Shown here: positions 1 to 44,551 of the stretch, in pieces | Numbering within the stretch: the first letter of the stretch is position 1 | Layout: every line of letters starts with the position of its first letter | DNA from: Escherichia phage phiWAO78-1 | Sequence record: MW331437.1 | Strand: one strand, 5' to 3' | DNA length: 44,551 bases | Notes under the pieces: generated by a model | The model's input: the letters and a program-made list of their open reading frames with translations, nothing else | Told to the model about the DNA's origin: nothing | Databases searched by the model: none | Made by a program: the position numbers and the translations under genes

Positions 1-13
1 TATAACTGATACA

Positions 14-34
14 AGCCCTCTACGGAGGGCTTTT
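14..34 (+). terminator. Rho-independent terminator-like hairpin (AGCCCTC-TACG-GAGGGC + TTTT)
   Basis: GC stem 14-20/25-30 followed by T-run 31-34, directly upstream of the packaging genes. Confidence 0.5.
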
Positions 35-35
35 C

Positions 36-65
36 TGTACATCCCGCCCAATCCCCTTATATAAT
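36..65 (+). promoter_or_regulatory. Candidate sigma70-type promoter for the packaging/structural operon (TGTACA-N18-TATAAT)
   Basis: Consensus -10 TATAAT at 60-65, weak -35 TGTACA at 36-41, 18-nt spacer; about 65 nt upstream of TerS start. Confidence 0.35.
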
Positions 66-71
66 CCCTTT

Positions 72-90
72 AGACGCGTAGGGCGCGTCT
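72..90 (+). promoter_or_regulatory. Perfect 7-bp inverted repeat AGACGCG-N5-CGCGTCT just downstream of the candidate promoter
   Basis: Read directly; sits at the predicted 5' leader of the terS transcript; possible operator, leader hairpin or packaging-related site. Confidence 0.3.
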
Positions 91-130
91 GGTGCGCTCT
101 GATGGTCAGACGCATATGCAAGGGGATTCT

Positions 131-640
131 ATGAAGCTGAAACTCAAGCAGCCATCGCCAGAGGTGGTGCAAGCTGCACATGAAGAAGCTGTTAGCGCAA
201 ACCGTCGCCGTAGACGACCGCGCGGCAAACAGAGCCTTTATCAATCATCCCGTAATTCCGCAGCATTGTGGGACCCGGACTATTGCGACGAATTGATTCG
301 TTTCTTCGACCGCACGTCGTGGGAACTTGTGCCTACGTCTAAGGGCGACGAACGCCCACTGATTCAGGATAAACCGCCATCACTGGCCCGCTTCGCCTTA
401 CACATCGGCGTCACTATCCCGATTATTAAGCTGTGGCTGCGCGAGATTCCCGCATTTGCCGAAGCCTACGAGACAGCTCAAGCGCTGGAAGAGGCATATT
501 TCACTGAGACAGGGGCCGCGGGTATCTCTGCTACGTTCGCTGCGGCTAAGTTGGGGCTGAATAAAACAGTTGCCGCCGAAGAAGTACGCGACGAGCCAAT
601 CAGTGAAGTAACAATTAAGGTGGTGTCCGGTGAACGTTAA
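131..640 (+). CDS. Terminase small subunit (putative)
   Basis: ORF immediately upstream of and overlapping TerL; Arg-rich basic stretch RRRRRPRGK; start chosen at ATG 131 with GGGGA SD (ORF is open from 92). Confidence 0.5.
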   Translation: MKLKLKQPSPEVVQAAHEEAVSANRRRRRPRGKQSLYQSSRNSAALWDPDYCDELIRFFDRTSWELVPTSKGDERPLIQDKPPSLARFALHIGVTIPIIKLWLREIPAFAEAYETAQALEEAYFTETGAAGISATFAAAKLGLNKTVAAEEVRDEPISEVTIKVVSGER

Positions 641-1901
641 TATCACGGCAACGGAACCGCAAGGCGCATTTCTCGGTATGCATTGCAAGTTCCCCGCGTT
701 CGTAGCTGGCTTCGGCACCGGGAAATCCGAAGTTATGTGTAACTCCGCGCTACTGGACAGCATGGAAGGCGGCAGCGATTCTATCATCGCCATGTATGAG
801 CCAACTTATGACCTGGTGCGCCTCATCCTTGCGCCTCGTATGGAAGAGAAGCTGACGGACTGGGGTATCCGATACAAATACAATAAGTCTGACAACATAA
901 TCTATACGTCATCCGGTCAATTTGGGGATTTTGTCCTGCGTACATTAGATAATCCGGCACGAATCGTTGGCTACGAATCGTTTCGTGCAAAAATCGACGA
1001 ATTGGACACCCTTAACATGGAACACGCGGAGCACGCGTGGAATAAAGTCATAGCCCGCAATCGTCAGCTACCGCGGACGTATAAACCTATTACCCCAAAA
1101 CCGGCTAATACCGTTTCCGTGTTCACTACGCCGGAAGGGTTCCGTTTCGTACATGACCGCTGGGTAGTCAAAAAGAATCCGGGCTATGAGATGATTCAGG
1201 CATCCACCCTGTCGAACCCTTTCCTGCCAGAAGATTATGTGCAGTCATTGCGTGACACATACCCCGGTCAGTTGATTGACGCCTACATCAACGGCGAGTT
1301 CGTAAACCTCACGGCGGGGACGGTCTACTACGCTTACGACCGCAGGAAAAACAGCAGCCGCGAAACAATCAAGCCTGGCGAGACTCTGTATATTGGACAG
1401 GACTTTAACGTAGGACACATGGCGAGCACAGTTTACGTGCAACGCGGTAAGGTATGGCATGCTGTAGCCGAGTTGGTTGATATGTTCGATACGCCGGATG
1501 TAGTGCGGGCCATAACTGAGCGATGGAAAAGTAAGGGCCACTATATCGTTATGTACCCGGACGCCAGCGGTAAAAACCGTAAAAGCAACAACGCCAGTAC
1601 CTCAGACATCGCTCAGCTACAGCAGGCCGGTTTCGAAGTACGCACTAAATCGACAAACCCACCGGTTAAAGACCGCGTATCTGCGATGAATAAGGCGCTT
1701 GAATCTGGTATGGTCATGATTAATGAACAGGCTTGCCCAGTTACGGCGCGATGCCTGGAGCAACAGGCTTACGACAGGAACGGCGAACCGGATAAATCCG
1801 GCGGCGTGGACCACCAGAATGACGGAACCACATACCCTATCGCGTATGAGATGCCGGTGGTTAAACCAGTAATCAACATCCCGGTGACTTTCGCACTTTA
1901 A
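630..1901 (+). CDS. Terminase large subunit
   Basis: 423 aa, Walker A-like GFGTGKS near N-terminus, GTG start overlapping terS stop, followed by portal gene. Confidence 0.8.
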   Translation: MNVNITATEPQGAFLGMHCKFPAFVAGFGTGKSEVMCNSALLDSMEGGSDSIIAMYEPTYDLVRLILAPRMEEKLTDWGIRYKYNKSDNIIYTSSGQFGDFVLRTLDNPARIVGYESFRAKIDELDTLNMEHAEHAWNKVIARNRQLPRTYKPITPKPANTVSVFTTPEGFRFVHDRWVVKKNPGYEMIQASTLSNPFLPEDYVQSLRDTYPGQLIDAYINGEFVNLTAGTVYYAYDRRKNSSRETIKPGETLYIGQDFNVGHMASTVYVQRGKVWHAVAELVDMFDTPDVVRAITERWKSKGHYIVMYPDASGKNRKSNNASTSDIAQLQQAGFEVRTKSTNPPVKDRVSAMNKALESGMVMINEQACPVTARCLEQQAYDRNGEPDKSGGVDHQNDGTTYPIAYEMPVVKPVINIPVTFAL

Positions 1902-1913
1902 GAGGATTATTCA

Positions 1914-3383
1914 ATGTTAATTATGAACGGTCAGAATCAGGGTGTTAAGACAAAACACCAGGAGTGGCTGCATCACTTTAATAAATGGCAGAAGGTACGA
2001 CACGCGCTGGAAGGCGACCTTATTCGTTATTTGCGCAACGTCGGAAAGAACGAACCTGACCCAACTTACGCCGCCCAGCGTCAGGAAGAATATGAGAACG
2101 GCGCTATCTGCTACAACTTCACTAAACGTACCCTGGCCGGGATGGTCGGCAGTGTCATGCGCAAAGACCCCGAGCAAATTATTCCGCGTGAACTGGAGTA
2201 CCTGTTACGTAATGCTGACGGTTCAGGCGTTGGGCTGTGGCAGCACGCGCAGGACACGCTGATGGAGATTGACTCGGTAGGCCGTGGTGGGCTGCTGGTG
2301 GACGCGCCGGAGACAGCCGCGGCAACGGCAGCCGAACAGAACGCAGGATTATTAAACCCGGTCATCGCATTCTATACCGCAGAGAACATCATCAACTGGC
2401 GGCTGACCCGCGTCGGTTCGGTTAACCGTGTGACAATGGTCGTGCTGCGTGAGGTATGGGAATATTCAGAACCGGGGGCAGAGTTCGAAACCAAGTTCGG
2501 TGAGCAATACCGCGTTCTCGATTTGATTGACGGGCGCTACCGCCAGCGCATTTACCGCTTCGACGCTGAAGGTGGTGCCCAGGATGAAGTAATCGAAATA
2601 TTCCCGGAACTCGGCGAACAGTTGCGCGGTAAAATCCCGTTCACCTTCATTGGGGCAAGCAACAACGACGCTACTATCGACGACGCCCCTTTGCTGCCGT
2701 TGGCTGAGCTTAACATCGGGCATTTCCGCAACAGTGCGGACAATGAGGAATCCAGCTTCGTTGTAGGCCAGCCAACCCTGTTTATTGCCCCGGGCGAGAA
2801 CATGAGCATGGAACAGTGGAAAGAAGCCAACCCCCACGGCGTGCGTATGGGGTCGCGCTCAGGTCATAACATTGGCTACGGCGGCAATGCGTTTCTGGTT
2901 CAGGCAGGAGAGAACAACCTAGCCAAGCAGAACATGCTGGATAAAGAGAATCAGGCCATCCAGATTGGTGCGCAGCTTATCACCCCGACGCAGCAAATCA
3001 CCGCAGAATCGGCCCGCCTGCAACGTGGTGCGGATACGTCCGTTATGGCAACAATCGCGCGTAACGTAAGCATGGCGTACACCGATGCGTTGCGCTGGGT
3101 AGCTGCGATGCTTGGATTGCGTGAAGACACAGAGATTGAATTCAAGCTGAATATGGAGTTCTTCTTGCAACCGATGACCGCGCCCGAACGAGCGCAGTGG
3201 ATGGCGGATATTAACGCTGGCCTGCTGCCTGCTACTGCTTACTACGCGGCATTGCGTAAGGCGGGGGTAACTGACTGGACTGACGAGGACATTCAGAACG
3301 CTATCGAGGACGCACCACTGCCGTTAGGTGCTGTCACTCAGGTGGCGGGGGAGATTCCGCAGTCGGCACAGCAACAGGAGTAA
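1914..3383 (+). CDS. Portal protein
   Basis: 489 aa ORF directly after TerL with AAGAGGA SD; size and position typical of portal. Confidence 0.75.
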   Translation: MLIMNGQNQGVKTKHQEWLHHFNKWQKVRHALEGDLIRYLRNVGKNEPDPTYAAQRQEEYENGAICYNFTKRTLAGMVGSVMRKDPEQIIPRELEYLLRNADGSGVGLWQHAQDTLMEIDSVGRGGLLVDAPETAAATAAEQNAGLLNPVIAFYTAENIINWRLTRVGSVNRVTMVVLREVWEYSEPGAEFETKFGEQYRVLDLIDGRYRQRIYRFDAEGGAQDEVIEIFPELGEQLRGKIPFTFIGASNNDATIDDAPLLPLAELNIGHFRNSADNEESSFVVGQPTLFIAPGENMSMEQWKEANPHGVRMGSRSGHNIGYGGNAFLVQAGENNLAKQNMLDKENQAIQIGAQLITPTQQITAESARLQRGADTSVMATIARNVSMAYTDALRWVAAMLGLREDTEIEFKLNMEFFLQPMTAPERAQWMADINAGLLPATAYYAALRKAGVTDWTDEDIQNAIEDAPLPLGAVTQVAGEIPQSAQQQE

Positions 3384-3391
3384 AATGGGAA

Positions 3392-3415
3392 AGCCCCGTT
3401 ATGGGGCTTTAACTT
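3392..3415 (+). terminator. Terminator-like hairpin after portal gene
   Basis: AGCCCC-GTTAT-GGGGCT stem-loop followed by T-containing tract; U-tract is imperfect. Confidence 0.4.
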
Positions 3416-3718
3416 TCCAGACTTCCCTGAGCGCTACGAGTTTATGATTGCCGATATCTCTCGATATTATTGAATCAGTAAAGCCATTGAACCATGACTT
3501 CATCCAGTCAGACGTTCTAAAATCGGCGTACAGAATGTGTATTGTTTGTGGGGCGTCAACGTTGTAATGTTGGCAGACATAAATGCATCCGCTGGAGATT
3601 ATAATAGCTTTGAACGTATCGTAGTCTTCTGAATCCGGGAACTCGCTAGAATCCCCGACAAGATATCTGTACGCGTATTTTTTTTATTCGTCTTTTTTCT
3701 TTTCCGCATAGTACTTTC

Positions 3719-3958
3719 TCAGAAGTGCCTGACTGGTTGTTTAAACTTCCAGTCACAATCTACATGTTTAATAGCACCTTTCGCAACAAGACTGTCTATA
3801 AATTCCGGCCCTGAATTTGTCTTGTACCATGTGTATCTGTTGCCGACTTTTACGTTTGGGAGGCTGTGGTACACAACATCACCAACCACCATAAAAGAAA
3901 CACCGATAGCCCCTTTTTCTGCATAAAGTTTTTTAGCAATACCCCTCATGTATAACAT
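3719..3958 (-). CDS. Hypothetical protein (accessory cassette A)
   Basis: 79 aa ORF on opposite strand to the flanking structural genes, second gene behind promoter element A. Confidence 0.4.
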   Translation of the reverse strand: MLYMRGIAKKLYAEKGAIGVSFMVVGDVVYHSLPNVKVGNRYTWYKTNSGPEFIDSLVAKGAIKHVDCDWKFKQPVRHF

Positions 3959-3969
3959 CTCCTGCGTAG

Positions 3970-4164
3970 TTAGTAAGGTAAGGCCTTGCGAATTGTATAC
4001 CCATATCCGAGGTAGCCGTTTTCCTCTTGCATAGCGGAGGCACGCAGCAGAGCAGCATTCTCGCCTTTTACTACAGCTACCACATAATCCGTAGAGTCTG
4101 GGCCGTTTTCTACAACTCCATACGCCTGTACGTTCTTGGTGGTAAGTTCATATGTGTTAGTCAT
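3970..4164 (-). CDS. Hypothetical protein (accessory cassette A)
   Basis: 64 aa ORF; ATG 4164 preceded by AGGAA SD and the conserved promoter element A. Confidence 0.45.
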   Translation of the reverse strand: MTNTYELTTKNVQAYGVVENGPDSTDYVVAVVKGENAALLRASAMQEENGYLGYGYTIRKALPY

Positions 4165-4195
4165 TTCTAAATTCCTTATCTCTCGTTTCGATAAC

Positions 4196-4228
4196 TGAAT
4201 AGTACCCTATTATATTGGGGTCTGCAAA
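4196..4228 (-). promoter_or_regulatory. Class-1 conserved promoter-like element, copy A (TTGCAG-N17-TACTAT with AATAG-N4-CTATT dyad)
   Basis: 33-bp element shared with copies at 6082, 15681, 37611, 39002; about 35 nt upstream of the minus-strand ATG at 4164. Confidence 0.6.
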
Positions 4229-4271
4229 TATTATTTTTATGCGTTACACTGGCGATACCACAGGAGGGCAT

Positions 4272-5315
4272 ATGAGCTTACTTACATCCCTAATCAGCCA
4301 CCAGATATGGCTGCAACGCACCGCATCCGGCGAAGTGAAAGACCTTGCACCATTTCTTCAGGAAATGCGGGACGAAATCAAACGGCAGGTCCTGTTATTC
4401 GGTGACGACGGGCGAAGCACTGCGCGACTGAATAAACTGTTACGCGACCTTGAAGAAGCACTGGCAGGACTTACCGGTGACTGGCAAACAAAGCTGACAG
4501 AAGACCTTAAGGAACTGGCGGCATATGAAGCAGAGTGGAACGTAAAAACGCTAACGGCTAGCGTTAACGCGGAATTTGTTACACCTACCGCCGAACAGGT
4601 GTGGGCCGCTGCCGAGTTTCAACCGCTCTCATTGAGCGACAAGCCTGTCGATTTCACTAAGTTGATGTCCGGTTGGGGTGAAGCCGAAGTCGCTCGCCTT
4701 GTAACAGGCGTTAAGATGGGTTTCGTACAAGGTCAGACGACACGGCAGATTGTTAAGAATGTCGTAGGCGCGGGCGGGCTGGCTGACATCTCCGAGCGAA
4801 ACGCCGCTACAGTAATACGTACTGCGCTATCGCACGTGTCCAACGAAGCCCGCAACGAGACGTACAGGCAAAACGACGACATCATCGAGAAGTACGAATG
4901 GGTGTCAACGCTGGACAGTCGTACCAGTACGATTTGCAGAGCCAGAGACGGAATGACGTGGGAAATTGGTATGGGGCCGATGCCCCCCGCCCATCCGAAC
5001 TGTCGATCGTGCACAGCCCCGGTAATTAGCTCGGAGTTCGACTTCCTCGATAAAGGCGCGAAACGTGCAGCTAAGGGTGCGGAAGGTGGTACCCAGGTGA
5101 GCGCGGACACCGCCTATTATGAGTTCCTTAAACAACAACCGGCATGGTTTCAGGACCAGGCACTAGGGCCGGTTCGCGGTAAGATTTTCCGCAACAGCGG
5201 TATATCGCCGGAAGAGTTTCGCGTAATATCTGTAGATGGTTTCGGGAATCCGCTCACGCTTAAGCAGATGGCGGAACTCGATAAACGTGTCGCTGATTAT
5301 CTGAAAGGGGAATAA
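4272..5315 (+). CDS. Head morphogenesis protein (phage Mu F / SPP1 gp7-like minor head protein)
   Basis: Region TLDSRTSTICRARDG...PPAHPNCRSCT resembles the conserved C-terminal signature of this family; position after portal; start at ATG 4272 with GGAGGG SD (ORF open from 4215). Confidence 0.7.
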   Translation: MSLLTSLISHQIWLQRTASGEVKDLAPFLQEMRDEIKRQVLLFGDDGRSTARLNKLLRDLEEALAGLTGDWQTKLTEDLKELAAYEAEWNVKTLTASVNAEFVTPTAEQVWAAAEFQPLSLSDKPVDFTKLMSGWGEAEVARLVTGVKMGFVQGQTTRQIVKNVVGAGGLADISERNAATVIRTALSHVSNEARNETYRQNDDIIEKYEWVSTLDSRTSTICRARDGMTWEIGMGPMPPAHPNCRSCTAPVISSEFDFLDKGAKRAAKGAEGGTQVSADTAYYEFLKQQPAWFQDQALGPVRGKIFRNSGISPEEFRVISVDGFGNPLTLKQMAELDKRVADYLKGE

Positions 5316-5776
5316 TGATGGGCTTTTTCAAAGTAACCGATGTACCGTCGCGTCGTGTTGTCCAGTACGCCCGCGTGTCTGGCTCCGGTGAGAACGTTGT
5401 GTTTATTGAAGATGAAAGTGTACTTGGTACACCGGTAGACGATATGCCGTTTGCGGATAAGACCGGTATCGCGCTACCAGCGGCTGGTATGCTTTATGAG
5501 ATTCCGTATCTGGCTGATGCTGGCGACGTGTACTTCTCTGTGCAACCGAAAGACACTGAACTGGCTGACGGCAGCGCAACCATCACTGTCGAAGTTAAGG
5601 CGGGCAAAGCGCCATACGCGCTTACCTGGTACAAAGACGGCAAGGAAGTGGTAAACGCCCCGGAAGAGGCTTTGTCTCTGACGGTTAATGTAGTCGGTGA
5701 ATACTTCGTTAAAGTTACTGATGCTGATGGCGTAGAGGCAGTTAGCAAAGCGGCGAAGGTCACTAAACCGGAATAA
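5315..5776 (+). CDS. Ig-like domain-containing structural protein (putative)
   Basis: C-terminal motif YALTWYKDGKEV...GEYFVKVTD resembles immunoglobulin-like domains; start overlaps stop of upstream gene (TAATGATG). Confidence 0.45.
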   Translation: MMGFFKVTDVPSRRVVQYARVSGSGENVVFIEDESVLGTPVDDMPFADKTGIALPAAGMLYEIPYLADAGDVYFSVQPKDTELADGSATITVEVKAGKAPYALTWYKDGKEVVNAPEEALSLTVNVVGEYFVKVTDADGVEAVSKAAKVTKPE

Positions 5777-5777
5777 A

Positions 5778-5805
5778 CTGAGGCCCCGAAAGGGGCCTCA
5801 GTTTT
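5778..5805. terminator. Bidirectional rho-independent terminator (CTGAGGCCCC-GAAA-GGGGCCTCAG)
   Basis: 10-bp perfect GC-rich stem with T-runs on both strands, between convergent genes ending at 5776 and 5804. Confidence 0.75.
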
Positions 5806-6055
5806 AATACCCAGTCTCTTGGGTTAAGTTAATCTCTTTATTCCAGACGTTTCGGTCATACTTTTCACGAATCTGGCGCATACTTCTGCCGACCGCGGCG
5901 GATAGAGACGTATCCCCATCTTCTTGCGCGTCCAATTGAATCCGCCGAAGCCCAATATACGCCGAAATATCGCCGCGTAATTCGGCCTGTTCATACTCTT
6001 TTTTAAGAAAAGAACCAAGGTCCTGTACACGATGTTTTGCTGGTTTCGTAATCAT
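5804..6055 (-). CDS. Hypothetical protein (accessory cassette B)
   Basis: 83 aa ORF; ATG 6055 with GAGGAGAG SD about 25 nt downstream of conserved promoter element B. Confidence 0.45.
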   Translation of the reverse strand: MITKPAKHRVQDLGSFLKKEYEQAELRGDISAYIGLRRIQLDAQEDGDTSLSAAVGRSMRQIREKYDRNVWNKEINLTQETGY

Positions 6056-6081
6056 TTCTTCTCTCCTCTTGTTGGTGTGAA

Positions 6082-6114
6082 TGAATAGTACCCTATTATA
6101 TTGGGGTGTGCAAA
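6082..6114 (-). promoter_or_regulatory. Class-1 conserved promoter-like element, copy B
   Basis: TTTGCACACCCCAATATAATAGGGTACTATTCA on the minus strand; the best match to the family consensus. Confidence 0.6.
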
Positions 6115-6179
6115 CTATTTGTTTACGTATTCCAGTTATTCAACTGATTTGTAAATGATGGAATAAACTATTCGAATAG

Positions 6180-6208
6180 TTGACTTTTCACTAAAAATGT
6201 GCTAAGCT
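6180..6208 (+). promoter_or_regulatory. Candidate sigma70 promoter (TTGACT-N17-TAAGCT) preceded by palindrome CTATTCGAATAG
   Basis: Good -35 with 17-nt spacing and a weak -10; palindrome 6168-6179 abuts the -35. Confidence 0.3.
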
Positions 6209-6214
6209 CCACCT

Positions 6215-6412
6215 GAGCTTGTGAAGTATGAACAAGCGACCGCGGCGCGGGCAGGTAACGGAGCGGGACGTAAGTCCTGAGTGTAGTTACGCTGACGCGT
6301 TCGGAAGGGCCGTACTCTATTGCTTGTGTAAAAAGTAACTGGTTTACTGAGATTACGCCGTTTCTATGTTTAAATGATAAGGCCTAGCGCCCCGCTTTAC
6401 GGCGGGGCTTTA
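6215..6412 (+). ncRNA. Candidate small non-coding RNA or leader transcript (about 200 nt)
   Basis: Promoter-like element at 6180-6208 and intrinsic terminator at 6389-6415 bracket a region with no ORF of 60 aa or more (only a 36-codon basic ORF from 6228 lacking a clear SD). Confidence 0.25.
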
Positions 6413-6415
6413 CTT
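6389..6415 (+). terminator. Rho-independent terminator (GCCCCGC-loop-GCGGGGC + TTTACTT)
   Basis: 7-bp GC stem followed by T-rich tract, 18 nt upstream of the spanin start. Confidence 0.6.
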
Positions 6416-6432
6416 ATCGAGAAAGGAGAAAC

Positions 6433-6819
6433 ATGAATCTTAAAGCAACTGTCGTAGCGGGGGCGTGTTTCATCATCCTGGCTTACGCACACGGCCTCTA
6501 CCAGTATCGCATCGGCTGGAATGAAGGCCGGGCGAATCTCGTTTCGCAGCAACAGCAGAAAGCACAGGCTGAGTTAGCGAAGAAAACACAACGGCAGCAG
6601 CAGGACGAATCGAAGGCCGCCGCCGCTGACAACGAAGGCAAGACGAAATCAGAGGTAATTACCCGTGAAGTCGTTAAGTACATTAAAACGCCTGGCCGCA
6701 GCGTGTGCACTTTTGACCCTGAGCGCGTGCGGCTCAAGTCCCGCGCCGTCGCAAACGCCAATTCCATCCCCGGATACGACGATGATGCAGCCGCCGTGCA
6801 AACTGGCACCGCCAAGTAG
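6433..6819 (+). CDS. i-spanin (Rz-like inner-membrane spanin component)
   Basis: N-terminal transmembrane segment VVAGACFIILAYA followed by Q/K/A-rich coiled-coil-like region; a lipoprotein ORF overlaps in the +1 frame. Confidence 0.6.
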   Translation: MNLKATVVAGACFIILAYAHGLYQYRIGWNEGRANLVSQQQQKAQAELAKKTQRQQQDESKAAAADNEGKTKSEVITREVVKYIKTPGRSVCTFDPERVRLKSRAVANANSIPGYDDDAAAVQTGTAK

Positions 6820-6928
6820 CGACGCTGACGAGGATTTAGCTATCGACGTTCAGAATGCCGAATGTGCACGGCAACTGAGACTGAAAGTGTTCATGTTGCA
6901 GGATTACGTGAGGAATATTCTGGAATAG
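6665..6928 (+). CDS. o-spanin (Rz1-like outer-membrane lipoprotein), overlapping the i-spanin gene in another frame
   Basis: Lipoprotein signal MKSLSTLKRLAAACALLTLSAC with lipobox LSAC; Pro-rich mature part; GTG start with GAGGT SD 8 nt upstream; begins inside 6433-6819 and extends past it. Confidence 0.6.
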   Translation: MKSLSTLKRLAAACALLTLSACGSSPAPSQTPIPSPDTTMMQPPCKLAPPSSDADEDLAIDVQNAECARQLRLKVFMLQDYVRNILE

Positions 6929-7010
6929 TTGCCTTGCATGTTGGAATAATTTATTCTTGACATGTAAATCCGGGCGGCCCGGGTTCCAACGTCCAGGGGA
7001 CATACTGACT

Positions 7011-7712
7011 ATGAATCGTTTTTTACGTTATCCGTTCCAGGAAGAAGCTGGAGCAGAAGATAAAGCTGGCGGCGGTGACGCGCCGAAAATGTTCACCGCT
7101 GAAGAAGTTCAGGCGCTGATTGAGAAAGAAGTCGCCGGGCTTAAGGCTAATCAGGAAGCGTTACTTGCGGAGAAGAAAGAAGCCGCTCGTAAAGCAAAAG
7201 AGGCCGAAGAAGAACGGCAGCGTGCCCATCAGGAGGCGTTAAAAGCCGCTGGTAAGATGGACGAGTTCGAAAAAACGATTCGTAGCCAGTATGACCCGGT
7301 GTTAGCCGAGAAAGACGGTCGCATCTCCAAAATGGCAGAGCGTATCCTCGGCAGCGAACGTAAGGCGGTGTTAGGCTCTTTCGCGGGCGACTTTATCACC
7401 CCGGAAGCAGTAGACATTCTTGCTCCGTTCGTTAAAACTGAGTTCGAAGGCGATGATGTGGTTACTAAGTTTGTTGGCGCAGACGGCAACGTAATCACGA
7501 CTGACCCGGAACAGTTCCGCAAATATCTGCGCGAACACAAAGCGTTTTCGCATTTGATTAAAGCAAATGCAGCTTCCGGCGGCGGGGCTTCCGGTGGCAA
7601 AGGCGGCGGGGCCGCACCAGCGTTTAAAGACATGAGTGAAGCGGAGCGTTTAGCTCTGTATAAATCGAACCCTGCCGAATTTGAACGGCAACTTAAAGCC
7701 CTGAGGAAATAA
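7011..7712 (+). CDS. Scaffolding protein (putative)
   Basis: Charged, Ala/Glu/Lys-rich helical protein with Gly-rich C-terminus immediately upstream of the major capsid gene; start at ATG 7011 (ORF open from 6957). Confidence 0.55.
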   Translation: MNRFLRYPFQEEAGAEDKAGGGDAPKMFTAEEVQALIEKEVAGLKANQEALLAEKKEAARKAKEAEEERQRAHQEALKAAGKMDEFEKTIRSQYDPVLAEKDGRISKMAERILGSERKAVLGSFAGDFITPEAVDILAPFVKTEFEGDDVVTKFVGADGNVITTDPEQFRKYLREHKAFSHLIKANAASGGGASGGKGGGAAPAFKDMSEAERLALYKSNPAEFERQLKALRK

Positions 7713-7714
7713 TA

Positions 7715-8764
7715 ATGGCAATTACCACTATCGGCGATATCGTAACTGGCAACATCCCGGTCCTGGCGTCTTATATGACCGAGGACCCGGTGGAAAAAAC
7801 CGCGTTCTTCCAGTCCGGTATTCTGACCCCGACTCCGTACGCCGCTGAGATTGCTCGCGGTCCGTCCAACGTCGCTAATATTCCTTTCTGGAAAGCGATT
7901 GATACTTCTATTGAGCCTAACTACTCGAACGATGTGTATCAGGATATCGCCACCCCGCGTAATGTGCAAACCGGCGAGATGATGGCCCGTGTTGCGTACA
8001 TGAACGAAGGTTTCGGCCAGGCGGATTTGACTGTCGAACTGACCAGCCAGAACCCGCTGCAATCCGTAGCGTCCCGTCTGGATAACTTCTGGCAACGTCA
8101 GGCACAACGCCGTCTGATTGCTACCGCGCTCGGTCTGTACAACGACAACGTAGCCGCTACCGATGCTTACCACGAGAAGGATGACATGGTAGTGGACGTG
8201 TCGGCTACTTTGGGCTTCGACGCAGGTGCGTTCATCGACGCCACCCAGACTATGGGTGATGCTCTGATGGGTAATGGCGGTGAAGTGCTGGGCGCTATCG
8301 CGATGCACAGCTTCGTTTATGCGCAGGCACGTAAGCAGCAGCTTATTGACTTCATCAAAGACGCTGACAACGACACCCTGTTTGCCACCTACCAGGGCTA
8401 CCGTGTGATTGTCGACGACAGCATGACCGTAGTCGGTACCGGCGGCAGCCGCAAGTTCATCTCCATCATCTTCGGCAACGGCGCTATTGGTTACGGAGAA
8501 GGCAACCCATCCAACCCGCTGGAATACGAGCGTGAAGCGTCTCGCGGTAACGGTGGTGGCGTTGAAACCCTGTGGACCCGTAAGACCTGGTTGCTGCATC
8601 CGCTGGGCTACAGCTTCACCAGCACGGTAATCACCGGCAACGGCACCGAGACTACCCCGCGCTCTGCTTCATGGCAGGACCTGGCGAACGCCTCCAACTG
8701 GAACCGCGTTGTTGACCGTAAGCACGTACCAATCGCCTTCCTGGTAACTGGTGTAGGGTCTTAA
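7715..8764 (+). CDS. Major capsid protein
   Basis: 349 aa ORF with GAGGAAA SD following scaffold and followed by a strong terminator; position and size typical. Confidence 0.75.
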   Translation: MAITTIGDIVTGNIPVLASYMTEDPVEKTAFFQSGILTPTPYAAEIARGPSNVANIPFWKAIDTSIEPNYSNDVYQDIATPRNVQTGEMMARVAYMNEGFGQADLTVELTSQNPLQSVASRLDNFWQRQAQRRLIATALGLYNDNVAATDAYHEKDDMVVDVSATLGFDAGAFIDATQTMGDALMGNGGEVLGAIAMHSFVYAQARKQQLIDFIKDADNDTLFATYQGYRVIVDDSMTVVGTGGSRKFISIIFGNGAIGYGEGNPSNPLEYEREASRGNGGGVETLWTRKTWLLHPLGYSFTSTVITGNGTETTPRSASWQDLANASNWNRVVDRKHVPIAFLVTGVGS

Positions 8765-8780
8765 GGTTAAGATATAATCG

Positions 8781-8808
8781 AGAGGGACTTCGGTCCCTCT
8801 TTTCATTT
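8781..8808 (+). terminator. Rho-independent terminator (AGAGGGAC-TTCG-GTCCCTCT + TTTCATTT)
   Basis: 8-bp stem with tetraloop and T-run directly after the capsid gene. Confidence 0.7.
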
Positions 8809-8823
8809 ACTAAGAGGTAAATT

Positions 8824-9195
8824 ATGGCTAAGACCGGAAAAGGCTTGCCGCGAAGCCTTCAGAATGTCGACTTCGGCGACCTGGATATCAGCGTAGGCTG
8901 GGGAGAAGTAACAGGTAAACCGGCGGTAATCGCCGCGGGGGCGACCCAAGAGGCGGCCCGTACCGCTATTGGTGCAGGTACGTCAAGCCTTGTGATCGGA
9001 ACAACTTCGACTACCGCGATGGCCGGGAATAAGTTCGTTCAGGGCACTGCGGTTACCGACGTCGGCTCGCAGACCGTTACCGGTGAAGAGGCCGCCGCGG
9101 TTGCTACGTCCGCACAGACTGCGGTTAACGCAGTAGGCACTAAACTAAACGAACTTCTGGCGCAGCTTCGTGCCGCTAAAATCATCGCATCCTGA
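8824..9195 (+). CDS. Hypothetical structural protein (possible head decoration/fibre protein)
   Basis: 123 aa Ala/Thr/Gly-rich ORF with AAGAGG SD after the capsid gene. Confidence 0.4.
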   Translation: MAKTGKGLPRSLQNVDFGDLDISVGWGEVTGKPAVIAAGATQEAARTAIGAGTSSLVIGTTSTTAMAGNKFVQGTAVTDVGSQTVTGEEAAAVATSAQTAVNAVGTKLNELLAQLRAAKIIAS

Positions 9196-9206
9196 GGAGA
9201 TTAAAA

Positions 9207-9548
9207 ATGGTTGATGTAATCAAACGTCGTATTAACGGTGTGTCCGCCGATACCGTAGGTGTTAAAATCGATATGGCAAATATCGCCCCTGCGTCTTTTT
9301 CCACCCCACTGAACGCCACAACGGCAGTAACCTCCGGGCAGACGATGACTCTTACCGTAGTTGTAGCTGGTGGACTCGAGCCGTACTCTTACCAGTGGTA
9401 TAAGAATAACAACGCTATCCCTGGTGCTAACGCCGCCACCTACGAGAAAACTTCGCTCGCTACCACCGATTCTGGTACGTATAAAGTGGTCGCGCAGGAT
9501 GTGTATGGTAATATTATCTCCAGCAGCACTGTAGCAACTGTGTCTTAA
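9207..9548 (+). CDS. Ig-like domain-containing protein (putative)
   Basis: Motif YSYQWYKNNNAIPGANAATYEK...DSGTYKVVAQD resembles immunoglobulin-like domains; GAGGAG SD. Confidence 0.45.
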   Translation: MVDVIKRRINGVSADTVGVKIDMANIAPASFSTPLNATTAVTSGQTMTLTVVVAGGLEPYSYQWYKNNNAIPGANAATYEKTSLATTDSGTYKVVAQDVYGNIISSSTVATVS

Positions 9549-9584
9549 TGCAACGGCCCTTCGGGGCCGTAATAAGGAAAGGTC

Positions 9585-9764
9585 ATGGCAGATAATTACG
9601 TAATCCGCGAAAAGTACACCCGCGTTGACATTGTTGACGGTCAGGTGATGCCTGTTCGCGGCGTTGTAGAAGCGGGTGAACTGGTTGCGACTCAACCGGA
9701 CAGCGAAGAAGCGCACAACAACGGCGGCGGTACTAAGCGTCGTCGCCGTAAGTCAGAGGAATAA
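9585..9764 (+). CDS. Small hypothetical protein (59 aa)
   Basis: Just below the ORF-track cutoff; AAGGAAAGG SD before ATG 9585; C-terminal basic tail; fills the gap between flanking genes. Confidence 0.3.
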   Translation: MADNYVIREKYTRVDIVDGQVMPVRGVVEAGELVATQPDSEEAHNNGGGTKRRRRKSEE

Positions 9765-9767
9765 TTT

Positions 9768-10295
9768 ATGTCGCTAATCGTGGAAACGGGAGAAATCGTC
9801 CCTAATGCTGACAGTTACGTTAGCCTGGCTGACGCCCGCGCGTTAGCGGCTAATTACGGTCTTGAGCTACCGGCGGACGATACCGCCGCAGAGGTGGCCT
9901 TGCGCAACGGCGCTACCTATGTCGGGCTTGCAGAACCGCAGATGTGCGGTCGCCGGGCGTCAGCAGAACAGTCTCTGGCGTACCCACGCACCGGCGTTAC
10001 GTTAAACGGGTTCCCTGTAGCAAACAATGCCATCCCGAAACAAGTAATTCTTGCGCAGGTAATCGCCTCCGCTACATATGGCGCTGGTACTGAGGTGCGG
10101 GCTAACTCAGACGGTCGCTCTGTGCAGACTGAGCGCGTAGAAGGCGCAGTAACCGTCACCTACTTCAACAACGGCAACAGTGGCGCTACGACCGCGATAC
10201 CGCTGCGGACGACGCTTTACGCCCGTTACTGTGTGGTGGTCTTAACAATGGCTTCTCGTTTAACGTGTACCGGGGTTAAAAATGGCGAAGACTAA
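9768..10295 (+). CDS. Head-tail connector/adaptor protein (putative)
   Basis: N-terminal ADSYVSLADARALAANYG resembles the start of gp6-like head-tail connector proteins; position between head and tail genes. Confidence 0.4.
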   Translation: MSLIVETGEIVPNADSYVSLADARALAANYGLELPADDTAAEVALRNGATYVGLAEPQMCGRRASAEQSLAYPRTGVTLNGFPVANNAIPKQVILAQVIASATYGAGTEVRANSDGRSVQTERVEGAVTVTYFNNGNSGATTAIPLRTTLYARYCVVVLTMASRLTCTGVKNGED

Positions 10296-10896
10296 AACAG
10301 AGATGTTCGCCCTTATCGGGACAAATCTCGCAGATAATACAACTGGCGCTATAACGCCTGAGTTGTTGCGCGAGGTAAACACACAGTTAGCGGACTCCAT
10401 GCTTTACGCTGCGTCAGGCGTGAAAGAGGTTGAAGTTCTCCGTGCCGCGGCAACCGTGATACAAGCGCCTACCGCAGTAGATACAGCATTGCAGTTAACT
10501 TTTGGCTCCGCTCAGGGCAGCGTGTCAGACCCGGTAATGCTTAATGCTGCGGGGCTGGTTACGTTCAACACTGCGGGTAACTATGCCGTTCGCATCAAGT
10601 TACAGGCCGGGCGCACTGGGGCAAGCGGCACGTCTATCCTGTTATCGCGTATTCTTATCAACGGTGCTCAGTATGGCTCACCCGCCGCTACGAAACTGGT
10701 AAGCGCGGATACCACAATCCCGATTGAATCTCGTGTCGTTATTAGCCCAACAGCAGGCCAGACGTTTGCCGTTCAGATTATGCGAGATAGCGCCGGAAGC
10801 GACTTCGGCGGTGTATATCCGCAAGCGGCTACCGTAACCGCATGGGGCACAGCACCGTCTGCACTACTGGTTATTTCGAGACTGGAGGCCGCGTAA
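10282..10896 (+). CDS. Hypothetical structural (neck) protein
   Basis: 204 aa ORF in the collinear late operon, overlapping neighbours. Confidence 0.4.
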   Translation: MAKTKTEMFALIGTNLADNTTGAITPELLREVNTQLADSMLYAASGVKEVEVLRAAATVIQAPTAVDTALQLTFGSAQGSVSDPVMLNAAGLVTFNTAGNYAVRIKLQAGRTGASGTSILLSRILINGAQYGSPAATKLVSADTTIPIESRVVISPTAGQTFAVQIMRDSAGSDFGGVYPQAATVTAWGTAPSALLVISRLEAA

Positions 10897-11255
10897 TGAG
10901 CACCGCTTTCAGTAGACGTATGCAAGGCGTGGGCACACGCCTGCTAACTAAATTCGGCAGCACGGTATCTCTGATTCGCGCTGGCTCGAAAGTGTGGGAC
11001 GAAGTCCTCGGCGAGTACGTCTGGTCCGCGGATGAAGTGTTGCCGTTGAATACTGTACCAGTTCCGGTTAATGCGGGACTGGTAAACGGTACGACGATTC
11101 AGGCTGGCGATATGATTGTTAAAGCGGATTGCAGTGTCGTTCCGAAGATGGAAGATAAGGTGCAATTCGGCGGCAAGCAATGGTCTGTCGTAGCCATCGA
11201 GAAGAAGATGATTAATGATGATGCCTTGGTCTACTTTATTCAGGTGAGAAAATGA
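10896..11255 (+). CDS. Hypothetical head-tail joining protein
   Basis: Start at ATG 10896 overlapping upstream stop (TAATG); ORF open from 10842. Confidence 0.4.
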   Translation: MSTAFSRRMQGVGTRLLTKFGSTVSLIRAGSKVWDEVLGEYVWSADEVLPLNTVPVPVNAGLVNGTTIQAGDMIVKADCSVVPKMEDKVQFGGKQWSVVAIEKKMINDDALVYFIQVRK

Positions 11256-11647
11256 GTTTCGCGCTTGATGTCTCTAAGTTCGTGGAAAAGGCGAAGAAGA
11301 ACCCCGAGAAGGTGATGCGTCAGGTGTCTATCAAGCTGTTTTCCGCTATCATAAAGGCGAGTCCGGTAGATACAGGCCGATTCCGTATGAACTGGATGGC
11401 ATCTGGTGGAACTCCTGCCTCTGGAACTACAGACGCTACGGATAAATCAGGAAACACGGCAACCGGAAACGCTACAAGTTTCGTACTGAAAGCCACCGAC
11501 TGGCGCGAGTTCACGCTGACTAATAACCTGCCATATGCGCAACGGCTGGAGTACGGTTGGTCGCAACAGGCCCCGCAAGGTGTGGTAAGGACTAATATAT
11601 CGCGTTTCCAGCAACTCATTAACGAAGAAGCCAACAAGGTGAAATGA
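11252..11647 (+). CDS. HK97 gp10-like tail component (putative)
   Basis: Motif PVDTGRFRMNW resembles the conserved DTGRLR motif of HK97 gp10-family proteins. Confidence 0.45.
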   Translation: MSFALDVSKFVEKAKKNPEKVMRQVSIKLFSAIIKASPVDTGRFRMNWMASGGTPASGTTDATDKSGNTATGNATSFVLKATDWREFTLTNNLPYAQRLEYGWSQQAPQGVVRTNISRFQQLINEEANKVK

Positions 11648-12060
11648 TGGGCTACTTTGAGGACTTAACAAAAGCGTTTGATGTGCCGCTGGTAGCCTTC
11701 GGAACCACCAACGGCATCAAGGTTGCGCTTGAAAACATCGACGCACCTACATCAACCGATACGCCGTATCTGGCGAGTTACATGTTGCTGGCAGATACGG
11801 AACAGGCGGATTTGTTCTTCACGGAACAACGCTCTGGTATTTATCAGGTAGACATTAACTACGCATCGGTGAAAGGTAGCGCGTCAATCAATAAAATGGC
11901 AGACTTACTTAACACGGCATTCAAAGCAGGTAAGTCATTTTCACGTAACGACATCTGCGCCGAGGTTCAATCGGTTAGCCTGGGGCCGCTGATTGTAGAA
12001 AACGGATGGGCCAAACGACCATTGTCAATTAACTTTATTGCATTCACCAAGAGGCTGTGA
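11644..12060 (+). CDS. Hypothetical tail protein (possible tail terminator)
   Basis: 138 aa ORF immediately upstream of the putative major tail gene. Confidence 0.35.
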   Translation: MMGYFEDLTKAFDVPLVAFGTTNGIKVALENIDAPTSTDTPYLASYMLLADTEQADLFFTEQRSGIYQVDINYASVKGSASINKMADLLNTAFKAGKSFSRNDICAEVQSVSLGPLIVENGWAKRPLSINFIAFTKRL

Positions 12061-13229
12061 ATATGGCTACAACTCCTTTTAAGGGCGCGAATACCGCGCA
12101 ATTCTATGTGGCGGAAACTACCCCGGGCGTAACACCTACTAACCCGGTCTGGTCGCCATTGCGTAACACTGGCGGTGTTCCAGCGGTAACCCGCGATGCG
12201 CTGACTTCCAACGAACTCGACGGCAGCCGAGAAACTACATCCATCCGCACCGGTAACAAACAGGTTAGCGGGGAGTACGCCATCGAACTTAGCTCACGTA
12301 GCCAGGATGATTTCCTTGCGGGTGCTATGACTTCTACGTGGCAGGATGGGGTAGAGATTACGGGTGCCGAAATTACGGTCGCCCCAGCAGGTAAAACATT
12401 CACCCGCGCTGCCGGTAGCTTCATTACTGACGGTGTAGAAGTTGGCGACCTGATTGCGTTCACCGACTTAACCGGCGACAACGCAAAACCGTTTATCGTT
12501 ACCGCTGTTTCCGACCTTGTAGTTACGGGGGCGGGCATTCAGCACACGCTGACAGCAGAGACTGTAACCACCGACGCTAAAACTGGCGATAAACTGGAAA
12601 CCGGTAACGCGTGTAAGACGTTCTCCATCCTGACATGGTTCAAAGGCCAGTGCGGCAACCCAGACGCGTACATGTTGACCAAAGGCGTGGAAATCTCCGG
12701 TTTCACCATTGAACAGGCCGTAAACGCGATGGTGACAGGCAGCTTCCCGTTCATCGGTCTAAGTCAGGAAATTCTTTCCGAACCGCCGGCAGGTTCCGAC
12801 TTCTCTCGGGTCACATTCACTGACGAGCCGTTCTCATCTGTAGATGTGTCTGTTTTCGACGGTTCTACGCCGTTGCGTTGCGATACTCTGACCATCACCA
12901 ACGACAACAGCGCATCCGCGCAGTTCGAACTTGGCAACAGTAGCGTTGCGTTCGTGGAACGTGGCCGCGCGGCTAACACCTTCTCCATCTCCGGGAAGCT
13001 GTACGACATGGCGATGATTCAGAAGTTTATCGACGAGCAGCAGGTAGAGATTAACTCTATTCTGGCGGGGGTAAACGGGGCTATGTCTTTCAGTTTGAAA
13101 CGTGCAGAGCTTACGGCGGTTACACCAGAGATTGGCGGACCTGAGTCAATCACTCAGTCCATTGAAGGCCAGGCTACTGGCAACCAGTACCAGTCGTCTA
13201 TTGTCATCCAGCGTATCACCTACGCATAA
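12057..13229 (+). CDS. Major tail protein (putative)
   Basis: 390 aa Thr/Gly/Ala-rich ORF, last gene before a bidirectional terminator and upstream of the chaperone/tape-measure genes. Confidence 0.55.
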   Translation: MNMATTPFKGANTAQFYVAETTPGVTPTNPVWSPLRNTGGVPAVTRDALTSNELDGSRETTSIRTGNKQVSGEYAIELSSRSQDDFLAGAMTSTWQDGVEITGAEITVAPAGKTFTRAAGSFITDGVEVGDLIAFTDLTGDNAKPFIVTAVSDLVVTGAGIQHTLTAETVTTDAKTGDKLETGNACKTFSILTWFKGQCGNPDAYMLTKGVEISGFTIEQAVNAMVTGSFPFIGLSQEILSEPPAGSDFSRVTFTDEPFSSVDVSVFDGSTPLRCDTLTITNDNSASAQFELGNSSVAFVERGRAANTFSISGKLYDMAMIQKFIDEQQVEINSILAGVNGAMSFSLKRAELTAVTPEIGGPESITQSIEGQATGNQYQSSIVIQRITYA

Positions 13230-13233
13230 AACT

Positions 13234-13260
13234 AAGGCCCCTTTTGGGGCCTTTCTTCTT
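13234..13260. terminator. Bidirectional rho-independent terminator (AAGGCCCC-TTTT-GGGGCCTT)
   Basis: 8-bp stem with T-tracts on both strands between convergent genes ending at 13229 and 13259. Confidence 0.7.
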
Positions 13261-13813
13261 ACAAACCTAATTTTAAAGCAATGTCTATAACGTTCGATTT
13301 AACGTCACCCGGTATGATATATGTGTCGCAATCTTTTACACCATCAACATCATACAAGTAACCACGGCTATCCCCGTCAAACGTATAGCCGTCTCGGTGC
13401 AAGCGAACAATTCGCACTTCATGCCCAGCGGCGACGATAGGAGCCACTTCACTGGCGAACCCACCGTCGGACACTACAAAAACTTCGTCGCCGTCGGGCA
13501 AGTTTTCAGCAAGATACTTACCGAAATAATCATCGCCGAATACCGGTTTAATGAATTGTTCAGAGATAGCAATCATGAATTGACGGCGAGACAAACCATT
13601 AAGGAATCCTTCTGGCTTTTCTTTCCGCGCCCGGTCGTCGTAGCCGTCGAGAAACTCGTGGTAAGCATCCGGGCCTAACGCTGCCAGAGCGATATTGAAC
13701 ATTGGATTCTTGAAACTGGTAGTTCCTTTCGCAAAGCCCATTTCTACCAGTGCCATAGCAAGTGTGTCTTTCCCGCAACCCGCAGGGCCATTAAGAATAA
13801 TTACATTAGCCAT
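13259..13813 (-). CDS. P-loop nucleotide kinase, deoxynucleoside-monophosphate-kinase-like
   Basis: N-terminal Walker A LNGPAGCGKDT at residue 7; size and GKDT loop resemble phage dNMP kinases (T4 gp1 type). Confidence 0.55.
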   Translation of the reverse strand: MANVIILNGPAGCGKDTLAMALVEMGFAKGTTSFKNPMFNIALAALGPDAYHEFLDGYDDRARKEKPEGFLNGLSRRQFMIAISEQFIKPVFGDDYFGKYLAENLPDGDEVFVVSDGGFASEVAPIVAAGHEVRIVRLHRDGYTFDGDSRGYLYDVDGVKDCDTYIIPGDVKSNVIDIALKLGL

Positions 13814-14298
13814 TATTTATCGCTCCCATGTGATTTTAAGCGTGTAGAGTTCCCGTTACAGTCGTATTCAGTAACCGCGTGCGTCGTGATTCCTAAGCCA
13901 CGGAAATGCTTAATCACCGCTGGCGAGTCGTCGAATGCACACAAGATTCTTTCCAGTCCGATAGCGCGCAACACCTCTTCTTTAATTACGATGTCTTTTC
14001 TGTTGTCGTGTTTGCTACGCATGATTAACTGATAAAATTCGACGCGGTGGCGCTGCAGCCACATTCTGGTTTCTTTTTCTGCATCATCACTGCGACCGGT
14101 TAAAATAATAACGGCGTATCGCCGATTAAGGGCGTTACATAGTTCGATATTATCTCTAATTGGCTCATCGTCTTTGCACGCCATGTTAAATGGCCTCCAA
14201 GCCCATGTTTCGCCGTAGTTATCTTTTGGCAGCAGGTGTAAACGATGTGTACCATCTGCTAATGTCCCGTCTAAATCGAAAATTACAATATCTTTCAT
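13813..14298 (-). CDS. HAD-superfamily phosphatase/hydrolase
   Basis: N-terminal motif I IFDLDGTLADG (DxDGT nucleophile motif) typical of HAD phosphatases. Confidence 0.6.
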   Translation of the reverse strand: MKDIVIFDLDGTLADGTHRLHLLPKDNYGETWAWRPFNMACKDDEPIRDNIELCNALNRRYAVIILTGRSDDAEKETRMWLQRHRVEFYQLIMRSKHDNRKDIVIKEEVLRAIGLERILCAFDDSPAVIKHFRGLGITTHAVTEYDCNGNSTRLKSHGSDK

Positions 14299-15317
14299 CC
14301 CAGCATCTCCGGTGAAATAGTTAAACGCGCAACCTCGCCATATTTGGCGCTATAAGTAATTACATTTGCGCTACGGCCCGACATCCATCCGCCGCGGGAG
14401 GCGTAGGCGTCTTTAGCCGCTAAGGTGCGGTGTTGCTCAACAATCATGTTACGGCTTTCTACAATCTTCTGATGGTGCAGGTGACCTACGTGTGCGTAGC
14501 TGTAGACGCTCTCGCCGAACGCTTTGCGGAACTTGGCAATCATAACTGGTTCGATAGCGTCGAATCGCGCCTTGTGTCCGTGGGTAAAGAACAGCGTCGT
14601 TTTGCCGTGCTGCACCATCTTGTAAACATCCGGCGACGTATCGACGAACACACGCGGCTCATTGTCGTACAGCGTACTGAACATCTCAGCCAACCAAATC
14701 ATACCCGATTCGTCGTGGTTCCCTTGCACGATAAGCAGTCGGACGTTTTTATGTTTAACGAGCGCCATATCAACAACACGGCGTACCATACGAATCATGT
14801 AGCGGACAAGTTTCTGATAACGGGTGTCGGCGTCAAGAGCGTGACCGCTTGCAGGTGTAACGGCAACCAGACTATCGAAGTGCGCGAAGTCGCCTAGCAG
14901 GTTAATAACTCCGGTCCCAGCGTCCGGCGCTTTCTGAAACGCCTCGTCGAACCATCGGGAGAACAGGCCCTCCGCGATTTTCATATCCCAGTCGTCGCCG
15001 CTCTCGTCGGCCCAGGCCAGCATACCGAGATGGAAATCAGACACAGTGTAAAGATTGAGTAGTTTATCGTCGCGTTTGGCGCGAATGGTTTTAACAGGTG
15101 CAACGGGGGTAATCTCTGACTTCATGCCTTCAATTACGGCTTTCATCAACTCGACCTGACGTTCGGCGTCGGTTTCTGTCTTAACCCATTGCAACTTAGT
15201 ATTGCCGAGTTCGTCCACCAGAGACGACGTCCCCTTAATCTTGTAGCCGTCCGGGACAAGGTGACTAACGTCGCGACCGTGACCTACGCCTTTCTTGGCC
15301 AGCTCGCTTTCGGACAC
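14295..15317 (-). CDS. Calcineurin-like metallophosphoesterase
   Basis: Ordered motifs D-x-H (VSDFHLG), GD (LLGDFAHFD), GNH[DE] (VQGNHDE), FTHGH and GHLHH; GTG start; roughly 80-aa N-terminal extension before the first motif. Confidence 0.7.
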   Translation of the reverse strand: MSESELAKKGVGHGRDVSHLVPDGYKIKGTSSLVDELGNTKLQWVKTETDAERQVELMKAVIEGMKSEITPVAPVKTIRAKRDDKLLNLYTVSDFHLGMLAWADESGDDWDMKIAEGLFSRWFDEAFQKAPDAGTGVINLLGDFAHFDSLVAVTPASGHALDADTRYQKLVRYMIRMVRRVVDMALVKHKNVRLLIVQGNHDESGMIWLAEMFSTLYDNEPRVFVDTSPDVYKMVQHGKTTLFFTHGHKARFDAIEPVMIAKFRKAFGESVYSYAHVGHLHHQKIVESRNMIVEQHRTLAAKDAYASRGGWMSGRSANVITYSAKYGEVARLTISPEMLG

Positions 15318-15423
15318 GAATTACGCGGTCTGAGATGCCGTATTTACGGGCTATATCGATAGTTTTAACTCCGGCGTTCAATTCTTCCTGTAATTGTTCG
15401 TCGGTTATTTTCTTCTGGGCCAT
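15265..15423 (-). CDS. Small HTH-containing protein (52 aa), overlapping the 5' end of the metallophosphoesterase ORF
   Basis: ATG 15423 with GAGGAAG SD; sequence TIDIARKYGISDRVIRVRKRA looks like a helix-turn-helix; different frame from 14295-15317. Confidence 0.3.
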   Translation of the reverse strand: MAQKKITDEQLQEELNAGVKTIDIARKYGISDRVIRVRKRAGQERRRSRSRR

Positions 15424-15461
15424 GCTTACTTCCTCGTGTTTAGGATTTGTCCTATACTAGC

Positions 15462-15653
15462 TCACTTCTCGTTAACATTCGAGTTGCATGCCCAGATTAA
15501 AATAAAGACCCACGGCAGCAGAATCCAACCAAGAAACAGATTGGCCATGAATATCGCCAACTTCGCTTTATGGTTGCGGAAATACGCAACCAGGAAAGGT
15601 GCGAAATAAGCGAGCAGCGCAAATAGAATTAGGGAAACCGGTAAACTTGACAT
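15462..15653 (-). CDS. Superinfection-immunity-like small membrane protein (Imm family-like)
   Basis: 63 aa, two hydrophobic segments; motif YFRNHKAKLAIFMANLFLGWILLPW resembles the superinfection immunity protein family; first gene behind promoter element C. Confidence 0.55.
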   Translation of the reverse strand: MSSLPVSLILFALLAYFAPFLVAYFRNHKAKLAIFMANLFLGWILLPWVFILIWACNSNVNEK

Positions 15654-15680
15654 TTTAAACCCCTTCGTTGTCGGTGTAAG

Positions 15681-15713
15681 TGAATAGTACCCTATTATAT
15701 TGGGGCGCGCAAG
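15681..15713 (-). promoter_or_regulatory. Class-1 conserved promoter-like element, copy C
   Basis: CTTGCGCGCCCCAATATAATAGGGTACTATTCA on the minus strand, about 30 nt upstream of ATG 15653. Confidence 0.6.
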
Positions 15714-15819
15714 TAATGTGATAGAATAATTTTGCGCCTAGTGTCGCACACGAAAAGCGGGTGGTTCCCGTCTGGCGCAACACCATCAACCAGTAACCTC
15801 TTAACCAAAGGATTAAAGA

Positions 15820-16236
15820 ATGAAACTTTCTGATTTTTATTTCGAAGAGAAAGCACTGGTAGGCAAGAAGATGCCGATTCTGCTACCAAACGGCGAAGAC
15901 TCCGGTGAGTGGCTTAATGTTGTAGGCCCTGATGCGGATGCCGCCGTTAAAGCGGGGCGGGCTTTCATTATCGCGTACCGCCGCGGGTTGGCGCGTTTTG
16001 AAGAACTGGAAAAAGCCGCCAAAGAATCCGGCGACTATACTGAATATAACCTGGCGGTTAACGAACTGGCGGAAGACCTCAACCGACAACTCGCATCGGA
16101 AGTCGTAAACGGCTGGAGCTTTGATGAGCCTTTCTCTAAGGAAGCGCTTAACAAATTGCTGGATCAGTTCAAGGCATTGGGTACACAGGTGGCGGCGTTC
16201 CATAACGACGAGCGCAAAGCATTACAGGAAAAGTAG
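15820..16236 (+). CDS. Tail assembly chaperone (putative)
   Basis: 138 aa acidic ORF immediately upstream of the tape measure gene. Confidence 0.5.
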   Translation: MKLSDFYFEEKALVGKKMPILLPNGEDSGEWLNVVGPDADAAVKAGRAFIIAYRRGLARFEELEKAAKESGDYTEYNLAVNELAEDLNRQLASEVVNGWSFDEPFSKEALNKLLDQFKALGTQVAAFHNDERKALQEK

Positions 16237-16601
16237 ACGCGCTGTACAGGTTCGCCACCTACGAGTTTGTGGATAAGCATAAAATCAGAGAGTTTGATTC
16301 TATAGCCGACGGACACGAACAGGCGCTTATCGCGATGGGTGTAATCGATAAGAAAAAACGTGCAGCGCGACGGGGTGGGCCGGAATGCCCGCCCCTTTTT
16401 ATATCCACCTTTGAGACGTATTGCGACATTAAGTTTACGCGACACGTGCGCGAGGACGCTGTAGTATTGTTTGCAAGAGAATCCGTTACGTGGCAAGACC
16501 TGAAAGCCTATCTCGATGTTACGCAAAAACAGCTTAGCCTGTTCGAGATAGACATTATCATGGGCTTAGAAGCAATCTTTGAAGGTAGAAATCATGGCTG
16601 A
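16206..16601 (+). CDS. Tail assembly chaperone -1 frame extension (candidate programmed frameshift product)
   Basis: Frame -1 relative to 15820-16236 is open from 16206 and runs to 16601, overlapping the upstream ORF's last 10 codons; candidate slip site G-GAA-AAG at 16227-16233; no SD before the GTG at 16269. Confidence 0.4.
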   Translation, partial: RRAQSITGKVDALYRFATYEFVDKHKIREFDSIADGHEQALIAMGVIDKKKRAARRGGPECPPLFISTFETYCDIKFTRHVREDAVVLFARESVTWQDLKAYLDVTQKQLSLFEIDIIMGLEAIFEGRNHG

Positions 16602-18867
16602 TACCGCTAGCTTGATAGTACGAGTATCATCGACCGGCGTCGATAAAACCACATCACAACTGAACGGGCTTACTAAGGCGGCTGGGGCCGCTGCTGCTGC
16701 CGTCGTCAGTCTGGAAACCGCTAAGCAGGTGTTCAGTGCGCTGGTGGACTCCCAGCGCAACTTCGATAAGCTGAATTCCGGCCTCATCACGATGACCGGG
16801 AGCGCTGAGAACGCGGCTAAGGCTTTCAGCGTCCTGCAACAGTTCGCAAAAGAAACCCCATATGGTCTTAACCAGGCGGTGGAAGGCTTTACTAAGCTGG
16901 TGGCCCTCGGCCTGAACCCCAGCAAAGAGGCGTTAATCTCCTACGGCAACACCGCGGCAGCGATGGGTAAAGACCTTAATCAGATGATTGAGGCCGTGGC
17001 GGACGCCAGTACCTTTGAGTTTGAGCGACTGAAAGAGTTCGGTATTAAGTCATCACAGCAGGCGGATACAGTTTCGTTCACGTTCCGCGGTGTAACGACC
17101 ACGGTTAAGAAGAACTCCGAAGAGATTCAGAAATACCTTCTGAATATCGGTAACACTGATTTCGCCGGGGCGATGGAGACGCGCTCGAAGACATTAGATG
17201 GTCAGTTGTCGAGCCTGGCGGACTCCTTTGACGGCCTTGTACTTGCGGTGGCGCAATCAGGTTTCGGCGACGCCGTAGGCGAGCAAGCTGCGACCGCGGA
17301 AGATGCTATCACGGCGCTTACCGACGCCATCGCGTCTAATGAGATAGCCGCCACGCTCCAGGATTGGGCAACACTGTTCAATGAATCGTTCAAGTTTATT
17401 TCTGATGCCCTGAATGACCTGGCATTCGATACCGAGGACAAATCCGTTGATATGTCAGACTCGCTGGGGGCTATACCGGATGCTATTCGTGAGTGGTTGC
17501 CGGAGATTCAAAGAATAGCGAAGGATATGTATGTAGAGTTCCAGGCTATCGACATGCAAGCGGCGCTTCTGGCGCAGTCTATTAAGTCGGCCTTCACTCC
17601 GGGAGAAACAGCGGAGGGTACATTTGCCGCAGGTCAGGCCGCTATTCAGTTCTTCAAAGACACAGAAAGGGCGAAAAACAAGGCTGAGGCGGACGGGATA
17701 ACCCAACGCTCGAAGCAGCGTAAGAAAGAAATTGAGGAACAGCGCAAGCAGTACGACGAGCGCAAGAAGCAAGAAATAGACTTAGCCAGCCTTGTTAATA
17801 AAAATGGCGGAACTGGTGGGGCGGGAAATACCAACGACAAAGACGCGAAAGCCGCCGCTAAGAAAGCGGAGCAATTGCGTAAACAGGCCCAAGATTACCT
17901 CGACACTTTGGCCCGTCAGAACAACGACGAGTTAAAGGCGATTGACGCGCAGGAAAAGCAGAAACTTGCTAAGGCAAAAGAGTTCTACAGCCAGGGCGCG
18001 TTGTCTCTGAAAGAATACGAGCAAGCAAAAACGGCTATTGTCCTTGAAGCAGGGCAAAAACGCCAAGATGAACTGGATAAACGCCAGAAAGAAGCCCAGG
18101 AAAAGCAGCAGAAAGGTGACGACTTCATGGCTCAGATTATGGGCCAGAACGCTACTGAACTTGAGCTTCTAGACATCCAGGAACAGCAGAAACTGGCGGT
18201 AGCCGATAAGTACCGTGAGCAGGGTCTGATTAGCGAGAAGCAGTATCAGGCTGCGCTTAACGCCATCAACGAGCAGTACGCCACAAAGCGTGCCGACGCA
18301 ACGGCAACCGCCTTTGGTAACATGGCTTCAAACATCGGGTCTGCGTTGGGCGAGGCTTCTGGTGCGTACAAGGCATTTGCTATCGTACAGGCCACCATAG
18401 CCACGTACACCGCAGCTATTGAGGCGTACAAGTCCACAGCAGCTATCCCTGTAGTCGGTCCGTTCCTGGCTCCTGTAGCTGCCGCCGCTGCCGTTGGGGC
18501 GGGTATGGCGCAGATTTCCGCTATCAGGTCCGCCCGTGAACAGGGCGGTCAGTTATCCGCGGGGCAGGTTTCCACCATCGCCGAACGTGGTAAACCAGAA
18601 GTTATCATGCCAGCAGGCGCATCTCGCGTACGAACTGCGCAGCAGATGAAAGAAATTATGGGGCAAAACGGGTCTTCTTCTGGACCGTCTAATGTTACCA
18701 TCGTAAACAACACGAGTTCTCAAATCGGCAACGTATCCACTGAGCAGGATGATGAAGGCCGTTTGCGCATCATCATAGAAGAGCAAGTGGCGGCCTCTTT
18801 GCAGAACAGCAACAGTAAGATTAGCAAGGCTCGCAAGGCCACAAGAAACGCACCGGGGTTTAAATAA
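16594..18867 (+). CDS. Tail tape measure protein
   Basis: 758 aa from ATG 16594, Ala/Gln/Lys/Glu-rich with long helical stretches, preceded by chaperone pair. Confidence 0.8.
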   Translation: MADTASLIVRVSSTGVDKTTSQLNGLTKAAGAAAAAVVSLETAKQVFSALVDSQRNFDKLNSGLITMTGSAENAAKAFSVLQQFAKETPYGLNQAVEGFTKLVALGLNPSKEALISYGNTAAAMGKDLNQMIEAVADASTFEFERLKEFGIKSSQQADTVSFTFRGVTTTVKKNSEEIQKYLLNIGNTDFAGAMETRSKTLDGQLSSLADSFDGLVLAVAQSGFGDAVGEQAATAEDAITALTDAIASNEIAATLQDWATLFNESFKFISDALNDLAFDTEDKSVDMSDSLGAIPDAIREWLPEIQRIAKDMYVEFQAIDMQAALLAQSIKSAFTPGETAEGTFAAGQAAIQFFKDTERAKNKAEADGITQRSKQRKKEIEEQRKQYDERKKQEIDLASLVNKNGGTGGAGNTNDKDAKAAAKKAEQLRKQAQDYLDTLARQNNDELKAIDAQEKQKLAKAKEFYSQGALSLKEYEQAKTAIVLEAGQKRQDELDKRQKEAQEKQQKGDDFMAQIMGQNATELELLDIQEQQKLAVADKYREQGLISEKQYQAALNAINEQYATKRADATATAFGNMASNIGSALGEASGAYKAFAIVQATIATYTAAIEAYKSTAAIPVVGPFLAPVAAAAAVGAGMAQISAIRSAREQGGQLSAGQVSTIAERGKPEVIMPAGASRVRTAQQMKEIMGQNGSSSGPSNVTIVNNTSSQIGNVSTEQDDEGRLRIIIEEQVAASLQNSNSKISKARKATRNAPGFK

Positions 18868-19367
18868 TGAGCGACTTATATTTCCCACGTAGCCTTAAGC
18901 CGGTGGTGTCGAAAGGCTACTCGATGGCCCGACGTAACAACGTCTGGAGTGTTGATTTAGCGGGCGGCGGTGTACGTCAGGGCCGTGACACGTATTACGA
19001 CGTGTTCCCGATAAGCGTAACCCTGGTTACATCGGCGCTGGGGCGGCAGGCGTTTCTGTCGTTCCTCGAAAAAGTAGACGGCGGTGCTTCAAGTTTCTGG
19101 ATGGCGCATGACTTCGGCATGGGTATCGAGGATTATCAGGTAACTATCACGTCAACCATCGCAGAGTCCACAGAAGATGGCATTAACTGGACGATTACTT
19201 TCACGGCAACCGCTGAGAAATCGCCGTTCCAGGACCTCGAGAATCAGTGCCTTGTTAACAATCTGCCCGATTTGTATGGTTGCTATGGTGATGGGCTGGG
19301 ATGTTTCCTCAAAGCCTACGGAACTGCACAATCAACGTTCCCACGAATTTGGGATCCGATGCAATGA
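18867..19367 (+). CDS. Minor tail protein (distal tail)
   Basis: Position immediately after tape measure; overlapping stop/start (TAATGA). Confidence 0.45.
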   Translation: MSDLYFPRSLKPVVSKGYSMARRNNVWSVDLAGGGVRQGRDTYYDVFPISVTLVTSALGRQAFLSFLEKVDGGASSFWMAHDFGMGIEDYQVTITSTIAESTEDGINWTITFTATAEKSPFQDLENQCLVNNLPDLYGCYGDGLGCFLKAYGTAQSTFPRIWDPMQ

Positions 19368-19879
19368 GCCAAGAATCAGTAGAAGCCGCCTATCGCCGTA
19401 AACTGGCCTCAAACCCCGACGGCGAGATGGACTACATCACGTTGCAAATCAGCCACCCGCTGTTGTCGAAGACGTATTATCTTGTGCGTGGGTTGCAGGA
19501 GCTTACGGCGACACTGGAGACGGGCGAAACAATCACGTTCGAGCCAACCCCGATGGAAGCGGCGGGGGCCGCTAACAACAGTGATATGGACCAGACGACG
19601 ACGTTCACTTTACCGGATATTCTCAATCAACTGGACGATGAGATGGATAAAATCCCGATGAGTAACACTGAGTTGCCGAAATTCGTCTTCCGCCGTTATG
19701 TCAGCACCGACCTGTCTTACCCGGCTGACGGCCCTGTCGTGTATGAGTTGCAGGCTATCAACCAGGAGAAAGGCGAGTTCTCCGCGGATGTTGGTACGCC
19801 TATGCTGAACCAACGAAGCACTGGTATACTGATGACACCTAAAGAGATACCGTTATTACGCGGCCTGTTGACCACATGA
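19364..19879 (+). CDS. Minor tail protein
   Basis: ATG 19364 overlaps upstream stop (ATGA); position in tail tip gene series. Confidence 0.45.
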   Translation: MSQESVEAAYRRKLASNPDGEMDYITLQISHPLLSKTYYLVRGLQELTATLETGETITFEPTPMEAAGAANNSDMDQTTTFTLPDILNQLDDEMDKIPMSNTELPKFVFRRYVSTDLSYPADGPVVYELQAINQEKGEFSADVGTPMLNQRSTGILMTPKEIPLLRGLLTT

Positions 19880-20241
19880 ATATTAACGACTACACGGGCA
19901 TACCTTACGACTTTCGTAAACGCAATTGCTGGCATCATGTGCGCATTGTCCGCGCGGATGCCGGGTTAGATACGCCAGCGTTCGACGTTACAAGCCCAAC
20001 GGCAATTAACGACGCGTTTGACGAAGGACATCGCAACACGAAGGGGCTTACAAAAATTGATAAGCCTGAAAACTTCTGTGCTGTGCTTATGGGGTATCGC
20101 CGTGGTGGTCGTATCGTGTGGCACGCAGGAGTTTACTTCGACGGGATGGTCAGCCATTGCGAGCTTGCGTCCCGTCAGGTACGGCTTGACAGGCTGGCGG
20201 ACCTCAGAGACACATACACGGAGATTGAATTTTGGCGATAA
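19876..20241 (+). CDS. Tail assembly protein (lambda K-like?; Cys/His-containing)
   Basis: 121 aa with NCWHHV and downstream His residues, positioned like lambda gpK between minor tail and central fiber genes; family assignment tentative. Confidence 0.35.
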   Translation: MNINDYTGIPYDFRKRNCWHHVRIVRADAGLDTPAFDVTSPTAINDAFDEGHRNTKGLTKIDKPENFCAVLMGYRRGGRIVWHAGVYFDGMVSHCELASRQVRLDRLADLRDTYTEIEFWR

Positions 20242-20297
20242 TCCTGCACTACACGCGAAACGCTGATGGCGCTTTCGACCGTACAAAACACGTCGGG

Positions 20298-22787
20298 ATG
20301 CCGATGGAGTTTGTCGTTAACCGTATCCCGGACGGCGTGCCGGTGCGCGTCTACCTGGGCGAGATTGGCGATGATACTGATGTCACCGACGACTTCGACG
20401 CACTCAAAGACGAAGACGCCGTGTACCACATTATTGAGGGCGCGGGTAGCGGGGCGCTCGGTGCAGTTAGTAAGGTGTTCGGTTTTATCCTTAAGCCAAT
20501 TGCCAAGTTGTTTGGTCTGAACACGGCCGCCAACGCCAACTACACGGCGACTAACAACCAGACAACATCGCCGAATAACAGCCTCACAGACCGCTCCAAC
20601 AAGCCGCGTCCTTACGAGCGCTCTTATGACATCTGCGGTACTGTGCAGACAATCCCTAATGACCTGATGCAGACGTACAAGGCGTTCAACTCCACGGGTG
20701 CTTTGCTGGAGTATTCATACTACGACGCAGGGCGCGGACATCTGCATATTGAGGCGGATGGCGTCACAGAAGGCGACACCCTGATAAGCGACATCACAGG
20801 CTCCTCTGTTGCCGTGTATGCGCCGTATACTTCCCCGAACAACACCGCATCGCCTCAACTACAAATCGGCGACGTCATTGACCAGAAACTCTATGTGACA
20901 TACTCCAACGACGACGTTGATGGTATTGTACTGAAGGCGCCAAACGACATTGGGGCTAACCCAAGCGCCGGCGGCACAGCTAAACGTATTTCAACCACAG
21001 GCTACATCTACGACCCGTCGGGCGGCTCTGCTTTTTCTGAGTTTCTTAGCGTCGGTGATGTCGCGGTGCTTAGCAACTTCGATGTTGCTGACGTCACTAA
21101 CCTGAACGGCTCGTTTGAGGTTTTATACGTTGACGACTTTGAGGTTCGGTTGTACGTCGGGGATATAGGTAACTGGGGCAACCTTAATAGCGGAGAGACT
21201 TACGCACTTACAGAGCGTTCTGATACATTCATTGGCCCAAGCAACACCTATGGCGTATCTCTTACGGACTGGTATTACATGGTTCGCGGAGAGGTTGACC
21301 GTGTGCTCGCTAACGTCGCGGGGCAGAACGGCCTCTACAAATACGACGGCGGATATAACCGCACCAGCGTAACCGTAGAACTCCAGTACCAGATGATTGA
21401 CTCTCAGCGTAACCCGTTGAGCGATATTTACACGGTACAGGCCACAATTACAGGCAACAACACGGACTACGTCGGCACGTCTATCTACGGTCAACTGCCT
21501 ACTGCATCGCGTTTCCGCGCCCGTATGCGTCGTATAACGAATTTTGATAAAGACTACGACGGTACGGTAAGCGACGAGATAACCTTCATCAACCTGTACG
21601 GTCAGTCTCTGGACACAACCCCGCACTACGGCAACCGAACTACCGTACATTGTGCCCGTAAACAGACGCCGCGTGCCGCCAGTATCGACAACCCGGAACT
21701 GCGCATGATTGCAACCGAGATGTGCTACAAATACCTCGGCAATGGGGTATTCGATACCGTAATGACGCCGAATACGCAGGCCGTGCAATCTCTAATCCGA
21801 CTGGCGCGTGACCCGGCGGTTGGTAATCTGGAACTCACAACGGCAAACATGGATAAGTTACTATCCGTGCAGGAAGAAATTGAGTCCTATTTCGGAAGTG
21901 AATTGGCGGGGCAGTTCTGCTACACGTTCGACGACTACGACACCACGATGCAGGACATCGTTCAGACTATAGCGGAAGCCGTGTTCTGCACAGCGTACCG
22001 TAAAGGCGCGGATATTATGTTGCGCTTCGACCGTCCAGTTGCGGGGCCTGAGATGGTGTTCACCCACCGCAGCAAAACTACCGGTACAGAGAAATGGACG
22101 CGCACGTTCAACGATTCTACTACCTACGATAGCCTGTCGTTCTCATACATCGACCCGGATACTAACGTACAGGAAACGATTTATATCCCGGAAGAACTCG
22201 GGGTAAATACAGAGGAATATGAATCGAAGGGCGTGCGCAACTACCAGCAAGCGTACTGGCTGGCGTGGCGTCGCTACCAGCGCAATGCGTTAAGTAAAGT
22301 TGTCGTAGAGTTCGAAGCTACGGAAGAAGGCGCTCTAGCTACTCCCGGCGGCGTAATCAGCGTGGTTAAAGGCTCCCGCATTGCCACGCAGGATGGCTAT
22401 GTTGTTGCCGTTAATGGGCTTACACTTACGTTATCTCAGCCGGTTACATTTACCTCTGGCGACGACCACTCCATCATCCTCAAGAAGCGCGACGGCTCCG
22501 TACAGAGTATCTCCGTTATCAAAGGAAGTCACGACCGCGAAGTGATTATGCTCTCCGCGCCGGAGGAGGCAATCTATACGGGGAATAGCGCACTAAAAAC
22601 TGAGTTTTCATTCGGCAACGAAGCAAGGCATAATGCTCAGAAGATAGTTGTTTCTTCAATCGACCCGGGCGACGACCGCACGGTCAAGATTACAGGCTAC
22701 AACTATGACGACGGATTCTATAAATACGACGGCGTCGCGCCATACGGCAGCGGTTTCTCCGACGGATTCAGCAATGGTTTTAATTAA
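20298..22787 (+). CDS. Central tail fiber / tail tip protein (host specificity J-like, putative)
   Basis: About 830 aa ORF after the minor tail genes; start uncertain (ORF open from 20232 with TTG; first ATG at 20298). Confidence 0.5.
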   Translation: MPMEFVVNRIPDGVPVRVYLGEIGDDTDVTDDFDALKDEDAVYHIIEGAGSGALGAVSKVFGFILKPIAKLFGLNTAANANYTATNNQTTSPNNSLTDRSNKPRPYERSYDICGTVQTIPNDLMQTYKAFNSTGALLEYSYYDAGRGHLHIEADGVTEGDTLISDITGSSVAVYAPYTSPNNTASPQLQIGDVIDQKLYVTYSNDDVDGIVLKAPNDIGANPSAGGTAKRISTTGYIYDPSGGSAFSEFLSVGDVAVLSNFDVADVTNLNGSFEVLYVDDFEVRLYVGDIGNWGNLNSGETYALTERSDTFIGPSNTYGVSLTDWYYMVRGEVDRVLANVAGQNGLYKYDGGYNRTSVTVELQYQMIDSQRNPLSDIYTVQATITGNNTDYVGTSIYGQLPTASRFRARMRRITNFDKDYDGTVSDEITFINLYGQSLDTTPHYGNRTTVHCARKQTPRAASIDNPELRMIATEMCYKYLGNGVFDTVMTPNTQAVQSLIRLARDPAVGNLELTTANMDKLLSVQEEIESYFGSELAGQFCYTFDDYDTTMQDIVQTIAEAVFCTAYRKGADIMLRFDRPVAGPEMVFTHRSKTTGTEKWTRTFNDSTTYDSLSFSYIDPDTNVQETIYIPEELGVNTEEYESKGVRNYQQAYWLAWRRYQRNALSKVVVEFEATEEGALATPGGVISVVKGSRIATQDGYVVAVNGLTLTLSQPVTFTSGDDHSIILKKRDGSVQSISVIKGSHDREVIMLSAPEEAIYTGNSALKTEFSFGNEARHNAQKIVVSSIDPGDDRTVKITGYNYDDGFYKYDGVAPYGSGFSDGFSNGFN

Positions 22788-22799
22788 AGAGGACTCTAT

Positions 22800-24833
22800 A
22801 TGTCAAGCGGATGCGGTGACGTTTTAAGCCTGGCGGATTTGCAAACCGCTAAGAAACACCAGATTTTTGAGGCAGAGGTTATTACCGGTAAGTCGGGTGG
22901 GGTGGCTACAGGGGCTGGTATCGATTACGCGACCAACCCTGTTACAGGCCAGACCCAAAAAACGCTCCCCGCCGTGTTGCGTGACGTTGGATTTTCTCCC
23001 GTGTCGTGGGACTTTTCTACCGGCGGTACGTTAACAGTTAATGACCGTGACAAAGTGGTGTACGACCCGGTTAGCAAAACATGGTACTCATACGCAGGTA
23101 CGCTACCGGTTACAGTTCCGGCAGGCTTTAGCCCCGTCGGTAACGCCGACTGGAAACCGCAGACCGACCCGGATTTGAGAAATGACCTGTCTGCCCAAGA
23201 CGGGTTAACTTTAATTGGTAGCGTTCCTGATGTCTTGGCGTTAGCTACGGTCAGTGCTTCGGAGGGGGATAGTATTATCCTCGATTCTTACGCGGGCAGT
23301 AACTTAGGCGGCGGCATTATGGTGGCGGTTTCGTCGACAGTTGATGTCGATAATATCGTAACATTTCCCGGTGATGGTGTTGTCTGGAAAAGGAAATTCT
23401 TCGATGGGTGTGCAACAGTGTATGACGCGGGGTTTAACGGCACGGGAGATTTAGCCGCGTACATTAATAAAATAAATTTGGCAGGTTATGACTGTGTGGT
23501 GCCTATTTCTGGTGAGATAACAACACCGATTGTTTTAGACATAGCAAAAGGCGCACTTATCGGAAAAAATAAATGTACTTTAACAGAATCTGCTTCCGTA
23601 ACTGGTGACTACTACCTAACCATTATTAACTCAAACACGGACTACACTAATAGAGATGTAATTAACGCAACTGCGTTAATGACTGGAGTGTCATTTGTTG
23701 GAAAAGGGGCCAGGAAATTGGCGATCGGTGGTTCTACCAGTGGGGAAGTCTCAGAGTTAAGAATATCTAATTGTGGGTTTATTTCAACAGCCGGAGTCGA
23801 GTTCCTTGATAATGCATACCGCGTATTGTTTGATAAATGTACGTTGTCCAGAAGTTTCACGGACTCGGTTATTTTCAATTCTCCTGCTAACGCTGGTGAG
23901 GCTATTAAGTTTAATCACTGTTGGATGGTGGATAACGGCGGACCATTTACGTTAACTAACGGGCAATTCATCTTTGATAGTTGCTCGCTGCCGGCGGGTA
24001 AGAGATCGGGATACTTTGACCCTGTATTGGCACTTTCTGATAACGCCCACGTAGTATTCGCCAACGGTAATATAGAGTACCAGCCGGGGCAAAGTTTCGT
24101 CGGATTCACGGTTGCAGGTAGCTCACGGCTGAGCATAAAAGACTCGACTGTCCTTCTGCCGTCTGATTACGCTTCGGCTCCTATTGTATGTAATGGCGAC
24201 GGGGTTGTCAGTCTTAGCAATTGCTCTTTGCCGTTATACGGCAGCACCTCCATCGCCACCGGGTTCCCTACCCGGCAGTTGGTAGGCGGCTTGAGCAAAA
24301 AAGTTATGTCACGCGGATGCTACCCTAGAGCTGGTTTTATATCTAGCAACTGGAATTTAGGGGCCATAGTAAGCCCATACATAAACAGTCTAAGCAATGG
24401 CTCAGGACAGTTCTTATCAATTTCAAACTGGACGCTATCGCAAACTGGTACAGGCACGGTAACTGTATCTGTAAACAATGACGTACCGAATACTCAAATG
24501 TTTACGACAGCGTTTTCAGTCACTACCCCGGCGTCATCTGCGAGCGCCAACTTCACACAGACTTGTGAAGATTGCGAGCCGGGTCGATATTTCCAGTTAG
24601 GATTTTGGGCTAAAGGGTTAGTGCCTGTGCTTGCAAGCATTAGGTTTTTAGATAAAAGTGGTAACGCCGTAGCGTCAAGTTCGGGGTACTCTATCCCGCA
24701 ATCCTCTACTTATGCTTTCTTTGCTTTCGTGGACACCGTCCCTCCTGGGGCCTTAACCGCTGAAATAAATTTTGCGATAGGGGGGTCAGCTGGTAGTTTC
24801 TCTTTACATAACGTCATATACGGTTTGATTTAA
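22800..24833 (+). CDS. Tail fiber / tailspike (receptor-binding protein, putative)
   Basis: 677 aa, last gene of the late operon, followed by a strong terminator; C-terminal half is Asn/Ser/Thr/Gly-rich with short repeats suggestive of a beta-helix; GAGGA SD. Confidence 0.6.
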   Translation: MSSGCGDVLSLADLQTAKKHQIFEAEVITGKSGGVATGAGIDYATNPVTGQTQKTLPAVLRDVGFSPVSWDFSTGGTLTVNDRDKVVYDPVSKTWYSYAGTLPVTVPAGFSPVGNADWKPQTDPDLRNDLSAQDGLTLIGSVPDVLALATVSASEGDSIILDSYAGSNLGGGIMVAVSSTVDVDNIVTFPGDGVVWKRKFFDGCATVYDAGFNGTGDLAAYINKINLAGYDCVVPISGEITTPIVLDIAKGALIGKNKCTLTESASVTGDYYLTIINSNTDYTNRDVINATALMTGVSFVGKGARKLAIGGSTSGEVSELRISNCGFISTAGVEFLDNAYRVLFDKCTLSRSFTDSVIFNSPANAGEAIKFNHCWMVDNGGPFTLTNGQFIFDSCSLPAGKRSGYFDPVLALSDNAHVVFANGNIEYQPGQSFVGFTVAGSSRLSIKDSTVLLPSDYASAPIVCNGDGVVSLSNCSLPLYGSTSIATGFPTRQLVGGLSKKVMSRGCYPRAGFISSNWNLGAIVSPYINSLSNGSGQFLSISNWTLSQTGTGTVTVSVNNDVPNTQMFTTAFSVTTPASSASANFTQTCEDCEPGRYFQLGFWAKGLVPVLASIRFLDKSGNAVASSSGYSIPQSSTYAFFAFVDTVPPGALTAEINFAIGGSAGSFSLHNVIYGLI

Positions 24834-24841
24834 ATAAAACT

Positions 24842-24867
24842 AAGGCCCCTTTCGGGGCCTTTTCTCT
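24842..24867. terminator. Bidirectional rho-independent terminator (AAGGCCCC-TTTC-GGGGCCTT)
   Basis: 8-bp stem plus T-run between the convergent late and replication modules. Confidence 0.7.
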
Positions 24868-25003
24868 ACTCTTCTGATAACTTCTCCAGTACAAACGCCA
24901 GTTGCGCATTAGCGGCGTCTCTTTGCTGCCGTAGTCGCAGAACCTCTTCTTCGAGTTCCTTGATACGTTTTTGCAATGCCGGAATCGGGGCTATGATGTT
25001 CAT
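24866..25003 (-). CDS. Small coiled-coil protein (45 aa, hypothetical)
   Basis: ATG overlaps the stop of the upstream Toprim ORF (ATGA); below ORF-track cutoff. Confidence 0.25.
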   Translation of the reverse strand: MNIIAPIPALQKRIKELEEEVLRLRQQRDAANAQLAFVLEKLSEE

Positions 25004-25515
25004 CTGGTAAATTTCCTCGCAAGATACGTTATTTCTTCTTCACAAAGTTCATCAAGGTCGTTTGACACAAATCCTCTGGTGAATGTTTTGCTGAACTTTA
25101 AGCCAGCTTTATCATTGTCGCCCGCGCACACCCAGTCATACGGCAAAAGTGCCATTTGCTGCCGTAGGTCGGTTGGTATATTTGACCCAAGTGCGCTTAC
25201 GGCATTGAACCCGCAATTCATCAAAGCAACAGCTTTAAATATGCTTTCGGTAACAAATACGGTCCCGCTTTCCGGAAGGTATTCGAGCCCCCATAAACAA
25301 GGTCTTGTTGTTCTGGTGAAGTACCGCGCGTCTTTAGGATTTTTACAGTTCTTTTCAGCATGTGGCTTGTAGTGCTGATATCCGCGTAGCTTACCGTCAA
25401 ACCCCCACAGGTAAAATGTAGCTACACCGGGGGCTAAGACTACTCGTAAACGGCCGGCGTCAAAACCACGTGACAGCAGATGTGCCTTAAGTAGAAACTC
25501 CTCGCCATCCATCAT
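25000..25515 (-). CDS. Toprim-domain protein (putative DnaG-like primase core)
   Basis: Conserved Glu in VFVTESIFKAV and DxD in CAGDNDKAG match Toprim catalytic motifs. Confidence 0.5.
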   Translation of the reverse strand: MMDGEEFLLKAHLLSRGFDAGRLRVVLAPGVATFYLWGFDGKLRGYQHYKPHAEKNCKNPKDARYFTRTTRPCLWGLEYLPESGTVFVTESIFKAVALMNCGFNAVSALGSNIPTDLRQQMALLPYDWVCAGDNDKAGLKFSKTFTRGFVSNDLDELCEEEITYLARKFTR

Positions 25516-26909
25516 TTCTTACCTCTGCGCTTCATATAATTAAGTAGTTCGTCCTGTACAGACCTTTTCTCGTCTGTACGCGCGGCGACAACTTCATCAA
25601 GAGTATCTCTGGCTATTATTTGGTAAATGAATACAGACCGTTTGTACCCAGATTGCATCTGCCTTACTGGCCCTATGCGCTCGATAACCTGCAAATAGTG
25701 TTCCAGGTTCCACCCCTGACTTATAAATGCCATGTGATGCCCGCCGTGTTGTAGTGACAGCCCGTGACCTGCGGAGGCCGGGTGTATCAGGAGCATAGGT
25801 ATTTCACCGCGGTTCCACGCTTCCATCTGCTTATTGCCCTTCGCGCCTTTAGCAAACGCCTGTGCCTGCGGGAATCGCTTAAGGATGCGCTCCAGTTCGT
25901 GCTTAAACTGATAGGCCACCAGCAACGGAGCACCCTGTAGCTCCTCAACAATGGACTCAAGCGCATCAAGCGCATCAAGTTTCGTGTCGTGCACTTTCTC
26001 CCATTCTTTGGTTGCTTCGCCGTCTGGTCCTGACACATATACGGCGCCGGATGCAATCTGCAAACACTTAGACGTCTTCGCCGCTGCGTTAGCCGCTTCG
26101 ACTTCTCCGCTCTCCAGTTCCGCAAATAACTTTTCCTCCATATCGATGTACGCCTGTCGCGCTTTCTTCGGCAGGTCGATTTCAACCGGTACGATAATCG
26201 GCGCTTCGCACCCGAACCACTCGGCGGCGTCAATCGTGAGACTAATGTCCTTCATCTTCTGGTGAATTTCATTATCCGCACCGGGGCGAGCATGATACTC
26301 GCGCGCCATTGCCGACTTACCTTTCTGTACCGAGTTAAACCAGCGGTCGGTGAATGCTGTGTACGATGAGCCGAGGCGCTCGCCAGCGTCGATAAACCAG
26401 TTCTGCCCCCACAAGTCTTTTAGGCCGTTTGGTGATGGTGTGCCCGTCAGGTTGATGAAACGCTTAACCTTACCGAACGCAACTTTGCTAAGTGCCTTAG
26501 CTCTCTTGCTACCACCAGACCGGCTGCGGAATGATTTAAGTTTCGTGCTCTCATCGGCAACGATAACAGTAAAAGGCCAGTCATCTTTGCCGTAGTAGTC
26601 AATCAGCCATTCGATAACTTCATAGTTAGTGCACACCACATTAGCGTCTGACTCCAGAGCCTCGATGCGGCGCTTCTCTGAACCGGTCGCATCTACGACA
26701 CTCAGGCATGGAAATCGCCATTTCTCTTGTTCTGCGGGCCATGTGCCGGATGCGACGCGCAACGGAGCGAGGATTAACACGCGGTCGTCGTCCGTAAGCT
26801 GCCCGTTGCGGAACAGGCGGTTTAATGCCCACAGTACGCTGCCAGTCTTCCCGGCACCCATGCTTGCCCATATGTTGCAGCGATGGTGCCGCAACATGAA
26901 CGAGGTCAT
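25512..26909 (-). CDS. SNF2-family (superfamily 2) helicase
   Basis: Walker A SMGAGKTGS, DExx-type box VIVADESTKLK, LTGTPSPNG, and C-terminal helicase motifs. Confidence 0.75.
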   Translation of the reverse strand: MTSFMLRHHRCNIWASMGAGKTGSVLWALNRLFRNGQLTDDDRVLILAPLRVASGTWPAEQEKWRFPCLSVVDATGSEKRRIEALESDANVVCTNYEVIEWLIDYYGKDDWPFTVIVADESTKLKSFRSRSGGSKRAKALSKVAFGKVKRFINLTGTPSPNGLKDLWGQNWFIDAGERLGSSYTAFTDRWFNSVQKGKSAMAREYHARPGADNEIHQKMKDISLTIDAAEWFGCEAPIIVPVEIDLPKKARQAYIDMEEKLFAELESGEVEAANAAAKTSKCLQIASGAVYVSGPDGEATKEWEKVHDTKLDALDALESIVEELQGAPLLVAYQFKHELERILKRFPQAQAFAKGAKGNKQMEAWNRGEIPMLLIHPASAGHGLSLQHGGHHMAFISQGWNLEHYLQVIERIGPVRQMQSGYKRSVFIYQIIARDTLDEVVAARTDEKRSVQDELLNYMKRRGKK

Positions 26910-26936
26910 GAGCTTCTGGTACTCGCGCCTTTGAAC

Positions 26937-27620
26937 TTAGACATGATTAGCCTCGTAAACTGCTTTTGCGAAACCCCGCGGAGTAAGGCTGCGGATTGTT
27001 TTTGTTCTGGCGCTCTTTCCGCCGAGTTTAGCCCAACCAGGGTTATCTCCGCTGCCCACGGCAACCTCGGCAACGTCGGGCATAACAAACCCATTTCCGA
27101 CCCACAGGCACGTCTTTTTAACATATGCGTCCCGCGCCGGGATAACGTCAGGGAACATTGGATGGGTGTCGTCTTCGGGTAAATAGCCGCCGTATTCGTA
27201 CGGGTTGAACGCGTAGTCAGGCTTACGCCATAAAGACGAAAGAACGCTAACAGGGTTCTCAATCATATAAGGTACGTTGTACTTTTTAGCCAGACGCGCC
27301 GCCACTTTGCATGTAATCACGGCCTCTACCTGGAACGTCGGATTCTTCTTCCGCTTCGTTTCAAAATGCGCCGCGCCGCTAACGGCTAAATCTGTGCACG
27401 GAGGGAACTCGAAAATAATATCCGGCGCGACCTCGAAGTCGAATTTATTATCAATCCACGCGTTTATATAGTGGATATTTTCATGTTCAACTTTTGCGCC
27501 CAATCGTGCGTAGTCTCCGTGGTCGGCGCCGTCGTAGTTGAAACAATAGCAAGTATGGCCCGCTTCTGCCCACGGTTGGGCCATAAGGCCCGAGCCGTCA
27601 AACAATGACCAGACAATCAT
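26937..27620 (-). CDS. DNA (cytosine-5)-methyltransferase-like protein
   Basis: FxGxG (SLFDGSGLM), PC motif (FPPCTDLAVSG) and ENV-like (MIENPVSV) in the canonical order; short (227 aa), so target-recognition region is small. Confidence 0.5.
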   Translation of the reverse strand: MIVWSLFDGSGLMAQPWAEAGHTCYCFNYDGADHGDYARLGAKVEHENIHYINAWIDNKFDFEVAPDIIFEFPPCTDLAVSGAAHFETKRKKNPTFQVEAVITCKVAARLAKKYNVPYMIENPVSVLSSLWRKPDYAFNPYEYGGYLPEDDTHPMFPDVIPARDAYVKKTCLWVGNGFVMPDVAEVAVGSGDNPGWAKLGGKSARTKTIRSLTPRGFAKAVYEANHV

Positions 27621-27808
27621 TTCGCCACCAGCACCAATTCTTTACGCCCGAACGCTGTAACGTTACCGGTTACATCTTCAATAACCAGTTTACCGTTCGA
27701 CTCGACGTATACCGTATCAACGGCAACAGGCCGACGGGTCTTAACGTTGAAAATCATGTCGTCCGGTACGAGGTCACGTGCTGGTTTGCGGTCGTATTCG
27801 TGTTTCAT
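27617..27808 (-). CDS. Hypothetical small protein
   Basis: 63 aa ORF with GGAATTGAG SD behind promoter H; start/stop overlap with the methyltransferase gene. Confidence 0.4.
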   Translation of the reverse strand: MKHEYDRKPARDLVPDDMIFNVKTRRPVAVDTVYVESNGKLVIEDVTGNVTAFGRKELVLVAK

Positions 27809-27838
27809 TTCTCAATTCCTTATATTGTTGGTGTGTGA

Positions 27839-28138
27839 TTAACTATAATAGTTCGCTATTAGGTCGTCAACTTGTTTAAACGATCCGACGACAAAAACAT
27901 TTGCGCCACGTTTACGCATACGCTCATGTTCTCGCAGCTGGTGCGGGTCAGGCTTCGTGTTTTCGTCTTTCTTAACCTCGACGAACCAGATGATGCCGCC
28001 GGGGAGGATTACTAGCAGGTCAGGAGCGCCGGAGCGCCCCTCGAAGGAAAGTTTACGAACGAGGCCACCAATGGCCTCGAATCGCTCTTTTGCGTATTTC
28101 TGTACGCGCCCCTCTTTAGTCATGAGCGCAGAACCCAT
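27839..28138 (-). CDS. VRR-NUC domain nuclease
   Basis: 99 aa with PD-(D/E)XK-type core (APDLLVILPGG...FVEVKKDEN...HQ) characteristic of VRR-NUC proteins. Confidence 0.65.
   Translation of the reverse strand: MGSALMTKEGRVQKYAKERFEAIGGLVRKLSFEGRSGAPDLLVILPGGIIWFVEVKKDENTKPDPHQLREHERMRKRGANVFVVGSFKQVDDLIANYYS
27842..27870 (-). promoter_or_regulatory. Class-2 promoter H: TTGACG-N17-TATAGT with AATAG-N4-CTATT dyad in the spacer
   Basis: Near-consensus sigma70 hexamers at optimal spacing, read on the minus strand; about 30 nt upstream of ATG 27808. Confidence 0.6.
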
Positions 28139-28272
28139 GTAAGGAAAGCCCCTCCTAGAACGGCAACACCGACAAACTTAAAGAACAGGCCGTAACAGAA
28201 CATCGCAGCTATTCCTGCACCGAGTAACAGTGCGAGCATGGTTACTATCGTCCAAAATACAAACATTGTCAT
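28120..28272 (-). CDS. Small hydrophobic membrane peptide (50 aa)
   Basis: Translated by hand; GGAG SD; ATGA overlap with upstream gene; two hydrophobic segments. Confidence 0.3.
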   Translation of the reverse strand: MTMFVFWTIVTMLALLLGAGIAAMFCYGLFFKFVGVAVLGGAFLTWVLRS

Positions 28273-28472
28273 AACAAAGGCTCCGCATCCGGGTTACGCA
28301 GGAAGTACGCTTGATAGATGTCGTGTTCCGAATAGTAAACACCTTTGTGTGTGCACCCCGCACAAACGTCACTAAAGAACCCATCACCCATTACCATGAT
28401 AAATTCCCATTCCGGCGTATCCACTAACGCGGCTAGCTTCTTACTAAATGGTTTGTTACTCATAATACGCAC
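28269..28472 (-). CDS. Hypothetical small protein
   Basis: 67 aa ORF in operon context with translationally coupled neighbours. Confidence 0.35.
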   Translation of the reverse strand: MRIMSNKPFSKKLAALVDTPEWEFIMVMGDGFFSDVCAGCTHKGVYYSEHDIYQAYFLRNPDAEPLL

Positions 28473-28666
28473 CCCTCACGTTTCGTATGCTCAATATCAC
28501 AGCGCGGGCAGATTCGACAGTCTTCTTCGTATAACCAGTATATTTTCATTCCAGCACCCACAAATAAATTGCGATGAACATGCCTAATACAGCGACAATC
28601 ATGCCGTATTGGCCTTCGTGACAGTAGACACCGGCGGCGAATCCCGCCAGTACCGCGATAATCAGT

Positions 28667-30847
28667 TTACTTGGCATAACGTTTTAACTCCTGACCTTCC
28701 GCTACAAGAGGGAACCCCTCGGCCCACTCTGGTAATTCGCACATCAACCGTTCCAGTTCTGCGACATTGTATTCCGGTGAATCTGGTGTCTCGCAGATAA
28801 TCTCATCGTGTACGTGAAGCACAATCGGGTAGCCGTTTGCTTCAACGTTCAGCAGTGCATTAGCCAGCAAATCACGGCACAGCGCCTGAGTGCAGTTTTC
28901 CACCAGTTTACCGGAGTAGGTGTACTGGAAGCCCCACTGACGGGTTAGCTGATTTTCGCCCTGGTACTTGATGCGCACGTTAGTAGACACCTTCCCATCT
29001 TCGTCTGTCTCTTTCGACACGCTCAATCCTACGCCCGGGTAAGACATAACGCGACCTGACGGCAGCGTCATACGCAACCACCAACCGGCGACTTTGTTGC
29101 CGTTGTTGTCTGTCTCCGCGTTACGCGAAAACTTAACCCCCCGCGGCCCTGCGGTGAACTCTTTACCAGGATTGCGGATAGCTGCCATAGCCGCGTCTTC
29201 AATATCTCGCCAGAAAGCTACGGTTTCCGGGTGGGACTCACGCCACATGCGTTTGATAGCGTCACAGGTACGCCACACTTTCTTATCAAGAATATATGAT
29301 GGTCGGTCATCCTTTTCACCGGGACGCGGAGGTCGCTTGGCCTCCTGAATGCGCGCCCACTCGTATCCGCGTGCGGTAGCAGCCCATATATGGTCGGGGA
29401 AAGTACCGTCCATTGTTTTAGCCATATCAACGAGGTCAAGGCCGAGGTTCTTAGCAAACTGAACGAAAGCACCAACACCACCTGCGTAGCCGAGGCCCAA
29501 TTCACAGGCTTTACCAATCTGGCGTAAGTCTTTACGTTCCTTCTTAATGTAATCTGGATCCATGCCGAACATCTTACCTGCGGTTACGCAGTAAATATCA
29601 AGACCGGCGCGGAACGTATCGAGTGCGGTTTCTTCTCCTGCCAGCCATGCCAACCCGCGGCCTTCAACGTTAGAGTAATCGGCAACAACAAACTTATGCC
29701 CAGCTTCCGGTATGATGCAACTACGAACCGTCGATGCCGTTAGTTTGGCTACATCGAAACGGCGATGCGCGCGGCCCTTAAGTAACGCAGAAATCCCTTT
29801 ATCCAGTTCATCATCGTGATAGTACCCGCGTGCCAGGTTCTGCGGCTGGAAGCCTTTGCCAGCAAACCGTAGCGTACGCTTTGCCCCGCCATACTGGATG
29901 CAACCGCGACGGCGGTCGTCAGACGAGCGACCCAACAGCAGCGGGTTATATTTCGTTGACGCGGTGGACGCGGCCCCGAGGCGCATTTCGATAATAGTGC
30001 GGGCGTCGTCAGGTAAATCATCATCAGCCAACAGGTCGTTAAGCGTTGACTTCTGCGCGTTGTGGATGCGGTGCGCTGGTGCAAGTTCACGCAGAATCGG
30101 AAGGAAGTCTTTACCTGTAAGCGAGCCGCCGTATTTGCGTTGGGCTTCTTCTTGTAACTGCGCCTTGTGTTTCTCTACGGCTTCAATCGCGGCTTCTGCC
30201 AGTGCAACGTCAACCTTAAACCCGCGGTCATTGATTAACTGGTCAAGTTCCAGTACACGGTCTTCGAACTCGGAGTTACCCCACCGCGGCAGCTTATGGA
30301 ACACTTCACGCATCGCAGTGATGTCGCTCACGGCGTACTTGATGAACAGCGCCCACTCGTCCGGGTGTGTTTCAGCGGTGTAACGGCGGATTTTGTAGTT
30401 CTTCGGTGTCGGTTTAGAGAAACGCTGAATCAGCGCCTTACCACGTTTGTCTTTTGCATTGTCAGCAGACACCCCCAGCACTTCACACAATGCGTCAAGT
30501 GAACCCGGCAACGCGTGACGAAACGCCCAAATCATCGTATCAATGGTGTTGCTTACCGGAATATCAAAGCCCCAGCAGTGCTTCATGATGAGCCTATCGA
30601 ACATTGAGCCGTTGTGCCACACCATCTTGATGCGGCTGTTCGGCTTCACCAGGCGGCGTAACGCGCGGTGTAAATCTCCCGGCATGTCGCCGCCGTCGGT
30701 GCAATCCCACACCTGCACAGGCTCGTCATCAAAAGCATAGGTACAGATTAGCACTTCGGTAGTTGGATGTTCGGCGTAGGCATAAGAACCGACTTTCTTT
30801 AAATCGGCTTCGGAGAATGTTTCAAAGTCTAAGAACAGGTAACTCAT
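28667..30847 (-). CDS. DNA polymerase, family A, with 3'-5' exonuclease domain
   Basis: Exo I FLDFETFS, pol motif A DYSNVEGR, motif B RQIGKACELGLGYAGG, motif C LHVHDEI. Confidence 0.9.
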   Translation of the reverse strand: MSYLFLDFETFSEADLKKVGSYAYAEHPTTEVLICTYAFDDEPVQVWDCTDGGDMPGDLHRALRRLVKPNSRIKMVWHNGSMFDRLIMKHCWGFDIPVSNTIDTMIWAFRHALPGSLDALCEVLGVSADNAKDKRGKALIQRFSKPTPKNYKIRRYTAETHPDEWALFIKYAVSDITAMREVFHKLPRWGNSEFEDRVLELDQLINDRGFKVDVALAEAAIEAVEKHKAQLQEEAQRKYGGSLTGKDFLPILRELAPAHRIHNAQKSTLNDLLADDDLPDDARTIIEMRLGAASTASTKYNPLLLGRSSDDRRRGCIQYGGAKRTLRFAGKGFQPQNLARGYYHDDELDKGISALLKGRAHRRFDVAKLTASTVRSCIIPEAGHKFVVADYSNVEGRGLAWLAGEETALDTFRAGLDIYCVTAGKMFGMDPDYIKKERKDLRQIGKACELGLGYAGGVGAFVQFAKNLGLDLVDMAKTMDGTFPDHIWAATARGYEWARIQEAKRPPRPGEKDDRPSYILDKKVWRTCDAIKRMWRESHPETVAFWRDIEDAAMAAIRNPGKEFTAGPRGVKFSRNAETDNNGNKVAGWWLRMTLPSGRVMSYPGVGLSVSKETDEDGKVSTNVRIKYQGENQLTRQWGFQYTYSGKLVENCTQALCRDLLANALLNVEANGYPIVLHVHDEIICETPDSPEYNVAELERLMCELPEWAEGFPLVAEGQELKRYAK

Positions 30848-30863
30848 TATTTTCGACCCTTAG

Positions 30864-30887
30864 TAAAAAGGCCCAATGAAGGGCCTT
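30864..30887 (-). terminator. Rho-independent terminator on the minus strand (AAGGCCC-TTCATT-GGGCCTT + TTT)
   Basis: Stem-loop about 20 nt downstream of the minus-strand gene ending at 30907. Confidence 0.55.
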
Positions 30888-30906
30888 AGTTAAATTGATT
30901 CAGATA

Positions 30907-31533
30907 TTAGCGGCGACGACGTTCGCGGCGTGGTGCTTCATCTTCTTCGTCGTCTTCGAGGTCATCGACGCTCGCAGCAACTTTAGAACCACCGAACGCT
31001 TTACCTTCACCGACGTATTTAATCGCCAGCAGGTTAACACCGAGAACTTTGTATTTCTGGCTGAACCAGATTTCAACGCTTACGTTAGCGACGCAGCCGC
31101 TGTAAACCTGTTCACCTTCAATCTGTTCGCCGTCTACGTTGAAATCCTGTTCTACCTGAGTCTCGCCTTTTTTAGATGTTACGATCAGTGGCTGTTTCTG
31201 TGCCTTCGCTTTGAAGTAGAAGCCTTCCGGGAAATCTTCAAACGGATTGTCGCGCTCGGCAATGTCTTTAATCGCACATTTATCCATGTGCTTTCCTTCG
31301 CCGTAGTTTGACTTCATCCACTTCTCGGCGGCGGCAGCACCTAATGCTTCTTCAACTACAGCGTAAACAGTGTCGTAGAGCGCATCGATTTGCGCATGGT
31401 CAGACGGCAGGATAATAGTCGCGCTGTACTGACCCTTAGTGATTGAGCCATCGTCGTTTTCACGGTCTTTTTCGCGTTCGAATACGTTAACCCATGCAGT
31501 GTTTACTTTACGCAGATTCAGTTTAATACCCAT
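30907..31533 (-). CDS. Single-stranded DNA-binding protein-like (putative)
   Basis: 208 aa with strongly acidic C-terminal tail (DDLEDDEEDEA) as in many SSBs; adjacent to Cas4-like nuclease and DNA polymerase; family assignment by context and memory. Confidence 0.45.
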   Translation of the reverse strand: MGIKLNLRKVNTAWVNVFEREKDRENDDGSITKGQYSATIILPSDHAQIDALYDTVYAVVEEALGAAAAEKWMKSNYGEGKHMDKCAIKDIAERDNPFEDFPEGFYFKAKAQKQPLIVTSKKGETQVEQDFNVDGEQIEGEQVYSGCVANVSVEIWFSQKYKVLGVNLLAIKYVGEGKAFGGSKVAASVDDLEDDEEDEAPRRERRRR

Positions 31534-31591
31534 CTTGATTTCTCGCTTTTAGGTTTCGTCTACTCCGGGAGCTGCCCGGCCAGTGATTATA

Positions 31592-31620
31592 AATATAATA
31601 GCTAACTATTCAGGTGTCAA
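31592..31620 (-). promoter_or_regulatory. Class-2 promoter F: TTGACA-N17-TATATT with AATAG-N4-CTATT dyad in the spacer
   Basis: Consensus -35 and near-consensus -10 at 17-nt spacing on the minus strand upstream of 30907-31533. Confidence 0.6.
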
Positions 31621-31624
31621 CACT

Positions 31625-31828
31625 TTATTTAAGTTTCTTCGGAACTACCTTATAAATATAGGGCTGCACCGCCTCATGCTTTGAGTTCTTCTCTTCTGCA
31701 ATTTTGTCGGCGTCGGCGCGTTTAGCGTGAACAGAAACAATATCAAGTTCTTGAATGGAGTATCGGCGGTGATACCGCGTGAGAATATAAACCATCATTC
31801 TAAATCCTCCTCTGTTACCTGATTCCAC
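31625..31828 (-). CDS. Hypothetical small protein
   Basis: 67 aa ORF overlapping the 3' end of the upstream nuclease gene. Confidence 0.35.
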   Translation of the reverse strand: MESGNRGGFRMMVYILTRYHRRYSIQELDIVSVHAKRADADKIAEEKNSKHEAVQPYIYKVVPKKLK

Positions 31829-33060
31829 TCAGGACGTTTGTCGTCTGCCGTTGCAACACATGGCACCCCTGGCTTGCGTGTTATAAATGGTTCAAGCGCC
31901 GCCATCTCATCTGCCGAAAGAACTTTTGCTGCCTCCGTAGGGGACATCAATACCTCTTTTTTGAGAATGTCGCCGTGTGATACTTTAATAGCATCGGCAT
32001 CTTTCCACGCACGATTACCCGGGCGACCCTCAACCAGTTTGTACCCCAGCACTTTCTTACCGGAATGCAATGCAGCAGCCATAGCTTTCTCAACCTTGTC
32101 GATGTGCTGGCGCAACAACGGCAACTTCTCATACTCAGCTACGAGTTGCTCCAGCGTAAGTTCCAACGCAAAGTCGTCTTCCAGTTCTTCCGCCAGTACC
32201 GCGTTAACGGTTTTTGTACGCGCGGCGCACTGTTCGGAGAACCGACACCACTGGCAACCATCTACCGACGGCCTGAAGTCTGACGTTTTCAGGTTCTTCT
32301 TGCCACGGGAATAGGCATCAAGGGCCAACAGTGCACGTTTCTGTGCGAACTTAGCAAACAGTTCAAGGCCTTCAACCGAGATGTCCCACTCCGACGCGCC
32401 ACCAGCATACGGCTGGAAGATTACCAGACGCACAACTGTGATGTTATAACGTCTCTTGAGTCTGCGATAAACACCGAGAGCATAGAGCATAAGCTGCTTG
32501 TTTTCTTTCGCTTCGACACGATGTCGTCCTGTTTTAAGGTCGGTGACATTGAGGATATGTTCGTCTGTGTTAGCCTTTTCAAGAACGGCAACAAGGTCGG
32601 CTGTTCCGAACGTCTCGACGCCTTCATACCCCGGATGCAATACCTCAGTAAGATTTACGCGCATTTCCAGCTTGGCGTAAGTAGCAACGTCTATAATCGC
32701 TTTGCAGTAGTCGGTGTACTTGCGCACCTGCTCAATCATGTCAGCCGTAATCAGTACCGCGCCTTTCATCGGGCTTATTAATGCCTTAATCTGGCCTTTA
32801 CCTTCATCCAGCACGTAAGCACCAACTTCACGCTCTAACGGCAACGCAGTGCCTTTGATGTACTGGTTTAGATGAATCTCGGCTATAGTGTGCATCGCTG
32901 TGCCTAATACCGCGGCTTTACCTGACGTGTTAGGAATATCTTTTTCACACGCCAGTGATGCCGCGCAACTTAGCCACTTCTTAGCACCTGACGGCGACAG
33001 CAGGGCGTGTACGTCGTTATTGCCGCCGCGTTCCTTTAAAATCATACCCTGTTCTCCCAC
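31795..33060 (-). CDS. PD-(D/E)XK nuclease, Cas4/RecB-like exonuclease (putative recombination exonuclease)
   Basis: 421 aa; N-terminal LSPSGAKKWLSC, and C-terminal Cys cluster CQWCRFSEQC typical of Cas4-like Fe-S nucleases. Confidence 0.65.
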   Translation of the reverse strand: MGEQGMILKERGGNNDVHALLSPSGAKKWLSCAASLACEKDIPNTSGKAAVLGTAMHTIAEIHLNQYIKGTALPLEREVGAYVLDEGKGQIKALISPMKGAVLITADMIEQVRKYTDYCKAIIDVATYAKLEMRVNLTEVLHPGYEGVETFGTADLVAVLEKANTDEHILNVTDLKTGRHRVEAKENKQLMLYALGVYRRLKRRYNITVVRLVIFQPYAGGASEWDISVEGLELFAKFAQKRALLALDAYSRGKKNLKTSDFRPSVDGCQWCRFSEQCAARTKTVNAVLAEELEDDFALELTLEQLVAEYEKLPLLRQHIDKVEKAMAAALHSGKKVLGYKLVEGRPGNRAWKDADAIKVSHGDILKKEVLMSPTEAAKVLSADEMAALEPFITRKPGVPCVATADDKRPEWNQVTEEDLE

Positions 33061-33314
33061 TGGTCAATTAAATGTCGTGTCTTATGGTCACAGTGCATAG
33101 CCCACCCATACATCGACTCGAAGACATAAAAGTCAGGCTTGGCGAAAGTCGTGCGCTTAATCTGCGACACGTGACGGCCTATATCTTTAGGCCGTGGTAC
33201 TTTGCCCAGGTACGCCATCTCTTCCATCTGATGCGCACCGGACGGCGCACGCAACAGCCACAACGCCTCCATGTTATCCCGCCTGTCAACGGCGCGGTAG
33301 AGTTGGTAAATCAT
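33042..33314 (-). CDS. Hypothetical protein
   Basis: 90 aa ORF in the early operon with overlapping start/stop. Confidence 0.35.
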   Translation of the reverse strand: MIYQLYRAVDRRDNMEALWLLRAPSGAHQMEEMAYLGKVPRPKDIGRHVSQIKRTTFAKPDFYVFESMYGWAMHCDHKTRHLIDQWENRV

Positions 33315-33553
33315 TCCGCGTTCCTCGCTTCCAGCATTGCGTCTGCCATGATGTACGCCATTTGCGCTACTTGCGCGGTGTTCCCCGCGGCCACAGGGTG
33401 CACTGCATCCGCTGGGTAACTAGCAAGCCACCCTTGAAGGGCTTTAGCCGCGAAATAGTCACGTAATGTCATACCGTCTTCCGTAGTCCAATCTGAGTTG
33501 TAGTCCACGTTACCCAACATAGGGAAAGCCTGTCCGCCTGTATTTTTACACAT
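33311..33553 (-). CDS. Hypothetical protein
   Basis: 80 aa ORF in the early operon. Confidence 0.35.
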   Translation of the reverse strand: MCKNTGGQAFPMLGNVDYNSDWTTEDGMTLRDYFAAKALQGWLASYPADAVHPVAAGNTAQVAQMAYIMADAMLEARNAE

Positions 33554-33573
33554 AATTACGACCCTCAGTTAAA

Positions 33574-33589
33574 GCGGCCCGAAGGCCGC
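33574..33589 (-). terminator. Weak terminator-like hairpin (GCGGCC-CGAA-GGCCGC)
   Basis: GC stem after the gene ending at 33597; poor U-tract, so efficiency doubtful. Confidence 0.3.
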
Positions 33590-33596
33590 CGGATAG

Positions 33597-34118
33597 TTAT
33601 TCTTCTTCGAAATACTTGTTCTTGATTGCTGTCAGGCGTTCCAGATATTCAGCCAGGTCTTCGTCTTTAATCGCGGCAATCTTCATCTTCTTACCGGTGA
33701 ACTCTTCCAGCAGTTCATCGGAATCATCACACGCGGCGTCGCTCGGACCTTCGTTAATCGCGTCGTCGATAGCCTGAATCTGGTCACGCAGAGACTTATA
33801 GTCTACTTCTTCTTTCTCTTCTTCCGGCTCTGGAGCAGGCTCCTCTACTTTAGCTTTACGCGGCTTGCGTTTCGGCTTCTCTTCTTCTGCCGGTTTAGTG
33901 TCAACGATGTCTTCGCCCTCGACTGGGAGTTCTTTCGCTTTCTCGACTTCTTCAAGTGCTTTAGCCAGTTCTTTTTTAACTGTTTCTACCCCCGTGACCG
34001 CGACGTCAACGGTTAATTCACCTACTGATTTGCCGTTTTGCGGTTTCACGCTATTCGCAGCAATCAGTTCATGCGCAACTACGAAACGTTCCAGTAATAC
34101 TAAGAATTTCTCTAACAT
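33597..34118 (-). CDS. Highly acidic early protein (hypothetical; possible DNA mimic)
   Basis: 173 aa, very Glu/Asp-rich with one basic patch; first gene downstream of strong promoter G. Confidence 0.45.
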   Translation of the reverse strand: MLEKFLVLLERFVVAHELIAANSVKPQNGKSVGELTVDVAVTGVETVKKELAKALEEVEKAKELPVEGEDIVDTKPAEEEKPKRKPRKAKVEEPAPEPEEEKEEVDYKSLRDQIQAIDDAINEGPSDAACDDSDELLEEFTGKKMKIAAIKDEDLAEYLERLTAIKNKYFEEE

Positions 34119-34149
34119 TTGTTTCTCTCCTCTCGTTTGGTATGGGTTA

Positions 34150-34179
34150 ACTATAATAGCTAACTATTCAGGATGTCAA
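34150..34179 (-). promoter_or_regulatory. Class-2 promoter G: TTGACA-N18-TATAGT with AATAG-N4-CTATT dyad in the spacer
   Basis: Consensus -35 and near-consensus -10 on the minus strand; divergent from the XRE-type regulator gene. Confidence 0.6.
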
Positions 34180-34243
34180 CGGGCTTTTCTAAAATAATTA
34201 ATATGGTACTATTCACATATCAACTGACTAAGGAGTAACTGAC

Positions 34244-34459
34244 ATGCAACCATCTGAACTAGGCATCCGTGTAGAGCAACGCCGTAAAGAACTCGGCATC
34301 TCCCAGCGCCGTCTGGCAGTCCTGACCGGCGTTTCCCAGGGCGCAATTAACCAGCTGGCACTTGGGGTAACTCAGGACGTCCGCCCGGCGACGCTGTTTA
34401 AACTGGCGGAAGTGCTGCAAGTAGACGCGAAGTGGCTGGCGCTAGGTGAAGGGGCTTAA
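34244..34459 (+). CDS. XRE-family helix-turn-helix transcriptional regulator (Cro/CI-like)
   Basis: 71 aa; ISQRRLAVLTGVSQGAINQL is a classic XRE-type HTH; AAGGAG SD; divergently transcribed from the early operon. Confidence 0.7.
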   Translation: MQPSELGIRVEQRRKELGISQRRLAVLTGVSQGAINQLALGVTQDVRPATLFKLAEVLQVDAKWLALGEGA

Positions 34460-34476
34460 TGCCCCTTTCTTTTTAC

Positions 34477-36717
34477 CTATTCCAAATCATCCTCTGTCAC
34501 CACCAGCATTTCATTCGGTTCGTATATTGTCTTTGGCCTCAATCTGTCGCCCATCTTTTCAGGTATCCGGTATGTGCCTGGTATAACTTCACCGTTAACA
34601 TCGCACCCGAGCATCAACTCACCGTCTTTCAGCATCTTCTCAAGATGGTGGTTGGTGATGGCGTGGTCCCCCGAGTTCGCCACTATCTGCCGTTGGGTAA
34701 AACCTCGTCCGGTGTCGTCGGACTGTTGCAGGTCTTCCAGCGCGGCGAGTATTGATTCCTTACGCCCTTCATCCTTCCCGCGTTTTACAGCATTCTTTAC
34801 GTTTTCTTTACCTTCTTTAGTTAACCCTTCTTCCCGCTCCTTCTCCTCGTCAGTTTTGAACGGCTCGAAGCCCCACGGCATCAGCACAAGCGCCTTGTGC
34901 GGCTCAGGCAGATCGAGGTTTACGATTGTGCCGTATTCCTCTGTGCAGCCGAGGAACTCAACAGCGCGATACTCTTTCGGCGGCGGAGCCTCACGGAACT
35001 GTACCGACTCCAGCACCATGCCAACCGTTTTCTGTTGAGGCCCGTGCTTAAATTTAGAGTGGTATACGTTTATCTGGCGGTCGGTCGCACGCTCAATTGT
35101 TAGCTCCACGTCGACACCCGCATACAGTGCCCCACTACCTCGGGCTTTCTTTCCACCCTTCGGAGTATGGTGGACAACACCCACCGCGGCTTTGGTTGCA
35201 TCACGCACTTCTTTCAGGATGGCAATGACTTTACCCATGCCGATTGCCGTCGATGAACTGTTCTCGTCGAACTTATCAATCGTCAGGGCCAGCGTCTGGT
35301 TAAGGGTGTCGAAGGCAACCATGCCAATTGGCTCGTCGCCTGCGGTTTCGCGCATTAGCTTAATAAGGCTTTTCAGTTTTCCAACTTCACCCATGTCGAT
35401 AACATGTACATAATCTTTACCTTCCTCGCCGTATTTAGCCGCGAGTGCGTCGATACGGGTGCGTGTAGCTGCGCCCCCCTCACCGTCAATATAGAAATGG
35501 TGGCAACGCTGGGTGTCGGCCCCGGCAAACCGGTATCCGGCAGCACTAAGGTACATCATACCCAGCGTATAGAATGATTTGTACGTGCCAGATTCCCCGA
35601 CGATGCCCCAGATACAATCCGATGGCATGTACCCTTCAACGACGAAATCAGCCTTTACCGGTTCTGGTAGCTCGTCCTCCTCTGGGTCATCGTCGTCTTC
35701 CAGGTCGTCGAGGCTGCATGAAACAGATTCACGCGCACCCCAGCCGATAGCCTCTGCGACTTCACTGAACGGCAGGCCAGTCGCATCGCACGCATATTTC
35801 CACACCTCTTTCGGCGACATACCTTCGGTTGCCATAATGTCGGTGTCGTGAATCATGGTTACGTTCGGCGCTTCATATCCTTCACGCGGGAAACACAGCA
35901 GGAAGTCGTCCGGACGCGGCGTCGGGTCGCTGTAGTTTTCTGCATGCTCTGGTGTGGCTGGCATCTTAAGGCCGCGTGGTGTCATAACACCGCCGTACTC
36001 GAACGCCAGTGCCTCAAACGCATCAGTAAACGCAGTGCGCAGTTCTTCCGGTATCTGGTAATCCGATGCGCTGCTCACCTCATAATCCGGTACGCCTTCC
36101 AGTAACTCGTCCGGGTCAATCAGGTCGTTGCGGCGCGACCAGATAACGGTAGAGCCTACCGGTGGCAGGTACATCGGTTGTGACAGAGTGAACCCGCTGC
36201 GGTCGGCGCCCATGCCTTTGAAGAAGTGCTCCAGCAATCCATGACGAACACGAATGATGTCACCGCCCTCAACCGTTCGGGCCAGCGGCATGACGACGCG
36301 AAAGCGCGGGGCTTCGTCTGTGTGTGATGCCGTGGTATAGAGGCACATCGCCCGCCGGCTGCGCTTAACCAGGCGCACAGCTTCCTGATACTCTTCCAGG
36401 GTTGCACTGTCAAAGTCCAGGTACGCCAGCGACGATTTGCTTACAGACGCGTCGCAGCGATAGAAAAAGCCTTTACGCGCTTGCTTAAAGTCACCTGTTT
36501 CCGGGTCTTTTACGGTGCTGTGCGTAGAGTCGCACGCGGCGGTGATGTAGCCAGGCGCGGTCTTCGAGTTAATCCCGTCACGGACGGCATCGAGCGGCTG
36601 GATTAAATCTTTCAGGTCGTCCAGTGTTGCCGTGTGTGTCGTTCTGACGTTTATATCCTTTTTCTCCGCCCTCGCGTTGCGACGGGACCACGAGTAGGAT
36701 AAAATCACATCGGACAT
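34477..36717 (-). CDS. DNA primase/helicase (RecA-like P-loop ATPase with N-terminal primase-like region)
   Basis: 746 aa; Walker A GIVGESGTYKS and downstream RecA-fold features in the central domain; size and context of phage primase-helicases. Confidence 0.7.
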   Translation of the reverse strand: MSDVILSYSWSRRNARAEKKDINVRTTHTATLDDLKDLIQPLDAVRDGINSKTAPGYITAACDSTHSTVKDPETGDFKQARKGFFYRCDASVSKSSLAYLDFDSATLEEYQEAVRLVKRSRRAMCLYTTASHTDEAPRFRVVMPLARTVEGGDIIRVRHGLLEHFFKGMGADRSGFTLSQPMYLPPVGSTVIWSRRNDLIDPDELLEGVPDYEVSSASDYQIPEELRTAFTDAFEALAFEYGGVMTPRGLKMPATPEHAENYSDPTPRPDDFLLCFPREGYEAPNVTMIHDTDIMATEGMSPKEVWKYACDATGLPFSEVAEAIGWGARESVSCSLDDLEDDDDPEEDELPEPVKADFVVEGYMPSDCIWGIVGESGTYKSFYTLGMMYLSAAGYRFAGADTQRCHHFYIDGEGGAATRTRIDALAAKYGEEGKDYVHVIDMGEVGKLKSLIKLMRETAGDEPIGMVAFDTLNQTLALTIDKFDENSSSTAIGMGKVIAILKEVRDATKAAVGVVHHTPKGGKKARGSGALYAGVDVELTIERATDRQINVYHSKFKHGPQQKTVGMVLESVQFREAPPPKEYRAVEFLGCTEEYGTIVNLDLPEPHKALVLMPWGFEPFKTDEEKEREEGLTKEGKENVKNAVKRGKDEGRKESILAALEDLQQSDDTGRGFTQRQIVANSGDHAITNHHLEKMLKDGELMLGCDVNGEVIPGTYRIPEKMGDRLRPKTIYEPNEMLVVTEDDLE

Positions 36718-36775
36718 ATTGTATATTCCTTCAGCAAGTAATTTAGCCTCGGCGCTCTAACGCTGGGGCTTTCTT

Positions 36776-37009
36776 TTATTCCAGGTCTTCTAAAGTAGCG
36801 GCCATTCCGCGAACTTCAGCAACAGCGCTATATCTCCCGCCAACATTTTTCACGACACCGGATTTAACCAGTACCTTTAACGACCCTTCAATAATGGCTG
36901 AACTATAGTACTTAAAATAACTACGGCGCAAGTCGATAACGCTGCATGACCCTTTTTTACGTGTTAATGAAACGACTGCCGTAAACACTCGTGATTGAAA
37001 CTCAGTCAT
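36776..37009 (-). CDS. Hypothetical protein
   Basis: 77 aa ORF overlapping the upstream HTH gene. Confidence 0.4.
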   Translation of the reverse strand: MTEFQSRVFTAVVSLTRKKGSCSVIDLRRSYFKYYSSAIIEGSLKVLVKSGVVKNVGGRYSAVAEVRGMAATLEDLE

Positions 37010-37176
37010 TTCACGTTCTCCTTAATCCACGCTTCCACTTTCTCTCGGTCAAACGTACCAGGCTGGCGGCGACCCATAATGCGGATACAACAATCCGGGA
37101 ACTTCCCACTCTTTAACCAGTTATTCAGCGTGCGACGAGTAACCCCGATACGCTCGGCTACCTCATTCTGCGTCAT
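37006..37176 (-). CDS. AlpA/excisionase-like HTH DNA-binding protein
   Basis: MTQNEVAERIGVTRRTLNNWLKSGKFP matches the AlpA-type HTH pattern; start at ATG 37176 with GAGGG SD (ORF open from 37209). Confidence 0.5.
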   Translation of the reverse strand: MTQNEVAERIGVTRRTLNNWLKSGKFPDCCIRIMGRRQPGTFDREKVEAWIKENVK

Positions 37177-37208
37177 TCTCAAACCCTCATTATCAGTTAA
37201 CGGAGGCA

Positions 37209-37237
37209 AGTATACATTGCGAATAGTGGGAAATCAA
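37209..37237 (-). promoter_or_regulatory. Candidate sigma70 promoter TTGATT-N17-TATACT for the AlpA-like gene
   Basis: Hexamers at optimal spacing on the minus strand; spacer contains a GAATAG half-site. Confidence 0.4.
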
Positions 37238-37517
37238 ACATAATTGCACCTATTGACATTATGAAAATCTTCGTTTAAGGTGCTTCTATATCTTAGTTAC
37301 TTTGATTCTTGTTCACCTTGTAAAACCCGCCGAAAACGAGCGCTCAACGCGAAGTGTTAGGCGGCAGTTTACTGAACATGAGAATTATCGTAACTTTCCT
37401 TCCTAAGTATCTCCGGTTGCCCTGGGCAAGCTCTATTCTCATCGGCAGCATACCTCTTAAGTATCTGATTTTCTTAATGTGCCGTAGATTCGCAACCGTA
37501 AAAATGTAACGATTATC

Positions 37518-37541
37518 GGGCAGGCTTAATGCCTGCCCTTT
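37518..37541 (+). terminator. Terminator-like hairpin (GGGCAGGC-TTAAT-GCCTGCCC + TTT)
   Basis: 8-bp perfect stem in a roughly 450-bp region without convincing ORFs. Confidence 0.35.
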
Positions 37542-37610
37542 AGTTACCAAGTAATAAGAATAAAGGCACGACCCTCCCTAAAGAATCACAACGGCAACGT
37601 AACTATTCTC

Positions 37611-37643
37611 TTGCACACCCCAACATAATAGGATACTATTCAC
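37611..37643 (+). promoter_or_regulatory. Class-1 conserved promoter-like element, copy D
   Basis: TTGCACACCCCAACATAATAGGATACTATTCAC on the plus strand about 30 nt upstream of the first gene of the rightward small-ORF array. Confidence 0.6.
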
Positions 37644-37673
37644 TTATCGGAACGATACAGAGGAGTGAGGGTT

Positions 37674-37865
37674 ATGTTTAAGAAGGGTCAGTTGGTTAAA
37701 TGCGCCGACGGTAAACACGGTGTGATTGAATTAAAATCTGCTTTATTTCCGGGAGAGTACGTAGTTACTGTGCAAAAGGTGAGAGGAGTAAATTCGGTGG
37801 TATACGTAGCGGAAGAGAATTTAAAACTAATCGGCAACAATTTTAAATTCAAAGGGGAGAAGTGA
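37674..37865 (+). CDS. Hypothetical small protein
   Basis: ATG 37674 with GAGGAGTGAGGG SD (ORF open from GTG 37665). Confidence 0.4.
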   Translation: MFKKGQLVKCADGKHGVIELKSALFPGEYVVTVQKVRGVNSVVYVAEENLKLIGNNFKFKGEK

Positions 37866-38104
37866 TGCAAATCATAATTACAGATAACACAGTTTCCTAC
37901 GAAAAAGATGACGACGATACTTTGGAGAGCATAGGCGTAAATATCGGTGATGTTTTCGATGTCCTTGGTATCGTATCAGGCAGCTGGTGGATTAAGGTCG
38001 GTCGCTACAAAGTTCCGGTAAGCAAGGCAGAAGCGAAAATATTCTCAACGGCATCGAATCATGATGCTCGTGCCGACGACTCTGAGGGAGGTTGCCGTGA
38101 ATAA
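37862..38104 (+). CDS. Hypothetical small protein
   Basis: 80 aa; ATGA overlap with upstream gene. Confidence 0.4.
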   Translation: MMQIIITDNTVSYEKDDDDTLESIGVNIGDVFDVLGIVSGSWWIKVGRYKVPVSKAEAKIFSTASNHDARADDSEGGCRE

Positions 38105-38164
38105 TTACCTGTTTATTTTAATTGTCAGCGCCGTTTGTGTGGTGCACGCGTTGTGGGGGCTGGT

Positions 38165-38356
38165 ATGAGAATTCGTATAACCAAGATAAATGGCTTTCTA
38201 CCACTGCCTTACGGTGACTATCCTCTTTACCACTTTGGGGTATGCGTTGGGCAGGAGTTCGATACTATCGGCGAAAACGAGTATGGCTTTGTCGTAGAAC
38301 ATGACGGAGAGCCGCTATTCATTAGACGCAGTGAATGTGAAGTTCTGGAGGACTAA
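38165..38356 (+). CDS. Hypothetical small protein
   Basis: ATG 38165 (ORF open from 38135). Confidence 0.35.
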   Translation: MRIRITKINGFLPLPYGDYPLYHFGVCVGQEFDTIGENEYGFVVEHDGEPLFIRRSECEVLED

Positions 38357-38359
38357 GTT

Positions 38360-38503
38360 ATGAGAGAAGCATTTGAACGGTGGGCTGTCGTCGAGGGTCT
38401 GCCGGTTAACAAGGGTTCGAAGAAAGAGTACCTGAACGTTAAGACGCGTCTCGCGTGGCGGGCGTGGAAAGCTGGTGTTCGAACTGCGATGAGTAAGAGG
38501 TGA
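38360..38503 (+). CDS. Hypothetical small basic protein (47 aa)
   Basis: GGAGGA SD before ATG 38360; below ORF-track cutoff. Confidence 0.3.
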   Translation: MREAFERWAVVEGLPVNKGSKKEYLNVKTRLAWRAWKAGVRTAMSKR

Positions 38504-38506
38504 GAT

Positions 38507-38701
38507 GTGTGTGAGTGGGTTAAGTGTAGTGAGCGGATGCCAGATGACTTTGAAGATGTACTGGTTTCAGATGGGGGTAACGTTGAGGTGATGTGGTGGG
38601 ATTGCGATGGCTTCTGGGATTGTTGGGCACCGCGTAACTCAAATATCAGTAGTGACGATGTGACTCACTGGATGTCGTTACCTGAGCCGCCGGAAGTGTG
38701 A
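38507..38701 (+). CDS. Small Trp/Cys-rich protein, possibly DUF551-like
   Basis: MPDDFEDVLV...VTHWMSLPEPP pattern resembles DUF551 phage proteins (from memory); GTG start. Confidence 0.35.
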   Translation: MCEWVKCSERMPDDFEDVLVSDGGNVEVMWWDCDGFWDCWAPRNSNISSDDVTHWMSLPEPPEV

Positions 38702-38825
38702 TGTTCAATAGTTTGTGATTTTACTGAGTGACTTACGCTGCTACACAGCAGCGTATCATTTTTCTCATTTTTGTTCTATTTCACCAAACGCAACCATCGA
38801 AGCGACTATTGCAGGAGATGCAACA

Positions 38826-38996
38826 ATGAAACTGAATGACATCGTAACCTGGACCGGTAGAAACGGAGAAAAGCGATTCGGGCTTATTGTTGCATCAAAC
38901 GGCAACAAGTACCGTGTTATGCGATGGCGTCAGTGGGCACGACGCCAGAGGTACTACTGGATTCGCAGTGAACGTTTATCTTTAAAACACCAATAA
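38826..38996 (+). CDS. Hypothetical small protein (56 aa)
   Basis: ATG 38826 with AGGAGA SD (ORF open from 38715). Confidence 0.35.
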   Translation: MKLNDIVTWTGRNGEKRFGLIVASNGNKYRVMRWRQWARRQRYYWIRSERLSLKHQ

Positions 38997-39001
38997 AATT
39001 T

Positions 39002-39034
39002 CTTGCCACTGGGATAGAATAGGCTACTATTCAT
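39002..39034 (+). promoter_or_regulatory. Class-1 conserved promoter-like element, copy E (diverged)
   Basis: CTTGCCACTGGGATAGAATAGGCTACTATTCAT keeps TTGCC, the AATAG-N4-CTATT dyad and TACTATTCA; 27 nt upstream of ATG 39062. Confidence 0.45.
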
Positions 39035-39061
39035 TTACACAGACGAGAGGAGAGACAGAGG

Positions 39062-39199
39062 ATGAAATACGAAATTTTAGACGTAACTAAATTAGCCGAG
39101 AATTACGCAATATATGGCTTGGCTGTTGTTTGTGACGGGGGTGCAAAGCGTGCCTACACTGCGGGCACTGAGGAGCCAGAAGATGTTCCTGGAATGTAA
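39062..39199 (+). CDS. Hypothetical small protein (45 aa)
   Basis: GAGAGGAGAGA SD; below ORF-track cutoff. Confidence 0.3.
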   Translation: MKYEILDVTKLAENYAIYGLAVVCDGGAKRAYTAGTEEPEDVPGM

Positions 39200-39393
39200 A
39201 TCCTACGAGGGCTATTGGGTGCTGACTAAAAACGACCTGTACCACCTCAAAGAAGACGGCGACGAGAGCCGCTGCTAAGTAATAGACGACAACGGCACTG
39301 AACTTGATGTCTATTACACCGGGTATGGTCGGTGGGCGCTATCTGCGGACGATGACTTTGTGTTTGAAGAATATAACGGGGAGGAGTCAGAAG

Positions 39394-39930
39394 ATGAGTA
39401 ACAAAAACGAAGTATTCGAGTACCTGATTGACCAACTACGGCAGCAGGTAAATAAGAAAGATGTCACATCTTTCAATGTGTCTGTACAGATATCCGACCT
39501 TGATGAGGTCAAGCAGGTAATCCACAACCTACAGCAGCATATCGCTGGTAGGGACGACGAAATACGTGTGCTGAAAGACACCCTACGGCAGCGGGTAAAT
39601 AACAACCAGTGCGAAGACCTGGCCCATGAGGTGTTGTCACTTAAGAACCAGTTACGTGATGCTTCGGCGCAGATTAAGGAGTTGCATCTGGCGTTGGTCA
39701 AAGCTGTGGGTGACAGGGAGGCGTACAAACTTATCCGCAAACAGGAGCAATCTGGTTGCTGTAAAGAAGATACTCAGGAATGCCACCATAACTGGCGATT
39801 CGTTAACGGAAAGGCTCCCGCCGTATGTATTAATTGCGGCGTGACCAAAACTGAGGAGTGTGGACACGTGTGGGAATATTATTACCCAAACGGCCGGCGT
39901 TGTACCAAATGCGGGGCGATAAACTTATGA
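39394..39930 (+). CDS. Coiled-coil protein with C-terminal Cys4 zinc-ribbon-like cluster
   Basis: ATG 39394 with GGGGAGGAG SD; C-terminus CINCGV...CTKCG. Confidence 0.45.
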   Translation: MSNKNEVFEYLIDQLRQQVNKKDVTSFNVSVQISDLDEVKQVIHNLQQHIAGRDDEIRVLKDTLRQRVNNNQCEDLAHEVLSLKNQLRDASAQIKELHLALVKAVGDREAYKLIRKQEQSGCCKEDTQECHHNWRFVNGKAPAVCINCGVTKTEECGHVWEYYYPNGRRCTKCGAINL

Positions 39931-40130
39931 CCAGCATCTTATTTATCTGGGTACTAAGTGTGGGCCAGATGCAACTAGCGGCATCAGAAACGTTTTACTC
40001 GATGGAGGCGTGCCAGTCAGCGGCACGCGCCGCAGAGAACGCGCACTTCCTGTTTCAGGGTGACAAGCCCAACGATTCAGAGGTACGCGCTATCTGCTCA
40101 CCTAAGCGACTTGGTAAACAGGAGAAGTGA
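39927..40130 (+). CDS. Small protein with N-terminal signal/TM segment
   Basis: ATGA overlap with upstream gene; hydrophobic N-terminus SILFIWVLSVG. Confidence 0.35.
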   Translation: MTSILFIWVLSVGQMQLAASETFYSMEACQSAARAAENAHFLFQGDKPNDSEVRAICSPKRLGKQEK

Positions 40131-40132
40131 TT

Positions 40133-40426
40133 ATGGTACAGAGATATGAGTTAAAAGAAGACTGTGTTACCGGGCATATTGACTTAGAGGAAGATGCCGG
40201 CGGTGATTGGGTTGGCTATGAAGATTACGTAAAACTTGAAGCTGAACTTAGTGGACTTAAAGAGTGGCGGGCGCAGGTAATAGACGTTGCCTTAAAAGCG
40301 TCCGAGGAAGCACGCACCACGATAGCTAATCTCGAAGCCGAGTTACAGAAATACAAAGACCAGTTCCCGGATTACATCGAGTGCGCGAACTGTGGGTCAA
40401 TTACACATGTGGAAGGGGTGGAGTGA
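40133..40426 (+). CDS. Hypothetical protein
   Basis: ATG 40133 (ORF open from 40127). Confidence 0.4.
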   Translation: MVQRYELKEDCVTGHIDLEEDAGGDWVGYEDYVKLEAELSGLKEWRAQVIDVALKASEEARTTIANLEAELQKYKDQFPDYIECANCGSITHVEGVE

Positions 40427-40719
40427 TGTCGTTAGCAACTGACATCCTGAAACGAAGCGGCCTTGCGCCGCTGTCACCGAGAGCTAAAACACAGATATAC
40501 AAACGTCAGGGTAATGCGCTGTTCCCCGAGATTCAGGCCAGACGCAAAGCGGTCCGCGCCTGTGGATTCCAGAACGGGAAGGCCGTGAATCTCGGTGAGT
40601 TCAAAACGCAGGAACGCGCGGCTATCGCTAATCGGTTATTTAATTACTGGAAATCGCTGGGTTATGAAGATATTCCGACGAAACCACAGAGACGACAATA
40701 CATCTGGCGCCATAAATAA
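40426..40719 (+). CDS. Hypothetical protein
   Basis: ATG 40426 overlapping upstream stop (GTGATG). Confidence 0.35.
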   Translation: MSLATDILKRSGLAPLSPRAKTQIYKRQGNALFPEIQARRKAVRACGFQNGKAVNLGEFKTQERAAIANRLFNYWKSLGYEDIPTKPQRRQYIWRHK

Positions 40720-40794
40720 ACCGTTATTAGGATAATTCCTACCCGTGGTATCCTCCAGTTACTGCATACTTAATACGCACCTGGAGGATTCATC

Positions 40795-41103
40795 TTGGAT
40801 AAATTTACTGAAACAGTGACAGGCTGGCTTCTCGCAGCCGCACTCGCCGGAGGAGTCATCGGACTACGACAACATAAGTCCGTCATTTCCGGCCCTATCG
40901 ACGGCTTCTGCTTTATTGCAACCGGCTTCACTTGCGCCGTATTTGGTGCGCCTCTTGCCGCTCAATGGTTCGGTATCACAGGCGACCGTGAAATCGCGGG
41001 CCTCGGATTCATCATCGCTATTCTCTGGATGCCTATCTATTCCCGCCTCTCCGGTATCGTCGCCGGGGAATACATCGCACGTCGAGGAGGCCCAGATGAA
41101 TGA
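40795..41103 (+). CDS. Holin-like membrane protein (putative)
   Basis: 102 aa with several hydrophobic segments, first gene of a three-gene cassette ending in endolysin. Confidence 0.5.
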   Translation: MDKFTETVTGWLLAAALAGGVIGLRQHKSVISGPIDGFCFIATGFTCAVFGAPLAAQWFGITGDREIAGLGFIIAILWMPIYSRLSGIVAGEYIARRGGPDE

Positions 41104-41368
41104 GTTATTCTGGTTCGGCGGTATGCTGGCAATAGGAGGCACATCGCTGTTTAATGTATATCATCCCAGCGTGGACGACGGATTATTTGGCCGGGTGCTC
41201 TATATCCTGACTGCTATTGTCTGCGCTGCCGGGTGTATCCACATGTTACAGGGCAGCATGTCACCGACGTTGCCCGAGACATTAATCACATTAGTCGCGC
41301 TGCGCCAGATTCGTCAGGCGTGGCTATCGTACGGAGGACATAAGCGTGTCTCGAAACATTTCAGATAA
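41096..41368 (+). CDS. Second holin/antiholin-like membrane protein (putative)
   Basis: GGAGG SD; hydrophobic segments FWFGGMLAIGG and VLYILTAIVCAAG; overlaps both neighbours. Confidence 0.4.
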   Translation: MNELFWFGGMLAIGGTSLFNVYHPSVDDGLFGRVLYILTAIVCAAGCIHMLQGSMSPTLPETLITLVALRQIRQAWLSYGGHKRVSKHFR

Positions 41369-41831
41369 TGGATTGCATTTTACCGCTGCGTTCGAGGGAT
41401 TCCGTGGAACCGCGTATCGCGCTACACCTTCGGAAAAATACTTAACCATAGGCTACGGAAGCTACGGCCCTCATGTGTATGAAGGACAGAAGATTACGAA
41501 GAGGCAAGGCCTCCTGTTGCTGAATCGCGATATGGCTAAGGCCGTAGCTGCGGTTGATGCAGCGGCGCACCATTCACTGACACAGGCGCAGTTCGACGCA
41601 GTGTGCGACCTGGTCTATAACGCGGGTACTGGCGTGGTAGCAGCTACTACTGGCACGGGTAAGGCGCTGCGTTCCGGCGATATTGCGACGCTGCGGGCTA
41701 AGCTGGCTCTGTTCATCAACCAGAACGGCAAACCGTTACTTGGTCTACGCCGCCGTACTGCTGGGCGCCTGGCGCTGTTCGACGGTAAACCGTGGCAGGA
41801 GGCTGAGGCTATCGGGAGGGCCATTAAATAA
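41346..41831 (+). CDS. Endolysin, GH24 lysozyme-like (T4 lysozyme family)
   Basis: N-terminal catalytic pattern EGFRGTAYRATPSEKYLTIGYG matches the E...D/T...TIGxG lysozyme signature. Confidence 0.8.
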   Translation: MSRNISDNGLHFTAAFEGFRGTAYRATPSEKYLTIGYGSYGPHVYEGQKITKRQGLLLLNRDMAKAVAAVDAAAHHSLTQAQFDAVCDLVYNAGTGVVAATTGTGKALRSGDIATLRAKLALFINQNGKPLLGLRRRTAGRLALFDGKPWQEAEAIGRAIK

Positions 41832-42044
41832 TGGACGAATATGAAGGCGTTTAGTATTCTGGTTAGGCCAAGTTTTTCGTATTTGCTAATGGAGGCCAAT
41901 ATGGCATTGCAAGAGTTCACTAACCCTGTTAAATCTCGTGATGATATCGACGAGTCTATTGGTTACGGCGAAGGTTGACACCTAAGAGTGATCCGACGAT
42001 ACTTAAATTACCTCCTGTTCCATCCCTCTGCTCTCCAGTTTTAT

Positions 42045-42074
42045 CCCGGCCCTGACCCAGCCGGGATTTTTTTT
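42045..42074 (+). terminator. Strong rho-independent terminator (CCCGGC-loop-GCCGGG + T8)
   Basis: 6-bp GC stem followed by eight consecutive T residues. Confidence 0.75.
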
Positions 42075-42159
42075 ATCTATTTTCTGCAATGACTAGTTGA
42101 CTATTACTCTGACACCAATTATATTTACTCCATCGACAACGAGAACGGAGTAGGCAGAA

Positions 42160-42348
42160 ATGATGACTAAGATTAAGCACACCGATAATTGGGGCGATTT
42201 CCTGGAGATAGATAAGTGCAGGGACGGGTCATTACTTATAACTTGTACCGACGGTGATAGCGACGAATCAGGTAATGTTAATATGAGCCTGGATGATTTT
42301 ATGACTATTGTTGAGCAGGTTCTGGCGTTTTATGGAGATGTTAAATGA
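42160..42348 (+). CDS. Hypothetical small acidic protein
   Basis: 62 aa ORF after terminator. Confidence 0.4.
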   Translation: MMTKIKHTDNWGDFLEIDKCRDGSLLITCTDGDSDESGNVNMSLDDFMTIVEQVLAFYGDVK

Positions 42349-42494
42349 AAATCACAGATATCGAAGCATTCAAAGACGCGCAACTGATGGCACGCATTGC
42401 CGTTAGTCACCTGGGTGGAAGCATTCCTGCGGATTCGTTCTGGGCAGCAGCGGTGAAGGCACTGAAAGCAGCTTATGCAGGAGAGAAGAAATGA
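42345..42494 (+). CDS. Hypothetical small protein (49 aa)
   Basis: ATGA overlaps with neighbours; below ORF-track cutoff. Confidence 0.3.
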   Translation: MKITDIEAFKDAQLMARIAVSHLGGSIPADSFWAAAVKALKAAYAGEKK

Positions 42495-42700
42495 ACAATG
42501 TTACTGTCGGCGGAATCTATATGAGTGATTACTCGTGGGAGGGAGAGGGTGGCGCCAGATTCATCGTAACTGCGGTTGGGTTGGACCACGTGCTTATTGC
42601 AGACCTCCCATTGATAAAATTCAATGAATCCTATTTGGAATATTGTGTTGGCCGAAAGGAGTTCGAGGCTAAATTTAAGTTTGCAGGAGAGAATAAATGA
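42491..42700 (+). CDS. Hypothetical small protein
   Basis: 69 aa ORF, translationally coupled. Confidence 0.4.
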   Translation: MNNVTVGGIYMSDYSWEGEGGARFIVTAVGLDHVLIADLPLIKFNESYLEYCVGRKEFEAKFKFAGENK

Positions 42701-42894
42701 AAGTTAAAGCCGCTAAAATTCTCTGGTTAGCCGCCCTTGACTATGTGACAGAGGGTAAAGTGTATGATGTATACAACCCGACAGCTACTGGTTTCGGTTA
42801 TATAGACTCCGACGACGACTGCCATATTTTCATAGACTTTGGTAACGATGATGGTGATGGTTTCCATGGCGTTAAATGGGAGGTTGTAGAATGA
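42697..42894 (+). CDS. Hypothetical small protein
   Basis: 65 aa ORF, translationally coupled. Confidence 0.4.
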   Translation: MKVKAAKILWLAALDYVTEGKVYDVYNPTATGFGYIDSDDDCHIFIDFGNDDGDGFHGVKWEVVE

Positions 42895-43049
42895 GCGAAC
42901 AAGGTCCAGCAAGCCAACCATTACGGGTAGGCCGTAAGGTAAGTCACACCCCGTTCCCGACACGCGAGGAACTGATGAAACGTAACAGTTTCCCGGGGCC
43001 GGACAAGAACAAGTATCTCAATCGCATGTGGGGAGAGCGCAAAGAATGA
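42891..43049 (+). CDS. Hypothetical small protein (52 aa)
   Basis: ATGA overlaps at both ends. Confidence 0.3.
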   Translation: MSEQGPASQPLRVGRKVSHTPFPTREELMKRNSFPGPDKNKYLNRMWGERKE

Positions 43050-43228
43050 AAGTAAAATGTGTGTTGCTTAAGGGTGATTGGGTTGAGTTTACACTAAACG
43101 GGGTGTACGAAGCCGTCGCGCTACCGAGTTATGGGTACCTAGTTGGAGACTTCTACCTCAATAACTCTCTTGAGGTTGAAGGCTACGAAAGTGAGTGCGT
43201 ATTTGAGGCGGTGAACAATGACCAATAA
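43046..43228 (+). CDS. Hypothetical small protein
   Basis: ATG 43046 (ORF open from 43028). Confidence 0.35.
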   Translation: MKVKCVLLKGDWVEFTLNGVYEAVALPSYGYLVGDFYLNNSLEVEGYESECVFEAVNNDQ

Positions 43229-43391
43229 CGAATACGAGAAACTTAGCGTAGGAGCGGCGACCGGTGAATCTGAAATAGCGTGGATTGACGCCAACATCGA
43301 GCACTACCTACGGCAAGTAGACATCCTTATGGAACGCCGCCGTGAATTGATTAACCGCTTCAACCTGAACAAAGGTGACGCCAATGCCTAA
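43218..43391 (+). CDS. Hypothetical small protein (57 aa)
   Basis: Hand-translated; overlaps neighbours. Confidence 0.3.
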   Translation: MTNNEYEKLSVGAATGESEIAWIDANIEHYLRQVDILMERRRELINRFNLNKGDANA

Positions 43392-43623
43392 AATCACAAT
43401 CGCATCACTCGAGCGCCGTATTCTGGTGCTTGAGTCGGAGAAACAGACGTTGGGCGGGCAACTGTCAATTAATGGTGAGTTTCAACTGGAGGCGTTTAAG
43501 TTGTTGCTTGATAAGTTGAAAGAGGGTGAAAAGCCTTGTGCGCATGACTACTACATACGTGTTGGTGGCGGGTCCCGACATATCACATGCCTGAAATGCG
43601 GTAAAACGTATGGGGGCACCTGA
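43384..43623 (+). CDS. Small protein with C-terminal zinc-ribbon-like Cys/His cluster
   Basis: CAHDYYIRVGGGSRHITCLKCG at C-terminus. Confidence 0.4.
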   Translation: MPKITIASLERRILVLESEKQTLGGQLSINGEFQLEAFKLLLDKLKEGEKPCAHDYYIRVGGGSRHITCLKCGKTYGGT

Positions 43624-43792
43624 ACCAGTAGTTATTGATGGCGTCCTGTGGAAACCCTACTCGGTTAACCACATCGACGCCGACGGGAAGAAGTTCAGCT
43701 TCTACATTTTTGCAATTAGCCGTGAGCACGCCGCTTGCGTGGTCGACGATATTCGAGAAACGGCGTGGCTCGGCGATGAGATAGGGGGGTAA
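43610..43792 (+). CDS. Hypothetical small protein
   Basis: 60 aa ORF. Confidence 0.3.
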   Translation: MGAPEPVVIDGVLWKPYSVNHIDADGKKFSFYIFAISREHAACVVDDIRETAWLGDEIGG

Positions 43793-43879
43793 GAGTATGA
43801 GTCTTGAGGTTGTTATTGGCCTGGTCGGTCTTAGTTACTTCATTGGGTTATTAGTTGGTTTTCTGTGGGGTAGATACTG

Positions 43880-44050
43880 ATGTTCGACAATATTGACGCG
43901 GCAATCGAAGAAGCAATCTGGCGTCGCTACAACGGCGAACAACAGCGACACTTCTGCCTTGTACAACGCGGTAACATGGTCGCCGTAGTGCAGGACCGCG
44001 ATAACAAATATCCGAATGCGATGTGGACAACGAGGAATTTCTTAGGATGA
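43880..44050 (+). CDS. Hypothetical small protein (56 aa)
   Basis: Hand-translated; ATGA overlap with downstream gene. Confidence 0.3.
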   Translation: MFDNIDAAIEEAIWRRYNGEQQRHFCLVQRGNMVAVVQDRDNKYPNAMWTTRNFLG

Positions 44051-44283
44051 TTACCAGCATTCCGAACCTGATTAAAGAATACGGCACGATGGCGGAGACA
44101 TGCCGACAAACCGGCATCAACGAAATGACGATTGCCAAGTACAGCAAAGACGTTGATTGTGAGCGACATGTAATTTATAACAACCGTCTGATGACGCACG
44201 TTAAGACAAGCCCGGTGTTATTCACGCGCCGAGGTATCACTAAAACAGAGCAACGTATCGCTAAAGAGGAGAGCGGGGAATGA
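44047..44283 (+). CDS. Small putative HTH DNA-binding protein
   Basis: ETCRQTGINEMTIAKYSKD resembles a helix-turn-helix. Confidence 0.35.
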   Translation: MITSIPNLIKEYGTMAETCRQTGINEMTIAKYSKDVDCERHVIYNNRLMTHVKTSPVLFTRRGITKTEQRIAKEESGE

Positions 44284-44462
44284 TTGAGATTTTGAAAGCT
44301 ACAAATGCCGTGGGCAACCTGGTGTTCTGGCTGGCGTTTCTCGTTGTGCTGATAAAACAACCGACTTTGTTTAACAGTCTTCCTCGCCATCTGTGGTGGC
44401 CTATGTTTTTAGGCATGGGTGTATCAGGAGTGGCAGGCATCCTGTTGTGGTTTTTCAAATGA
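44280..44462 (+). CDS. Small membrane protein
   Basis: 60 aa with two hydrophobic segments. Confidence 0.35.
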   Translation: MIEILKATNAVGNLVFWLAFLVVLIKQPTLFNSLPRHLWWPMFLGMGVSGVAGILLWFFK

Positions 44463-44551
44463 GACTGCTAATCACCCATAACGCATGGGATATCGCCGTA
44501 GCTAACGACCATTACGGCGGAGATGGTAAAAGAGCACCACGACACGGACTA

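Follow-up and report, generated by a model that had tools for sequence, protein, structure and literature searches.

The 44,551-nucleotide stretch of Escherichia phage phiWAO78-1 analysed here (sequence record MW331437.1, hereafter the window) is the genome of a Kagunavirus, a virulent siphovirus of E. coli of 44.5 kb; genome notes in print call Kagunavirus phages lytic. Its plus-strand head module is interrupted by two minus-strand units, cassettes A and B, which are located at two gene junctions, referred to as site A and site B (Table 1). The cassettes are lower in GC (0.43-0.46) than the portal, head-morphogenesis and Hoc-like genes that flank them (0.51-0.55). The annotation of Bas72, a carefully annotated relative, lists a gp2.5-like annealing protein, an exonuclease, an endonuclease VII and a resolvase, and lists no integrase, recombinase, lysogeny module or RNA polymerase gene. 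Neither the BASEL paper nor two genome notes describe the cassettes.

Table 1. Coordinates of the two cassettes, their sites and related elements in the window.
Feature	Coordinates	Strand	Description
Site A	3392-4228	-	minus-strand unit at the portal / head-morphogenesis junction
Cassette A terminator hairpin	3392..3415	both	AAAGCCCC-loop-GGGGCTTT; ends portal gene (+) and cassette A (-)
Cassette A third cargo gene	3399..3709	-	about 102 aa when intact; frameshifted in the window
Cassette A second cargo gene	3719..3958	-	79 aa
Cassette A first cargo gene	3970..4164	-	64 aa; motifs VVENGPDSTDYVVA and NGYLGYGY; small family in phages of several sizes
Cassette A 5' leader and Shine-Dalgarno	4165..4196	-	leader type 'ttatcgaaacgagagataagga'
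Cassette A promoter	4197..4228	-	-35 TTGCAG 4227-4222, 17-nt spacer, -10 TACTAT 4204-4199; motif-based, putative
Cassette A promoter dyad	4198-4211		AATAG-N4-CTATT
Site B	5778-6114	-	minus-strand unit at the Hoc-like / spanin junction
Cassette B terminator hairpin	5778..5805	both	10-bp GC-rich stem, GAAA loop; ends Hoc-like gene (+) and cassette B (-)
Cassette B cargo gene	5804..6055	-	83 aa; three helices predicted
Cassette B 5' leader and Shine-Dalgarno	6056..6082	-	leader type 'attcacaccaacaagaggag'
Cassette B promoter	6083..6114	-	-35 TTGCAC 6113-6108, -10 TACTAT 6090-6085, dyad 6084-6097; motif-based, putative
Third promoter copy	15682..15713	-	heads minus-strand island in the tail module
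XRE-family HTH gene	34244..34459	+	Pfam HTH_3, 48.2 bits; candidate regulator of the dyad
Fourth promoter copy	37610..37641	+	heads rightward block of small function-unassigned genes; compare the equivalent Bas72 region

The three small minus-strand ORFs described in a first-pass annotation of this DNA, of 79, 64 and 83 aa, are all present and each is preceded by a Shine-Dalgarno sequence. Both of the genes that it gave to cassette A were confirmed, but the count of two was wrong: a third gene, frameshifted in the window, fills the 300-nt gap between the hairpin and the 79-aa gene. Alignments show this third gene intact, with about 102 aa, at loci L016, L015, L080 (SXAU_B4) and L077 (Salmonella phage pink), while the reading frame of the window copy is broken by a +2 insertion in an A-run near 3680-3690, so that it is either a pseudogene or the product of a sequencing error. 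Its stop codon is located inside the hairpin loop, and the intact protein has no match in Pfam or PHROG.

Pfam, PHROG and PDB sequence searches of the 64-, 79- and 83-aa proteins returned a single match, of the 64-aa protein with phrog_16707 (function unassigned; E 1.4e-14), and Foldseek searches against PDB with the AlphaFold2 models of the 64-aa protein (alpha/beta fold, pLDDT 82) and the 83-aa protein (pLDDT 86) gave nothing below E = 1. For the 64-aa protein 32 homologues were found, on phage contigs of up to 230 kb; the homologue in Klebsiella phage VLCpiS13e is also reverse-oriented and lies between the large terminase and portal genes. The second gene of cassette A, which has no PHROG, Pfam or PDB match, probably starts at the second ATG (3949) and encodes 76 aa, judging from the L016 homologue, which begins at this codon. 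The 83-aa protein of cassette B, for which Foldseek, PDB, Pfam and PHROG gave no significant match, has only 11 homologues among 5.8 billion proteins, mostly encoded on contigs of about 44 kb, and DNA homologues of its gene in GenBank phages are confined to one other Kagunavirus and a distant copy in Wifcevirus Bas101. Compared with relatives, the 64-aa gene shows synonymous:nonsynonymous codon differences of 12:3 and 7:4, the 79-aa gene of 16:12 and 9:9, and the 83-aa gene of 6:8 and 5:8, to be read against a neutral ratio that we took as about 1:3, a rough approximation that was not computed.

The same putative promoter heads both cassettes, as had been annotated: GAATAGTACCCTATTATATTGGGGTNTGCAAA is found as an exact match upstream of each, and a repeat search extended the similarity between A and B to 69 nt at 75% identity. 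The underlying 31-nt motif (TTGCAn-N17-TACTAT), counted within five mismatches over the 44.5-kb genome, occurs four times compared with 0.00 expected from 100 shuffles, two of the four copies being inside the head module; the other two, each with three mismatches, are found in the same orientation at 15682-15713 and on the opposite strand at 37610-37641. The first gene behind the 15682 promoter (15462-15653) encodes a superinfection-immunity protein (Pfam Imm_superinfect, 47.9 bits), and this position is variable too, with three alternatives among relatives. In IMG/VR, the exact motif is restricted to contigs of at most about 45 kb, mostly the same Kagunavirus contigs.

The motif displays a sigma-70 layout, and in 44 unique promoter instances it is correctly spaced relative to the start codon and its Shine-Dalgarno sequence. 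Counted by hand, about 8 of the 12 hexamer positions agree with the sigma-70 consensus, a moderate match that falls below the threshold of 9 used by a generic scanner, which explains why a simple sigma-70 scan was silent on both promoters; the generic promoter/terminator scan of the window reported neither the cassette promoters nor the hairpins, none of which reached its thresholds. A perfect TATAAT is present within the promoter spacer, making the true -10 hexamer uncertain. Across the 44 instances a few leader types are reused downstream of the -35 hexamer with, in all, at least eight unrelated cargos, while the sequence upstream of the -35 hexamer is specific to each site; the cassette B leader type is also found behind the promoter at 15682. 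The cassette A promoter keeps a constant distance to the head-morphogenesis start in all occupied A sites, and the cassette B promoter stands back to back with a plus-strand promoter at 6172. The dyad AATAG-N4-CTATT is present in eight copies, compared with 0.04 expected, and every copy inspected in sequence has a promoter-like context.

At their other ends the cassettes are closed by hairpins with short U-runs on both strands. The hairpin at 3392-3415 has a predicted folding energy of -13.2 kcal/mol on the minus strand and -15.6 on the plus strand (z -2.0 and -3.0), and that at 5778-5805 of -25.6 and -26.0 kcal/mol (z -5.4 and -6.8); an Rfam search of the whole window gave no match. The first-pass annotation was right in placing hairpins here, but these structures are not exclusive to the cassettes, as they also terminate the upstream plus-strand genes. 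Empty A sites retain a hairpin, which lacks the upstream A-run, and empty B sites retain a shorter, one-directional version. At site A of L025 the hairpin is a hybrid whose left half is of the occupied type and whose right half is of the empty type, indicating a crossover inside the hairpin.

The occupancy of both sites was compared among 41 loci from close relatives, many of which come from a single IMG/VR metagenome (3300045988), so that the counts do not represent independent samples: site A is empty in 25 and occupied in 15, the corresponding numbers for site B being 9 and 27. Of the 42 occupied sites 38 contain the motif, and all 34 empty ones lack it; among the four occupied sites without it, that of L020 bears a diverged version of this promoter. 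The cargo lies on the minus strand in every occupied site. An empty site A measures 84 bp in 17 close relatives and 68-105 bp across all 25, compared with 891 bp in the window, and the gap at site B is about 345 bp when empty and 659 bp in the window. In a wider set of 75 loci the gaps extend from 8-96 bp up to 1476 bp at A, and from about 320-345 bp up to 3431 bp at B. At both junctions close relatives differ in whether they carry a cassette, and in which one, contrary to the invariant gene content that would have spoken against a mobile unit.

More than ten different, unrelated minus-strand cargos are found at each junction among relatives. They include an N6_N4 DNA methylase (E 2e-28), a Vut_1/YhhQ-like transporter, a lipoprotein and small membrane proteins, and in a few relatives an HNH- or endonuclease-VII-like protein. 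Cargo ORFs, but not the promoter, are common to unrelated phage genera. Separately, an HNH gene is located in the head-morphogenesis / Hoc junction of some relatives, and homing-endonuclease mobility applies at that junction; for sites A and B it was rejected.

The same cassette moves between the two sites. At least five cargo families, defined by the first gene and including that of the window cassette A, are found at A in one phage and at B in another, while no first-gene family is shared between A or B and the promoters at 15.7 kb or 37.6 kb. The pairs comprise L001_A and L028_B (about 99% identical), L015_A and L009_B, L065_A and L064_B, and L030_A and L022_B, and the window cassette A matches the site B cassette of L015. 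Cassettes compared across sites are 92-99% identical, compared with about 88-93% for the flanking genes, and the homology, and with it the exchanged segment, runs from the -35 hexamer into the hairpin. Cultured isolates display the same pattern for a clamp-like gene, which is found directly at site A in Sciku and fBC-Eco01 and at site B in fPoEco01, and which by record coordinates is at A in SHAK7693 and NRG857CP3 and at B in fFiEco02. The swaps between A and B, the more than ten cargos and the promoter-hairpin boundaries support the earlier suggestion that the unit is moron-like, carries variable cargo and is mobile or prone to recombination.

In our judgement, sites A and B probably serve Kagunavirus as two docking sites whose accessory-gene cassettes are interchangeable. 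Read on the minus strand, each cassette opens with a putative promoter-leader module that is specific to the lineage and about 55-60 nt long (TTGCAn, 17 nt, TACTAT, 25-30 nt of leader, Shine-Dalgarno sequence), continues with one to three small low-GC genes and closes with a GC-rich bidirectional hairpin. Exchange may take place by homologous recombination during co-infection, with the conserved promoter-leader and the hairpin serving as short homology arms, and would probably be executed by the phage gp2.5-like annealing protein and exonuclease; for the filling of an empty site, the flanking conserved structural genes may provide the arms. This mechanism is deduced from the breakpoints in the sequences, and selection acting on random illegitimate events could give the same boundaries. 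The hairpin arm is short, about 20-25 nt, which counts against the docking-site reading, as do the frameshift in one cargo gene and the lack of any recognisable function in the three window cargo proteins.

The cassette promoter would be read early in infection by the host sigma-70 RNA polymerase, a timing proposed purely by analogy with the small-gene block at 37.6 kb and the superinfection-immunity gene at 15.6 kb, both headed by the same promoter class. The dyad, which overlaps the -10 hexamer, may be the operator for a phage repressor, possibly the XRE-family protein encoded at 34244-34459, whose gene is itself a reverse-oriented promoter-gene-terminator unit; such a repressor would silence the cassettes before late plus-strand transcription passes over them. 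The cargos may be dispensable host-interaction genes, involved in counter-defence or superinfection exclusion. A time-course RNA-seq study exists for K1B4, the closest relative, which carries the same cassette A; 57 ORFs were called, with the cassette genes missing or mis-called, and the text of the paper does not give their expression class. A fuller formulation would regard the cassettes as an integrase-free, integron-like system, in which the promoter-operator-leader of about 60 nt and the GC hairpin are the arms for gp2.5/exonuclease annealing, ORFs captured from unrelated phages are slotted into and shuffled between two fixed sites in the structural operon, and all are placed under an XRE repressor that acts on the dyad and silences them before late transcription; we advance it tentatively, as a possible but doubtful extension.

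An unlikely alternative to the docking-site reading is that the 31-mer is mainly a target for recombination or homing by a dedicated enzyme (for instance a site-specific recombinase, or else a homing endonuclease), its promoter activity being secondary or absent. The 31-mer is conserved well beyond the needs of sigma-70, includes the dyad and coincides with the cassette boundaries, a few relatives do have endonuclease-like cargo, and an HNH gene is located at the adjoining head-morphogenesis / Hoc junction. However, the Bas72 annotation holds no integrase or recombinase, the window cassettes carry no endonuclease, and the motif, also where it heads the 37.6 kb block and the Imm gene, always lies at promoter distance ahead of a Shine-Dalgarno sequence and a start codon. 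Moreover, the second boundary is an unrelated hairpin with no second copy of the motif; neither terminal inverted repeats nor target-site duplications were found at the cassettes, and their ends share no repeated recombination site apart from the promoter and the hairpin.

We consider it very unlikely that the cassettes are ancestral fixed genes which were lost differentially, with nothing moving. Such losses would fit the frequency of empty sites and the presence, in empty site A, of a 25-nt segment that shares about 60% of its positions with the promoter core, ATAG-N4-CTAT among them, and that by eye could be a deletion scar. This reading is already contradicted by the cassette pairs at both sites, more similar to each other than their flanks are, and it also has to face more than ten unrelated cargos per site and cargo ORFs that are common to unrelated phage genera. 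Even less credible is the assignment made in the fBC-Eco01 genome paper, in which the repeat, found by PHIRE, is the promoter of a phage-encoded RNA polymerase: no such polymerase gene is present in Bas72, and two hexamers 17 nt apart are the layout of a sigma-70 promoter. Least probable of all is that the movement between sites reflects metagenome mis-joins at the 60-nt repeat, since, even though a single metagenome supplies many of the loci, independently sequenced isolates agree (fBC-Eco01 and Sciku at A, fPoEco01 at B) and a repeat would also be needed at the hairpin end, where it is only about 20 nt long.

The docking-site cassettes can be compared with three known systems. Like the morons of the lambdoid phages HK97 and HK022 (Cumby et al. 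2012, PMC3594210), they place additional DNA between two genes that are direct neighbours in relatives, and they have their own terminator and a deviant base composition. The trait of expression from a prophage is not shared: classical morons belong to temperate phages, whose prophage expresses them while it is repressed, whereas Kagunavirus, according to the Bas72 annotation, has no lysogeny genes. Furthermore, each classical moron has its own unrelated promoter, whereas in Kagunavirus one lineage-specific promoter-leader is used and two fixed sites are contested.

In T4-type phages, a conserved sigma-70-type early promoter and a stem-loop (PeSL) bracket orphan genes, and PeSL motifs bound insertions, deletions and replacements in close relatives and were proposed as points of recombination that bring expression signals along (Arbiol et al. 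2010, PMC2839356; Comeau et al. 2014, PMC4122927). Differences between close Kagunavirus relatives are likewise bounded by repeated motifs. A PeSL, however, is one element of about 100 bp combining promoter and stem-loop, whereas the Kagunavirus promoter and hairpin are at opposite ends of the cassette with 0.25-1.4 kb of cargo between them; only in empty site A does a hairpin lie beside a weak promoter-like remnant. PeSLs are present as about 50 repeats among same-direction genes in the hyperplastic regions of T4-like myoviruses, whereas Kagunavirus, a 44-kb siphovirus, has four to five promoter copies and carries its cassettes as islands within the structural operon, antisense to it.

Integron cassettes, similarly, are promoterless ORFs of diverse origin placed behind a resident promoter at a fixed dock, and the sharing of the ORF, and not of the promoter, with unrelated phages fits an integron-like slotting behind a resident promoter. 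This remains an analogy: integrons possess an integrase, which the Bas72 annotation lacks, and attC/attI sites, which the cassette ends lack; in Kagunavirus exchange is apparently homologous and the terminator is carried along. The cassette system is a new variation on morons and on T4 PeSL shuffling.

Where published annotations credit the repeat to a phage RNA polymerase, these results correct them. Kagunaviruses are used for phage therapy and synthetic biology, and sites A and B represent two naturally permissive insertion sites with a ready expression module, into which payload genes could be placed. The cassettes also define a pool of small, often exchanged, putative early genes, among them the methylases, superinfection-immunity proteins and lipoproteins of relatives next to many genes with no assigned function, and these exchanged genes are good candidates for counter-defence or exclusion functions. 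The two sites offer a compact system, amenable to experiment, that exemplifies how virulent phages can acquire and exchange accessory genes with no mobility enzymes dedicated to the task.

In a megablast search, positions 3200-6300 matched 206 phage records, most of them from Guernseyvirinae that infect Escherichia or Salmonella, and the Kagunavirus genomes (41-45 kb) were found to be approximately 88-90% identical to the window over this interval. Two cassettes with a G+C content of 0.43-0.46 (flanking genes: 0.51-0.55) lie here on the minus strand, cassette A between the portal and head-morphogenesis genes (site A) and cassette B between the Hoc-like and spanin genes (site B). The first-pass annotation had described each as one common promoter, one or two small ORFs and a terminator. 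The predicted promoter motif and the hairpins were confirmed: the same 32-nt repeat heads both cassettes in exact copy, and both end in hairpins that fold stably with short U-tracts on either strand, the one at cassette B being very stable (-25.6 and -26.0 kcal/mol). All three named ORFs (64, 79 and 83 aa) are present, but the gene count of cassette A was too low, as the seemingly empty 300 nt between its hairpin and the gene starting at 3719 correspond to a third gene of approximately 102 aa. This gene is intact in four relatives, its stop codon falls within the hairpin loop, and its frame is broken in the window by a +2 insertion in an A-run near 3680-3690, so that the copy is a pseudogene unless the insertion is a sequencing error in the homopolymer.

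Features of the phiWAO78-1 genome discussed in the text
Feature	Position	Strand	Remarks
Portal	1914-3383	+	PHROG/Pfam
Hairpin, cassette A	3392-3415		
Third gene, cassette A	3399-3709	-	~102 aa, frame broken
32-nt repeat	4197-4228	-	exact
Head-morphogenesis protein, Mu-F/SPP1-gp7-type	4272-5315	+	PHROG/Pfam
Hoc-like Ig decoration protein	5315-5776	+	PHROG/Pfam
Hairpin, cassette B	5778-5805		
32-nt repeat	6083-6114	-	exact
Putative leader RNA	6172-6418	+	intrinsic terminator 6389-6408
Rz-like spanin	6433-6819	+	PHROG/Pfam
Tail-module island	13259-15713	-	headed by third promoter copy
P-loop kinase-like protein	13259-13813	-	in ~1 kb absent from Bas72
Polynucleotide-kinase-type HAD phosphatase	13813-14298	-	in ~1 kb absent from Bas72
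Metallophosphatase/'DNA repair exonuclease'	14295-15423	-	split near 15317-15330
32-nt repeat	15682-15713		3 mismatches
XRE/HTH_3 protein	34244-34459		behind two dyad elements, ahead of own bidirectional hairpin
32-nt repeat	37610-37641		3 mismatches
Dyad AATAG-N4-CTATT	4198, 6084, 15683, 27847, 31597, 34155, 37627, 39018		

The numbers of synonymous to nonsynonymous codon differences with two relatives were 12:3 and 7:4 for the 64-aa gene, 16:12 and 9:9 for the 79-aa gene, and 6:8 and 5:8 for the 83-aa gene; compared with a neutral ratio of about 1:3, a rough approximation rather than a computed value, all three lean towards purifying selection. Pfam, PHROG and PDB sequence searches assigned no function to the cargo proteins of the window, and AlphaFold2 with Foldseek gave no functional match for the 64-aa and 83-aa proteins. 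Members of the 64-aa family are also encoded by phages of Klebsiella, Cronobacter and Aeromonas; the gene of Klebsiella phage VLCpiS13e, which lies between those for the large terminase and the portal, is likewise reverse-oriented. A distant relative of the 83-aa gene is present in Wifcevirus Bas101. Homology of the cargo ORFs to unrelated phages stops short of the promoter.

To determine the occupancy of both junctions, the four flanking genes were located in 75 loci from IMG/VR that surround the gene for the head-morphogenesis protein. The gap ranged from 8-96 bp up to 1476 bp at site A, and from approximately 320-345 bp up to 3431 bp at site B. In the 41 close loci, defined by 90% or higher identity of the head-morphogenesis protein to that of the window, site A was empty in 25 and occupied in 15 (12 with the minus-strand promoter motif), while site B was empty in nine and occupied in 27 (26 with the motif); no empty site carried the motif. 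Of the four occupied sites lacking it, one (L020) retains the leader together with a divergent version of the promoter, and in two (L006 and L027) a Jerseyvirus-type gene follows another promoter, TTGACA-N17-TACCAT, whose spacer is palindromic. All cargo ORFs are on the minus strand, and more than ten unrelated families were found per site.

Five cargo families were found at both sites, in different phages: a 173-aa beta-clamp-related single-domain protein, an N6/N4 DNA methylase, a 94-128-aa family, a 57-60-aa family, and the window's own 64-aa/79-aa/102-aa cassette, which locus L015 carries at site B with an intact third gene. In pairwise alignments of whole gaps, noise gives way at the -35 hexamer to 92-99% identity, which across sites covers the leader and the cargo up to and including its stop codon and is lost within the hairpin; the sequence beyond these limits is site-specific. 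Assembly artefacts are excluded as an explanation because cultured isolates repeat the pattern, Sciku and fBC-Eco01 having the clamp-like gene at site A and fPoEco01 at site B. The initial suggestion of a mobile or recombination-prone unit with varying cargo is therefore supported: discrete promoter-leader/cargo/hairpin units are swapped from one related phage to another and from one of two fixed junctions to the other. GenBank records name the 173-aa protein (fBC-Eco01, Sciku and others) either 'DNA polymerase III sliding clamp' or 'RusA-like Holliday junction resolvase'; it weakly matches one beta-clamp domain (Pfam E 0.006).

The cassette ends display neither target-site duplications nor terminal inverted repeats. 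Exchange would proceed by homologous recombination in mixed infections, with the promoter-leader (approximately 55-60 nt) and the hairpin (approximately 20-25 nt) as arms, and with the conserved flanking genes in this role for the filling of an empty site or the loss of a cassette. It could plausibly be carried out by the annealing protein and exonuclease of the phage; the careful annotation of the relative Bas72 includes a gp2.5-like single-strand annealing protein, exonucleases, endonuclease VII and a resolvase. Empty sites retain the hairpin immediately 3' of the portal or Hoc stop codon and lack the upstream A-run that supplies the minus-strand U-tract, which argues that the hairpin is the upstream gene's terminator and becomes bidirectional once the site is occupied. 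At site A of L025 (68 bp), the left half of the hairpin resembles that of occupied sites and the right half that of empty ones, the apparent footprint of a crossover inside the hairpin. An 84-bp version of empty site A (L002, L004, L005 and others) contains, adjoining the hairpin, 25 nt that by eye are about 60% like the promoter core and include ATAG-N4-CTAT; this could be a lone-promoter remnant or a chance resemblance.

On the minus strand, the repeat consists of TTGCAn, ACCCCAATATAATAGGG (17 nt) and TACTAT, followed by a leader of approximately 25-30 nt, a Shine-Dalgarno sequence and the start codon. Its two exact and two 3-mismatch copies in the window compare with a chance expectation of no match. 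The 25 nt upstream of the -35 hexamer are distinctive for site A or site B, and a few leader types recur ahead of at least eight unrelated cargos. In IMG/VR, the exact core was found only on contigs no longer than approximately 45 kb, which for the most part are those same Kagunavirus contigs. The repeat had been recorded as PHIRE 'phage promoters' in two genome notes on Kagunavirus phages, one attributing it to a phage RNA polymerase, a reader that is very unlikely since the Bas72 annotation contains no such gene (nor an integrase). Of the 12 hexamer positions, only about 8 agree with the sigma-70 consensus (manual count), and a generic sigma-70 scanner reported neither cassette promoter. Host sigma-70 polymerase presumably reads it early in infection, as the same promoter class heads the rightward small-gene block at 37.6 kb and the tail-module island starting with a superinfection-immunity gene.

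A candidate explanation for promoter conservation beyond the hexamers is the dyad AATAG-N4-CTATT, present in eight genomic copies (0.04 expected) and overlapping the -10 hexamer in the cassette promoter. Five copies belong to the cassette promoter class and three lie in spacers of leftward TTGACn-N17-TATAGT promoters; every copy inspected has a promoter-like context. The XRE/HTH_3 gene is reversed within the replication operon and has its own promoter. Its product may be a repressor that switches dyad-bearing promoters off, which would also prevent head-on conflict with late transcription.

Other elements were noted nearby. Just ahead of the genes for spanin, scaffold and capsid, a sigma-70-like promoter (TTGACT-17-TAAGCT) precedes a predicted transcript of approximately 210 nt, 95-97% identical across some 38 Kagunavirus loci. 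An Rfam search gave no match; RNAalifold predicted 71 pairs, six with compensatory double changes, and the single-sequence fold is unexceptional (z -1.3). An RNA is favoured over the 36-aa ORF annotated here in relatives, because uncompensated 1-nt indels break that ORF in three loci (L028, L030 and L021); a leader of the late operon, comparable to lambda pR'-6S-tR' or the put RNA of HK022, is a possibility. The first gene of the tail-module island encodes a superinfection-immunity protein (Pfam Imm_superinfect, 47.9 bits), and the kinase-phosphatase pair at its 3' end could be RNA- or DNA-end repair cargo. The metallophosphatase gene is split into 52-aa and 340-aa ORFs, whereas Bas72 and L044 encode the protein in one piece (376-377 aa); this is a second frameshift in the window besides that in cassette A. 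A third variable junction, between the head-morphogenesis and Hoc genes (L025-L031 and fPoEco01), holds a gene on the plus strand (184-207 aa), for which the fPoEco01 annotation gives an I-HmuI-like HNH homing endonuclease, and four loci (L049, L053, L054 and L062) have an insertion of approximately 820 nt inside the head-morphogenesis gene, called 'intein' in one GenBank record.

No description of this cassette behaviour was found. Like morons as defined by Cumby et al. (PMC3594210), the cassettes are inserted between genes adjacent elsewhere and have a terminator and deviating G+C content, and the motif at their head may be the promoter that a moron carries; unlike morons, they reside in a phage that is not temperate and all have this one putative promoter in common. 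The closest working likeness is PeSL-mediated shuffling in T4-type phages (PMC2839356, PMC4122927), although the PeSL is a composite 100-bp element, which the cassettes are not, and the latter occur in few copies, antisense to the structural operon of a small siphovirus. Cargo of the relatives at sites A and B comprises a DNA methylase, a Vut_1/YhhQ-like transporter beside a 244-aa protein without Pfam match, an endonuclease-VII/HNH-like protein, a lipoprotein and small membrane proteins, a mix that, while no proof, is compatible with roles in counter-defence and exclusion.

Follow-up and report, generated by a model that had tools for sequence, protein, structure and literature searches.

The window, i.e. 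the whole 44,551-nucleotide stretch of Escherichia phage phiWAO78-1 (MW331437.1), is a Kagunavirus (Guernseyvirinae) genome, and was confirmed to carry the five copies of a promoter-like element that an earlier note on this DNA had located correctly to within 1 nt. Four of these class-1 copies (c1–c4, Table 1) match the 32-nt consensus TTGCACACCCCAATATAATAGGGTACTATTCA at no more than two mismatches, for which the chance expectation is 0 (mean of 100 dinucleotide shuffles). The diverged fifth copy (c5) is also real: because its orthologues in other phages carry TTGCAC with a 17-nt spacer, the shorter spacer recorded here amounts to a 1-nt deletion in phiWAO78-1. All three minus-strand copies contain the 22-nt core CCCCAATATAATAGGGTACTAT without mismatch, and each of them also has a perfect TATAAT inside the spacer. 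The hexamers are sigma70-like as claimed, TTGCRC-N17-TACTAT facing real genes, with a Shine-Dalgarno sequence and ATG at the proposed 20–35 nt downstream of each copy, and the element does head all three opposite-strand cassettes plus two rightward units.

Table 1. Predicted promoters and operators, and candidate regulator genes, of the window (positions in nt)
Feature	Position	Strand	Elements	Downstream genes
c1, class-1 promoter-operator	4196-4227	-	1 mismatch to consensus; -35 TTGCAG 4227-4222; -10 TACTAT 4204-4199; 14-bp operator core 4198-4211	small antisense cassette, 3970-4164 and 3719-3958
c2, class-1 promoter-operator	6082-6113	-	0 mismatches (exact consensus); operator core 6084-6097	antisense gene 5804-6055
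c3, class-1 promoter-operator	15681-15712	-	2 mismatches; operator core 15683-15696	Imm superinfection-immunity gene 15462-15653; phosphoesterase 14295-15317; PNKP-like HAD gene 13813-14298; 13259-13813
c4, class-1 promoter-operator	37611-37642	+	2 mismatches; operator core 37627-37640	rightward small-ORF array, start 37665
c5, class-1 promoter-operator	39003-39033	+	cTTGCCA-CTGGGATAGAATAGGC-TACTAT-TCA; 16-nt spacer; operator core 39018-39031	unit 39062 to about 41978, passing through holin/endolysin genes (endolysin 41346-41831)
c6, class-1-like promoter	34196-34215	+	extended -10 TGgTACTAT (TG 34204-34205; -10 34207-34212); poor -35; weakened operator AATATGGTACTATT 34200-34213	Cro-like gene
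Class-2 promoter	34150-34179	-	TTGACA-N18-TATAGT; operator core 34155-34168 in spacer	33597-34118 and downstream genes
Class-2 promoter	31592-31620	-	TTGACA-N17-TATATT; operator core 31597-31610 in spacer	ssDNA-binding protein gene, then DNA polymerase gene
Class-2 promoter	27842-27870	-	TTGACG-N17-TATAGT; operator core 27847-27860 in spacer	27808 down to 24866 (methyltransferase, helicase, primase-like genes)
Weak-operator candidate	42092-42125	+	promoter TTGACT-N17-TATATT; one-mismatch palindrome ACTAGTTGACTATT over -35	
Weak-operator candidate	6175-6208	+	promoter TTGACT-N17-TAAGCT; one-mismatch palindrome AATAGTTGACTTTT over -35	
Cro-like HTH_3 gene, favoured reader	34244-34459	+	71 aa; similar to phage 434 Cro and P22 C2	
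HTH_17 gene, alternative reader	37006-37176	-	56 aa; first gene of leftward operon	
HTH_17 gene promoter	37237-37209	-	TTGATT-N17-TATACT; half-site ACTATTC only	HTH_17 gene

The conserved run of spacer, TACTAT and TCA proved to form a quasi-palindrome of 18 bp, ATAATAG-N4-CTATTCA, that encloses the -10 hexamer. Its core, AATAG-N4-CTATT, ranks first among the 5-mer-arm palindromes of the genome, with eight exact copies as against about 0.1 expected, all of them intergenic and in promoter regions; at up to one mismatch there are 12 sites (1.06–1.3 expected), a number reached in 0 of 100 shuffles. Three of the four one-mismatch sites (34200, 42092 and 6175) also lie in intergenic promoter regions, and the remaining one, at 21878 within a gene, is probably due to chance. 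The palindromes at 42092, for which the Jerseyvirus orthologue reads AATAGTTGACTAGT, and at 6175 are possible weak operators.

This survey extended the set beyond the five copies described previously. A sixth class-1 member (c6) precedes a Cro-like gene, and its operator, one mismatch away from the core, is unchanged in 38 distinct orthologues. Exact cores at 27847, 31597 and 34155 lie within three strong, near-consensus, leftward promoters (class 2), where their orientation relative to transcription is opposite to that in class 1, a placement for which contacts with RNA polymerase are unable to account for the conservation.

Orthologue alignments that were not conditioned on the motif, with 16–38 distinct sequences per site, established which positions are constrained. 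The operator arms are invariant across more than 100 related loci and in more than 200 site instances, as is the TG/CA flank in the orthologue alignments. By comparison, N4 and the 3 nt adjoining the -35 vary in class 2, the upstream half of the spacer is free to vary in c5 orthologues, and in class 1 the last two -35 bases and first spacer bases, the CCCC tract included, differ among relatives (ACACC, GCACC, ACTCC and others). The spacer had been described as conserved almost base for base; that description holds for the half occupied by the 18-bp operator, while the near-identity of the upstream half is partly a feature of this particular genome.

These data bear directly on whether any additional reader is needed, since the copies might be no more than paralogous sigma70 promoters carried by mobile, moron-like cassettes, their identity reflecting recent duplication or recombination together with selection for promoter strength. 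The c1–c3 promoters are indeed fixed in position across relatives while the cassettes that they head differ in cargo (an Imm gene, or in Snoke one for a sliding clamp; JSSK01 has no cassette at all), and the copies have 5'-UTR modules in common, which is suggestive of modular exchange; these modules, and a CC(A/G)A block that c1–c4 also share, are unexplained by the operator; the unconstrained CCCC tract is likewise as this explanation would have it. It nevertheless appears quite unlikely, given arms that stay invariant while adjoining spacer bases and N4 vary, the recurrence of the same core, reversed, in the spacers of unrelated class-2 promoters, its retention between genera, and a conserved G-to-T change in c6 by which an extended -10 is gained and one arm position is lost. 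The earlier proposal of an additional, sequence-specific and phage-encoded reader remains the best explanation of the extra conservation.

The motif itself is already known, having been listed as a repeat in PHIRE-based Kagunavirus and Jerseyvirus papers: SGP-C carries it as TAATAGTACCCTATTATGTT (PMC8790156), seven PHIRE promoters were reported for Golestan (PMC7203180), and fBC-Eco01 has TGAATAGTACCCTATTATAT plus variants as PP1–PP7, with the consensus tgAATAGTa-ccTATTat-T, under the name 'Phage RNAP promoter' (PMC9825357). None of these papers describes the dyad symmetry, dual orientation, embedded sigma70 hexamers or link with a Cro-like gene set out here, and one credits the motif to a phage RNA polymerase, for which these phages have no gene. 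The idea that the reader is a phage RNA polymerase, a phage sigma factor or a sigma-appropriation system, also raised in the earlier note, accords with a motif that is repeated, phage-specific and located upstream of genes. However, examination of the window and of annotated relatives turned up no gene for an RNA polymerase, a sigma factor or a MotA/AsiA-like protein, and the ORFs longer than 700 aa are all accounted for by tape measure, tail tip, tailspike, DNA polymerase A and helicase-primase. Moreover, every site has a canonical -35/-10 pair that flanks the motif or overlaps it, and a dyad-symmetric block that occurs in either orientation with respect to transcription is in keeping with a dimeric DNA-binding regulator, and not with a polymerase or sigma recognition element. 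This reading is accordingly most improbable, and is largely refuted by gene content.

The suggested motif search in related genomes proved informative as to whether such a regulator is of host or phage origin. In Jerseyvirus, of which the helicase-primase is only 64% identical, the core is kept at orthologous promoters as a perfect TAATAG-N4-CTATTA; the 14-bp core is identical to that of Kagunavirus, and the outer flank differs (CTATTCA in Kagunavirus, CTATTA(T/A/C) in Jerseyvirus). In the TS6-like clade of Salmonella phages, AATAG-N4-CTATT was not found at up to one mismatch, and the same promoter positions are occupied by TATTA-N6-TAATA (three exact and four one-mismatch sites, compared with 0.03 and 1.2 expected). 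A host DNA-binding protein as reader would be consistent with a core common to phages of Escherichia, Salmonella and Raoultella, hosts with similar regulators, but is very unlikely: TS6-like phages infect Salmonella as Jerseyvirus does, yet differ in half-site, which is the pattern expected if operator and phage-encoded reader change together. We know of no matching host site, the ARG box and OxyR differing in spacing.

Two small helix-turn-helix proteins were weighed as the phage-encoded reader. The same promoter-operator anatomy could be read by the 56-aa HTH_17 protein, acting as an early regulator of both classes from an operator-less leftward promoter that carries a single half-site. This protein occurs only in Kagunavirus and Jerseyvirus, where its 442 records are all at least 73% identical; it is 89% identical between these two genera with the identical core, and has no counterpart in the TS6-like clade, where that core is lacking. 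Its candidacy is nonetheless unlikely. Within Kagunavirus its predicted recognition helix takes different forms (TRRTLNNW, TRQTINNW, SPMTLNRW, STMTLNRW) alongside operators that do not change, LM02P1, for one, combining the SPM allele with normal operators; the TS6 clade keeps the promoter-embedded palindrome architecture without an HTH_17 gene; and excisionase/MerR-like clan proteins of this size are usually direct-repeat binders or monomers. Other small proteins of unknown function, such as the 77-aa product of 36776-37009, could also serve as reader.

The 71-aa Cro-like protein is probably the operator reader, to judge from its sequence and the setting of its gene. It matches the Pfam HTH_3 family at 1e-12, and in the PDB it comes closest to 434 Cro (E = 7e-6) and 434 repressor, with P22 C2 also similar; 434 Cro/repressor and P22 C2 proteins bind as dimers to 14–18-bp dyads. 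Two operators lie no more than 90 bp upstream of the gene, only one HTH candidate besides the product is likewise kept in all three clades, and the product's helix-turn-helix, GVSQGAINQLALG, is unchanged in all Kagunavirus variants, down to 75% identity. A point against it is that the recognition helix reads SQGAINQ in Kagunavirus and SQSLITH in Jerseyvirus despite the identical 14-bp core.

On balance, we favour the reading that class 1 and class 2 are host sigma70 promoters with a palindromic operator, read by a phage Cro-like repressor. The closest counterparts are the lambdoid Cro/CI systems (434 Cro with OR/OL; P22 C2). These likewise have a small HTH_3 protein, alike in size and sequence family, and dyad operators of 14–18 bp in which the central 4 bp vary and which overlap core promoter elements. 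In both, sites adjoin the gene of the regulator itself, implying autoregulation, and half-sites differ between related phage clades in the manner of immunity specificities. By way of difference, this phage family has been annotated as lytic, neither a CI partner nor an integrase being seen in relatives and no lysogeny genes reported (PMC7203180, PMC9825357), and single predicted operators are scattered over at least nine promoters around the genome, with three kinds of placement (over the -10, within the spacer and possibly over the -35), rather than in tandem OR/OL triplets. The c1–c3 cassettes resemble morons, the autonomous promoter-gene-terminator cassettes of phage late operons, in being short, located between structural genes, equipped with their own promoter and terminator, and variable in cargo between relatives; they differ in lying antisense to the structural operon of a lytic phage, and in all using one common operator-bearing promoter where morons have unrelated ones. 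Q/AlpA-type antiterminators also have a factor-binding element (ABE) embedded between -35 and -10 (PMC9371919). However, a single monomer binds the ABE, which is an asymmetric 6-mer as opposed to a dyad, and the system requires both a sigma-dependent pause site and a large multi-helix protein threading the RNA exit channel; the candidates here have 56–71 aa, and the sequence downstream of these promoters contains no conserved -10-like pause element.

That the class-1 element defines a single temporal class, as once suggested, is doubtful, since the same operator is present in three replication-module promoters and the unit headed by c5 spans the holin/endolysin genes. The latter also fits uneasily with a Cro-like global repressor, as the c5 operator is perfect, yet its unit holds lysis genes. 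With the predicted hexamers (-35 TTGCRC, 17-bp spacer, -10 TACTAT) and start, the class-1 operator would extend from about -21 to -4, over the -10 hexamer, a span that explains the conserved trailing TCA, and the class-2 operator from about -27 to -12, in the spacer. Under the Cro-like repressor model, host RNA polymerase would fire all operator-bearing promoters at the onset of infection; as the Cro-like dimer built up it would fill the operators and occlude the polymerase, thereby lowering expression of the replication operons and of both the rightward units and the antisense accessory cassettes, and may regulate its own synthesis through its weaker site over the extended -10 of c6.

The window corresponded to a complete 44.5-kb genome of the Kagunavirus type (Guernseyvirinae, a siphovirus), its closest relatives being the Escherichia phages ST20, JSSK01 and K1G at about 88–90% identity. 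The comparison set consisted of 37 IMG/VR loci around the gene at 34244, 69 around the major capsid gene, and seven GenBank genomes; orthologous promoter regions were recovered by BLAST with 154-nt windows, the motif itself playing no part in their selection, and aligned with MAFFT allowing indels. A literature search for transcriptomic studies or mapped start sites in the Guernseyvirinae found none.

The repeated promoter-like element proposed in the earlier note was confirmed as real: four copies (c1–c4) matched a 32-nt consensus with no more than two mismatches, dinucleotide shuffles yielded zero matches in any case, and the diverged fifth copy (c5), placed by the earlier note near 39002–39034, was likewise genuine, albeit with a spacer of 16 nt where its orthologues carry TTGCAC with 17 nt. 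The −35 and −10 hexamers (TTGCRC-N17-TACTAT in c1–c4, N16 in c5) agreed with consensus at 3/6 and 4/6 positions respectively, T1, A2 and T6 of the −10 element being kept and the separation lying within the 17±1 bp of sigma70 promoters. Hexamer identity and spacing were retained in orthologues, including those of Jerseyvirus (TTGCAT-N17-TATTAT; TTGCTT-N17-TACTAT), and a Shine–Dalgarno sequence plus ATG was located 20–35 nt downstream of every copy, both as first noticed and as appropriate to sigma70 placement. A sixth member, c6 (AATATGGTACTATT), was found upstream of the gene for a Cro-like protein: its sole 'mismatch' is a G-to-T change that gives rise to an extended −10 (TGgTACTAT), the adjoining −35 being poor, and its exact sequence was invariant in 38 distinct orthologues. 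The TATAAT within the spacer was considered less likely as the true −10, since a conserved −35 17 bp away is lacking and the hexamer is not kept in c4, c5 or the Jerseyvirus c3.

Repeat finding established that part of the class-1 element recurs at four further intervals, three of which constitute near-consensus minus-strand promoters (TTGACA/G-N17/18-TATAGT or TATATT; class 2). Common to all sites was the dyad AATAG-N4-CTATT, present as eight exact copies in the window; at up to one mismatch, 12 sites were recorded against 1.06 expected (0/100 shuffles reached 12), and an unbiased count ranked it first among all 5-mer-arm palindromes of the genome. Since this dyad is common to both classes, what the earlier note had described as spacer plus TACTAT plus TCA is, judged from the sequence, an 18-bp quasi-palindrome, ATAATAG-N4-CTATTCA, found in either orientation with respect to transcription. 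In class 1, transcription proceeds rightwards across it, the −10 TACTAT comprising the last two N4 bases and CTAT; in class 2 it proceeds leftwards, the dyad lying between −35 and −10. In all, the dyad was positioned over the −10 in six promoters (centre about −12.5) and in the spacer in three (about −18.5), with one-mismatch copies over the −35 in two more (42092 and 6175; about −33.5). A dyad of 14–18 bp with conserved arms and a looser centre, overlapping core elements at several phage promoters, has the character of a Cro/CI-type operator, and the class-1 elements are predicted sigma70 promoters with a built-in palindromic operator.

Features of the window and their coordinates
Feature	Coordinates	Strand	Remarks
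c1 (class 1)	4196-4227	-	1 mismatch to 32-nt consensus
c2 (class 1)	6082-6113	-	0 mismatches
c3 (class 1)	15681-15712	-	2 mismatches
c4 (class 1)	37611-37642	+	2 mismatches
c5 (class 1)	39003-39033	+	diverged copy
c6 (class 1)	34200-34213	+	within recurrence 34199-34221
P27847 (class 2)	27840-27864	-	dyad in spacer
P31597 (class 2)	31590-31614	-	dyad in spacer
Promoter of operator 34155 (class 2)	34148-34172	-	dyad in spacer
Cro-like gene	34244-34459	+	71 aa, HTH_3
HTH_17 gene	37006-37176	-	56 aa
77-aa protein gene	36776-37009	-	PHROG 5169
Structural genes	about 92-24833	+
Replication and recombination genes	24866 to about 37176	-
Small rightward ORFs, lysis genes, NinH-like region	37665-44462	+
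Three short cassettes inside structural operon		-
Hairpin terminators bounding c1-c3 cassettes	3392-3411, 5772-5805, 13226-13259
Near-identical bidirectional GGCCCC/GGGGCC hairpin terminators	5772-5805, 13226-13259, 24834-24867, 30861-30896
ORF-free region	6175-6415	+	about 240 bp
ORF-poor region	37240-37610		about 370 bp

Two further sets of sites were observed. In many relatives the counterpart of 38690–38760 (e.g., position 36765 of locus L111) is an exact AATAG-N4-CTATT following tandem GGTGTAACAGG repeats, just upstream of a terminator, ACGCTGCTACACAGCAGCGT, with no obvious promoter near; the equivalent site in the window is degenerate (AATAGTTTGTGATT, two mismatches). GAATA-N3-TATTC sites were found in distant loci, part of them falling in coding sequence.

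Alignment of 16–38 distinct sequences per site demonstrated that the dyad arms showed little or no variation at any site and that the TG/CA flank was conserved. The class-2 N4 was variable (CTAA, CGAA, TGAA, CAAA, TTCG, CTCG, TCCG and others), as were the 3 nt separating the −35 from the dyad; conservation of the dyad inside the class-2 spacer cannot be explained by RNA polymerase contacts. The upstream half of the c5 spacer varied freely (CTAAG, CTGGG, CACAG, CGTAG and others), and the c1–c3 orthologues differed at the final two −35 bases and within the CCCC tract (ACACC, GCACC, ACTCC, CCCTG). Constraint was confined to the operator half, the hexamers and, in c1–c4, a CC(A/G)A block, and the initial impression of a spacer conserved almost base for base could not be upheld: because the spacer half and the CCCC tract vary in relatives, identity over the whole 33 bp is partly peculiar to this genome. 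A second dyad in the class-1 spacer, ACCC-N10-GGGT, was rejected on account of the varying CCCC tract and the replacement of GGGT by GGAT, GGCT or GACT in c4 and c5 orthologues.

The motif search in related genomes, which had been suggested as a check, found the arms conserved in Kagunavirus, the core kept in Jerseyvirus and the motif changed in the TS6 clade. In Jerseyvirus, where helicase-primase identity was only 64%, orthologous promoters carried a perfect 16-bp TAATAG-N4-CTATTA, and the −10 of the Imm promoter (TTGCAT-N17-TATTAT) was displaced by 3 nt relative to the dyad, which is therefore again separable from the hexamers. AATAG-N4-CTATT at up to one mismatch had no site in two TS6-like Salmonella phages; such genomes contained TATTA-N6-TAATA (three exact copies versus 0.03 expected, four to five one-mismatch copies versus about 1.2–1.3) occupying the same places within promoters, whether over the −10, in the spacer, or over the −35 TTGACT/TTGCAT, with a half-site differing by one base (TAATAG versus TATTAG). 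A changed half-site in unchanged positions is expected when an operator co-evolves with a phage-encoded reader, and argues against a host factor in that role; to our knowledge, the spacing of the host ARG box and OxyR sites does not fit the palindrome.

The earlier proposal of an additional sequence-specific reader was borne out by the conserved arms inasmuch as a phage regulator is probable, while its other candidates (polymerase, sigma factor or sigma appropriator) fell away in that no such genes were present. Pfam and PHROG scans and the annotations of relatives contained no RNA polymerase domain, all large ORFs being accounted for, and a promoter for a phage single-subunit RNA polymerase would need an asymmetric motif in fixed orientation, whereas the core is palindromic and lies in opposite orientations in classes 1 and 2. 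No sigma gene was found in the window or in relatives' annotations. In T4-type appropriation by MotA/AsiA, an activator box near −30 replaces the −35; matches to either family were absent, the conserved block is centred downstream of that position in both classes, and both keep a −35-like hexamer.

Three proteins with a detectable helix-turn-helix (HTH) were encoded: the Cro-like protein (HTH_3 match, 1e-12), the HTH_17 protein and a NinH-like protein. PHROG and Pfam scans of the early small ORFs for more regulators returned only unknown functions. The best solved relatives of the Cro-like protein were 434 Cro (E=7e-6, same length) and 434 repressor, with a match also to P22 C2; 434 Cro and repressor and P22 C2 bind as dimers to 14–18-bp dyads whose centre is weakly contacted. 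Immediately ahead of its gene are operators 34155 and 34200, which reproduces the Cro/CI arrangement of a cognate protein with adjacent operators. Its HTH (GVSQGAINQLALG) was the same in every Kagunavirus variant down to 75% identity, and residues 20–47, which include it, were almost unchanged; the termini varied, homologues P0009–P0016 being mosaic, with N-terminus and C-terminal helix differing in blocks. A search of 5.8 billion proteins for intermediate variants found none with an altered recognition helix down to 75% identity, so that no natural specificity swap is at hand. Jerseyvirus has kept the protein at 48% identity and the TS6 clade at 39%; in both TS6 (L041) and vB_St_LL_sp9 (L113) its gene heads the helicase operon and the genes for HTH_17 and its 77-aa neighbour are absent. 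Operator and Cro-like recognition helix are both invariant in Kagunavirus, and both changed in the TS6 clade.

The distribution of the HTH_17 protein, found only in Kagunavirus and Jerseyvirus and 89% identical between them, parallels the shared core, and a real inconsistency for the Cro-like protein as reader is that its helix differs between these two groups while the 14-bp core is the same, only the flank differing (CTATTCA versus CTATTA-). Nevertheless, the predicted recognition helix of HTH_17 exists as four alleles within Kagunavirus versus invariant operators, the palindromic architecture persists in the TS6 clade without HTH_17, and the NinH-like protein is 66% conserved in that clade despite the changed half-site; for these reasons the Cro-like protein is favoured as the putative reader. 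An AlpA/Q-like role for HTH_17 in antiterminator loading was also rejected, as it has only 56 aa whereas Pseudomonas aeruginosa AlpA is a multi-helix protein with DNA contacts up to residue 142 that binds as a monomer to a 6-bp asymmetric element (PMC9371919). The gene lying between those for HTH_17 and the helicase-primase has a 77-aa product with an unknown-function PHROG assignment, no Pfam match and, by eye, a winged-helix-like pattern. The Jerseyvirus counterpart shares 66% identity with this product, which may likewise bind DNA.

The position of each c1–c3 cassette with respect to the capsid gene is constant, and their cargo (Imm superinfection-immunity, phosphoesterase, PNKP-like HAD and small unknown genes) differs from phage to phage or the cassette is missing: JSSK01 (L001 6044–7961) is without those of c1 and c2, and in Snoke (L003 5757–6278) the c2 cargo is a gene resembling that of the DNA polymerase III sliding clamp. 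As promoter-gene-terminator units in a late operon with cargo that is swapped or lost, they behave like morons with one common operator-bearing promoter. The GGCCCC/GGGGCC terminator family bounds both antisense cassettes and modules, and one member (30861–30896) lies within a single transcription unit between the ssDNA-binding protein and DNA polymerase genes, so that polymerase expression needs read-through or partial termination. Two non-coding regions were also recorded. That at 6175–6415 lies between a promoter, TTGACT-N17-TAAGCT (TGc before the −10), and an intrinsic terminator at 6389–6408, and was 96–99% identical in 28/31 other distinct loci, including those of Jerseyvirus type, far above the genome average (fold MFE −71.8 kcal/mol, z = −1.86); an Rfam scan of the window gave no match at the gathering threshold, here or elsewhere, and the region, which precedes the spanin, scaffold and capsid genes, is a candidate for a conserved ncRNA of the phage, about 200 nt long. 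That at 37240–37610, between divergent leftward (37237) and rightward (37611) promoters, has a strong hairpin with a T-run at 37518–37538 and parts conserved in Jerseyvirus (L002 27560–27650), and may represent either an origin or a non-coding transcript.

Dyads centred at −12.5, −18.5 and −33.5 are all in occluding positions, and the reader should consequently repress. Host RNA polymerase would fire every promoter at infection, after which a Cro-like dimer would lower expression of the antisense cassettes, two rightward units and the replication operons, and autoregulate via its weaker site (c6); silencing of c1–c3 would also end transcription convergent on the structural operon. Against a simple early shutoff stands the c5 unit, whose operator is perfect and which continues through the holin and endolysin genes. 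The suggestion that the element defines one temporal class is doubtful for that reason, and in view of the operators in replication promoters. Rather unlikely, taken jointly, is a wider reading in which the Cro-like protein would be the master timer of the whole infection via about ten single operators in a phage subfamily without a lysogeny module: weak promoters would carry an operator over the −10 and strong ones inside the spacer, with weakened copies over the −35 of late and ncRNA promoters; a portable promoter-operator driver would let antisense morons be swapped in, to be silenced before late transcription crosses them; and among lytic phages the clade half-sites (TAATAG versus TATTAG) would function as immunity types do. 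Mechanistically, the lambdoid Cro-operator circuit is closest, but here single operators are dispersed over about ten promoters in a family without a lysogeny module.

The motif itself is already published as a PHIRE match: hits PP1–PP7 of fBC-Eco01 (TGAATAGTACCCTATTATAT plus variants), labelled as phage RNA polymerase promoters (PMC9825357), are the orthologues of c1, c2, c3, P27847, c6, c4 and c5; the same motif was reported for SGP-C as TAATAGTACCCTATTATGTT (PMC8790156); and seven PHIRE promoters were listed for Golestan (PMC7203180). The dyad, its dual orientation, the embedded sigma70 hexamers and the link to a Cro-like protein are absent from these three papers. The promoter-operator element reveals no new kind of mechanism. 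It could offer phage engineering a promoter module that is small, portable and repressible. Phages of Kagunavirus and Jerseyvirus have been isolated widely, and their use in therapy or biocontrol of E. coli and Salmonella has been proposed; several genome papers mislabel the motif as a phage-polymerase promoter. Reading it as a sigma70 promoter plus operator would correct that annotation, predicts a compact regulon of about 9–11 sites under one 71-aa protein, and would explain how antisense cassettes within the structural operon could be switched off.

Follow-up and report, generated by a model that had tools for sequence, protein, structure and literature searches.

The repeat considered here has been reported before in related phages. 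In the Kagunavirus fBC-Eco01 a PHIRE search returned it as 'phage promoters' of the form tgAATAGTa-ccTATTat-T, which were ascribed to a phage RNA polymerase (PMC9825357), and in the Jersey-like phage SGP-C it was returned as a 'phage-specific regulatory element', TAATAGTACCCTATTATGTT (PMC8790156). Both repeats, listed without analysis in those papers, are the same sequence as the dyad AATAG-N4-CTATT (AATAGNNNNCTATT) of Escherichia phage phiWAO78-1, a virulent Kagunavirus (K1G/ST20-like) of E. coli whose sequence of 44,551 nucleotides (MW331437.1) is called the window below. Operator dyads are well known as control elements, and this repeat too is already on record. What is added here is a proposed resolution of the repeat, based on sequence comparison, into sigma-70 promoters and a separable symmetric operator, together with its classes, its clade limits and its candidate readers.

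An exhaustive scan of both strands of the window found exactly eight matches to the dyad, compared with 0.04 expected from shuffles, and none of 100 shuffled windows had more than one. The perfect dyads start at 4198, 6084, 15683, 27847, 31597, 34155, 37627 and 39018. A preliminary description of this DNA had listed eight dyads and no others, as the scan bears out; its first three coordinates were correct but the last five were displaced by 1-2 nt. It had also placed all eight between genes. According to a curated gene map, in which 91.3% of the window is coding and 8.7% intergenic, seven are wholly intergenic whereas the one at 27847 is coding, as it lies within the last seven codons of the VRR-NUC gene, still a gene boundary. 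A binomial estimate gives p ~ 3e-7 for at least seven of eight sites within 8.7% of the sequence, so the dyad is clearly not as frequent in coding DNA as chance occurrence would have it. No inverted AATAG/CTATT pairs were found at spacings other than N4 in a scan from N0 to N11. The everted palindrome CTATTCGAATAG noticed earlier at 6168-6179 was recovered by the scan as the single everted half-site pair, and it abuts TTGACT (6180-6185). Four dyads have one mismatch; those at 6175, 34200 and 42092 are intergenic and lie on promoters, and the one at 21878 is coding. The 13 dyads with two mismatches are mostly coding and are therefore considered background.

Every perfect dyad sits within a sigma-70-type promoter in one of two registers, and the hexamers are separated by 16-18 bp at all dyad sites. 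In class 1 (TTGCAC-N17-TACTAT; five weak promoters) the dyad lies over the -10 hexamer, spanning about -19 to -6 by hexamer assignment, its right half-site doubles as most of the -10 hexamer, and a Shine-Dalgarno sequence and start codon are found 25-35 nt beyond the promoter. In class 2 (TTGACA-N17/18-TATAGT; three near-consensus promoters, which are the top three sigma-70 matches within 20 kb) the dyad lies in the spacer abutting the -10, at about -25 to -12 by the same assignment. Depending on the promoter, the dyad lies 10, 7 or 4-5 nt from the -35. The perfect dyads and the genes that their promoters drive are as follows.

4198..4211, minus strand: class-1 dyad AATAGTACCCTATT; -35 TTGCAG 4227-4222, 17-bp spacer, -10 TACTAT 4204-4199; small accessory genes 3970-4164 and 3719-3958; cassette and genes missing from the relative JSSK01
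6084..6097, minus strand: class-1 dyad; -35 TTGCAC 6113-6108, -10 TACTAT 6090-6085; 83-aa gene 5804-6055; site and gene missing from JSSK01
15683..15696, minus strand: class-1 dyad; -35 TTGCGC 15712-15707, -10 TACTAT 15689-15684; operon down to 13259 with superinfection-immunity gene (15462-15653), phosphoesterase, PNKP-like phosphatase and P-loop protein; orthologous site in JSSK01 and SETP13
27847..27860, minus strand: class-2 dyad AATAGTTCGCTATT within VRR-NUC (27839-28138); TTGACG 27870-27865, 17 bp, TATAGT 27847-27842, strong, 10/12 match; hypothetical gene 27617-27808, MTase, SNF2 helicase and primase; identical site in SETP13
31597..31610, minus strand: class-2 dyad; TTGACA 31620-31615, 17 bp, TATATT 31597-31592, 11/12 match; DUF2815 gene 30907-31533 and DNA polymerase
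34155..34168, minus strand: class-2 dyad; TTGACA 34179-34174, 18 bp, TATAGT 34155-34150, 11/12 match; 33597-34118 and nuclease operon; divergent from the XRE gene
37627..37640, plus strand: class-1 dyad; -35 TTGCAC 37611-37616, 17 bp, -10 TACTAT 37634-37639; small genes from 37674
39018..39031, plus strand: class-1 dyad; -35 TTGCCA 39003-39008, 16 bp, -10 TACTAT 39025-39030; genes from 39114 toward the lysis cassette

A promoter for a phage-encoded RNA polymerase or sigma factor, in which the symmetry is incidental, would explain why the dyads sit at promoters. However, sigma-70-type -35 and -10 hexamers are present at all sites with the spacing given above, and the dyad occurs in different registers relative to them and is therefore not a single polymerase-recognition element. 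Moreover, no RNA polymerase or sigma gene is annotated in JSSK01 or SETP13 or was seen among the 39 small window proteins scanned, and we give this explanation almost no weight.

Imperfect dyads were located over the -35 of three rightward promoters (class 3) and on the promoter of the gene for an XRE protein.

6175..6188, plus strand: class-3 imperfect dyad AATAG-TTGA-CTTTT over -35 TTGACT 6180-6185, preceded by the everted pair; ~200-nt conserved leader, then spanin-like, scaffold and capsid genes
6924..6937, plus strand: class-3-like site; AATAG abuts the -35-like TTGCCT 6929-6934, left half-site alone intact
34200..34213, plus strand: degenerate dyad AATATGGTACTATT, one mismatch; promoter of the XRE gene, -10 TACTAT 34207-34212
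42092..42105, plus strand: class-3 imperfect dyad ACTAG-TTGA-CTATT over -35 TTGACT 42097-42102, 17 bp, TATATT; upstream of a block of small genes, NinH-like gene and terminase

The GGAATAG/GGAATAA repeats that had been pointed out near the scaffold gene do exist (GGAATAT at 6912, GGAATAG at 6922 and GGAATAA at 6943), but the feature of relevance there is the AATAG abutting TTGCCT, TAGTTGCCT (6926-6934), upstream of the scaffold gene at 7011; TAGTTGMCT sites number three in the window against 0.63 expected. At 34200 a G-to-T change yields a TGn extended -10, a variant common to nearly all Kagunavirus loci, and this dyad is 45 bp from the one at 34155 here and 55 bp in Jerseyvirus. The Jerseyvirus site orthologous to 42092 reads AATAG-TTGA-CTAGT, with the symmetry-equivalent mismatch on the opposite half.

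The comparison with related phages that the preliminary description had proposed was made with about 50 Kagunavirus and Jerseyvirus sequences, in which both half-sites hardly vary, in contrast to the 4 bp at the centre and the linker up to the -35. Likewise, in 83 unique class-2 promoters of the two genera the column information is high at the -35, AATAG, CTATT and -10 and low at the 4-nt linker and the central N4. Between 2 and 6 exact dyads per 20 kb or less were found in all 36 Kagunavirus-like and 11 Jerseyvirus-like IMG/VR loci, and SETP13 has six exact dyads and two near-copies in orthologous places. In the sister lineages Cornellvirus, TS33 and L051-54 the dyad is absent: orthologous promoters are kept (e.g. 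TTGACA-CTGAATTATTAAACTAT-TATATT) and the upstream half-site is missing, as in the Cornellvirus and TS33 counterparts of the 31597 promoter. The 10-bp dyad core is invariant between Kagunavirus and Jerseyvirus, and the outermost operator position is T..A in 22 of 22 Jerseyvirus sites and preferentially G..C in Kagunavirus. Because the half-sites are near-invariant while centre and linker vary, and because sister lineages keep the promoters without the dyad, the dyad appears to be a symmetric recognition element in its own right and most probably serves as an operator in negative control. Four computational tests (the differing registers, the half-site conservation, the sister lineages and the opposite mismatches of the two genera) support the earlier proposal of a discrete symmetric element common to both promoter classes; as for the regulon of a single regulator, the shared element is sustained but the sites are parts of promoters and not separate operators.

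Common descent of duplicated promoter cassettes, combined with the near-symmetry of -10-like sequences, could produce such a dyad with no separate function. Class-1 sites are indeed clearly paralogous promoter/leader/SD cassettes, the -10 hexamer by itself accounts for part of their right half-site, which counts against an operator, and CTATT beside the -10 persists in relatives that have no dyad. Yet classes 1 and 2 have little in common beyond the dyad, and in either class divergence has affected the N4 and linkers but neither half-site. On the opposite strand the left half-site gives CCCTAT/AGCTAT, which are unusable as -10s, so that back-to-back -10s do not explain the symmetry, and a stem of 5 bp is not long enough to serve as a cruciform or hairpin; we find this origin very improbable. 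The same dyad in phages of E. coli, Salmonella and Raoultella would also agree with a host (Enterobacteriaceae) transcription factor exploited by the phage. FNR-type sites have the same 5-N4-5 geometry, and the ATAG/CTAT half-sites recall OxyR, but the OxyR motif spacing is N7 and the FNR sequence is different from the dyad. Cornellvirus phages that also infect Salmonella have the orthologous promoters without the dyad, and the genus-specific flank is hard to reconcile with a conserved host factor, which makes this reader unlikely.

We favour, at somewhat less than even confidence, an operator of a dimeric phage HTH regulator acting on host sigma-70 promoters, with the XRE protein as its most likely reader. 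The enrichment, the promoter context, the independent conservation of both half-sites, the clade restriction and the symmetry are observed; protein binding, its negative sign, the identity of the reader and a graded affinity we infer. The perfect dyads fall within DNA that RNA polymerase must occupy, so that a protein bound there should exclude the polymerase by competition and lower promoter output. The promoters turned down would be those of replication genes, small rightward genes and accessory gene cassettes, and the imperfect dyads of the morphogenesis/packaging promoters and the XRE promoter would bind less strongly as operators and either escape control or need high regulator levels. 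As reader of the dyad, XRE would also regulate itself. Two candidate readers were considered.

34244..34459, plus strand: candidate reader A, 71-aa XRE/HTH_3 protein; nearest solved relatives 434 Cro and 434 repressor
37009..37209, minus strand: candidate reader B, HTH_17 (MerR/Xis-like winged HTH) protein; probable start ATG 37176 (56 aa); first gene of a leftward operon with helicase-primase; promoter TTGATT-17-TATACT 37237-37209, without dyad

The XRE gene is the sole plus-strand gene in the leftward replication cluster and has its own terminator (34448-34468). The best PDB matches of its product are 434 Cro, 434 repressor and P22 C2, which bind dyads of 14-18 bp with the centre uncontacted. 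In favour of XRE, a perfect dyad lies on the promoter divergent to its gene, a conserved weakened dyad is present on the gene's own promoter, and the protein differs by genus (48% identity) as the operator flank does, while the helix-turn-helix of HTH_17 is almost invariant. Against it, few of the shared proteins are less conserved than XRE (48% identity versus a median of 73%), yet the dyad core does not vary; of the three positions that align with base-contacting residues of 434 Cro, two appear to differ between genera; and homologues (36-45%) occur in dyad-less relatives.

The operator could instead be read by HTH_17, a possible but doubtful arrangement in which the protein would be made first, the dyad promoters would be held down early, and they would be freed as its synthesis falls and genomes multiply. 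HTH_17 is confined to Kagunavirus and Jerseyvirus (442 phage records, all at least 78% identical, and 44 IMG/VR loci), and tblastn did not find a homologue in the partial loci of dyad-less relatives, where XRE and the NinH-like protein are present. This phyletic match may however represent a single event, as the module of HTH_17, a 77-aa protein and helicase-primase is exchanged in the dyad-less lineages, whose loci are partial. Identity between genera is 85-91% with an almost invariant HTH, which matches the invariant dyad core but offers no changes to match the genus-specific operator flank, and the HTH_17 promoter is dyad-free in both genera. In its predicted fold HTH_17 is similar to the DNA-binding domain of RacA, which reportedly binds a 14-bp inverted repeat; the other fold neighbours of HTH_17 are Xis and BldC, whose targets are direct repeats, bound by monomers or head-to-tail. 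Confidence in the model is modest (pLDDT 67) and the fold matches are weak (E >0.03). In addition, the protein has 56-67 aa without a dimerisation element, and the strictly fixed N4 spacing suggests a dimer defined by protein-protein contacts. The only Kagunavirus transcriptome, that of K1B4 (MOI 100, 30-min latent period, sampling to 120 min), assigned XRE to the 'middle' class, the dyad-free HTH_17 gene to the 'early' class as one of just four early genes, and genes of dyad promoters (immunity, helicase/MTase, DNA polymerase) to the 'late' class (PMC12645636). The early HTH_17 and the later peak of the dyad-driven genes favour HTH_17 as reader. Against the XRE reading, the pattern does not resemble a simple early shut-off, although the classes are coarse and for the most part later than first lysis.

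HTH_17-type genes are often found upstream of primase-helicase genes, and the class-3 promoter at 6180 is followed by the ~200-nt leader and a terminator just before the late genes, as might be expected if the dyad were a loading site (Q- or AlpA-binding-like) for a processive antiterminator that lets polymerase read through downstream terminators. The QBE and ABE sit between -35 and -10, like class-2 dyads, but AlpA of P. aeruginosa is an eight-helix protein that binds as one molecule per asymmetric 6-bp element (PMC9371919). The dyad of this phage, in contrast, is perfect over 14 bp and occurs in several registers, one of them over the -10, and the candidates have just 56-71 aa. No Q-like protein is recognisable in the JSSK01 annotation or the scanned window proteins and several dyad promoters drive just one or two small genes, so that we judge such a role scarcely probable.

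Considered as an operator, the dyad can be compared with several known systems. The class-2 dyads, placed between -35 and -10, and the predicted MerR-like winged HTH of HTH_17 recall MerR-type regulators; however, the spacers here have the optimal 17-18 bp instead of 19-20 bp, the dyad takes more than one position, and HTH_17 is without coiled-coil and effector domains. As with the global regulators of virulent phages that use host polymerase, such as phi29 p4, a small protein would act on several host-type promoters and so set the temporal programme. The p4 protein binds upstream sites and both represses and activates through polymerase contact, whereas the dyads lie inside the core promoter and activation is not indicated. 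The lambdoid Cro/CI systems (434 OR/OL with 434 Cro, and P22 operators with C2) resemble this one in having a small HTH protein of the XRE family, here a candidate reader that may not be the true one, a 14-bp dyad whose outer half-sites are conserved and whose centre varies, operators that overlap the core promoter, and a regulator gene divergent from the operator promoter with a weaker operator on its own promoter. Unlike them, this is a virulent phage, and no integrase or CI-type repressor is annotated in JSSK01 or SETP13. In place of the tripartite OL/OR clusters of lambdoid phages, single putative operators are dispersed round the genome at 8-11 promoters in three registers.

A scan of both strands for the putative operator, the dyad AATAG-N4-CTATT, gave exactly eight matches, the number claimed in the preliminary description, against 0.04 in dinucleotide-preserving shuffles. 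The coordinates reported there were right for the first three copies and off by 1-2 nt for the last five. The perfect copies belong to two promoter classes, class 1 with the dyad over the -10 hexamer and class 2 with the dyad in the spacer, abutting the -10; they start at the positions listed here together with a related short motif.

Perfect dyads (start positions) and occurrences of the motif TAGTTG(A/C)CT
4198, minus strand: class 1
6084, minus strand: class 1
15683, minus strand: class 1
27847, minus strand: class 2
31597, minus strand: class 2
34155, minus strand: class 2
37627, plus strand: class 1
39018, plus strand: class 1
6177, plus strand: TAGTTG(A/C)CT, upstream of morphogenesis or packaging genes
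6926, plus strand: TAGTTG(A/C)CT, upstream of morphogenesis or packaging genes
42094, plus strand: TAGTTG(A/C)CT, upstream of morphogenesis or packaging genes

No inverted AATAG/CTATT pair occurs in the window at other spacings from N0 to N11, and its sole everted pair is the palindrome CTATTCGAATAG at 6168-6179, which abuts TTGACT (6180-6185) as first described. Annotated proteins of the Kagunavirus JSSK01 were projected onto the window to obtain a gene map (91.3% coding). On this map seven of the eight dyads are fully intergenic, as all had been said to be, but the copy at 27847 lies inside the final seven codons of the VRR-NUC gene. Here a whole strong promoter and its putative operator (27839-27870) are contained within the last codons of the gene, and the Jerseyvirus SETP13 has the identical sequence. 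Three of the four one-mismatch dyads are likewise intergenic and placed on promoters (6175, 34200 and 42092); two-mismatch dyads are for the most part coding and look like background.

Every dyad sits inside a longer conserved block that by sequence is of sigma-70 type, with -35- and -10-like hexamers 16-18 bp apart and facing the downstream gene. Class 1 (TTGCAC-N17-TACTAT-TCA, ~7/12 consensus matches) is predicted to be a weak sigma-70-type promoter; 25-35 nt past it come a strong Shine-Dalgarno sequence and a start codon. Its right half-site, CTATT, makes up most of the -10 hexamer, which places the dyad at about -19 to -6 of the predicted start, by hexamer assignment. Class 2 (TTGAC(A/G)-N17/18-TATAGT or TATATT, 10-11/12 matches) comprises the top three sigma-70 matches within the right-hand 20 kb; there the dyad occupies the spacer, its final T opens the -10, and it spans about -25 to -12. 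Downstream of class 1 lie small accessory genes, a superinfection-immunity/phosphoesterase operon and small rightward genes, and downstream of class 2 the leftward replication genes. In a third arrangement, class 3, marked by the motif TAGTTG(A/C)CT (three observed against 0.63 expected), imperfect dyads (AATAG-TTGA-CTTTT, ACTAG-TTGA-CTATT) cover the -35. Symmetry arising from back-to-back -10 hexamers was discarded, as the opposite strand would give CCCTAT or AGCTAT, and so were plus-strand promoters with TATAAT at the class-2 sites, where manual reading found the usable -35 to be missing. The operon served by the class-1 dyad promoter at 15683 (13259-15653, minus strand) is inserted among the tail genes and encodes Imm_superinfect, a calcineurin-like phosphoesterase, a HAD/PNKP-type phosphatase and a P-loop (AAA_18-like) protein, possibly a nucleic-acid end-repair set.

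The window is a Kagunavirus (Guernseyvirinae) with ~90% identity to the ST20, JSSK01 and K1G/K1ind group, and ST20/JSSK01/K1G-like phages are virulent siphoviruses. Four computed results argue that the dyad is more than promoter sequence. Class-1 dyads lie 10 nt from the -35, class-2 dyads 4-5 nt and the dyad of one SETP13 site 7 nt, and the -10 hexamer used shifts with the register of the dyad (TACTAT, TATAGT, TATTAT). Sites with at most one mismatch were collected from the window, JSSK01, SETP13 and 47 IMG/VR loci (333 sites); 83 unique class-2 sequences showed high column information in the -35, AATAG, CTATT and the -10, whereas the linker of 4 nt and the four central bases carried little. 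The class-2 upstream half-site falls in a region where the sequence matters little to sigma-70 holoenzyme. Exact dyads were present at 2-6 per 20 kb or less in 36/36 Kagunavirus-like and 11/11 Jerseyvirus-like loci, those of SETP13 at places orthologous to sites in the window. In the dyad-less relatives (Cornellvirus VSiA, STP-1, Hafnia phage TS33 and contigs L051-54) the strong promoters are present at orthologous places, but of the dyad they have only the -10-proximal CTATT, as in TTGACA-CTGAATTATTAAACTAT-TATATT. At the packaging-gene promoter, ACTAG-TTGA-CTATT in Kagunavirus corresponds to AATAG-TTGA-CTAGT in Jerseyvirus, that is, one substitution at the symmetry-related position in opposite halves in the two genera, as would be permitted if a symmetric dimer read interchangeable half-sites; the constancy of the N4 spacing likewise points to such a dimer.

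A search of the dyad-less relatives for a substitute genome-wide dyad found none. A different, local inverted repeat, GCAACACG-N10-CGTGTTGC, brackets a leftward promoter between the XRE and helicase-primase genes in the Cornellvirus, STP-1 and TS33 lineages (L074 ~12290-12340, L075 ~10810-10860, L003 ~8500-8545) and could serve their XRE homologue as a local operator. Contig L051, from a lineage otherwise free of the dyad, has a lone exact copy (15697-15710) in a class-1-like promoter, TTGACG-N16-TACTAT; it is missing from the sister contigs L052-54 and is either a chance match or an acquired cassette.

JSSK01 lacks the small leftward genes found at 3719-4164 and 5804-6055 of the window and, in both positions, the class-1 dyad promoters as well, which is why it has six exact dyads and not eight. 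Since, in addition, the leader at 4198 closely matches that of JSSK01's 37627-type promoter, cassettes of promoter, operator, leader and Shine-Dalgarno sequence appear to travel with accessory genes. The cassettes absent from JSSK01 extend over 3384-4271 and 5777-6113, compared with JSSK01 6040-6120 and 7610-7700; the gap between its portal and minor-capsid genes keeps a one-mismatch dyad, TATAGTATGCTATT.

Three recognisable HTH proteins are encoded in the window: XRE, a 71-aa 434-Cro-like protein (34244-34459, plus strand), HTH_17, a MerR-like protein of 56-67 aa (37009-37176/37209, minus strand), and a NinH-like protein. Tblastn searches with XRE and HTH_17 and two IMG/VR scans revealed no lineage having the dyad and only one of these two. 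That XRE binds the dyad we judge to fall a little short of probable. It matches the HTH_3 domain (1.1e-12) and, among PDB entries, 434 Cro (7e-6), 434 repressor (1e-5) and P22 C2 (2e-3), proteins whose targets are dyads of 14-18 bp that are not contacted at the centre. The XRE gene is divergent from, and beside, the dyad promoter at 34155, and its own promoter has a conserved weakened dyad, 45 bp off in Kagunavirus and 55 bp in Jerseyvirus (SETP13 ~32370-32440), a difference of one helical turn that hints at a face-of-helix constraint. The outermost operator position is also genus-specific, T..A in 22/22 unique Jerseyvirus sites and, in Kagunavirus, C at +1 in 62/62 class-1 and G at -1 in 63/89 class-2 sites, and XRE differs between the genera as this flank does. 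However, XRE is only 48% identical between them, which ranks it eighth from the bottom among 52 shared proteins (median 73%), against an invariant dyad core, and XRE homologues are present in dyad-less lineages too. Locus L040, with an XRE 53% identical and no dyad, was dismissed as a counter-example: its protein, a CI/LexA-type repressor that carries a long C-terminal extension, is encoded in another genomic context, so the two are not comparable. Co-variation of dyad and protein is ambiguous.

HTH_17 as the binding protein is rather unlikely. The Kagunavirus and Jerseyvirus versions share 85-91% identity; the protein is limited to exactly the dyad-bearing genera, went undetected in the dyad-less loci examined and has a promoter without a dyad, but its phyletic match may come from one module exchange. 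Structure prediction gives a winged HTH of MerR/Xis/RacA type (pLDDT 67, weak matches), and the model of 56-67 aa consists only of two helices, a wing and a third helix; the dimerisation element is missing, and direct repeats are the targets of most proteins with a similar fold. All other readings, including that the dyad has no separate function, are together unlikely, at a rough estimate; the NinH-like protein was rejected because it occurs in dyad-less TS33 and Cornellvirus, and no recognisable DNA-binding domain was found in the further small proteins scanned. The sole Kagunavirus transcriptome is that of K1B4, a close relative of ST20, in which HTH_17 (_008) was assigned to the early class, XRE (_004) and the helicase-primase to the middle class, and immunity (_045), helicase/MTase (_053/_054) and DNA polymerase (_057) to the late class (PMC12645636). 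With an MOI of 100, samples taken to 120 min and a latent period of 30 min (PMC12645636), the design is too coarse to separate the models and only the early class is trustworthy; the early placing of HTH_17 is mild support for HTH_17 as the binding protein, or for buffering in place of shut-off.

The class-2 promoters are near-consensus, with no need of an activator, and a protein bound anywhere between -25 and -6 should exclude RNA polymerase; we therefore infer that the dyad promoters are probably under negative control. The weakened dyads on the rightward -35s and the XRE promoter would be lower-affinity operators; at the XRE promoter the G-to-T change also makes a TGn extended -10. As a broader and quite improbable scheme, one graded operator that takes any of three registers (-10, spacer or -35), present on most recognisable promoters in eight perfect and up to four imperfect copies, would together with a small repressor be chiefly responsible for timing in a virulent siphovirus without its own polymerase or sigma factor. 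The repressor would buffer early and replication promoters as genome copy number rises, promoters with weakened operators would escape and come to dominate late, and new accessory genes would join the circuit through a ready-made promoter-operator cassette; the repressor could be the 56-aa MerR-like HTH_17 and not the Cro-like protein. At the computational level the regulon proposed in the preliminary description is upheld, with the binding protein and the sign of control still at candidate rank.

Several other transcript signals were noted.

Leader and terminator elements
6160-6432, plus strand: class-3 promoter TTGACT-N17-TAAGCT, leader of ~200 nt, intrinsic terminator (6389-6408), then a spanin-like gene
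L004:4311-4447, L016:13491-13628 and ~30 other Kagunavirus loci (equivalent to window 37240-37520): second, diverged copy (78-89%) of the promoter and ~115-135 nt of leader, in the early intergenic region
37253-37545, plus strand: promoter TTGACA-N17-TAAGGT with CTATT overlapping the -35, and a strong terminator (37518-37538) ~250 nt past it
41975-42075, plus strand: strong promoter TTGACA-N17-GATACT, then a GC hairpin and T8 terminator ~40-60 nt on
5772-5805, 13226-13259, 24834-24867 and 30861-30896: four copies of a ~34-nt GGCCCC-loop-GGGGCC hairpin

The non-coding unit at 6160-6432 is ~98% identical between Kagunavirus and Jerseyvirus, compared with 67% for the adjoining protein and 73% for the median protein, and its layout recalls lambda PR'-6S RNA-tR' or HK022 put. 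Its fold z-score is -1.9, no Rfam family was matched anywhere in the window, and RNAalifold on nine distinct copies predicted 28 pairs, seven with compensatory double changes; the leader may be a new structured phage RNA. The second copy, found in many Kagunavirus contigs, is absent from the window itself, where its slot is taken by the unit at 37253-37545, with no convincing ORF between promoter and terminator. The unit at 41975-42075, whose terminator lies directly upstream of the class-3 promoter at 42097, might yield a very short transcript or be attenuator-like. The four hairpins lie at gene-block ends, where transcription units converge, and probably act as shared, partly bidirectional terminators.

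Kagunavirus and Jerseyvirus are among the most often isolated phages of E. coli and Salmonella and have been widely put forward for use in therapy and food safety; to our knowledge their gene regulation is essentially unstudied. The analysis offers a testable circuit of host-type promoters, one shared operator, two candidate regulators and strong and weak sites. If true, the engineering of these phages would gain a promoter-operator pair that is compact and portable, and the circuit would serve as a simple model for the ordering of genes by a virulent phage that lacks a polymerase of its own.

The repeat has appeared in the literature as a PHIRE motif, tgAATAGTa-ccTATTat-T in the Kagunavirus fBC-Eco01, where it was ascribed to a 'phage-encoded RNA polymerase' (PMC9825357), and TAATAGTACCCTATTATGTT in the Jersey-like phage SGP-C (PMC8790156). 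Both reports give it without analysis (PMC9825357, PMC8790156), and we found no experimental study of it. The reading as promoters for a phage RNA polymerase is, in our opinion, mistaken: it needs a polymerase or sigma factor of the phage's own, none of which was found in the annotations of relatives (JSSK01 and SETP13) or among 39 small window proteins (Pfam/PHROG), and a single element at a fixed distance from the start site, whereas the spacing between the -35 and the dyad is 10, 7 or 4-5 nt depending on the promoter, and class-3 dyads cover the -35. MerR-type activators bind a spacer of 19-20 bp at a fixed dyad position and dimerise through a coiled-coil; here the spacer is 16-18 bp, the register varies and HTH_17 is predicted to have no coiled-coil, and the model was rejected on these defining features. 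Q/AlpA-type loading was also rejected as a poor fit, since those systems use an asymmetric -35/-10 element, a multi-helix binding protein and, early in the transcribed region, a pause signal resembling a -10, whereas this dyad is symmetric and at some promoters covers the -10 or the -35; among the small window proteins scanned, none was recognisable as Q-like or AlpA-like. The host-factor sites of OxyR/LysR type have ATAG and CTAT 7 bp apart, usually in tandem, and are not matched by the phage dyad, which occurs with N4 only. With the Cro/CI systems of 434 and P22 the phage shares an XRE-family HTH homologue and putative dyad operators in the 14-18-bp range with conserved half-sites, a less constrained centre and overlapping promoters. 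Those lysis-lysogeny switches have a CI partner, clustered OL/OR and an integrase; the annotations of JSSK01 and SETP13 contain neither an integrase nor a CI-type repressor, and the predicted operators are dispersed singly, the sole closely spaced pair in the window being 34155/34200, so this is not such a switch. An HTH repressor operator overlapping promoters is not surprising as a kind of element, and by analogy the dyads would work like a Cro-type operator set.

Follow-up and report, generated by a model that had tools for sequence, protein, structure and literature searches.

A conserved non-coding unit lies upstream of the spanin genes of Escherichia phage phiWAO78-1 (MW331437.1), a Kagunavirus genome whose 44,551 nt make up the window analysed here. 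The unit probably comprises the promoter of the Kagunavirus spanin-scaffold-capsid transcription unit together with its 5′ UTR, an untranslated leader of 218 nt. Its RNA forms two structured domains, the second of which runs into the first gene.

Kagunavirus and Jerseyvirus belong to the Guernseyvirinae, widely isolated phages of Escherichia coli and Salmonella that use the host RNA polymerase throughout infection. To our knowledge, the timing and maintenance of late-gene expression in this subfamily are essentially unstudied. The time-course RNA-seq published for the Kagunavirus vB_Eco_K1B4 (PMC12645636) deals with genes only and gives neither start sites nor non-coding RNA, and nothing usable was found in the literature on Jerseyvirus/Guernseyvirinae transcription and phage MB78. 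The features of the intergenic region and of the genes that follow are:

6085..6113, minus strand: putative divergent promoter, TTGCAC-N17-TACTAT, of the accessory gene at 5804-6055 on that strand (hexamers and spacing from the sequence)
6128..6179, plus strand: upstream regulatory region (read from the sequence)
6128-6141, plus strand: upstream motif TATTCCAGTTATTC (sequence)
6160-6173, plus strand: upstream motif GGAATAAACTATTC (sequence)
6168-6179, plus strand: 12-nt palindrome CTATTCGAATAG (sequence)
6167-6180, plus strand: extended palindrome ACTATTCGAATAGT, centred at about -41.5 from the predicted start (sequence)
6180..6208, plus strand: putative sigma-70-type promoter, with -35 TTGACT at 6180-6185, a 17-nt spacer, TG at 6200-6201 and -10 TAAGCT at 6203-6208 (sequence)
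6433..6819, plus strand: i-spanin (Rz-like) gene, the first gene 3′ of the leader (ORF list; annotation of Bas70, XY2 and Ent1 homologues)
6665-6928, plus strand: o-spanin gene, embedded (ORF list; homologue annotation in Bas70, XY2 and Ent1)
7011-7712, plus strand: scaffold gene, after the spanins (ORF list; homologue annotation)
7715-8764, plus strand: major capsid gene (ORF list; homologue annotation)

A terminator-like site is found 3′ of the capsid gene (8780-8801), and the scan lists additional ones further down the operon. According to the annotation of relatives, the holin and endolysin genes are located elsewhere in the genome, away from the spanin unit. A scaffold-gene promoter at TTGACA (6957-6962) was considered and rejected, as it has no -10 element and is not kept in Ent1. 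The divergent promoter is one of a five-copy repeat family in the window; it lies outside the RNA, but the intergenic control region would be common to both promoters.

The preliminary description had proposed a promoter-like element, TTGACT-N17-TAAGCT, at 6180-6208, flanked by a palindrome. The element is found there, and comparison bears it out: its geometry (-35, 17 nt, TGnTAnnCT), together with the hairpin and the intervening sequence, recurs in approximately 180 GenBank phages of the Kagunavirus type and approximately 270 of the Jerseyvirus type. The Jerseyvirus version reads TAGACT-N17-TGtTACGCT and that of the L052-L056 loci TGGACT-N17-TGaTAACCT, so that the geometry is kept in three lineages. 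The -35 matches the consensus at five of six positions, the spacer is 17 nt and the extended -10 TG is present. The -10 has only three of six matches to TATAAT, including the key A2 and T6, and because of this the promoter scores under the threshold of the consensus scan and is absent from its list. In phi135 the site had already been marked as a promoter by other annotators. Transcription would start near G6215/A6216. It should be pointed out that promoter-like and terminator-like matches, as classes, are no commoner than in shuffled sequence. It is the comparison between phages rather than the motif match that marks the unit as more than chance.

The intergenic unit is 95–99% identical in the approximately 180 phages, among which the flanking minus-strand gene is exchanged for unrelated genes. 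Jerseyviruses have a diverged homologue of the unit at the same position. Nucleotide diversity is 0.035–0.055 over promoter (0.055), core, linker and hairpin, compared with 0.16–0.25 at third codon positions of the spanin, scaffold and capsid genes, i.e. four- to sixfold below the synonymous sites of the neighbours. The leader unit is under strong purifying selection, unpaired tracts included, and is among the best-conserved stretches of the neighbourhood. A lack of conservation in related phages had been named as a refutation, and the unit is clearly retained in both Kagunavirus and Jerseyvirus. The functional unit is larger than first described, with conserved repeats from 6128 and conserved RNA structure to 6440, inside the spanin gene.

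The upstream region at 6128..6179 is significantly conserved with Jerseyvirus and with more distant relatives (local alignment z ~12), and the latter carry unrelated leader RNA. The exact upstream motifs are rare in the window. Perhaps a regulator binds here. The L052-L064 leaders were considered as RNA homologues and rejected; upstream they are homologous (z ~12), but the RNA is not significantly alike apart from CGGAAGGG(C/T)CGAG, and covariance model R1 misses them.

The unit has no counterpart among catalogued RNA families. Rfam 15 gives no matches in the whole window at gathering thresholds, and at E <= 10 the region yields chance-level matches only, the best being to the hairpin alone, on the minus strand (17.9 bits vs a threshold of 35). 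Jerseyvirus loci and second-copy variant loci likewise have no Rfam 15 match at the element, and ARAGORN finds no tRNA or tmRNA in the window. Some Jerseyviruses have an annotated tRNA-Ser, but it is not related: it overlies the Hoc-gene terminator on the other strand, outside the element. A second non-coding unit at 37254-37545 has motifs that look alike by eye, but it was rejected as a diverged paralogue since local alignment against shuffled sequences gives z < 2. A scan of genome contigs with a degenerate pattern proved too loose and produced chance matches in high-GC genomes.

The 5′ domain consists of hairpins P1 and P2 (6217-6304), supported by compensatory changes, and is followed by a conserved tract:

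6217..6237, plus strand: P1, 5′-terminal hairpin GCTTGT/ACAAGC with a 9-nt loop, 2–3 nt past the predicted start (folding prediction)
6240..6304, plus strand: P2, 65-nt hairpin (covariation)
6240-6242/6302-6304, plus strand: helix P2a
6244-6249/6296-6301, plus strand: helix P2b
6252-6259/6286-6294, plus strand: helix P2c
6260-6263/6280-6285, plus strand: P2 internal loop, GGAG/AGTGTA, between P2a-c and P2d
6264-6269/6274-6279, plus strand: helix P2d, with a GTAA loop
6300..6322, plus strand: conserved, mostly unpaired segment, invariant or nearly so in Kagunavirus, Jerseyvirus and second copies
6300-6311, plus strand: TTCGGAAGGGCC of the conserved segment, the first five bases of which close P2
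6316-6322, plus strand: TCTATTG of the conserved segment

In a MAFFT alignment of the 5′ domain, 90.9% of cells are paired as opposed to 31–45% with slid partners, and double-change cells number 55 as opposed to 3–11; nine pairs show compensatory changes. The model alignment, which was fitted to the model and leans towards the structure, has 93.5% of cells paired, 13 pairs with compensatory changes and P1 paired throughout (100%). P1 is represented in Jerseyvirus by a shorter hairpin, ACGCT-TTC-AGCGT, and in L025 and the second copies by GCTTGTGA...TCGCAAGC. The conserved G-U pairs place the P2 structure on the plus strand. Loops and junctions of the 5′ domain are conserved in sequence as well, beyond the need of a generic stabilizing hairpin, which hints at a specific partner. 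The motif CGGAAGGG(C/T)CG is present also in the otherwise unrelated L052-L056 leaders. Two possible motif assignments were discarded: a boxA-like reading of CTCTATT, as the GCTC part varies (CTATATT, CTATACT), and GTAGCG of the P2 loop as an ops-like sequence, since it is found in some lineages only.

The 3′ domain, P3, is a long hairpin that encompasses the start of the i-spanin gene:

6350..6440, plus strand: P3, long imperfect hairpin (independent folds, model R2, covariation)
6350-6354/6436-6440, plus strand: P3 helix H0
6360-6365/6427-6432, plus strand: P3 helix H1
6369-6371/6421-6423, plus strand: P3 helix H2
6375-6381/6413-6419, plus strand: P3 helix H3
6385-6387/6410-6412, plus strand: P3 helix T-ext
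6389-6396/6401-6408, plus strand: P3 apical stem GCCCCGCT-TTAC-GGCGGGGC, the terminator of the preliminary description (sequence; terminator scan)
6409..6418, plus strand: U-rich tail TTTACTTATC next to the apical stem, which in Kagunavirus may make a leaky intrinsic terminator (scan listing)
6424-6428 and 6433, plus strand: spanin Shine-Dalgarno sequence (6424-6428) and ATG (6433), both within the P3 3′ arm

Kagunavirus and Jerseyvirus sequences folded independently give identical nested helices, and model R2, built for P3, matches all Kagunavirus and Jerseyvirus loci. In the alignment to this model, which leans towards the structure, 96.9% of cells are paired vs 41–53% when slid, and 12 pairs have compensatory changes, among them a U-A to A-U exchange in H1 and, in H3, G-C to U-A as well as A-U to C-G. 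Both structured domains are thus real and on the plus strand, and the covariation that had been suggested as a check is found in each of them. The 5′ arm of P3 also accounts for much of the conservation of the linker. With 27–32 pairs broken by small loops in P3, and 23 pairs in P2, the two predicted structures reach the approximately 20 bp or more of imperfect double-stranded RNA that characterize RNase III sites; cleavage is putative.

The terminator that had been placed at 6389-6415 stands only in part. A hairpin is present, and at 6389-6408 it is the best plus-strand terminator-like match in the scan of 4500-8500. The stem has eight pairs, seven of them G-C, and a 4-nt loop (-16 kcal/mol), as in the GC-rich stem-loop of an intrinsic terminator, and it is kept with compensatory changes at -12 to -18 kcal/mol across homologues. 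However, it is merely the tip of P3, and the U-tract is not conserved: Kagunavirus has TTTACTTA with 5/8 U, a moderate tract at a site that the scan lists, and Jerseyvirus TTAGCGTA with 3/8 U, a poor one at a site not listed. The U-tract bases also pair with 6375-6387 inside P3. The idea that P3 strongly occludes the ribosome-binding site of the spanin gene was rejected. The calculated cost of opening the site is approximately 8 kcal/mol, similar to that of the capsid gene, and P3 is therefore not an obvious translational lock. A riboswitch-type alternative pairing between a sensor domain and the terminator was discarded as well, since the consensus fold shows P2 and the hairpin only, and anti-terminator pairings spotted by eye are not kept between Kagunavirus and Jerseyvirus.

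The covarying pairs at 6360-6365/6427-6432 and 6375-6381/6413-6419 extend 3′ of any terminated RNA end. Bases 6413-6440 lie past the termination point and are needed for H1 and H0 as well as for the distal half of H3, which can thus form only in read-through RNA. Selection therefore acts on the transcript that reads through into the spanin gene, and the read-through form of P3 is what is selected. The unit had been described as either an sRNA or a leader/attenuator controlling read-through. P3 covariation speaks for the leader/attenuator half of this proposal. That the unit is transcribed, conserved and non-coding is supported too, while nothing specific was found for a discrete sRNA of approximately 200 nt. 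The evidence points to a 5′ leader, or leaky attenuator of a messenger, more than to a free sRNA.

The leader may work as follows. Host sigma-70 RNA polymerase would start near 6215, and the first ~95 nt would fold into P1 and P2, with the conserved tract GGAAGGGCC...TCTATTG after them in single-stranded form. The final ~90 nt would form the single long imperfect hairpin P3, the tip of which, with the U-rich run, would be a leaky terminator or attenuator in Kagunavirus, and the 3′ arm of which would hold the spanin ribosome-binding site. The majority of functional transcripts would pass P3 into the spanin gene, and an RNA of ~200 nt with its end at 6409-6416 could build up in Kagunavirus as a by-product of partial termination. 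The 5′ domain presumably has a cis action, directed at the RNA that contains it or at the polymerase making that RNA; candidate actions are protection of the 5′ end and/or elongation resistant to downstream stops (antitermination). P3 may tune termination, processing or translation at the spanin start.

It seems unlikely that the unit is a stand-alone, trans-acting sRNA of ~200 nt, running from 6215 to 6409-6416 with both ends protected by hairpins, and the same doubt attaches to the idea that such an RNA would reach host or phage targets via the unpaired tracts GGAAGGGCC and TCTATTG and the AU-rich linker. A promoter of its own and a 5′ hairpin that begins at +2/+3 would suit an sRNA, but the covarying H1, H0 and distal H3 require bases 3′ of the termination point. 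The Kagunavirus hairpin and U-run are listed as terminator-like, yet the U-tract is lost in Jerseyvirus and is absent after the hairpins of the second copies (see below) and of the L052-L064 leaders. Hfq-dependent sRNAs carry a long U tail; the tail here is short and interrupted. Purifying selection over the whole unit, unpaired tracts included, also agrees with an sRNA, although much of the linker conservation is due to the P3 5′ arm and no extended complementarity to the rest of the phage genome is found.

The 5′ part of the unit is not confined to the spanin locus. A further copy of the promoter, P1-P2 and GGAAGGGCC is found at the early-rightward promoter of at least 20 Kagunaviruses in GenBank and in at least 13 IMG/VR contigs, and the promoter with the 5′ domain is thus portable. 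What follows the second copy differs from the spanin locus in sequence and in hairpin and includes a block of small genes; the hairpin 3′ of the module is strong and is followed by another promoter, which serves the downstream genes, an arrangement that speaks for an sRNA. A second-copy locus of this type (module, hairpin, another promoter) fits a self-contained RNA gene as well. The phiWAO78-1 window has no second copy of the promoter and 5′ domain.

This raises the question of whether the module is a processive antitermination leader, either factor-independent (put-like) or factor-dependent (nut/qut-like). We regard this as possible but doubtful, and as doubtful also its mechanism, in which nascent P1-P2 would stay on its polymerase, which would then pass P3, the terminator at 8780-8801 and later stops. 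Antitermination is a sub-case of the leader explanation, with the mechanism specified. A two-hairpin RNA directly after the start, duplicated with its promoter ahead of a second long rightward operon, agrees with the putL/putR layout of phage HK022 (PMC9378689), in which two adjacent stem-loops likewise come right after the start, as P1 and P2 do from +2/+3. Many Kagunaviruses have two copies per genome, each ahead of a long operon, and a dedicated protein is not evident. However, in the complete genome of HK022 model R1 finds no match at E <= 10, no family in Rfam is related, and the element is larger than put (~90 vs ~70 nt) with no sequence or structure match; in addition, phiWAO78-1 is virulent and not lambdoid, and its antitermination is putative. 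Terminator read-through by put relies on the zinc-binding domain of the beta-prime subunit of RNA polymerase. A terminator-like hairpin after the element and more such sites along the operon speak for antitermination, but the annotation of relatives shows no protein resembling Q or N. Lastly, conserved loop and junction sequences are expected for a specific RNA-polymerase or RNA-protein contact, but distant relatives keep the promoter region with unrelated leaders, which suits a generic role over a precise contact with polymerase.

It is rather improbable that P1-P2 form a new class of cis-acting, polymerase-modifying RNA, put-like in action and unrelated to HK022 put. If they did, the virulent Guernseyvirinae would carry P1-P2, each time coupled to its promoter, in front of one long operon or two, a picture we hold to be just as speculative. 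Transcripts would then pass P3 and the later terminators with no need of any phage protein, which we find similarly hard to credit.

Some known leaders are alike in part. In phage lambda the N-gene leader has the order pL, nutL, RNase III-sensitive hairpin and N start. The phage leader described here resembles it in that a promoter-proximal RNA element comes first and then a long imperfect hairpin, placed directly on the first gene's ribosome-binding site, and in both the untranslated leader is ~200 nt. It differs in that no boxA/boxB is recognizable, the boxA-like CTCTATT not being conserved, no N-like protein is annotated and the spanin start is, by calculation, only modestly occluded. The lambda pR′-6S RNA-tR′ region is alike in its constitutive-looking sigma-70 promoter, ~200 nt with no ORF, terminator-like hairpin, and lysis and head genes. 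In contrast to that region, the phage leader has covarying structure and a hairpin that runs on into the downstream ribosome-binding site, its U-tract is not conserved, no Q-like gene is annotated, and the holin and endolysin genes lie elsewhere. Stabilizing 5′ UTRs, such as the E. coli ompA leader and the T7 early leader (which has the R0.3 RNase III site), resemble it in beginning with a hairpin at the very 5′ end, in being AU-rich in the middle and in having further structure beside the ribosome-binding site; non-homologous structured leaders fill this slot in relatives. Unlike these UTRs, the phage 5′ domain is conserved in sequence far past the needs of a protective hairpin.

An action at the DNA level, as a transcription-activated replication origin or a protein-binding array, is highly improbable. 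The T7 primary origin and T4 oriF combine a promoter, GC-rich hairpins and an AT-rich stretch, and the unit combines a promoter with GC-rich (0.58) and AT-rich (0.33) regions; the replication module of phiWAO78-1 is also T7-like (DNA polymerase, helicase-primase, Gp2.5-like SSB and exonuclease), and the second copy lies in a divergent early control region. However, the conserved G-U of P2b and U-G of P3 become A-C mismatches on the opposite strand, so that the covariation is strand-specific and fits RNA. P3 is moreover anchored at the spanin ribosome-binding site, and no origin-type repeats were found inside the unit.

The absence of a substantial ORF, noted in the preliminary description, is upheld. 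The plus strand has only two short ORFs inside the unit, 6228-6338 with 36 aa and 6374-6436 with 20 aa, and the minus strand has none of at least 20 aa between 6160 and 6396. That the 36-codon ORF is a small protein gene is scarcely credible: it is annotated as a hypothetical-protein CDS in Bas70 and other GenBank records and is intact in 22 of the 41 distinct variants, but it has no Shine-Dalgarno sequence at a usable distance, its start codon lies within the P1 loop and is missing from all Jerseyvirus copies and L025, 1-nt indels shift the frame in L039, L082, L020 and L017, and substitutions track base-pairing and not codon position. The leader unit is non-coding.

No non-coding feature next to the genes of the most abundant virion proteins is better conserved than the leader. 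In GenBank records the unit is blank, or appears as a 36-aa hypothetical protein or as a promoter or terminator only, and there is no Rfam family; defining the leader thus corrects the annotation. It offers a compact handle on late-gene control, with two domains open to compensatory mutation, and the promoter with its leader is a candidate portable module for phage engineering. We know of only a single family of protein-independent antiterminator RNAs. If the 5′ domain does act on RNA polymerase, the Guernseyvirinae leader would be a second, unrelated example.

The stretch at 6168–6415, described earlier as a promoter-to-terminator unit, is conserved, does not code for protein and has two covarying RNA domains on the plus strand; on the best account it would be the 5′ leader of the spanin transcript. 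The window covers essentially the whole genome of a Kagunavirus, a virulent siphovirus of E. coli in the Guernseyvirinae. Over the 1.2 kb surrounding the unit, identity is 95% to Kagunavirus NRG857CP3 and 92–94% to dozens of E. coli phages. In relatives that are annotated, the genes run portal, head morphogenesis, Hoc-like decoration protein, short minus-strand accessory gene, Rz-like i-spanin, o-spanin, scaffold and major capsid.

The unit, its 5′ domain and its neighbours
5804–6055, minus strand: accessory gene (ORF list)
6056–6432: 377-bp gap holding the unit, between the minus-strand gene start and the i-spanin start codon
6168–6179: palindrome CTATTCGAATAG (read from the sequence)
6180–6185 and 6203–6208, plus strand: promoter TTGACT, 17 nt, TAAGCT, with TG two bases 5′ of the −10 (read from the sequence)
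6217–6222/6232–6237, plus strand: hairpin P1, beginning two or three bases past the expected start (folding prediction)
6240–6304, plus strand: hairpin P2, 65 nt; three lower helices, separated by a purine-rich internal loop from an apical stem whose loop is GTAA (folding)
Immediately 3′ of P2: near-invariant tract TTCGGAAGGGCC...TCTATTG (alignment)
6389–6408, plus strand: hairpin GCCCCGCT-TTAC-GGCGGGGC, then TTTACTTATC (top of the terminator scan)
6433, plus strand: i-spanin start codon (ORF list)

Palindrome, promoter and hairpin can be read from the sequence where the preliminary description placed them. The promoter scan omits this promoter because TAAGCT agrees with TATAAT at only three positions. 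Promoter-like and terminator-like matches in the window are no more frequent than in shuffled sequence, and the unit holds only two open reading frames, of 36 and 20 codons; motifs alone therefore prove little, and the case is built on comparison. The annotations of relatives include no RNA polymerase gene and the phage genome has many near-consensus sigma-70 promoters, which points to transcription by the host sigma-70 polymerase, with a predicted start at about 6215. The −10 hexamer is nearly duplicated just 3′, spanning the predicted start (TAAGCT-ccacc-TGAGCT, 6203–6220); the Jerseyvirus counterpart is TACGCT-acc-TACGCT (Ent1 locus L003, ~1420–1440). This near-repeat may act as a sigma-dependent promoter-proximal pause element, or simply belong to the P1 stem.

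The 377-bp gap has a near full-length match in 176 GenBank phages, and 6200–6432 is 95–99% identical in about 180. The conservation in related phages that the earlier proposal called for is thus present in about 180 Kagunavirus-type phages, with a diverged homologue in Jerseyviruses (Salmonella phages), where it lies between the Hoc-like and spanin genes and no minus-strand gene is found. Unlike the conserved unit, the minus-strand gene is swapped for unrelated genes across relatives. Its 83-aa accessory product has no Pfam match; the slot is a swap site, which in relatives holds a gene of 67 aa, or one of 173 aa with a sliding-clamp annotation, and in Jerseyviruses is empty. The conserved unit is, over its whole length, under the constraint seen at codon positions 1 and 2 in the capsid gene.

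Nucleotide diversity in an alignment of 24 distinct Kagunavirus-type sequences
Promoter: 0.055
6213–6326: 0.044
6327–6386: 0.039
Hairpin: 0.035
Third codon positions of i-spanin: 0.19
Third codon positions of scaffold: 0.16
Third codon positions of capsid: 0.25

Independent folds of Kagunavirus sequences, Jerseyvirus sequences and second copies (promoter plus 5′ domain repeated elsewhere in many Kagunaviruses) give the same P1-P2 architecture, despite differing stems. Aligned with MAFFT, 21 diverse sequences have 90.9% of their cells paired, versus 31–45% with slid partners; there are 55 double-change cells (3–11 when slid) and compensatory changes at nine pairs. The 54 matches to R1, the covariance model of this domain, give 93.5% paired and 13 compensatory pairs, in an alignment that leans towards the model. 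The pair 6246/6299, for example, is C-G in the window, U-A in Jerseyviruses and A-U in second copies. On the opposite strand the two conserved G-U pairs at the foot of P2b would read A-C, which assigns the structure to the plus strand. R1 has a single match in the window (6213–6326, 137 bits) and one in each Kagunavirus or Jerseyvirus locus spanning the region.

The last 95 nt, folded with the start of the spanin gene, form one long imperfect hairpin, P3, which Kagunavirus and Jerseyvirus folds give independently.

Helices of P3 (all plus strand)
6350–6354/6436–6440: H0
6360–6365/6427–6432: H1
6369–6371/6421–6423: H2
6375–6381/6413–6419: H3
6385–6387/6410–6412: 3-bp extension
6389–6396/6401–6408: apical stem, noted earlier as the terminator

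R2, the covariance model of P3, was built on Kagunavirus sequences only and recovers the Jerseyvirus homologues. In the R2-fitted alignment, which leans towards the model, 96.9% of cells are paired versus 41–53% when slid, with 12 compensatory pairs. A hand check of independent folds shows changes from U-A to A-U in H1, and from G-C to U-A and A-U to C-G in H3. The suggested covariation check across homologous regions bears out both domains, at nine (MAFFT) or 13 (R1) pairs in the 5′ domain and 12 in P3. The seemingly unstructured linker at 6327–6386 is conserved largely because it supplies the 5′ arm of P3. The spanin Shine-Dalgarno (6424–6428) and start codon lie in small loops of the 3′ arm, and both alleles of a Kagunavirus Shine-Dalgarno polymorphism (AGGAG/AGGGG) pair with U6365. 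When the fold is extended 35 nt into the spanin gene, the apical 5′ arm GCGCCCCGC (6389–6397) can pair alternatively with coding sequence, GCGGGGGCG (6457–6465).

H1, H0 and half of H3 need bases 3′ of the U-run, so that only RNA continuing past it into spanin can make them; selection has thus kept the structure of the read-through RNA. Of the two roles suggested earlier, small RNA or leader/attenuator, the leader with read-through is the better supported, and an RNA of about 200 nt may be a by-product in this phage. The intrinsic terminator proposed at 6389–6415 has its GC-rich stem and its scan match, but is the tip of the larger P3, and its U-tract differs between Kagunavirus and Jerseyvirus. 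The apical stem (−12 to −18 kcal/mol) is preserved through compensatory changes, while the first eight tail bases hold five U in Kagunavirus and three in Jerseyvirus, and the Jerseyvirus hairpin is absent from the terminator scan list. More distant relatives (L052–L064) have a different hairpin in the same place, 24–25 nt 5′ of the spanin ATG, with no U-run. We read this as partial termination in Kagunavirus, and as weak termination or none in Jerseyvirus. Opening the spanin ribosome-binding site has a calculated cost of ~8 kcal/mol, like the capsid gene and below the scaffold gene, so that P3 is not claimed as a strong translational lock.

Structured phage leaders that combine an element near the promoter with a hairpin covering the first ribosome-binding site have precedents in the lambda N leader, the lambda late leader, HK022 put and the T7 early leader. 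In the proposed spanin leader, the 5′ domain would protect the transcript, make elongation resistant to downstream stops, or both, and the 3′ domain would govern how termination, processing and translation are balanced where spanin begins. Put-like antitermination is an attractive analogy given the similar layout, but R1 has no match in HK022 and the likeness to put (PMC9378689) is in architecture only; the 5′ domain seems unlikely to be a new protein-independent antiterminator RNA. A free small RNA ranks lower, as does an element acting at the DNA level. A small protein also ranks lower: the 36-codon frame, a hypothetical protein in several records, is preserved in frame and length by only 22 of the 41 distinct variants, has single-base indels among them, and begins with an ATG that lies in a hairpin loop and is missing from all Jerseyvirus copies. 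The unit lacks a substantial reading frame, as first described, and the 36-codon one is not conserved.

ARAGORN found no tRNA. Rfam 15 gave no match in the window at gathering thresholds and nothing meaningful in the region or variant loci at permissive ones; a description of this RNA was not found in the searchable literature. It has no Rfam family, and public records leave it without annotation or wrongly call it a small protein. The ‘tRNA-Ser’ of several Jerseyvirus GenBank records is a minus-strand ARAGORN call (1281–1359 of L003, Ent1; 772–849 of L006, wast) that overlaps the Hoc-like gene end and its terminator hairpin; the close relative blauehaus has no such call, and it is probably a false positive.

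Other repeats occur nearby. GGAATAAnyTATTC is found exactly twice in the genome, within 6128–6173, 5′ of the leader promoter, and at 6943–6956 between o-spanin and scaffold, adjoining a small hairpin, CCGGGCGGCCCGG (6970–6982). The TATTCC/GGAATA repeats 5′ of the promoter are kept even where the leader RNA differs and, judged from sequence, may be candidate binding sites for a regulator. A 32–45-nt promoter-like element, TTGCAC-N17-TACTAT with near-invariant spacer ACCCCAAtATAATAGGgTAC, has five copies; four precede genes in the correct orientation, and that at 4183–4227 faces back into the end of the portal gene.

Copies of TTGCAC-N17-TACTAT
4183–4227, 6069–6113 and 15668–15712: leftward
37611–37642 and 39014–39055: rightward

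The second copy occurs in at least 13 IMG/VR contigs and at least 20 GenBank Kagunaviruses, ~11 kb upstream, in a divergent early control region adjoining a helix-turn-helix gene. It comprises the promoter (TTGACTTTT...TGCTAAGCT), P1, P2 and the GGAAGGGCC...TCTATTG tract; different sequence follows, with another GC-rich hairpin lacking a U-run, then a TTGCAC-N17-TACTAT promoter and a group of small genes reading rightward. The R1 search found no second copy in the window, where its slot holds another unit.

Unit in the second-copy slot
37254–37545: promoter-to-hairpin non-coding unit at the head of the early rightward genes

This has TTGACA-N17-TAAGGT, ~250 nt, then GGGCAGGC-TTAA-TGCCTGCCC and TTTAGTT, with no open reading frame. 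It folds far more stably than shuffled sequence does (z = −3.8). Conservation in Jerseyviruses is high, the 3′ two-thirds being almost identical in SE2 and SP-101. The sequences are unrelated, and it is rejected as a relative of the spanin leader, whose second copy stands in its place in many Kagunaviruses.

The promoter keeps its geometry, selection acts on the read-through form, and the U-tract varies. In relatives whose capsid identity is 83–90%, the upstream repeats and the geometry of the promoter persist (z about 12), with an unrelated leader before the spanin gene that is likewise GC-rich and structured. Thus the slot of promoter, structured leader and hairpin is conserved more deeply than any single RNA sequence, and the 5′ domain moves together with its promoter. 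Both properties fit a generic cis action on transcript or polymerase better than a sequence-specific action in trans.

Follow-up and report, generated by a model that had tools for sequence, protein, structure and literature searches.

Two overlapping open reading frames (ORFs) lie between the Hoc-like and scaffold genes of Escherichia phage phiWAO78-1 (MW331437.1), whose 44,551-nt sequence, taken at full length, is the window analysed here. The initial annotation had placed the pair at 6433–6928, and the ORF list contains both ORFs as described, at 6433–6819 and 6665–6928. The pair and its Shine-Dalgarno sequences, which were read from the sequence, are as follows:

6423–6428 (+), strong Shine-Dalgarno AAGGAG of the i-spanin gene
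6433–6819 (+), i-spanin gene, 128 aa, ATG start (ORF list; phrog_2536; hydropathy)
6652–6655 (+), Shine-Dalgarno GAGG of the o-spanin gene, 9 nt before the GTG and kept in relatives
6665–6928 (+), o-spanin gene, 87 aa, GTG start, +1 frame (ORF list; phrog_1267 and phrog_5672)

The 128-aa product matches phrog_2536 (Rz-like spanin) over its full length (E=1.7e-56), and tblastn found homologues in 589 phage records. Its Kyte-Doolittle hydropathy reaches a 19-residue maximum of 1.68 at residues 5–23, marking an N-terminal membrane helix, and a single-sequence AlphaFold2 model has a helix at residues 3–63 (pLDDT 74–92), with low confidence in the C-terminal half. The predicted protein thus has the form of an i-spanin, with a single N-terminal transmembrane domain, a predicted N-in/C-out topology and a helical periplasmic domain that the model resolves up to its C-terminal half. 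Of the earlier description, a transmembrane segment followed by a helical periplasmic domain, the membrane segment and the first part of the helical domain stand, and the model leaves the C-terminal half at low confidence. One periplasmic Cys is present, Cys92.

The 87-aa product carries the signals of an o-spanin. Its N-terminus, MKSLSTLKRLAAACALLTLSA followed by CGSS, satisfies the PROSITE PS51257 lipoprotein pattern; the lipobox is LSAC, the predicted lipidated residue is Cys22 (codon 6728–6730) and the residue at +2 is Gly, not Asp. The mature protein of 66 aa has nine Pro, all within its first 30 residues, so that the lipobox and Pro-rich mature region reported initially are both borne out, and at the sequence level these are the traits expected of an o-spanin, i.e. 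an SPII lipobox, no Asp at +2 and a Pro-rich mature part. Further Cys are found at positions 45 and 67, the C-terminal helix region is conserved, and the protein matches both phrog_1267 (E=2.3e-20, residues 9–86) and phrog_5672 (E=1e-29, residues 41–87). The o-spanin gene shares 155 nt with the i-spanin gene and then runs 109 nt past the i-spanin stop, and the architecture is therefore 'overlapped'. The +1 frame given by the initial annotation is correct, but the description of the lipoprotein ORF as embedded is not. Spanin genes are embedded, overlapping or adjacent, with the o-spanin in the +1 frame where they overlap, and the placement seen here is of this kind. Periplasmic Cys that could form intermolecular disulfides are present in both partners (Cys92 of the i-spanin, Cys45 and Cys67 of the o-spanin).

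These features point to a family that has already been catalogued. Kongari et al. 2018 (BMC Bioinformatics 19:326, PMC6139136) described a Jersey family of 27 phages, including Jersey, SETP3, SE2, K1G, K1H, K1ind1-3, EP23, HK578 and others, in which the Jersey genes overlap by 155 bp and the o-spanin Cys at 45 and 67 are conserved. The overlap and the Cys positions found here equal these published values, which places the locus in the Jersey family, and both proteins also belong to it by sequence (phrog_2536 and phrog_1267). In common with this family, the pair has the overlapped layout, the 155-bp overlap, Cys45 and Cys67 in the o-spanin, a 128-aa i-spanin and a single periplasmic Cys in the i-spanin; there is no difference of substance, only the signal-peptide sequence and a few residues differing. 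Protein identity by tblastn is 91–97% to Kagunavirus/K1-type coliphages and 62–78% to Jerseyviruses. Judged by its sequence, the locus thus belongs with the 'Jersey' overlapped spanins, as a real, ordinary and already known case.

The better-known spanin families did not account for the two proteins. A Pfam scan of both gave nothing above threshold (DUF2514, 16.8 bits against a cut-off of 26), and an NCBIfam scan gave only a sub-threshold match to P2_Rz1 (15.5 bits against a cut-off of 27). We rejected the lambda Rz (PF03245), Rz1 (PF06085) and P2 LysB/LysC sequence families, as all of their profile matches were sub-threshold. The pair nevertheless resembles lambda Rz/Rz1 in its design, in that one stretch of DNA encodes a type-II inner-membrane protein and, in the +1 frame, an outer-membrane lipoprotein; the o-spanin is Pro-rich, periplasmic Cys are available for intermolecular disulfides and the presumed mechanism is membrane fusion. 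It differs in that lambda Rz1 is fully embedded in Rz, whereas the o-spanin gene here extends beyond its partner, and in having no sequence similarity to the lambda pair that the Pfam and NCBIfam profiles detect. The lambda spanin genes also close the S-R-Rz lysis cassette, whereas those of the window lie 9 kb downstream of the endolysin, among head genes.

We gathered 93 loci with relatives of the i-spanin from GenBank phages, IMG/VR and metagenomes. A +1-frame lipoprotein ORF crosses the i-spanin 3′ end in 92 of them (74 distinct sequences) and persists down to about 41% i-spanin identity; because it is kept so consistently, the o-spanin ORF stands above chance. The o-spanin frame relative to the i-spanin is +1 in all 92 loci, and the overlap ranges from 8 to 197 nt, 155 nt being the commonest. 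The mature o-spanin has three Cys in 90 of the 92, and the i-spanin has one periplasmic Cys in every one of the 92. The o-spanin signal peptides diverge strongly by lineage (LSAC, LASC, ITGC, LNGC and others), while the C-terminal halves can be aligned across lineages and the C-terminal 45 residues are conserved as protein. As judged from these alignments, a divergent signal peptide joined to an alignable C-terminus is the pattern expected for a real, selected lipoprotein. Membrane helix, lipobox, +1 overlap, Cys, PHROG matches and conservation all agree with the overlapping two-component spanin identity first proposed.

The window represents the whole genome, circularly permuted, of a Kagunavirus-type siphophage in the Guernseyvirinae. 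When the last 450 and first 450 bases were joined into a 900-nt query, the junction aligned without a break in 82 related records, namely those whose start point lies elsewhere; the two ends are therefore contiguous and the genome complete. A megablast search with 5800–7100 returned 350 phage records, the best being Kagunavirus and Escherichia phages at 94–96% identity, and in these relatives the region is already labelled 'spanin', 'Rz-like spanin' or 'o-spanin', followed by the scaffold protein. On the (+) strand the gene order is terS, terL, portal, head morphogenesis, Hoc-like protein, spanin locus, scaffold and major capsid. The holin-like genes and GH24 endolysin that had been noted at 40795–41831 are confirmed by PHROG and Pfam matches:

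40795–41103 (+), holin, 102 aa (phrog_2359, E=3.8e-29)
41096–41368 (+), second holin or antiholin, 90 aa counted from Met61 of the listed ORF (phrog_2508, E=1.1e-32, residues 61–150 of the listed ORF)
41346–41831 (+), GH24 endolysin, 161 aa (PF00959, E=2.3e-26; PHROG match), with no N-terminal signal-anchor segment

On the linear coordinates of the window the holin start lies 33.9 kb past the o-spanin, and the initial annotation had accordingly put about 34 kb between the spanins and the cassette. This distance is an artefact of the cut site, since the window ends are contiguous in the 82 related records. Across the genome junction, the endolysin stop is followed after 9,152 nt (9.15 kb) by the i-spanin start, downstream and on the same strand. 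Where a linearised phage genome seems to put lysis genes far apart, the circular map should be consulted.

Spanin genes usually, though not obligatorily, lie in or next to the holin-endolysin cassette, and those of the window do not. The initial annotation regarded this splitting of lysis functions as unusual, a view that the comparison with relatives overturns. In every related locus compared, the spanins occupy the slot between the head-morphogenesis/Hoc genes and the scaffold gene, and the same synteny is seen in Kagunavirus (Bas70), Jerseyvirus (FSL SP-101, SETP13), St162, Serratia phage Otaku and Dhillonvirus EP23. The separation of the spanins from the holins and endolysin is thus the conserved layout of all Guernseyvirinae and of Dhillonvirus, and is old and family-wide. 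It is also already in print (Schulenberg 2019, Golestan 2020, fBC-Eco01 2023; PMC6763661, PMC7203180, PMC9825357); in the Golestan phage the spanins are ORF7-8 and the holins and endolysin ORF66-68 (PMC7203180), and SeF1 has the same layout (PMC9409062). The textbook precedent for unlinked spanins and a split lysis system is T4 (PMC6139136), whose spanin genes PseT.3/PseT.2 likewise lie apart from the holin gene t and the endolysin gene e. In T4, unlike here, the two spanin genes do not overlap; there is no sequence similarity between the two systems, and the genomic context differs.

The holins and endolysin are surrounded by many small genes of unknown function, which extend as one long run over 37665–44462 (+) and have more the look of an early or middle operon than of a late lysis cassette. 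Just ahead of terS, at the genome junction, lies a terminator-like hairpin of sequence AGCCCTC-TACG-GAGGGCT and then TTTCTGT (within window 14–65, +), and immediately after it a sigma-70-like promoter, TGTACA-N18-TATAAT, at 36–65 (+). With this hairpin and promoter in place, the packaging genes may be transcribed separately from the rightward holin-endolysin block.

Taken together, we consider it highly probable (roughly 90%) that the locus encodes a Jersey-type two-component spanin acting in the final step by which a Gram-negative host is lysed. We observed directly the ORFs and their targeting signals, the overlap, the conservation, the synteny and the profile-based family membership. From the lambda Rz/Rz1 paradigm we infer the topology, complex formation, membrane fusion and role in lysis. 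On this model the N-terminal helix of the 128-aa protein would anchor it in the inner membrane and its helical C-terminal domain would lie in the periplasm, and the 87-aa protein would be exported, lipidated at Cys22 and, because Gly rather than Asp stands at +2, sorted to the outer membrane. The C-terminal domains of the two would bind, giving a complex that spans the periplasm through the peptidoglycan mesh and that may be stabilised by intermolecular disulfides between the one periplasmic Cys of the i-spanin and the two Cys of the o-spanin, all of which are conserved. The holins (40795–41368) would release the GH24 endolysin (41346–41831) and the wall would be degraded; with the wall gone, the spanin complexes would collapse, the inner and outer membranes would fuse and the outer membrane would be removed. 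The holin-endolysin set is canonical by Pfam and PHROG and requires an outer-membrane step. No other conserved spanin candidate was seen: the ORFs after the endolysin have no lipobox, and none of the other seven ORFs in the window with a lipobox pattern is in a spanin-like pair. In the literature on Jersey-family spanins we found no experimental report for any member.

Could the 128-aa membrane protein be the only real product, and the lipobox ORF a chance reading frame? The lipobox pattern is not rare, as 8 ORFs of the window have it where shuffles have 2.4 on average; we rejected it as stand-alone evidence for this lack of specificity and used conservation instead. (An 82-aa ORF at 20018–20266 (+), which lies across the boundary between two tail genes in a different frame, has a lipobox-like N-terminus (…WGIAVVVVSC) and is probably spurious.) The GTG start also fits a chance frame, as does the state of public annotation: many GenBank records, and PHROG 5672, hold only a 47-aa C-terminal fragment that begins at an internal ATG (window 6785–6928), as in Bas70_0009 (positions 4704–4847 of locus L001) and SETP13 gp09 (2853–2996 of locus L003), and in the FSL SP-101 and Otaku records the gene is not annotated at all. 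Starting from the internal ATG, these annotations lose the signal peptide and lipobox; the functional start lies 120 nt further upstream, at the GTG (or ATG). Against a chance frame, the open +1 frame and its lipobox are retained in 92 of the 93 loci despite the divergence of the signal peptides, the C-terminal 45 residues are conserved as protein, the upstream Shine-Dalgarno is kept and the ORF matches two PHROG spanin families. We regard a chance origin of the second ORF as very improbable.

A second alternative, somewhat less remote but still improbable, is that a genuine membrane protein and lipoprotein serve a purpose other than lysis, either superinfection exclusion or receptor blocking (T5 Llp, Cor-type) or an envelope-associated step of assembly. 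This would explain why the genes lie in the head module instead of the lysis cassette, between the Hoc-like and scaffold genes and 9 kb from the endolysin. It is also in keeping with the lack of above-threshold similarity to proven spanins, and with a host-type promoter of the pair's own that could fire early. Exclusion lipoproteins, however, are single genes, whereas here the lipoprotein gene overlaps, in the +1 frame, that of a type-II membrane partner; the joint conservation of the C-terminal regions and the Cys pattern suit the spanin model, and the genome has otherwise no recognisable function for disrupting the outer membrane.

The region upstream of the spanin genes holds several candidate transcription signals and a conserved non-coding element:

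5778–5801 (both strands), terminator hairpin, 10-bp and GC-rich, CTGAGGCCCC GAAA GGGGCCTCAG (read from the sequence; fBC-Eco01)
6180–6208 (+), sigma-70-like promoter TTGACT-N17-TAAGCT with TG before the −10 (extended −10), read from the sequence
6216–6388 (+), conserved non-coding leader or small-RNA body (alignments, covariation)
6217–6222/6232–6237 (+), helix P1 of the element, 5′ domain
6240–6249/6296–6304 (+), helix P2, 5′ domain
6252–6259/6286–6294 (+), helix P3, 5′ domain
6264–6269/6274–6279 (+), helix P4, with a GUAA loop, 5′ domain
6389–6408 (+), terminator-like GC-rich hairpin of 8 bp (7 G-C), then TTTACTTATC (scan; fBC-Eco01 terminator annotation)

The hairpin at 5778–5801 directly follows the stop of the Hoc-like gene and has T-runs on both strands, and the equivalent site in the fBC-Eco01 record is annotated as a terminator on both strands. 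Read from these signals, it is a bidirectional terminator parting the spanin unit from the upstream head genes. Given this terminator and a minus-strand ORF at 5804–6055, transcripts of the upstream head genes probably stop short of the spanins. This ORF (83 aa) has no family match and is variable among relatives, being covered in 24 of the 350 records; the slot between the Hoc-like gene and the spanins holds an endonuclease VII, a hydrolase, RusA or nothing in relatives, and in this it resembles an insertion site for morons.

Between the upstream terminator and the spanins, the sequence at 6180–6208 is the only promoter candidate. It was missed by a simple promoter scan, is conserved in alignments of relatives and is 'Host promoter1' in the fBC-Eco01 annotation. 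A repeated motif of 40 nt, containing TGAATAGTACCCTATTATATTGGGGTGTGCAA, occurs at every junction between oppositely oriented gene blocks, and its copies in the window are:

4196–4232, 6069–6114 and 15668–15712 (+), 40-nt motif
34199–34215, 37611–37642 and 39014–39055 (−), 40-nt motif

On the opposite strand the motif has a perfect TATAAT about 35 nt before the RBS, and its consensus is that of the predicted 'phage promoters' found with PHIRE in the fBC-Eco01 paper (PMC9825357). We rejected the copy at 6069–6114 as a spanin promoter, as its TATAAT is on the minus strand and the fBC-Eco01 record places the motif on that strand; by its orientation this copy more likely drives the opposite-strand ORF at 5804–6055.

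The second hairpin, at 6389–6408, ends 24 nt ahead of the i-spanin ATG, and its stem shows a compensatory change from C-G to G-C/U-A among relatives. Transcription would enter the spanin genes from the promoter at 6180–6208 by read-through of this hairpin, and the unit would continue into the scaffold and major capsid genes; this arrangement is, from the order of signals, the most likely one. Because a terminator closes the head genes and a promoter, a structured leader and a hairpin precede the spanins, separate regulation of the spanins, as first suggested, is plausible.

Directly upstream of the spanins, 6180–6410 (+) thus presents a promoter, about 190 nt of non-coding sequence and a hairpin. 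The non-coding element is far better conserved than its neighbours: between the window and the Jerseyviruses FSL SP-101 and SETP13 it is 96.5–97.3% identical, as against 73–82% for the i-spanin, o-spanin and scaffold genes. Identity stands at 96–99% when Kagunavirus and part of Jerseyvirus are taken together, and among the 180 phage records in which the element is present it is at least 95% in 178. We distinguish a type A element, the version found in the window, from a type B element, that of the SETP3/SE2-like Jerseyviruses. A 36-aa ORF at 6228–6338, carried as a 'hypothetical protein' in several records, was rejected as a gene: it has this length in only 38 of 59 distinct element variants, and in the remainder it is cut to 9–34 aa, extended to 40 or 48 aa or lacks its ATG. 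In type B an 11-nt deletion removes the start codon of this ORF. The element is thus not coding.

Alignments of the element instead bear out a paired structure. In a plain MAFFT alignment of 39 distinct sequences, the four helices and the hairpin were paired in 94.4% of cells, against 31–42% when the partners were slid; seven pairs had compensatory changes, and the covariation score of 0.132 (shuffle 0.068) was reached in none of 500 shuffles. In a covariance-model alignment of 42 distinct sequences, which is fitted to the structure and so favours the model, 96% of cells are paired, and compensatory changes are seen in 17 of the 29 pairs (mean of the shuffles 9.9; 0/500 shuffles). For this structure-fitted alignment the covariation score comes to 0.294, where shuffles give 0.105 and slid partners no more than 0.044. 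Helix P4 has at least seven sequence versions, all of which pair, and one position of P2 is found as C-G, U-A and A-U. On this covariation, the upstream element has a conserved RNA structure.

The element did not correspond to any catalogued RNA. A covariance search of the whole window with Rfam 15 gave no match at the gathering score, a search of 6050–6470 at E up to 10 gave nothing meaningful, and a search of E. coli genomes with the element gave no match. A pattern scan of bacterial genomes was too degenerate to bear on this, the matches listed being chance ones in GC-rich genomes, and our covariance model of the element (R1) found none of 80 loci to be real. A literature search for small or structured RNAs in these phages returned nothing relevant, and one transcriptome paper on a Guernseyvirinae phage mentions neither spanins nor non-coding RNA. 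R1 gave no significant hit in the upstream regions of St162-like and other diverged relatives, the best (E=2.8) lying at the right position. The St162-like leader is different and also structured, and the short motifs that it has in common with the element suggest, on that ground only, that the two may be homologous.

A second, free-standing copy of the element is present in 43 of the 180 records, about a quarter, and is unannotated in most. This copy occupies the divergent intergenic region of the early genes, with an HTH regulator gene on one side and the rightward small-gene block on the other, and has the same promoter and 5′ domain with a different 3′ part that carries its own terminator; its P3 and P4 helices are replaced and still pair. 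Examples are:

4137–4395 of locus L160 and about 708–980 of loci L167–L170, element copy 2 (Golestan, AV104, Snoke, RP180)

The window carries the spanin-linked copy only. At the equivalent early position, 37253–37545 (+), its non-coding sequence is a different one, flanked by TTGACA-N17-TAAGGT and by a terminator-like hairpin of sequence GGGCAGGC-TTAAT-GCCTGCCC and then TTT, and has only short motifs in common with copy 2 (AAGTATCTGATTT...GCCGTAG); R1 detected nothing in this region.

For a layout of promoter, leader and terminator, the systems to compare are the lambda pR′-qut-'6S' leader-tR′ unit and the HK022 put RNA. The lambda pR′-'6S'-tR′ unit likewise has a constitutive-type promoter, about 190 nt of non-coding sequence and a terminator-like hairpin ahead of lysis and late morphogenetic genes, a likeness of layout only. 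The element has no sequence or Rfam similarity to lambda pR′ or HK022 put, the annotation of the close relative Bas70 includes no Q-like antiterminator and, unlike the lambda and HK022 units, the element has a free-standing early-region copy in some genomes. The existence of this copy favours a trans-acting small RNA, which would fit at least as well as a cis leader. We put forward, tentatively and as rather less than an even chance, that the spanin pair is the first coding unit under an apparently undescribed structured RNA that either gates read-through into the spanin, scaffold and capsid genes or acts in trans as a small RNA. The element may govern the expression of the spanins and head genes.

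The spanin locus itself adds little, as the family is catalogued and the gene order documented, and the structured RNA upstream of it may be the only part that is new. Phages of the Guernseyvirinae are widely used candidates for therapy and biocontrol. If the upstream RNA is real and regulatory, it would add a phage RNA family absent from Rfam, and it would offer a handle on how Guernseyvirinae time the disruption of the outer membrane and the expression of their head genes.
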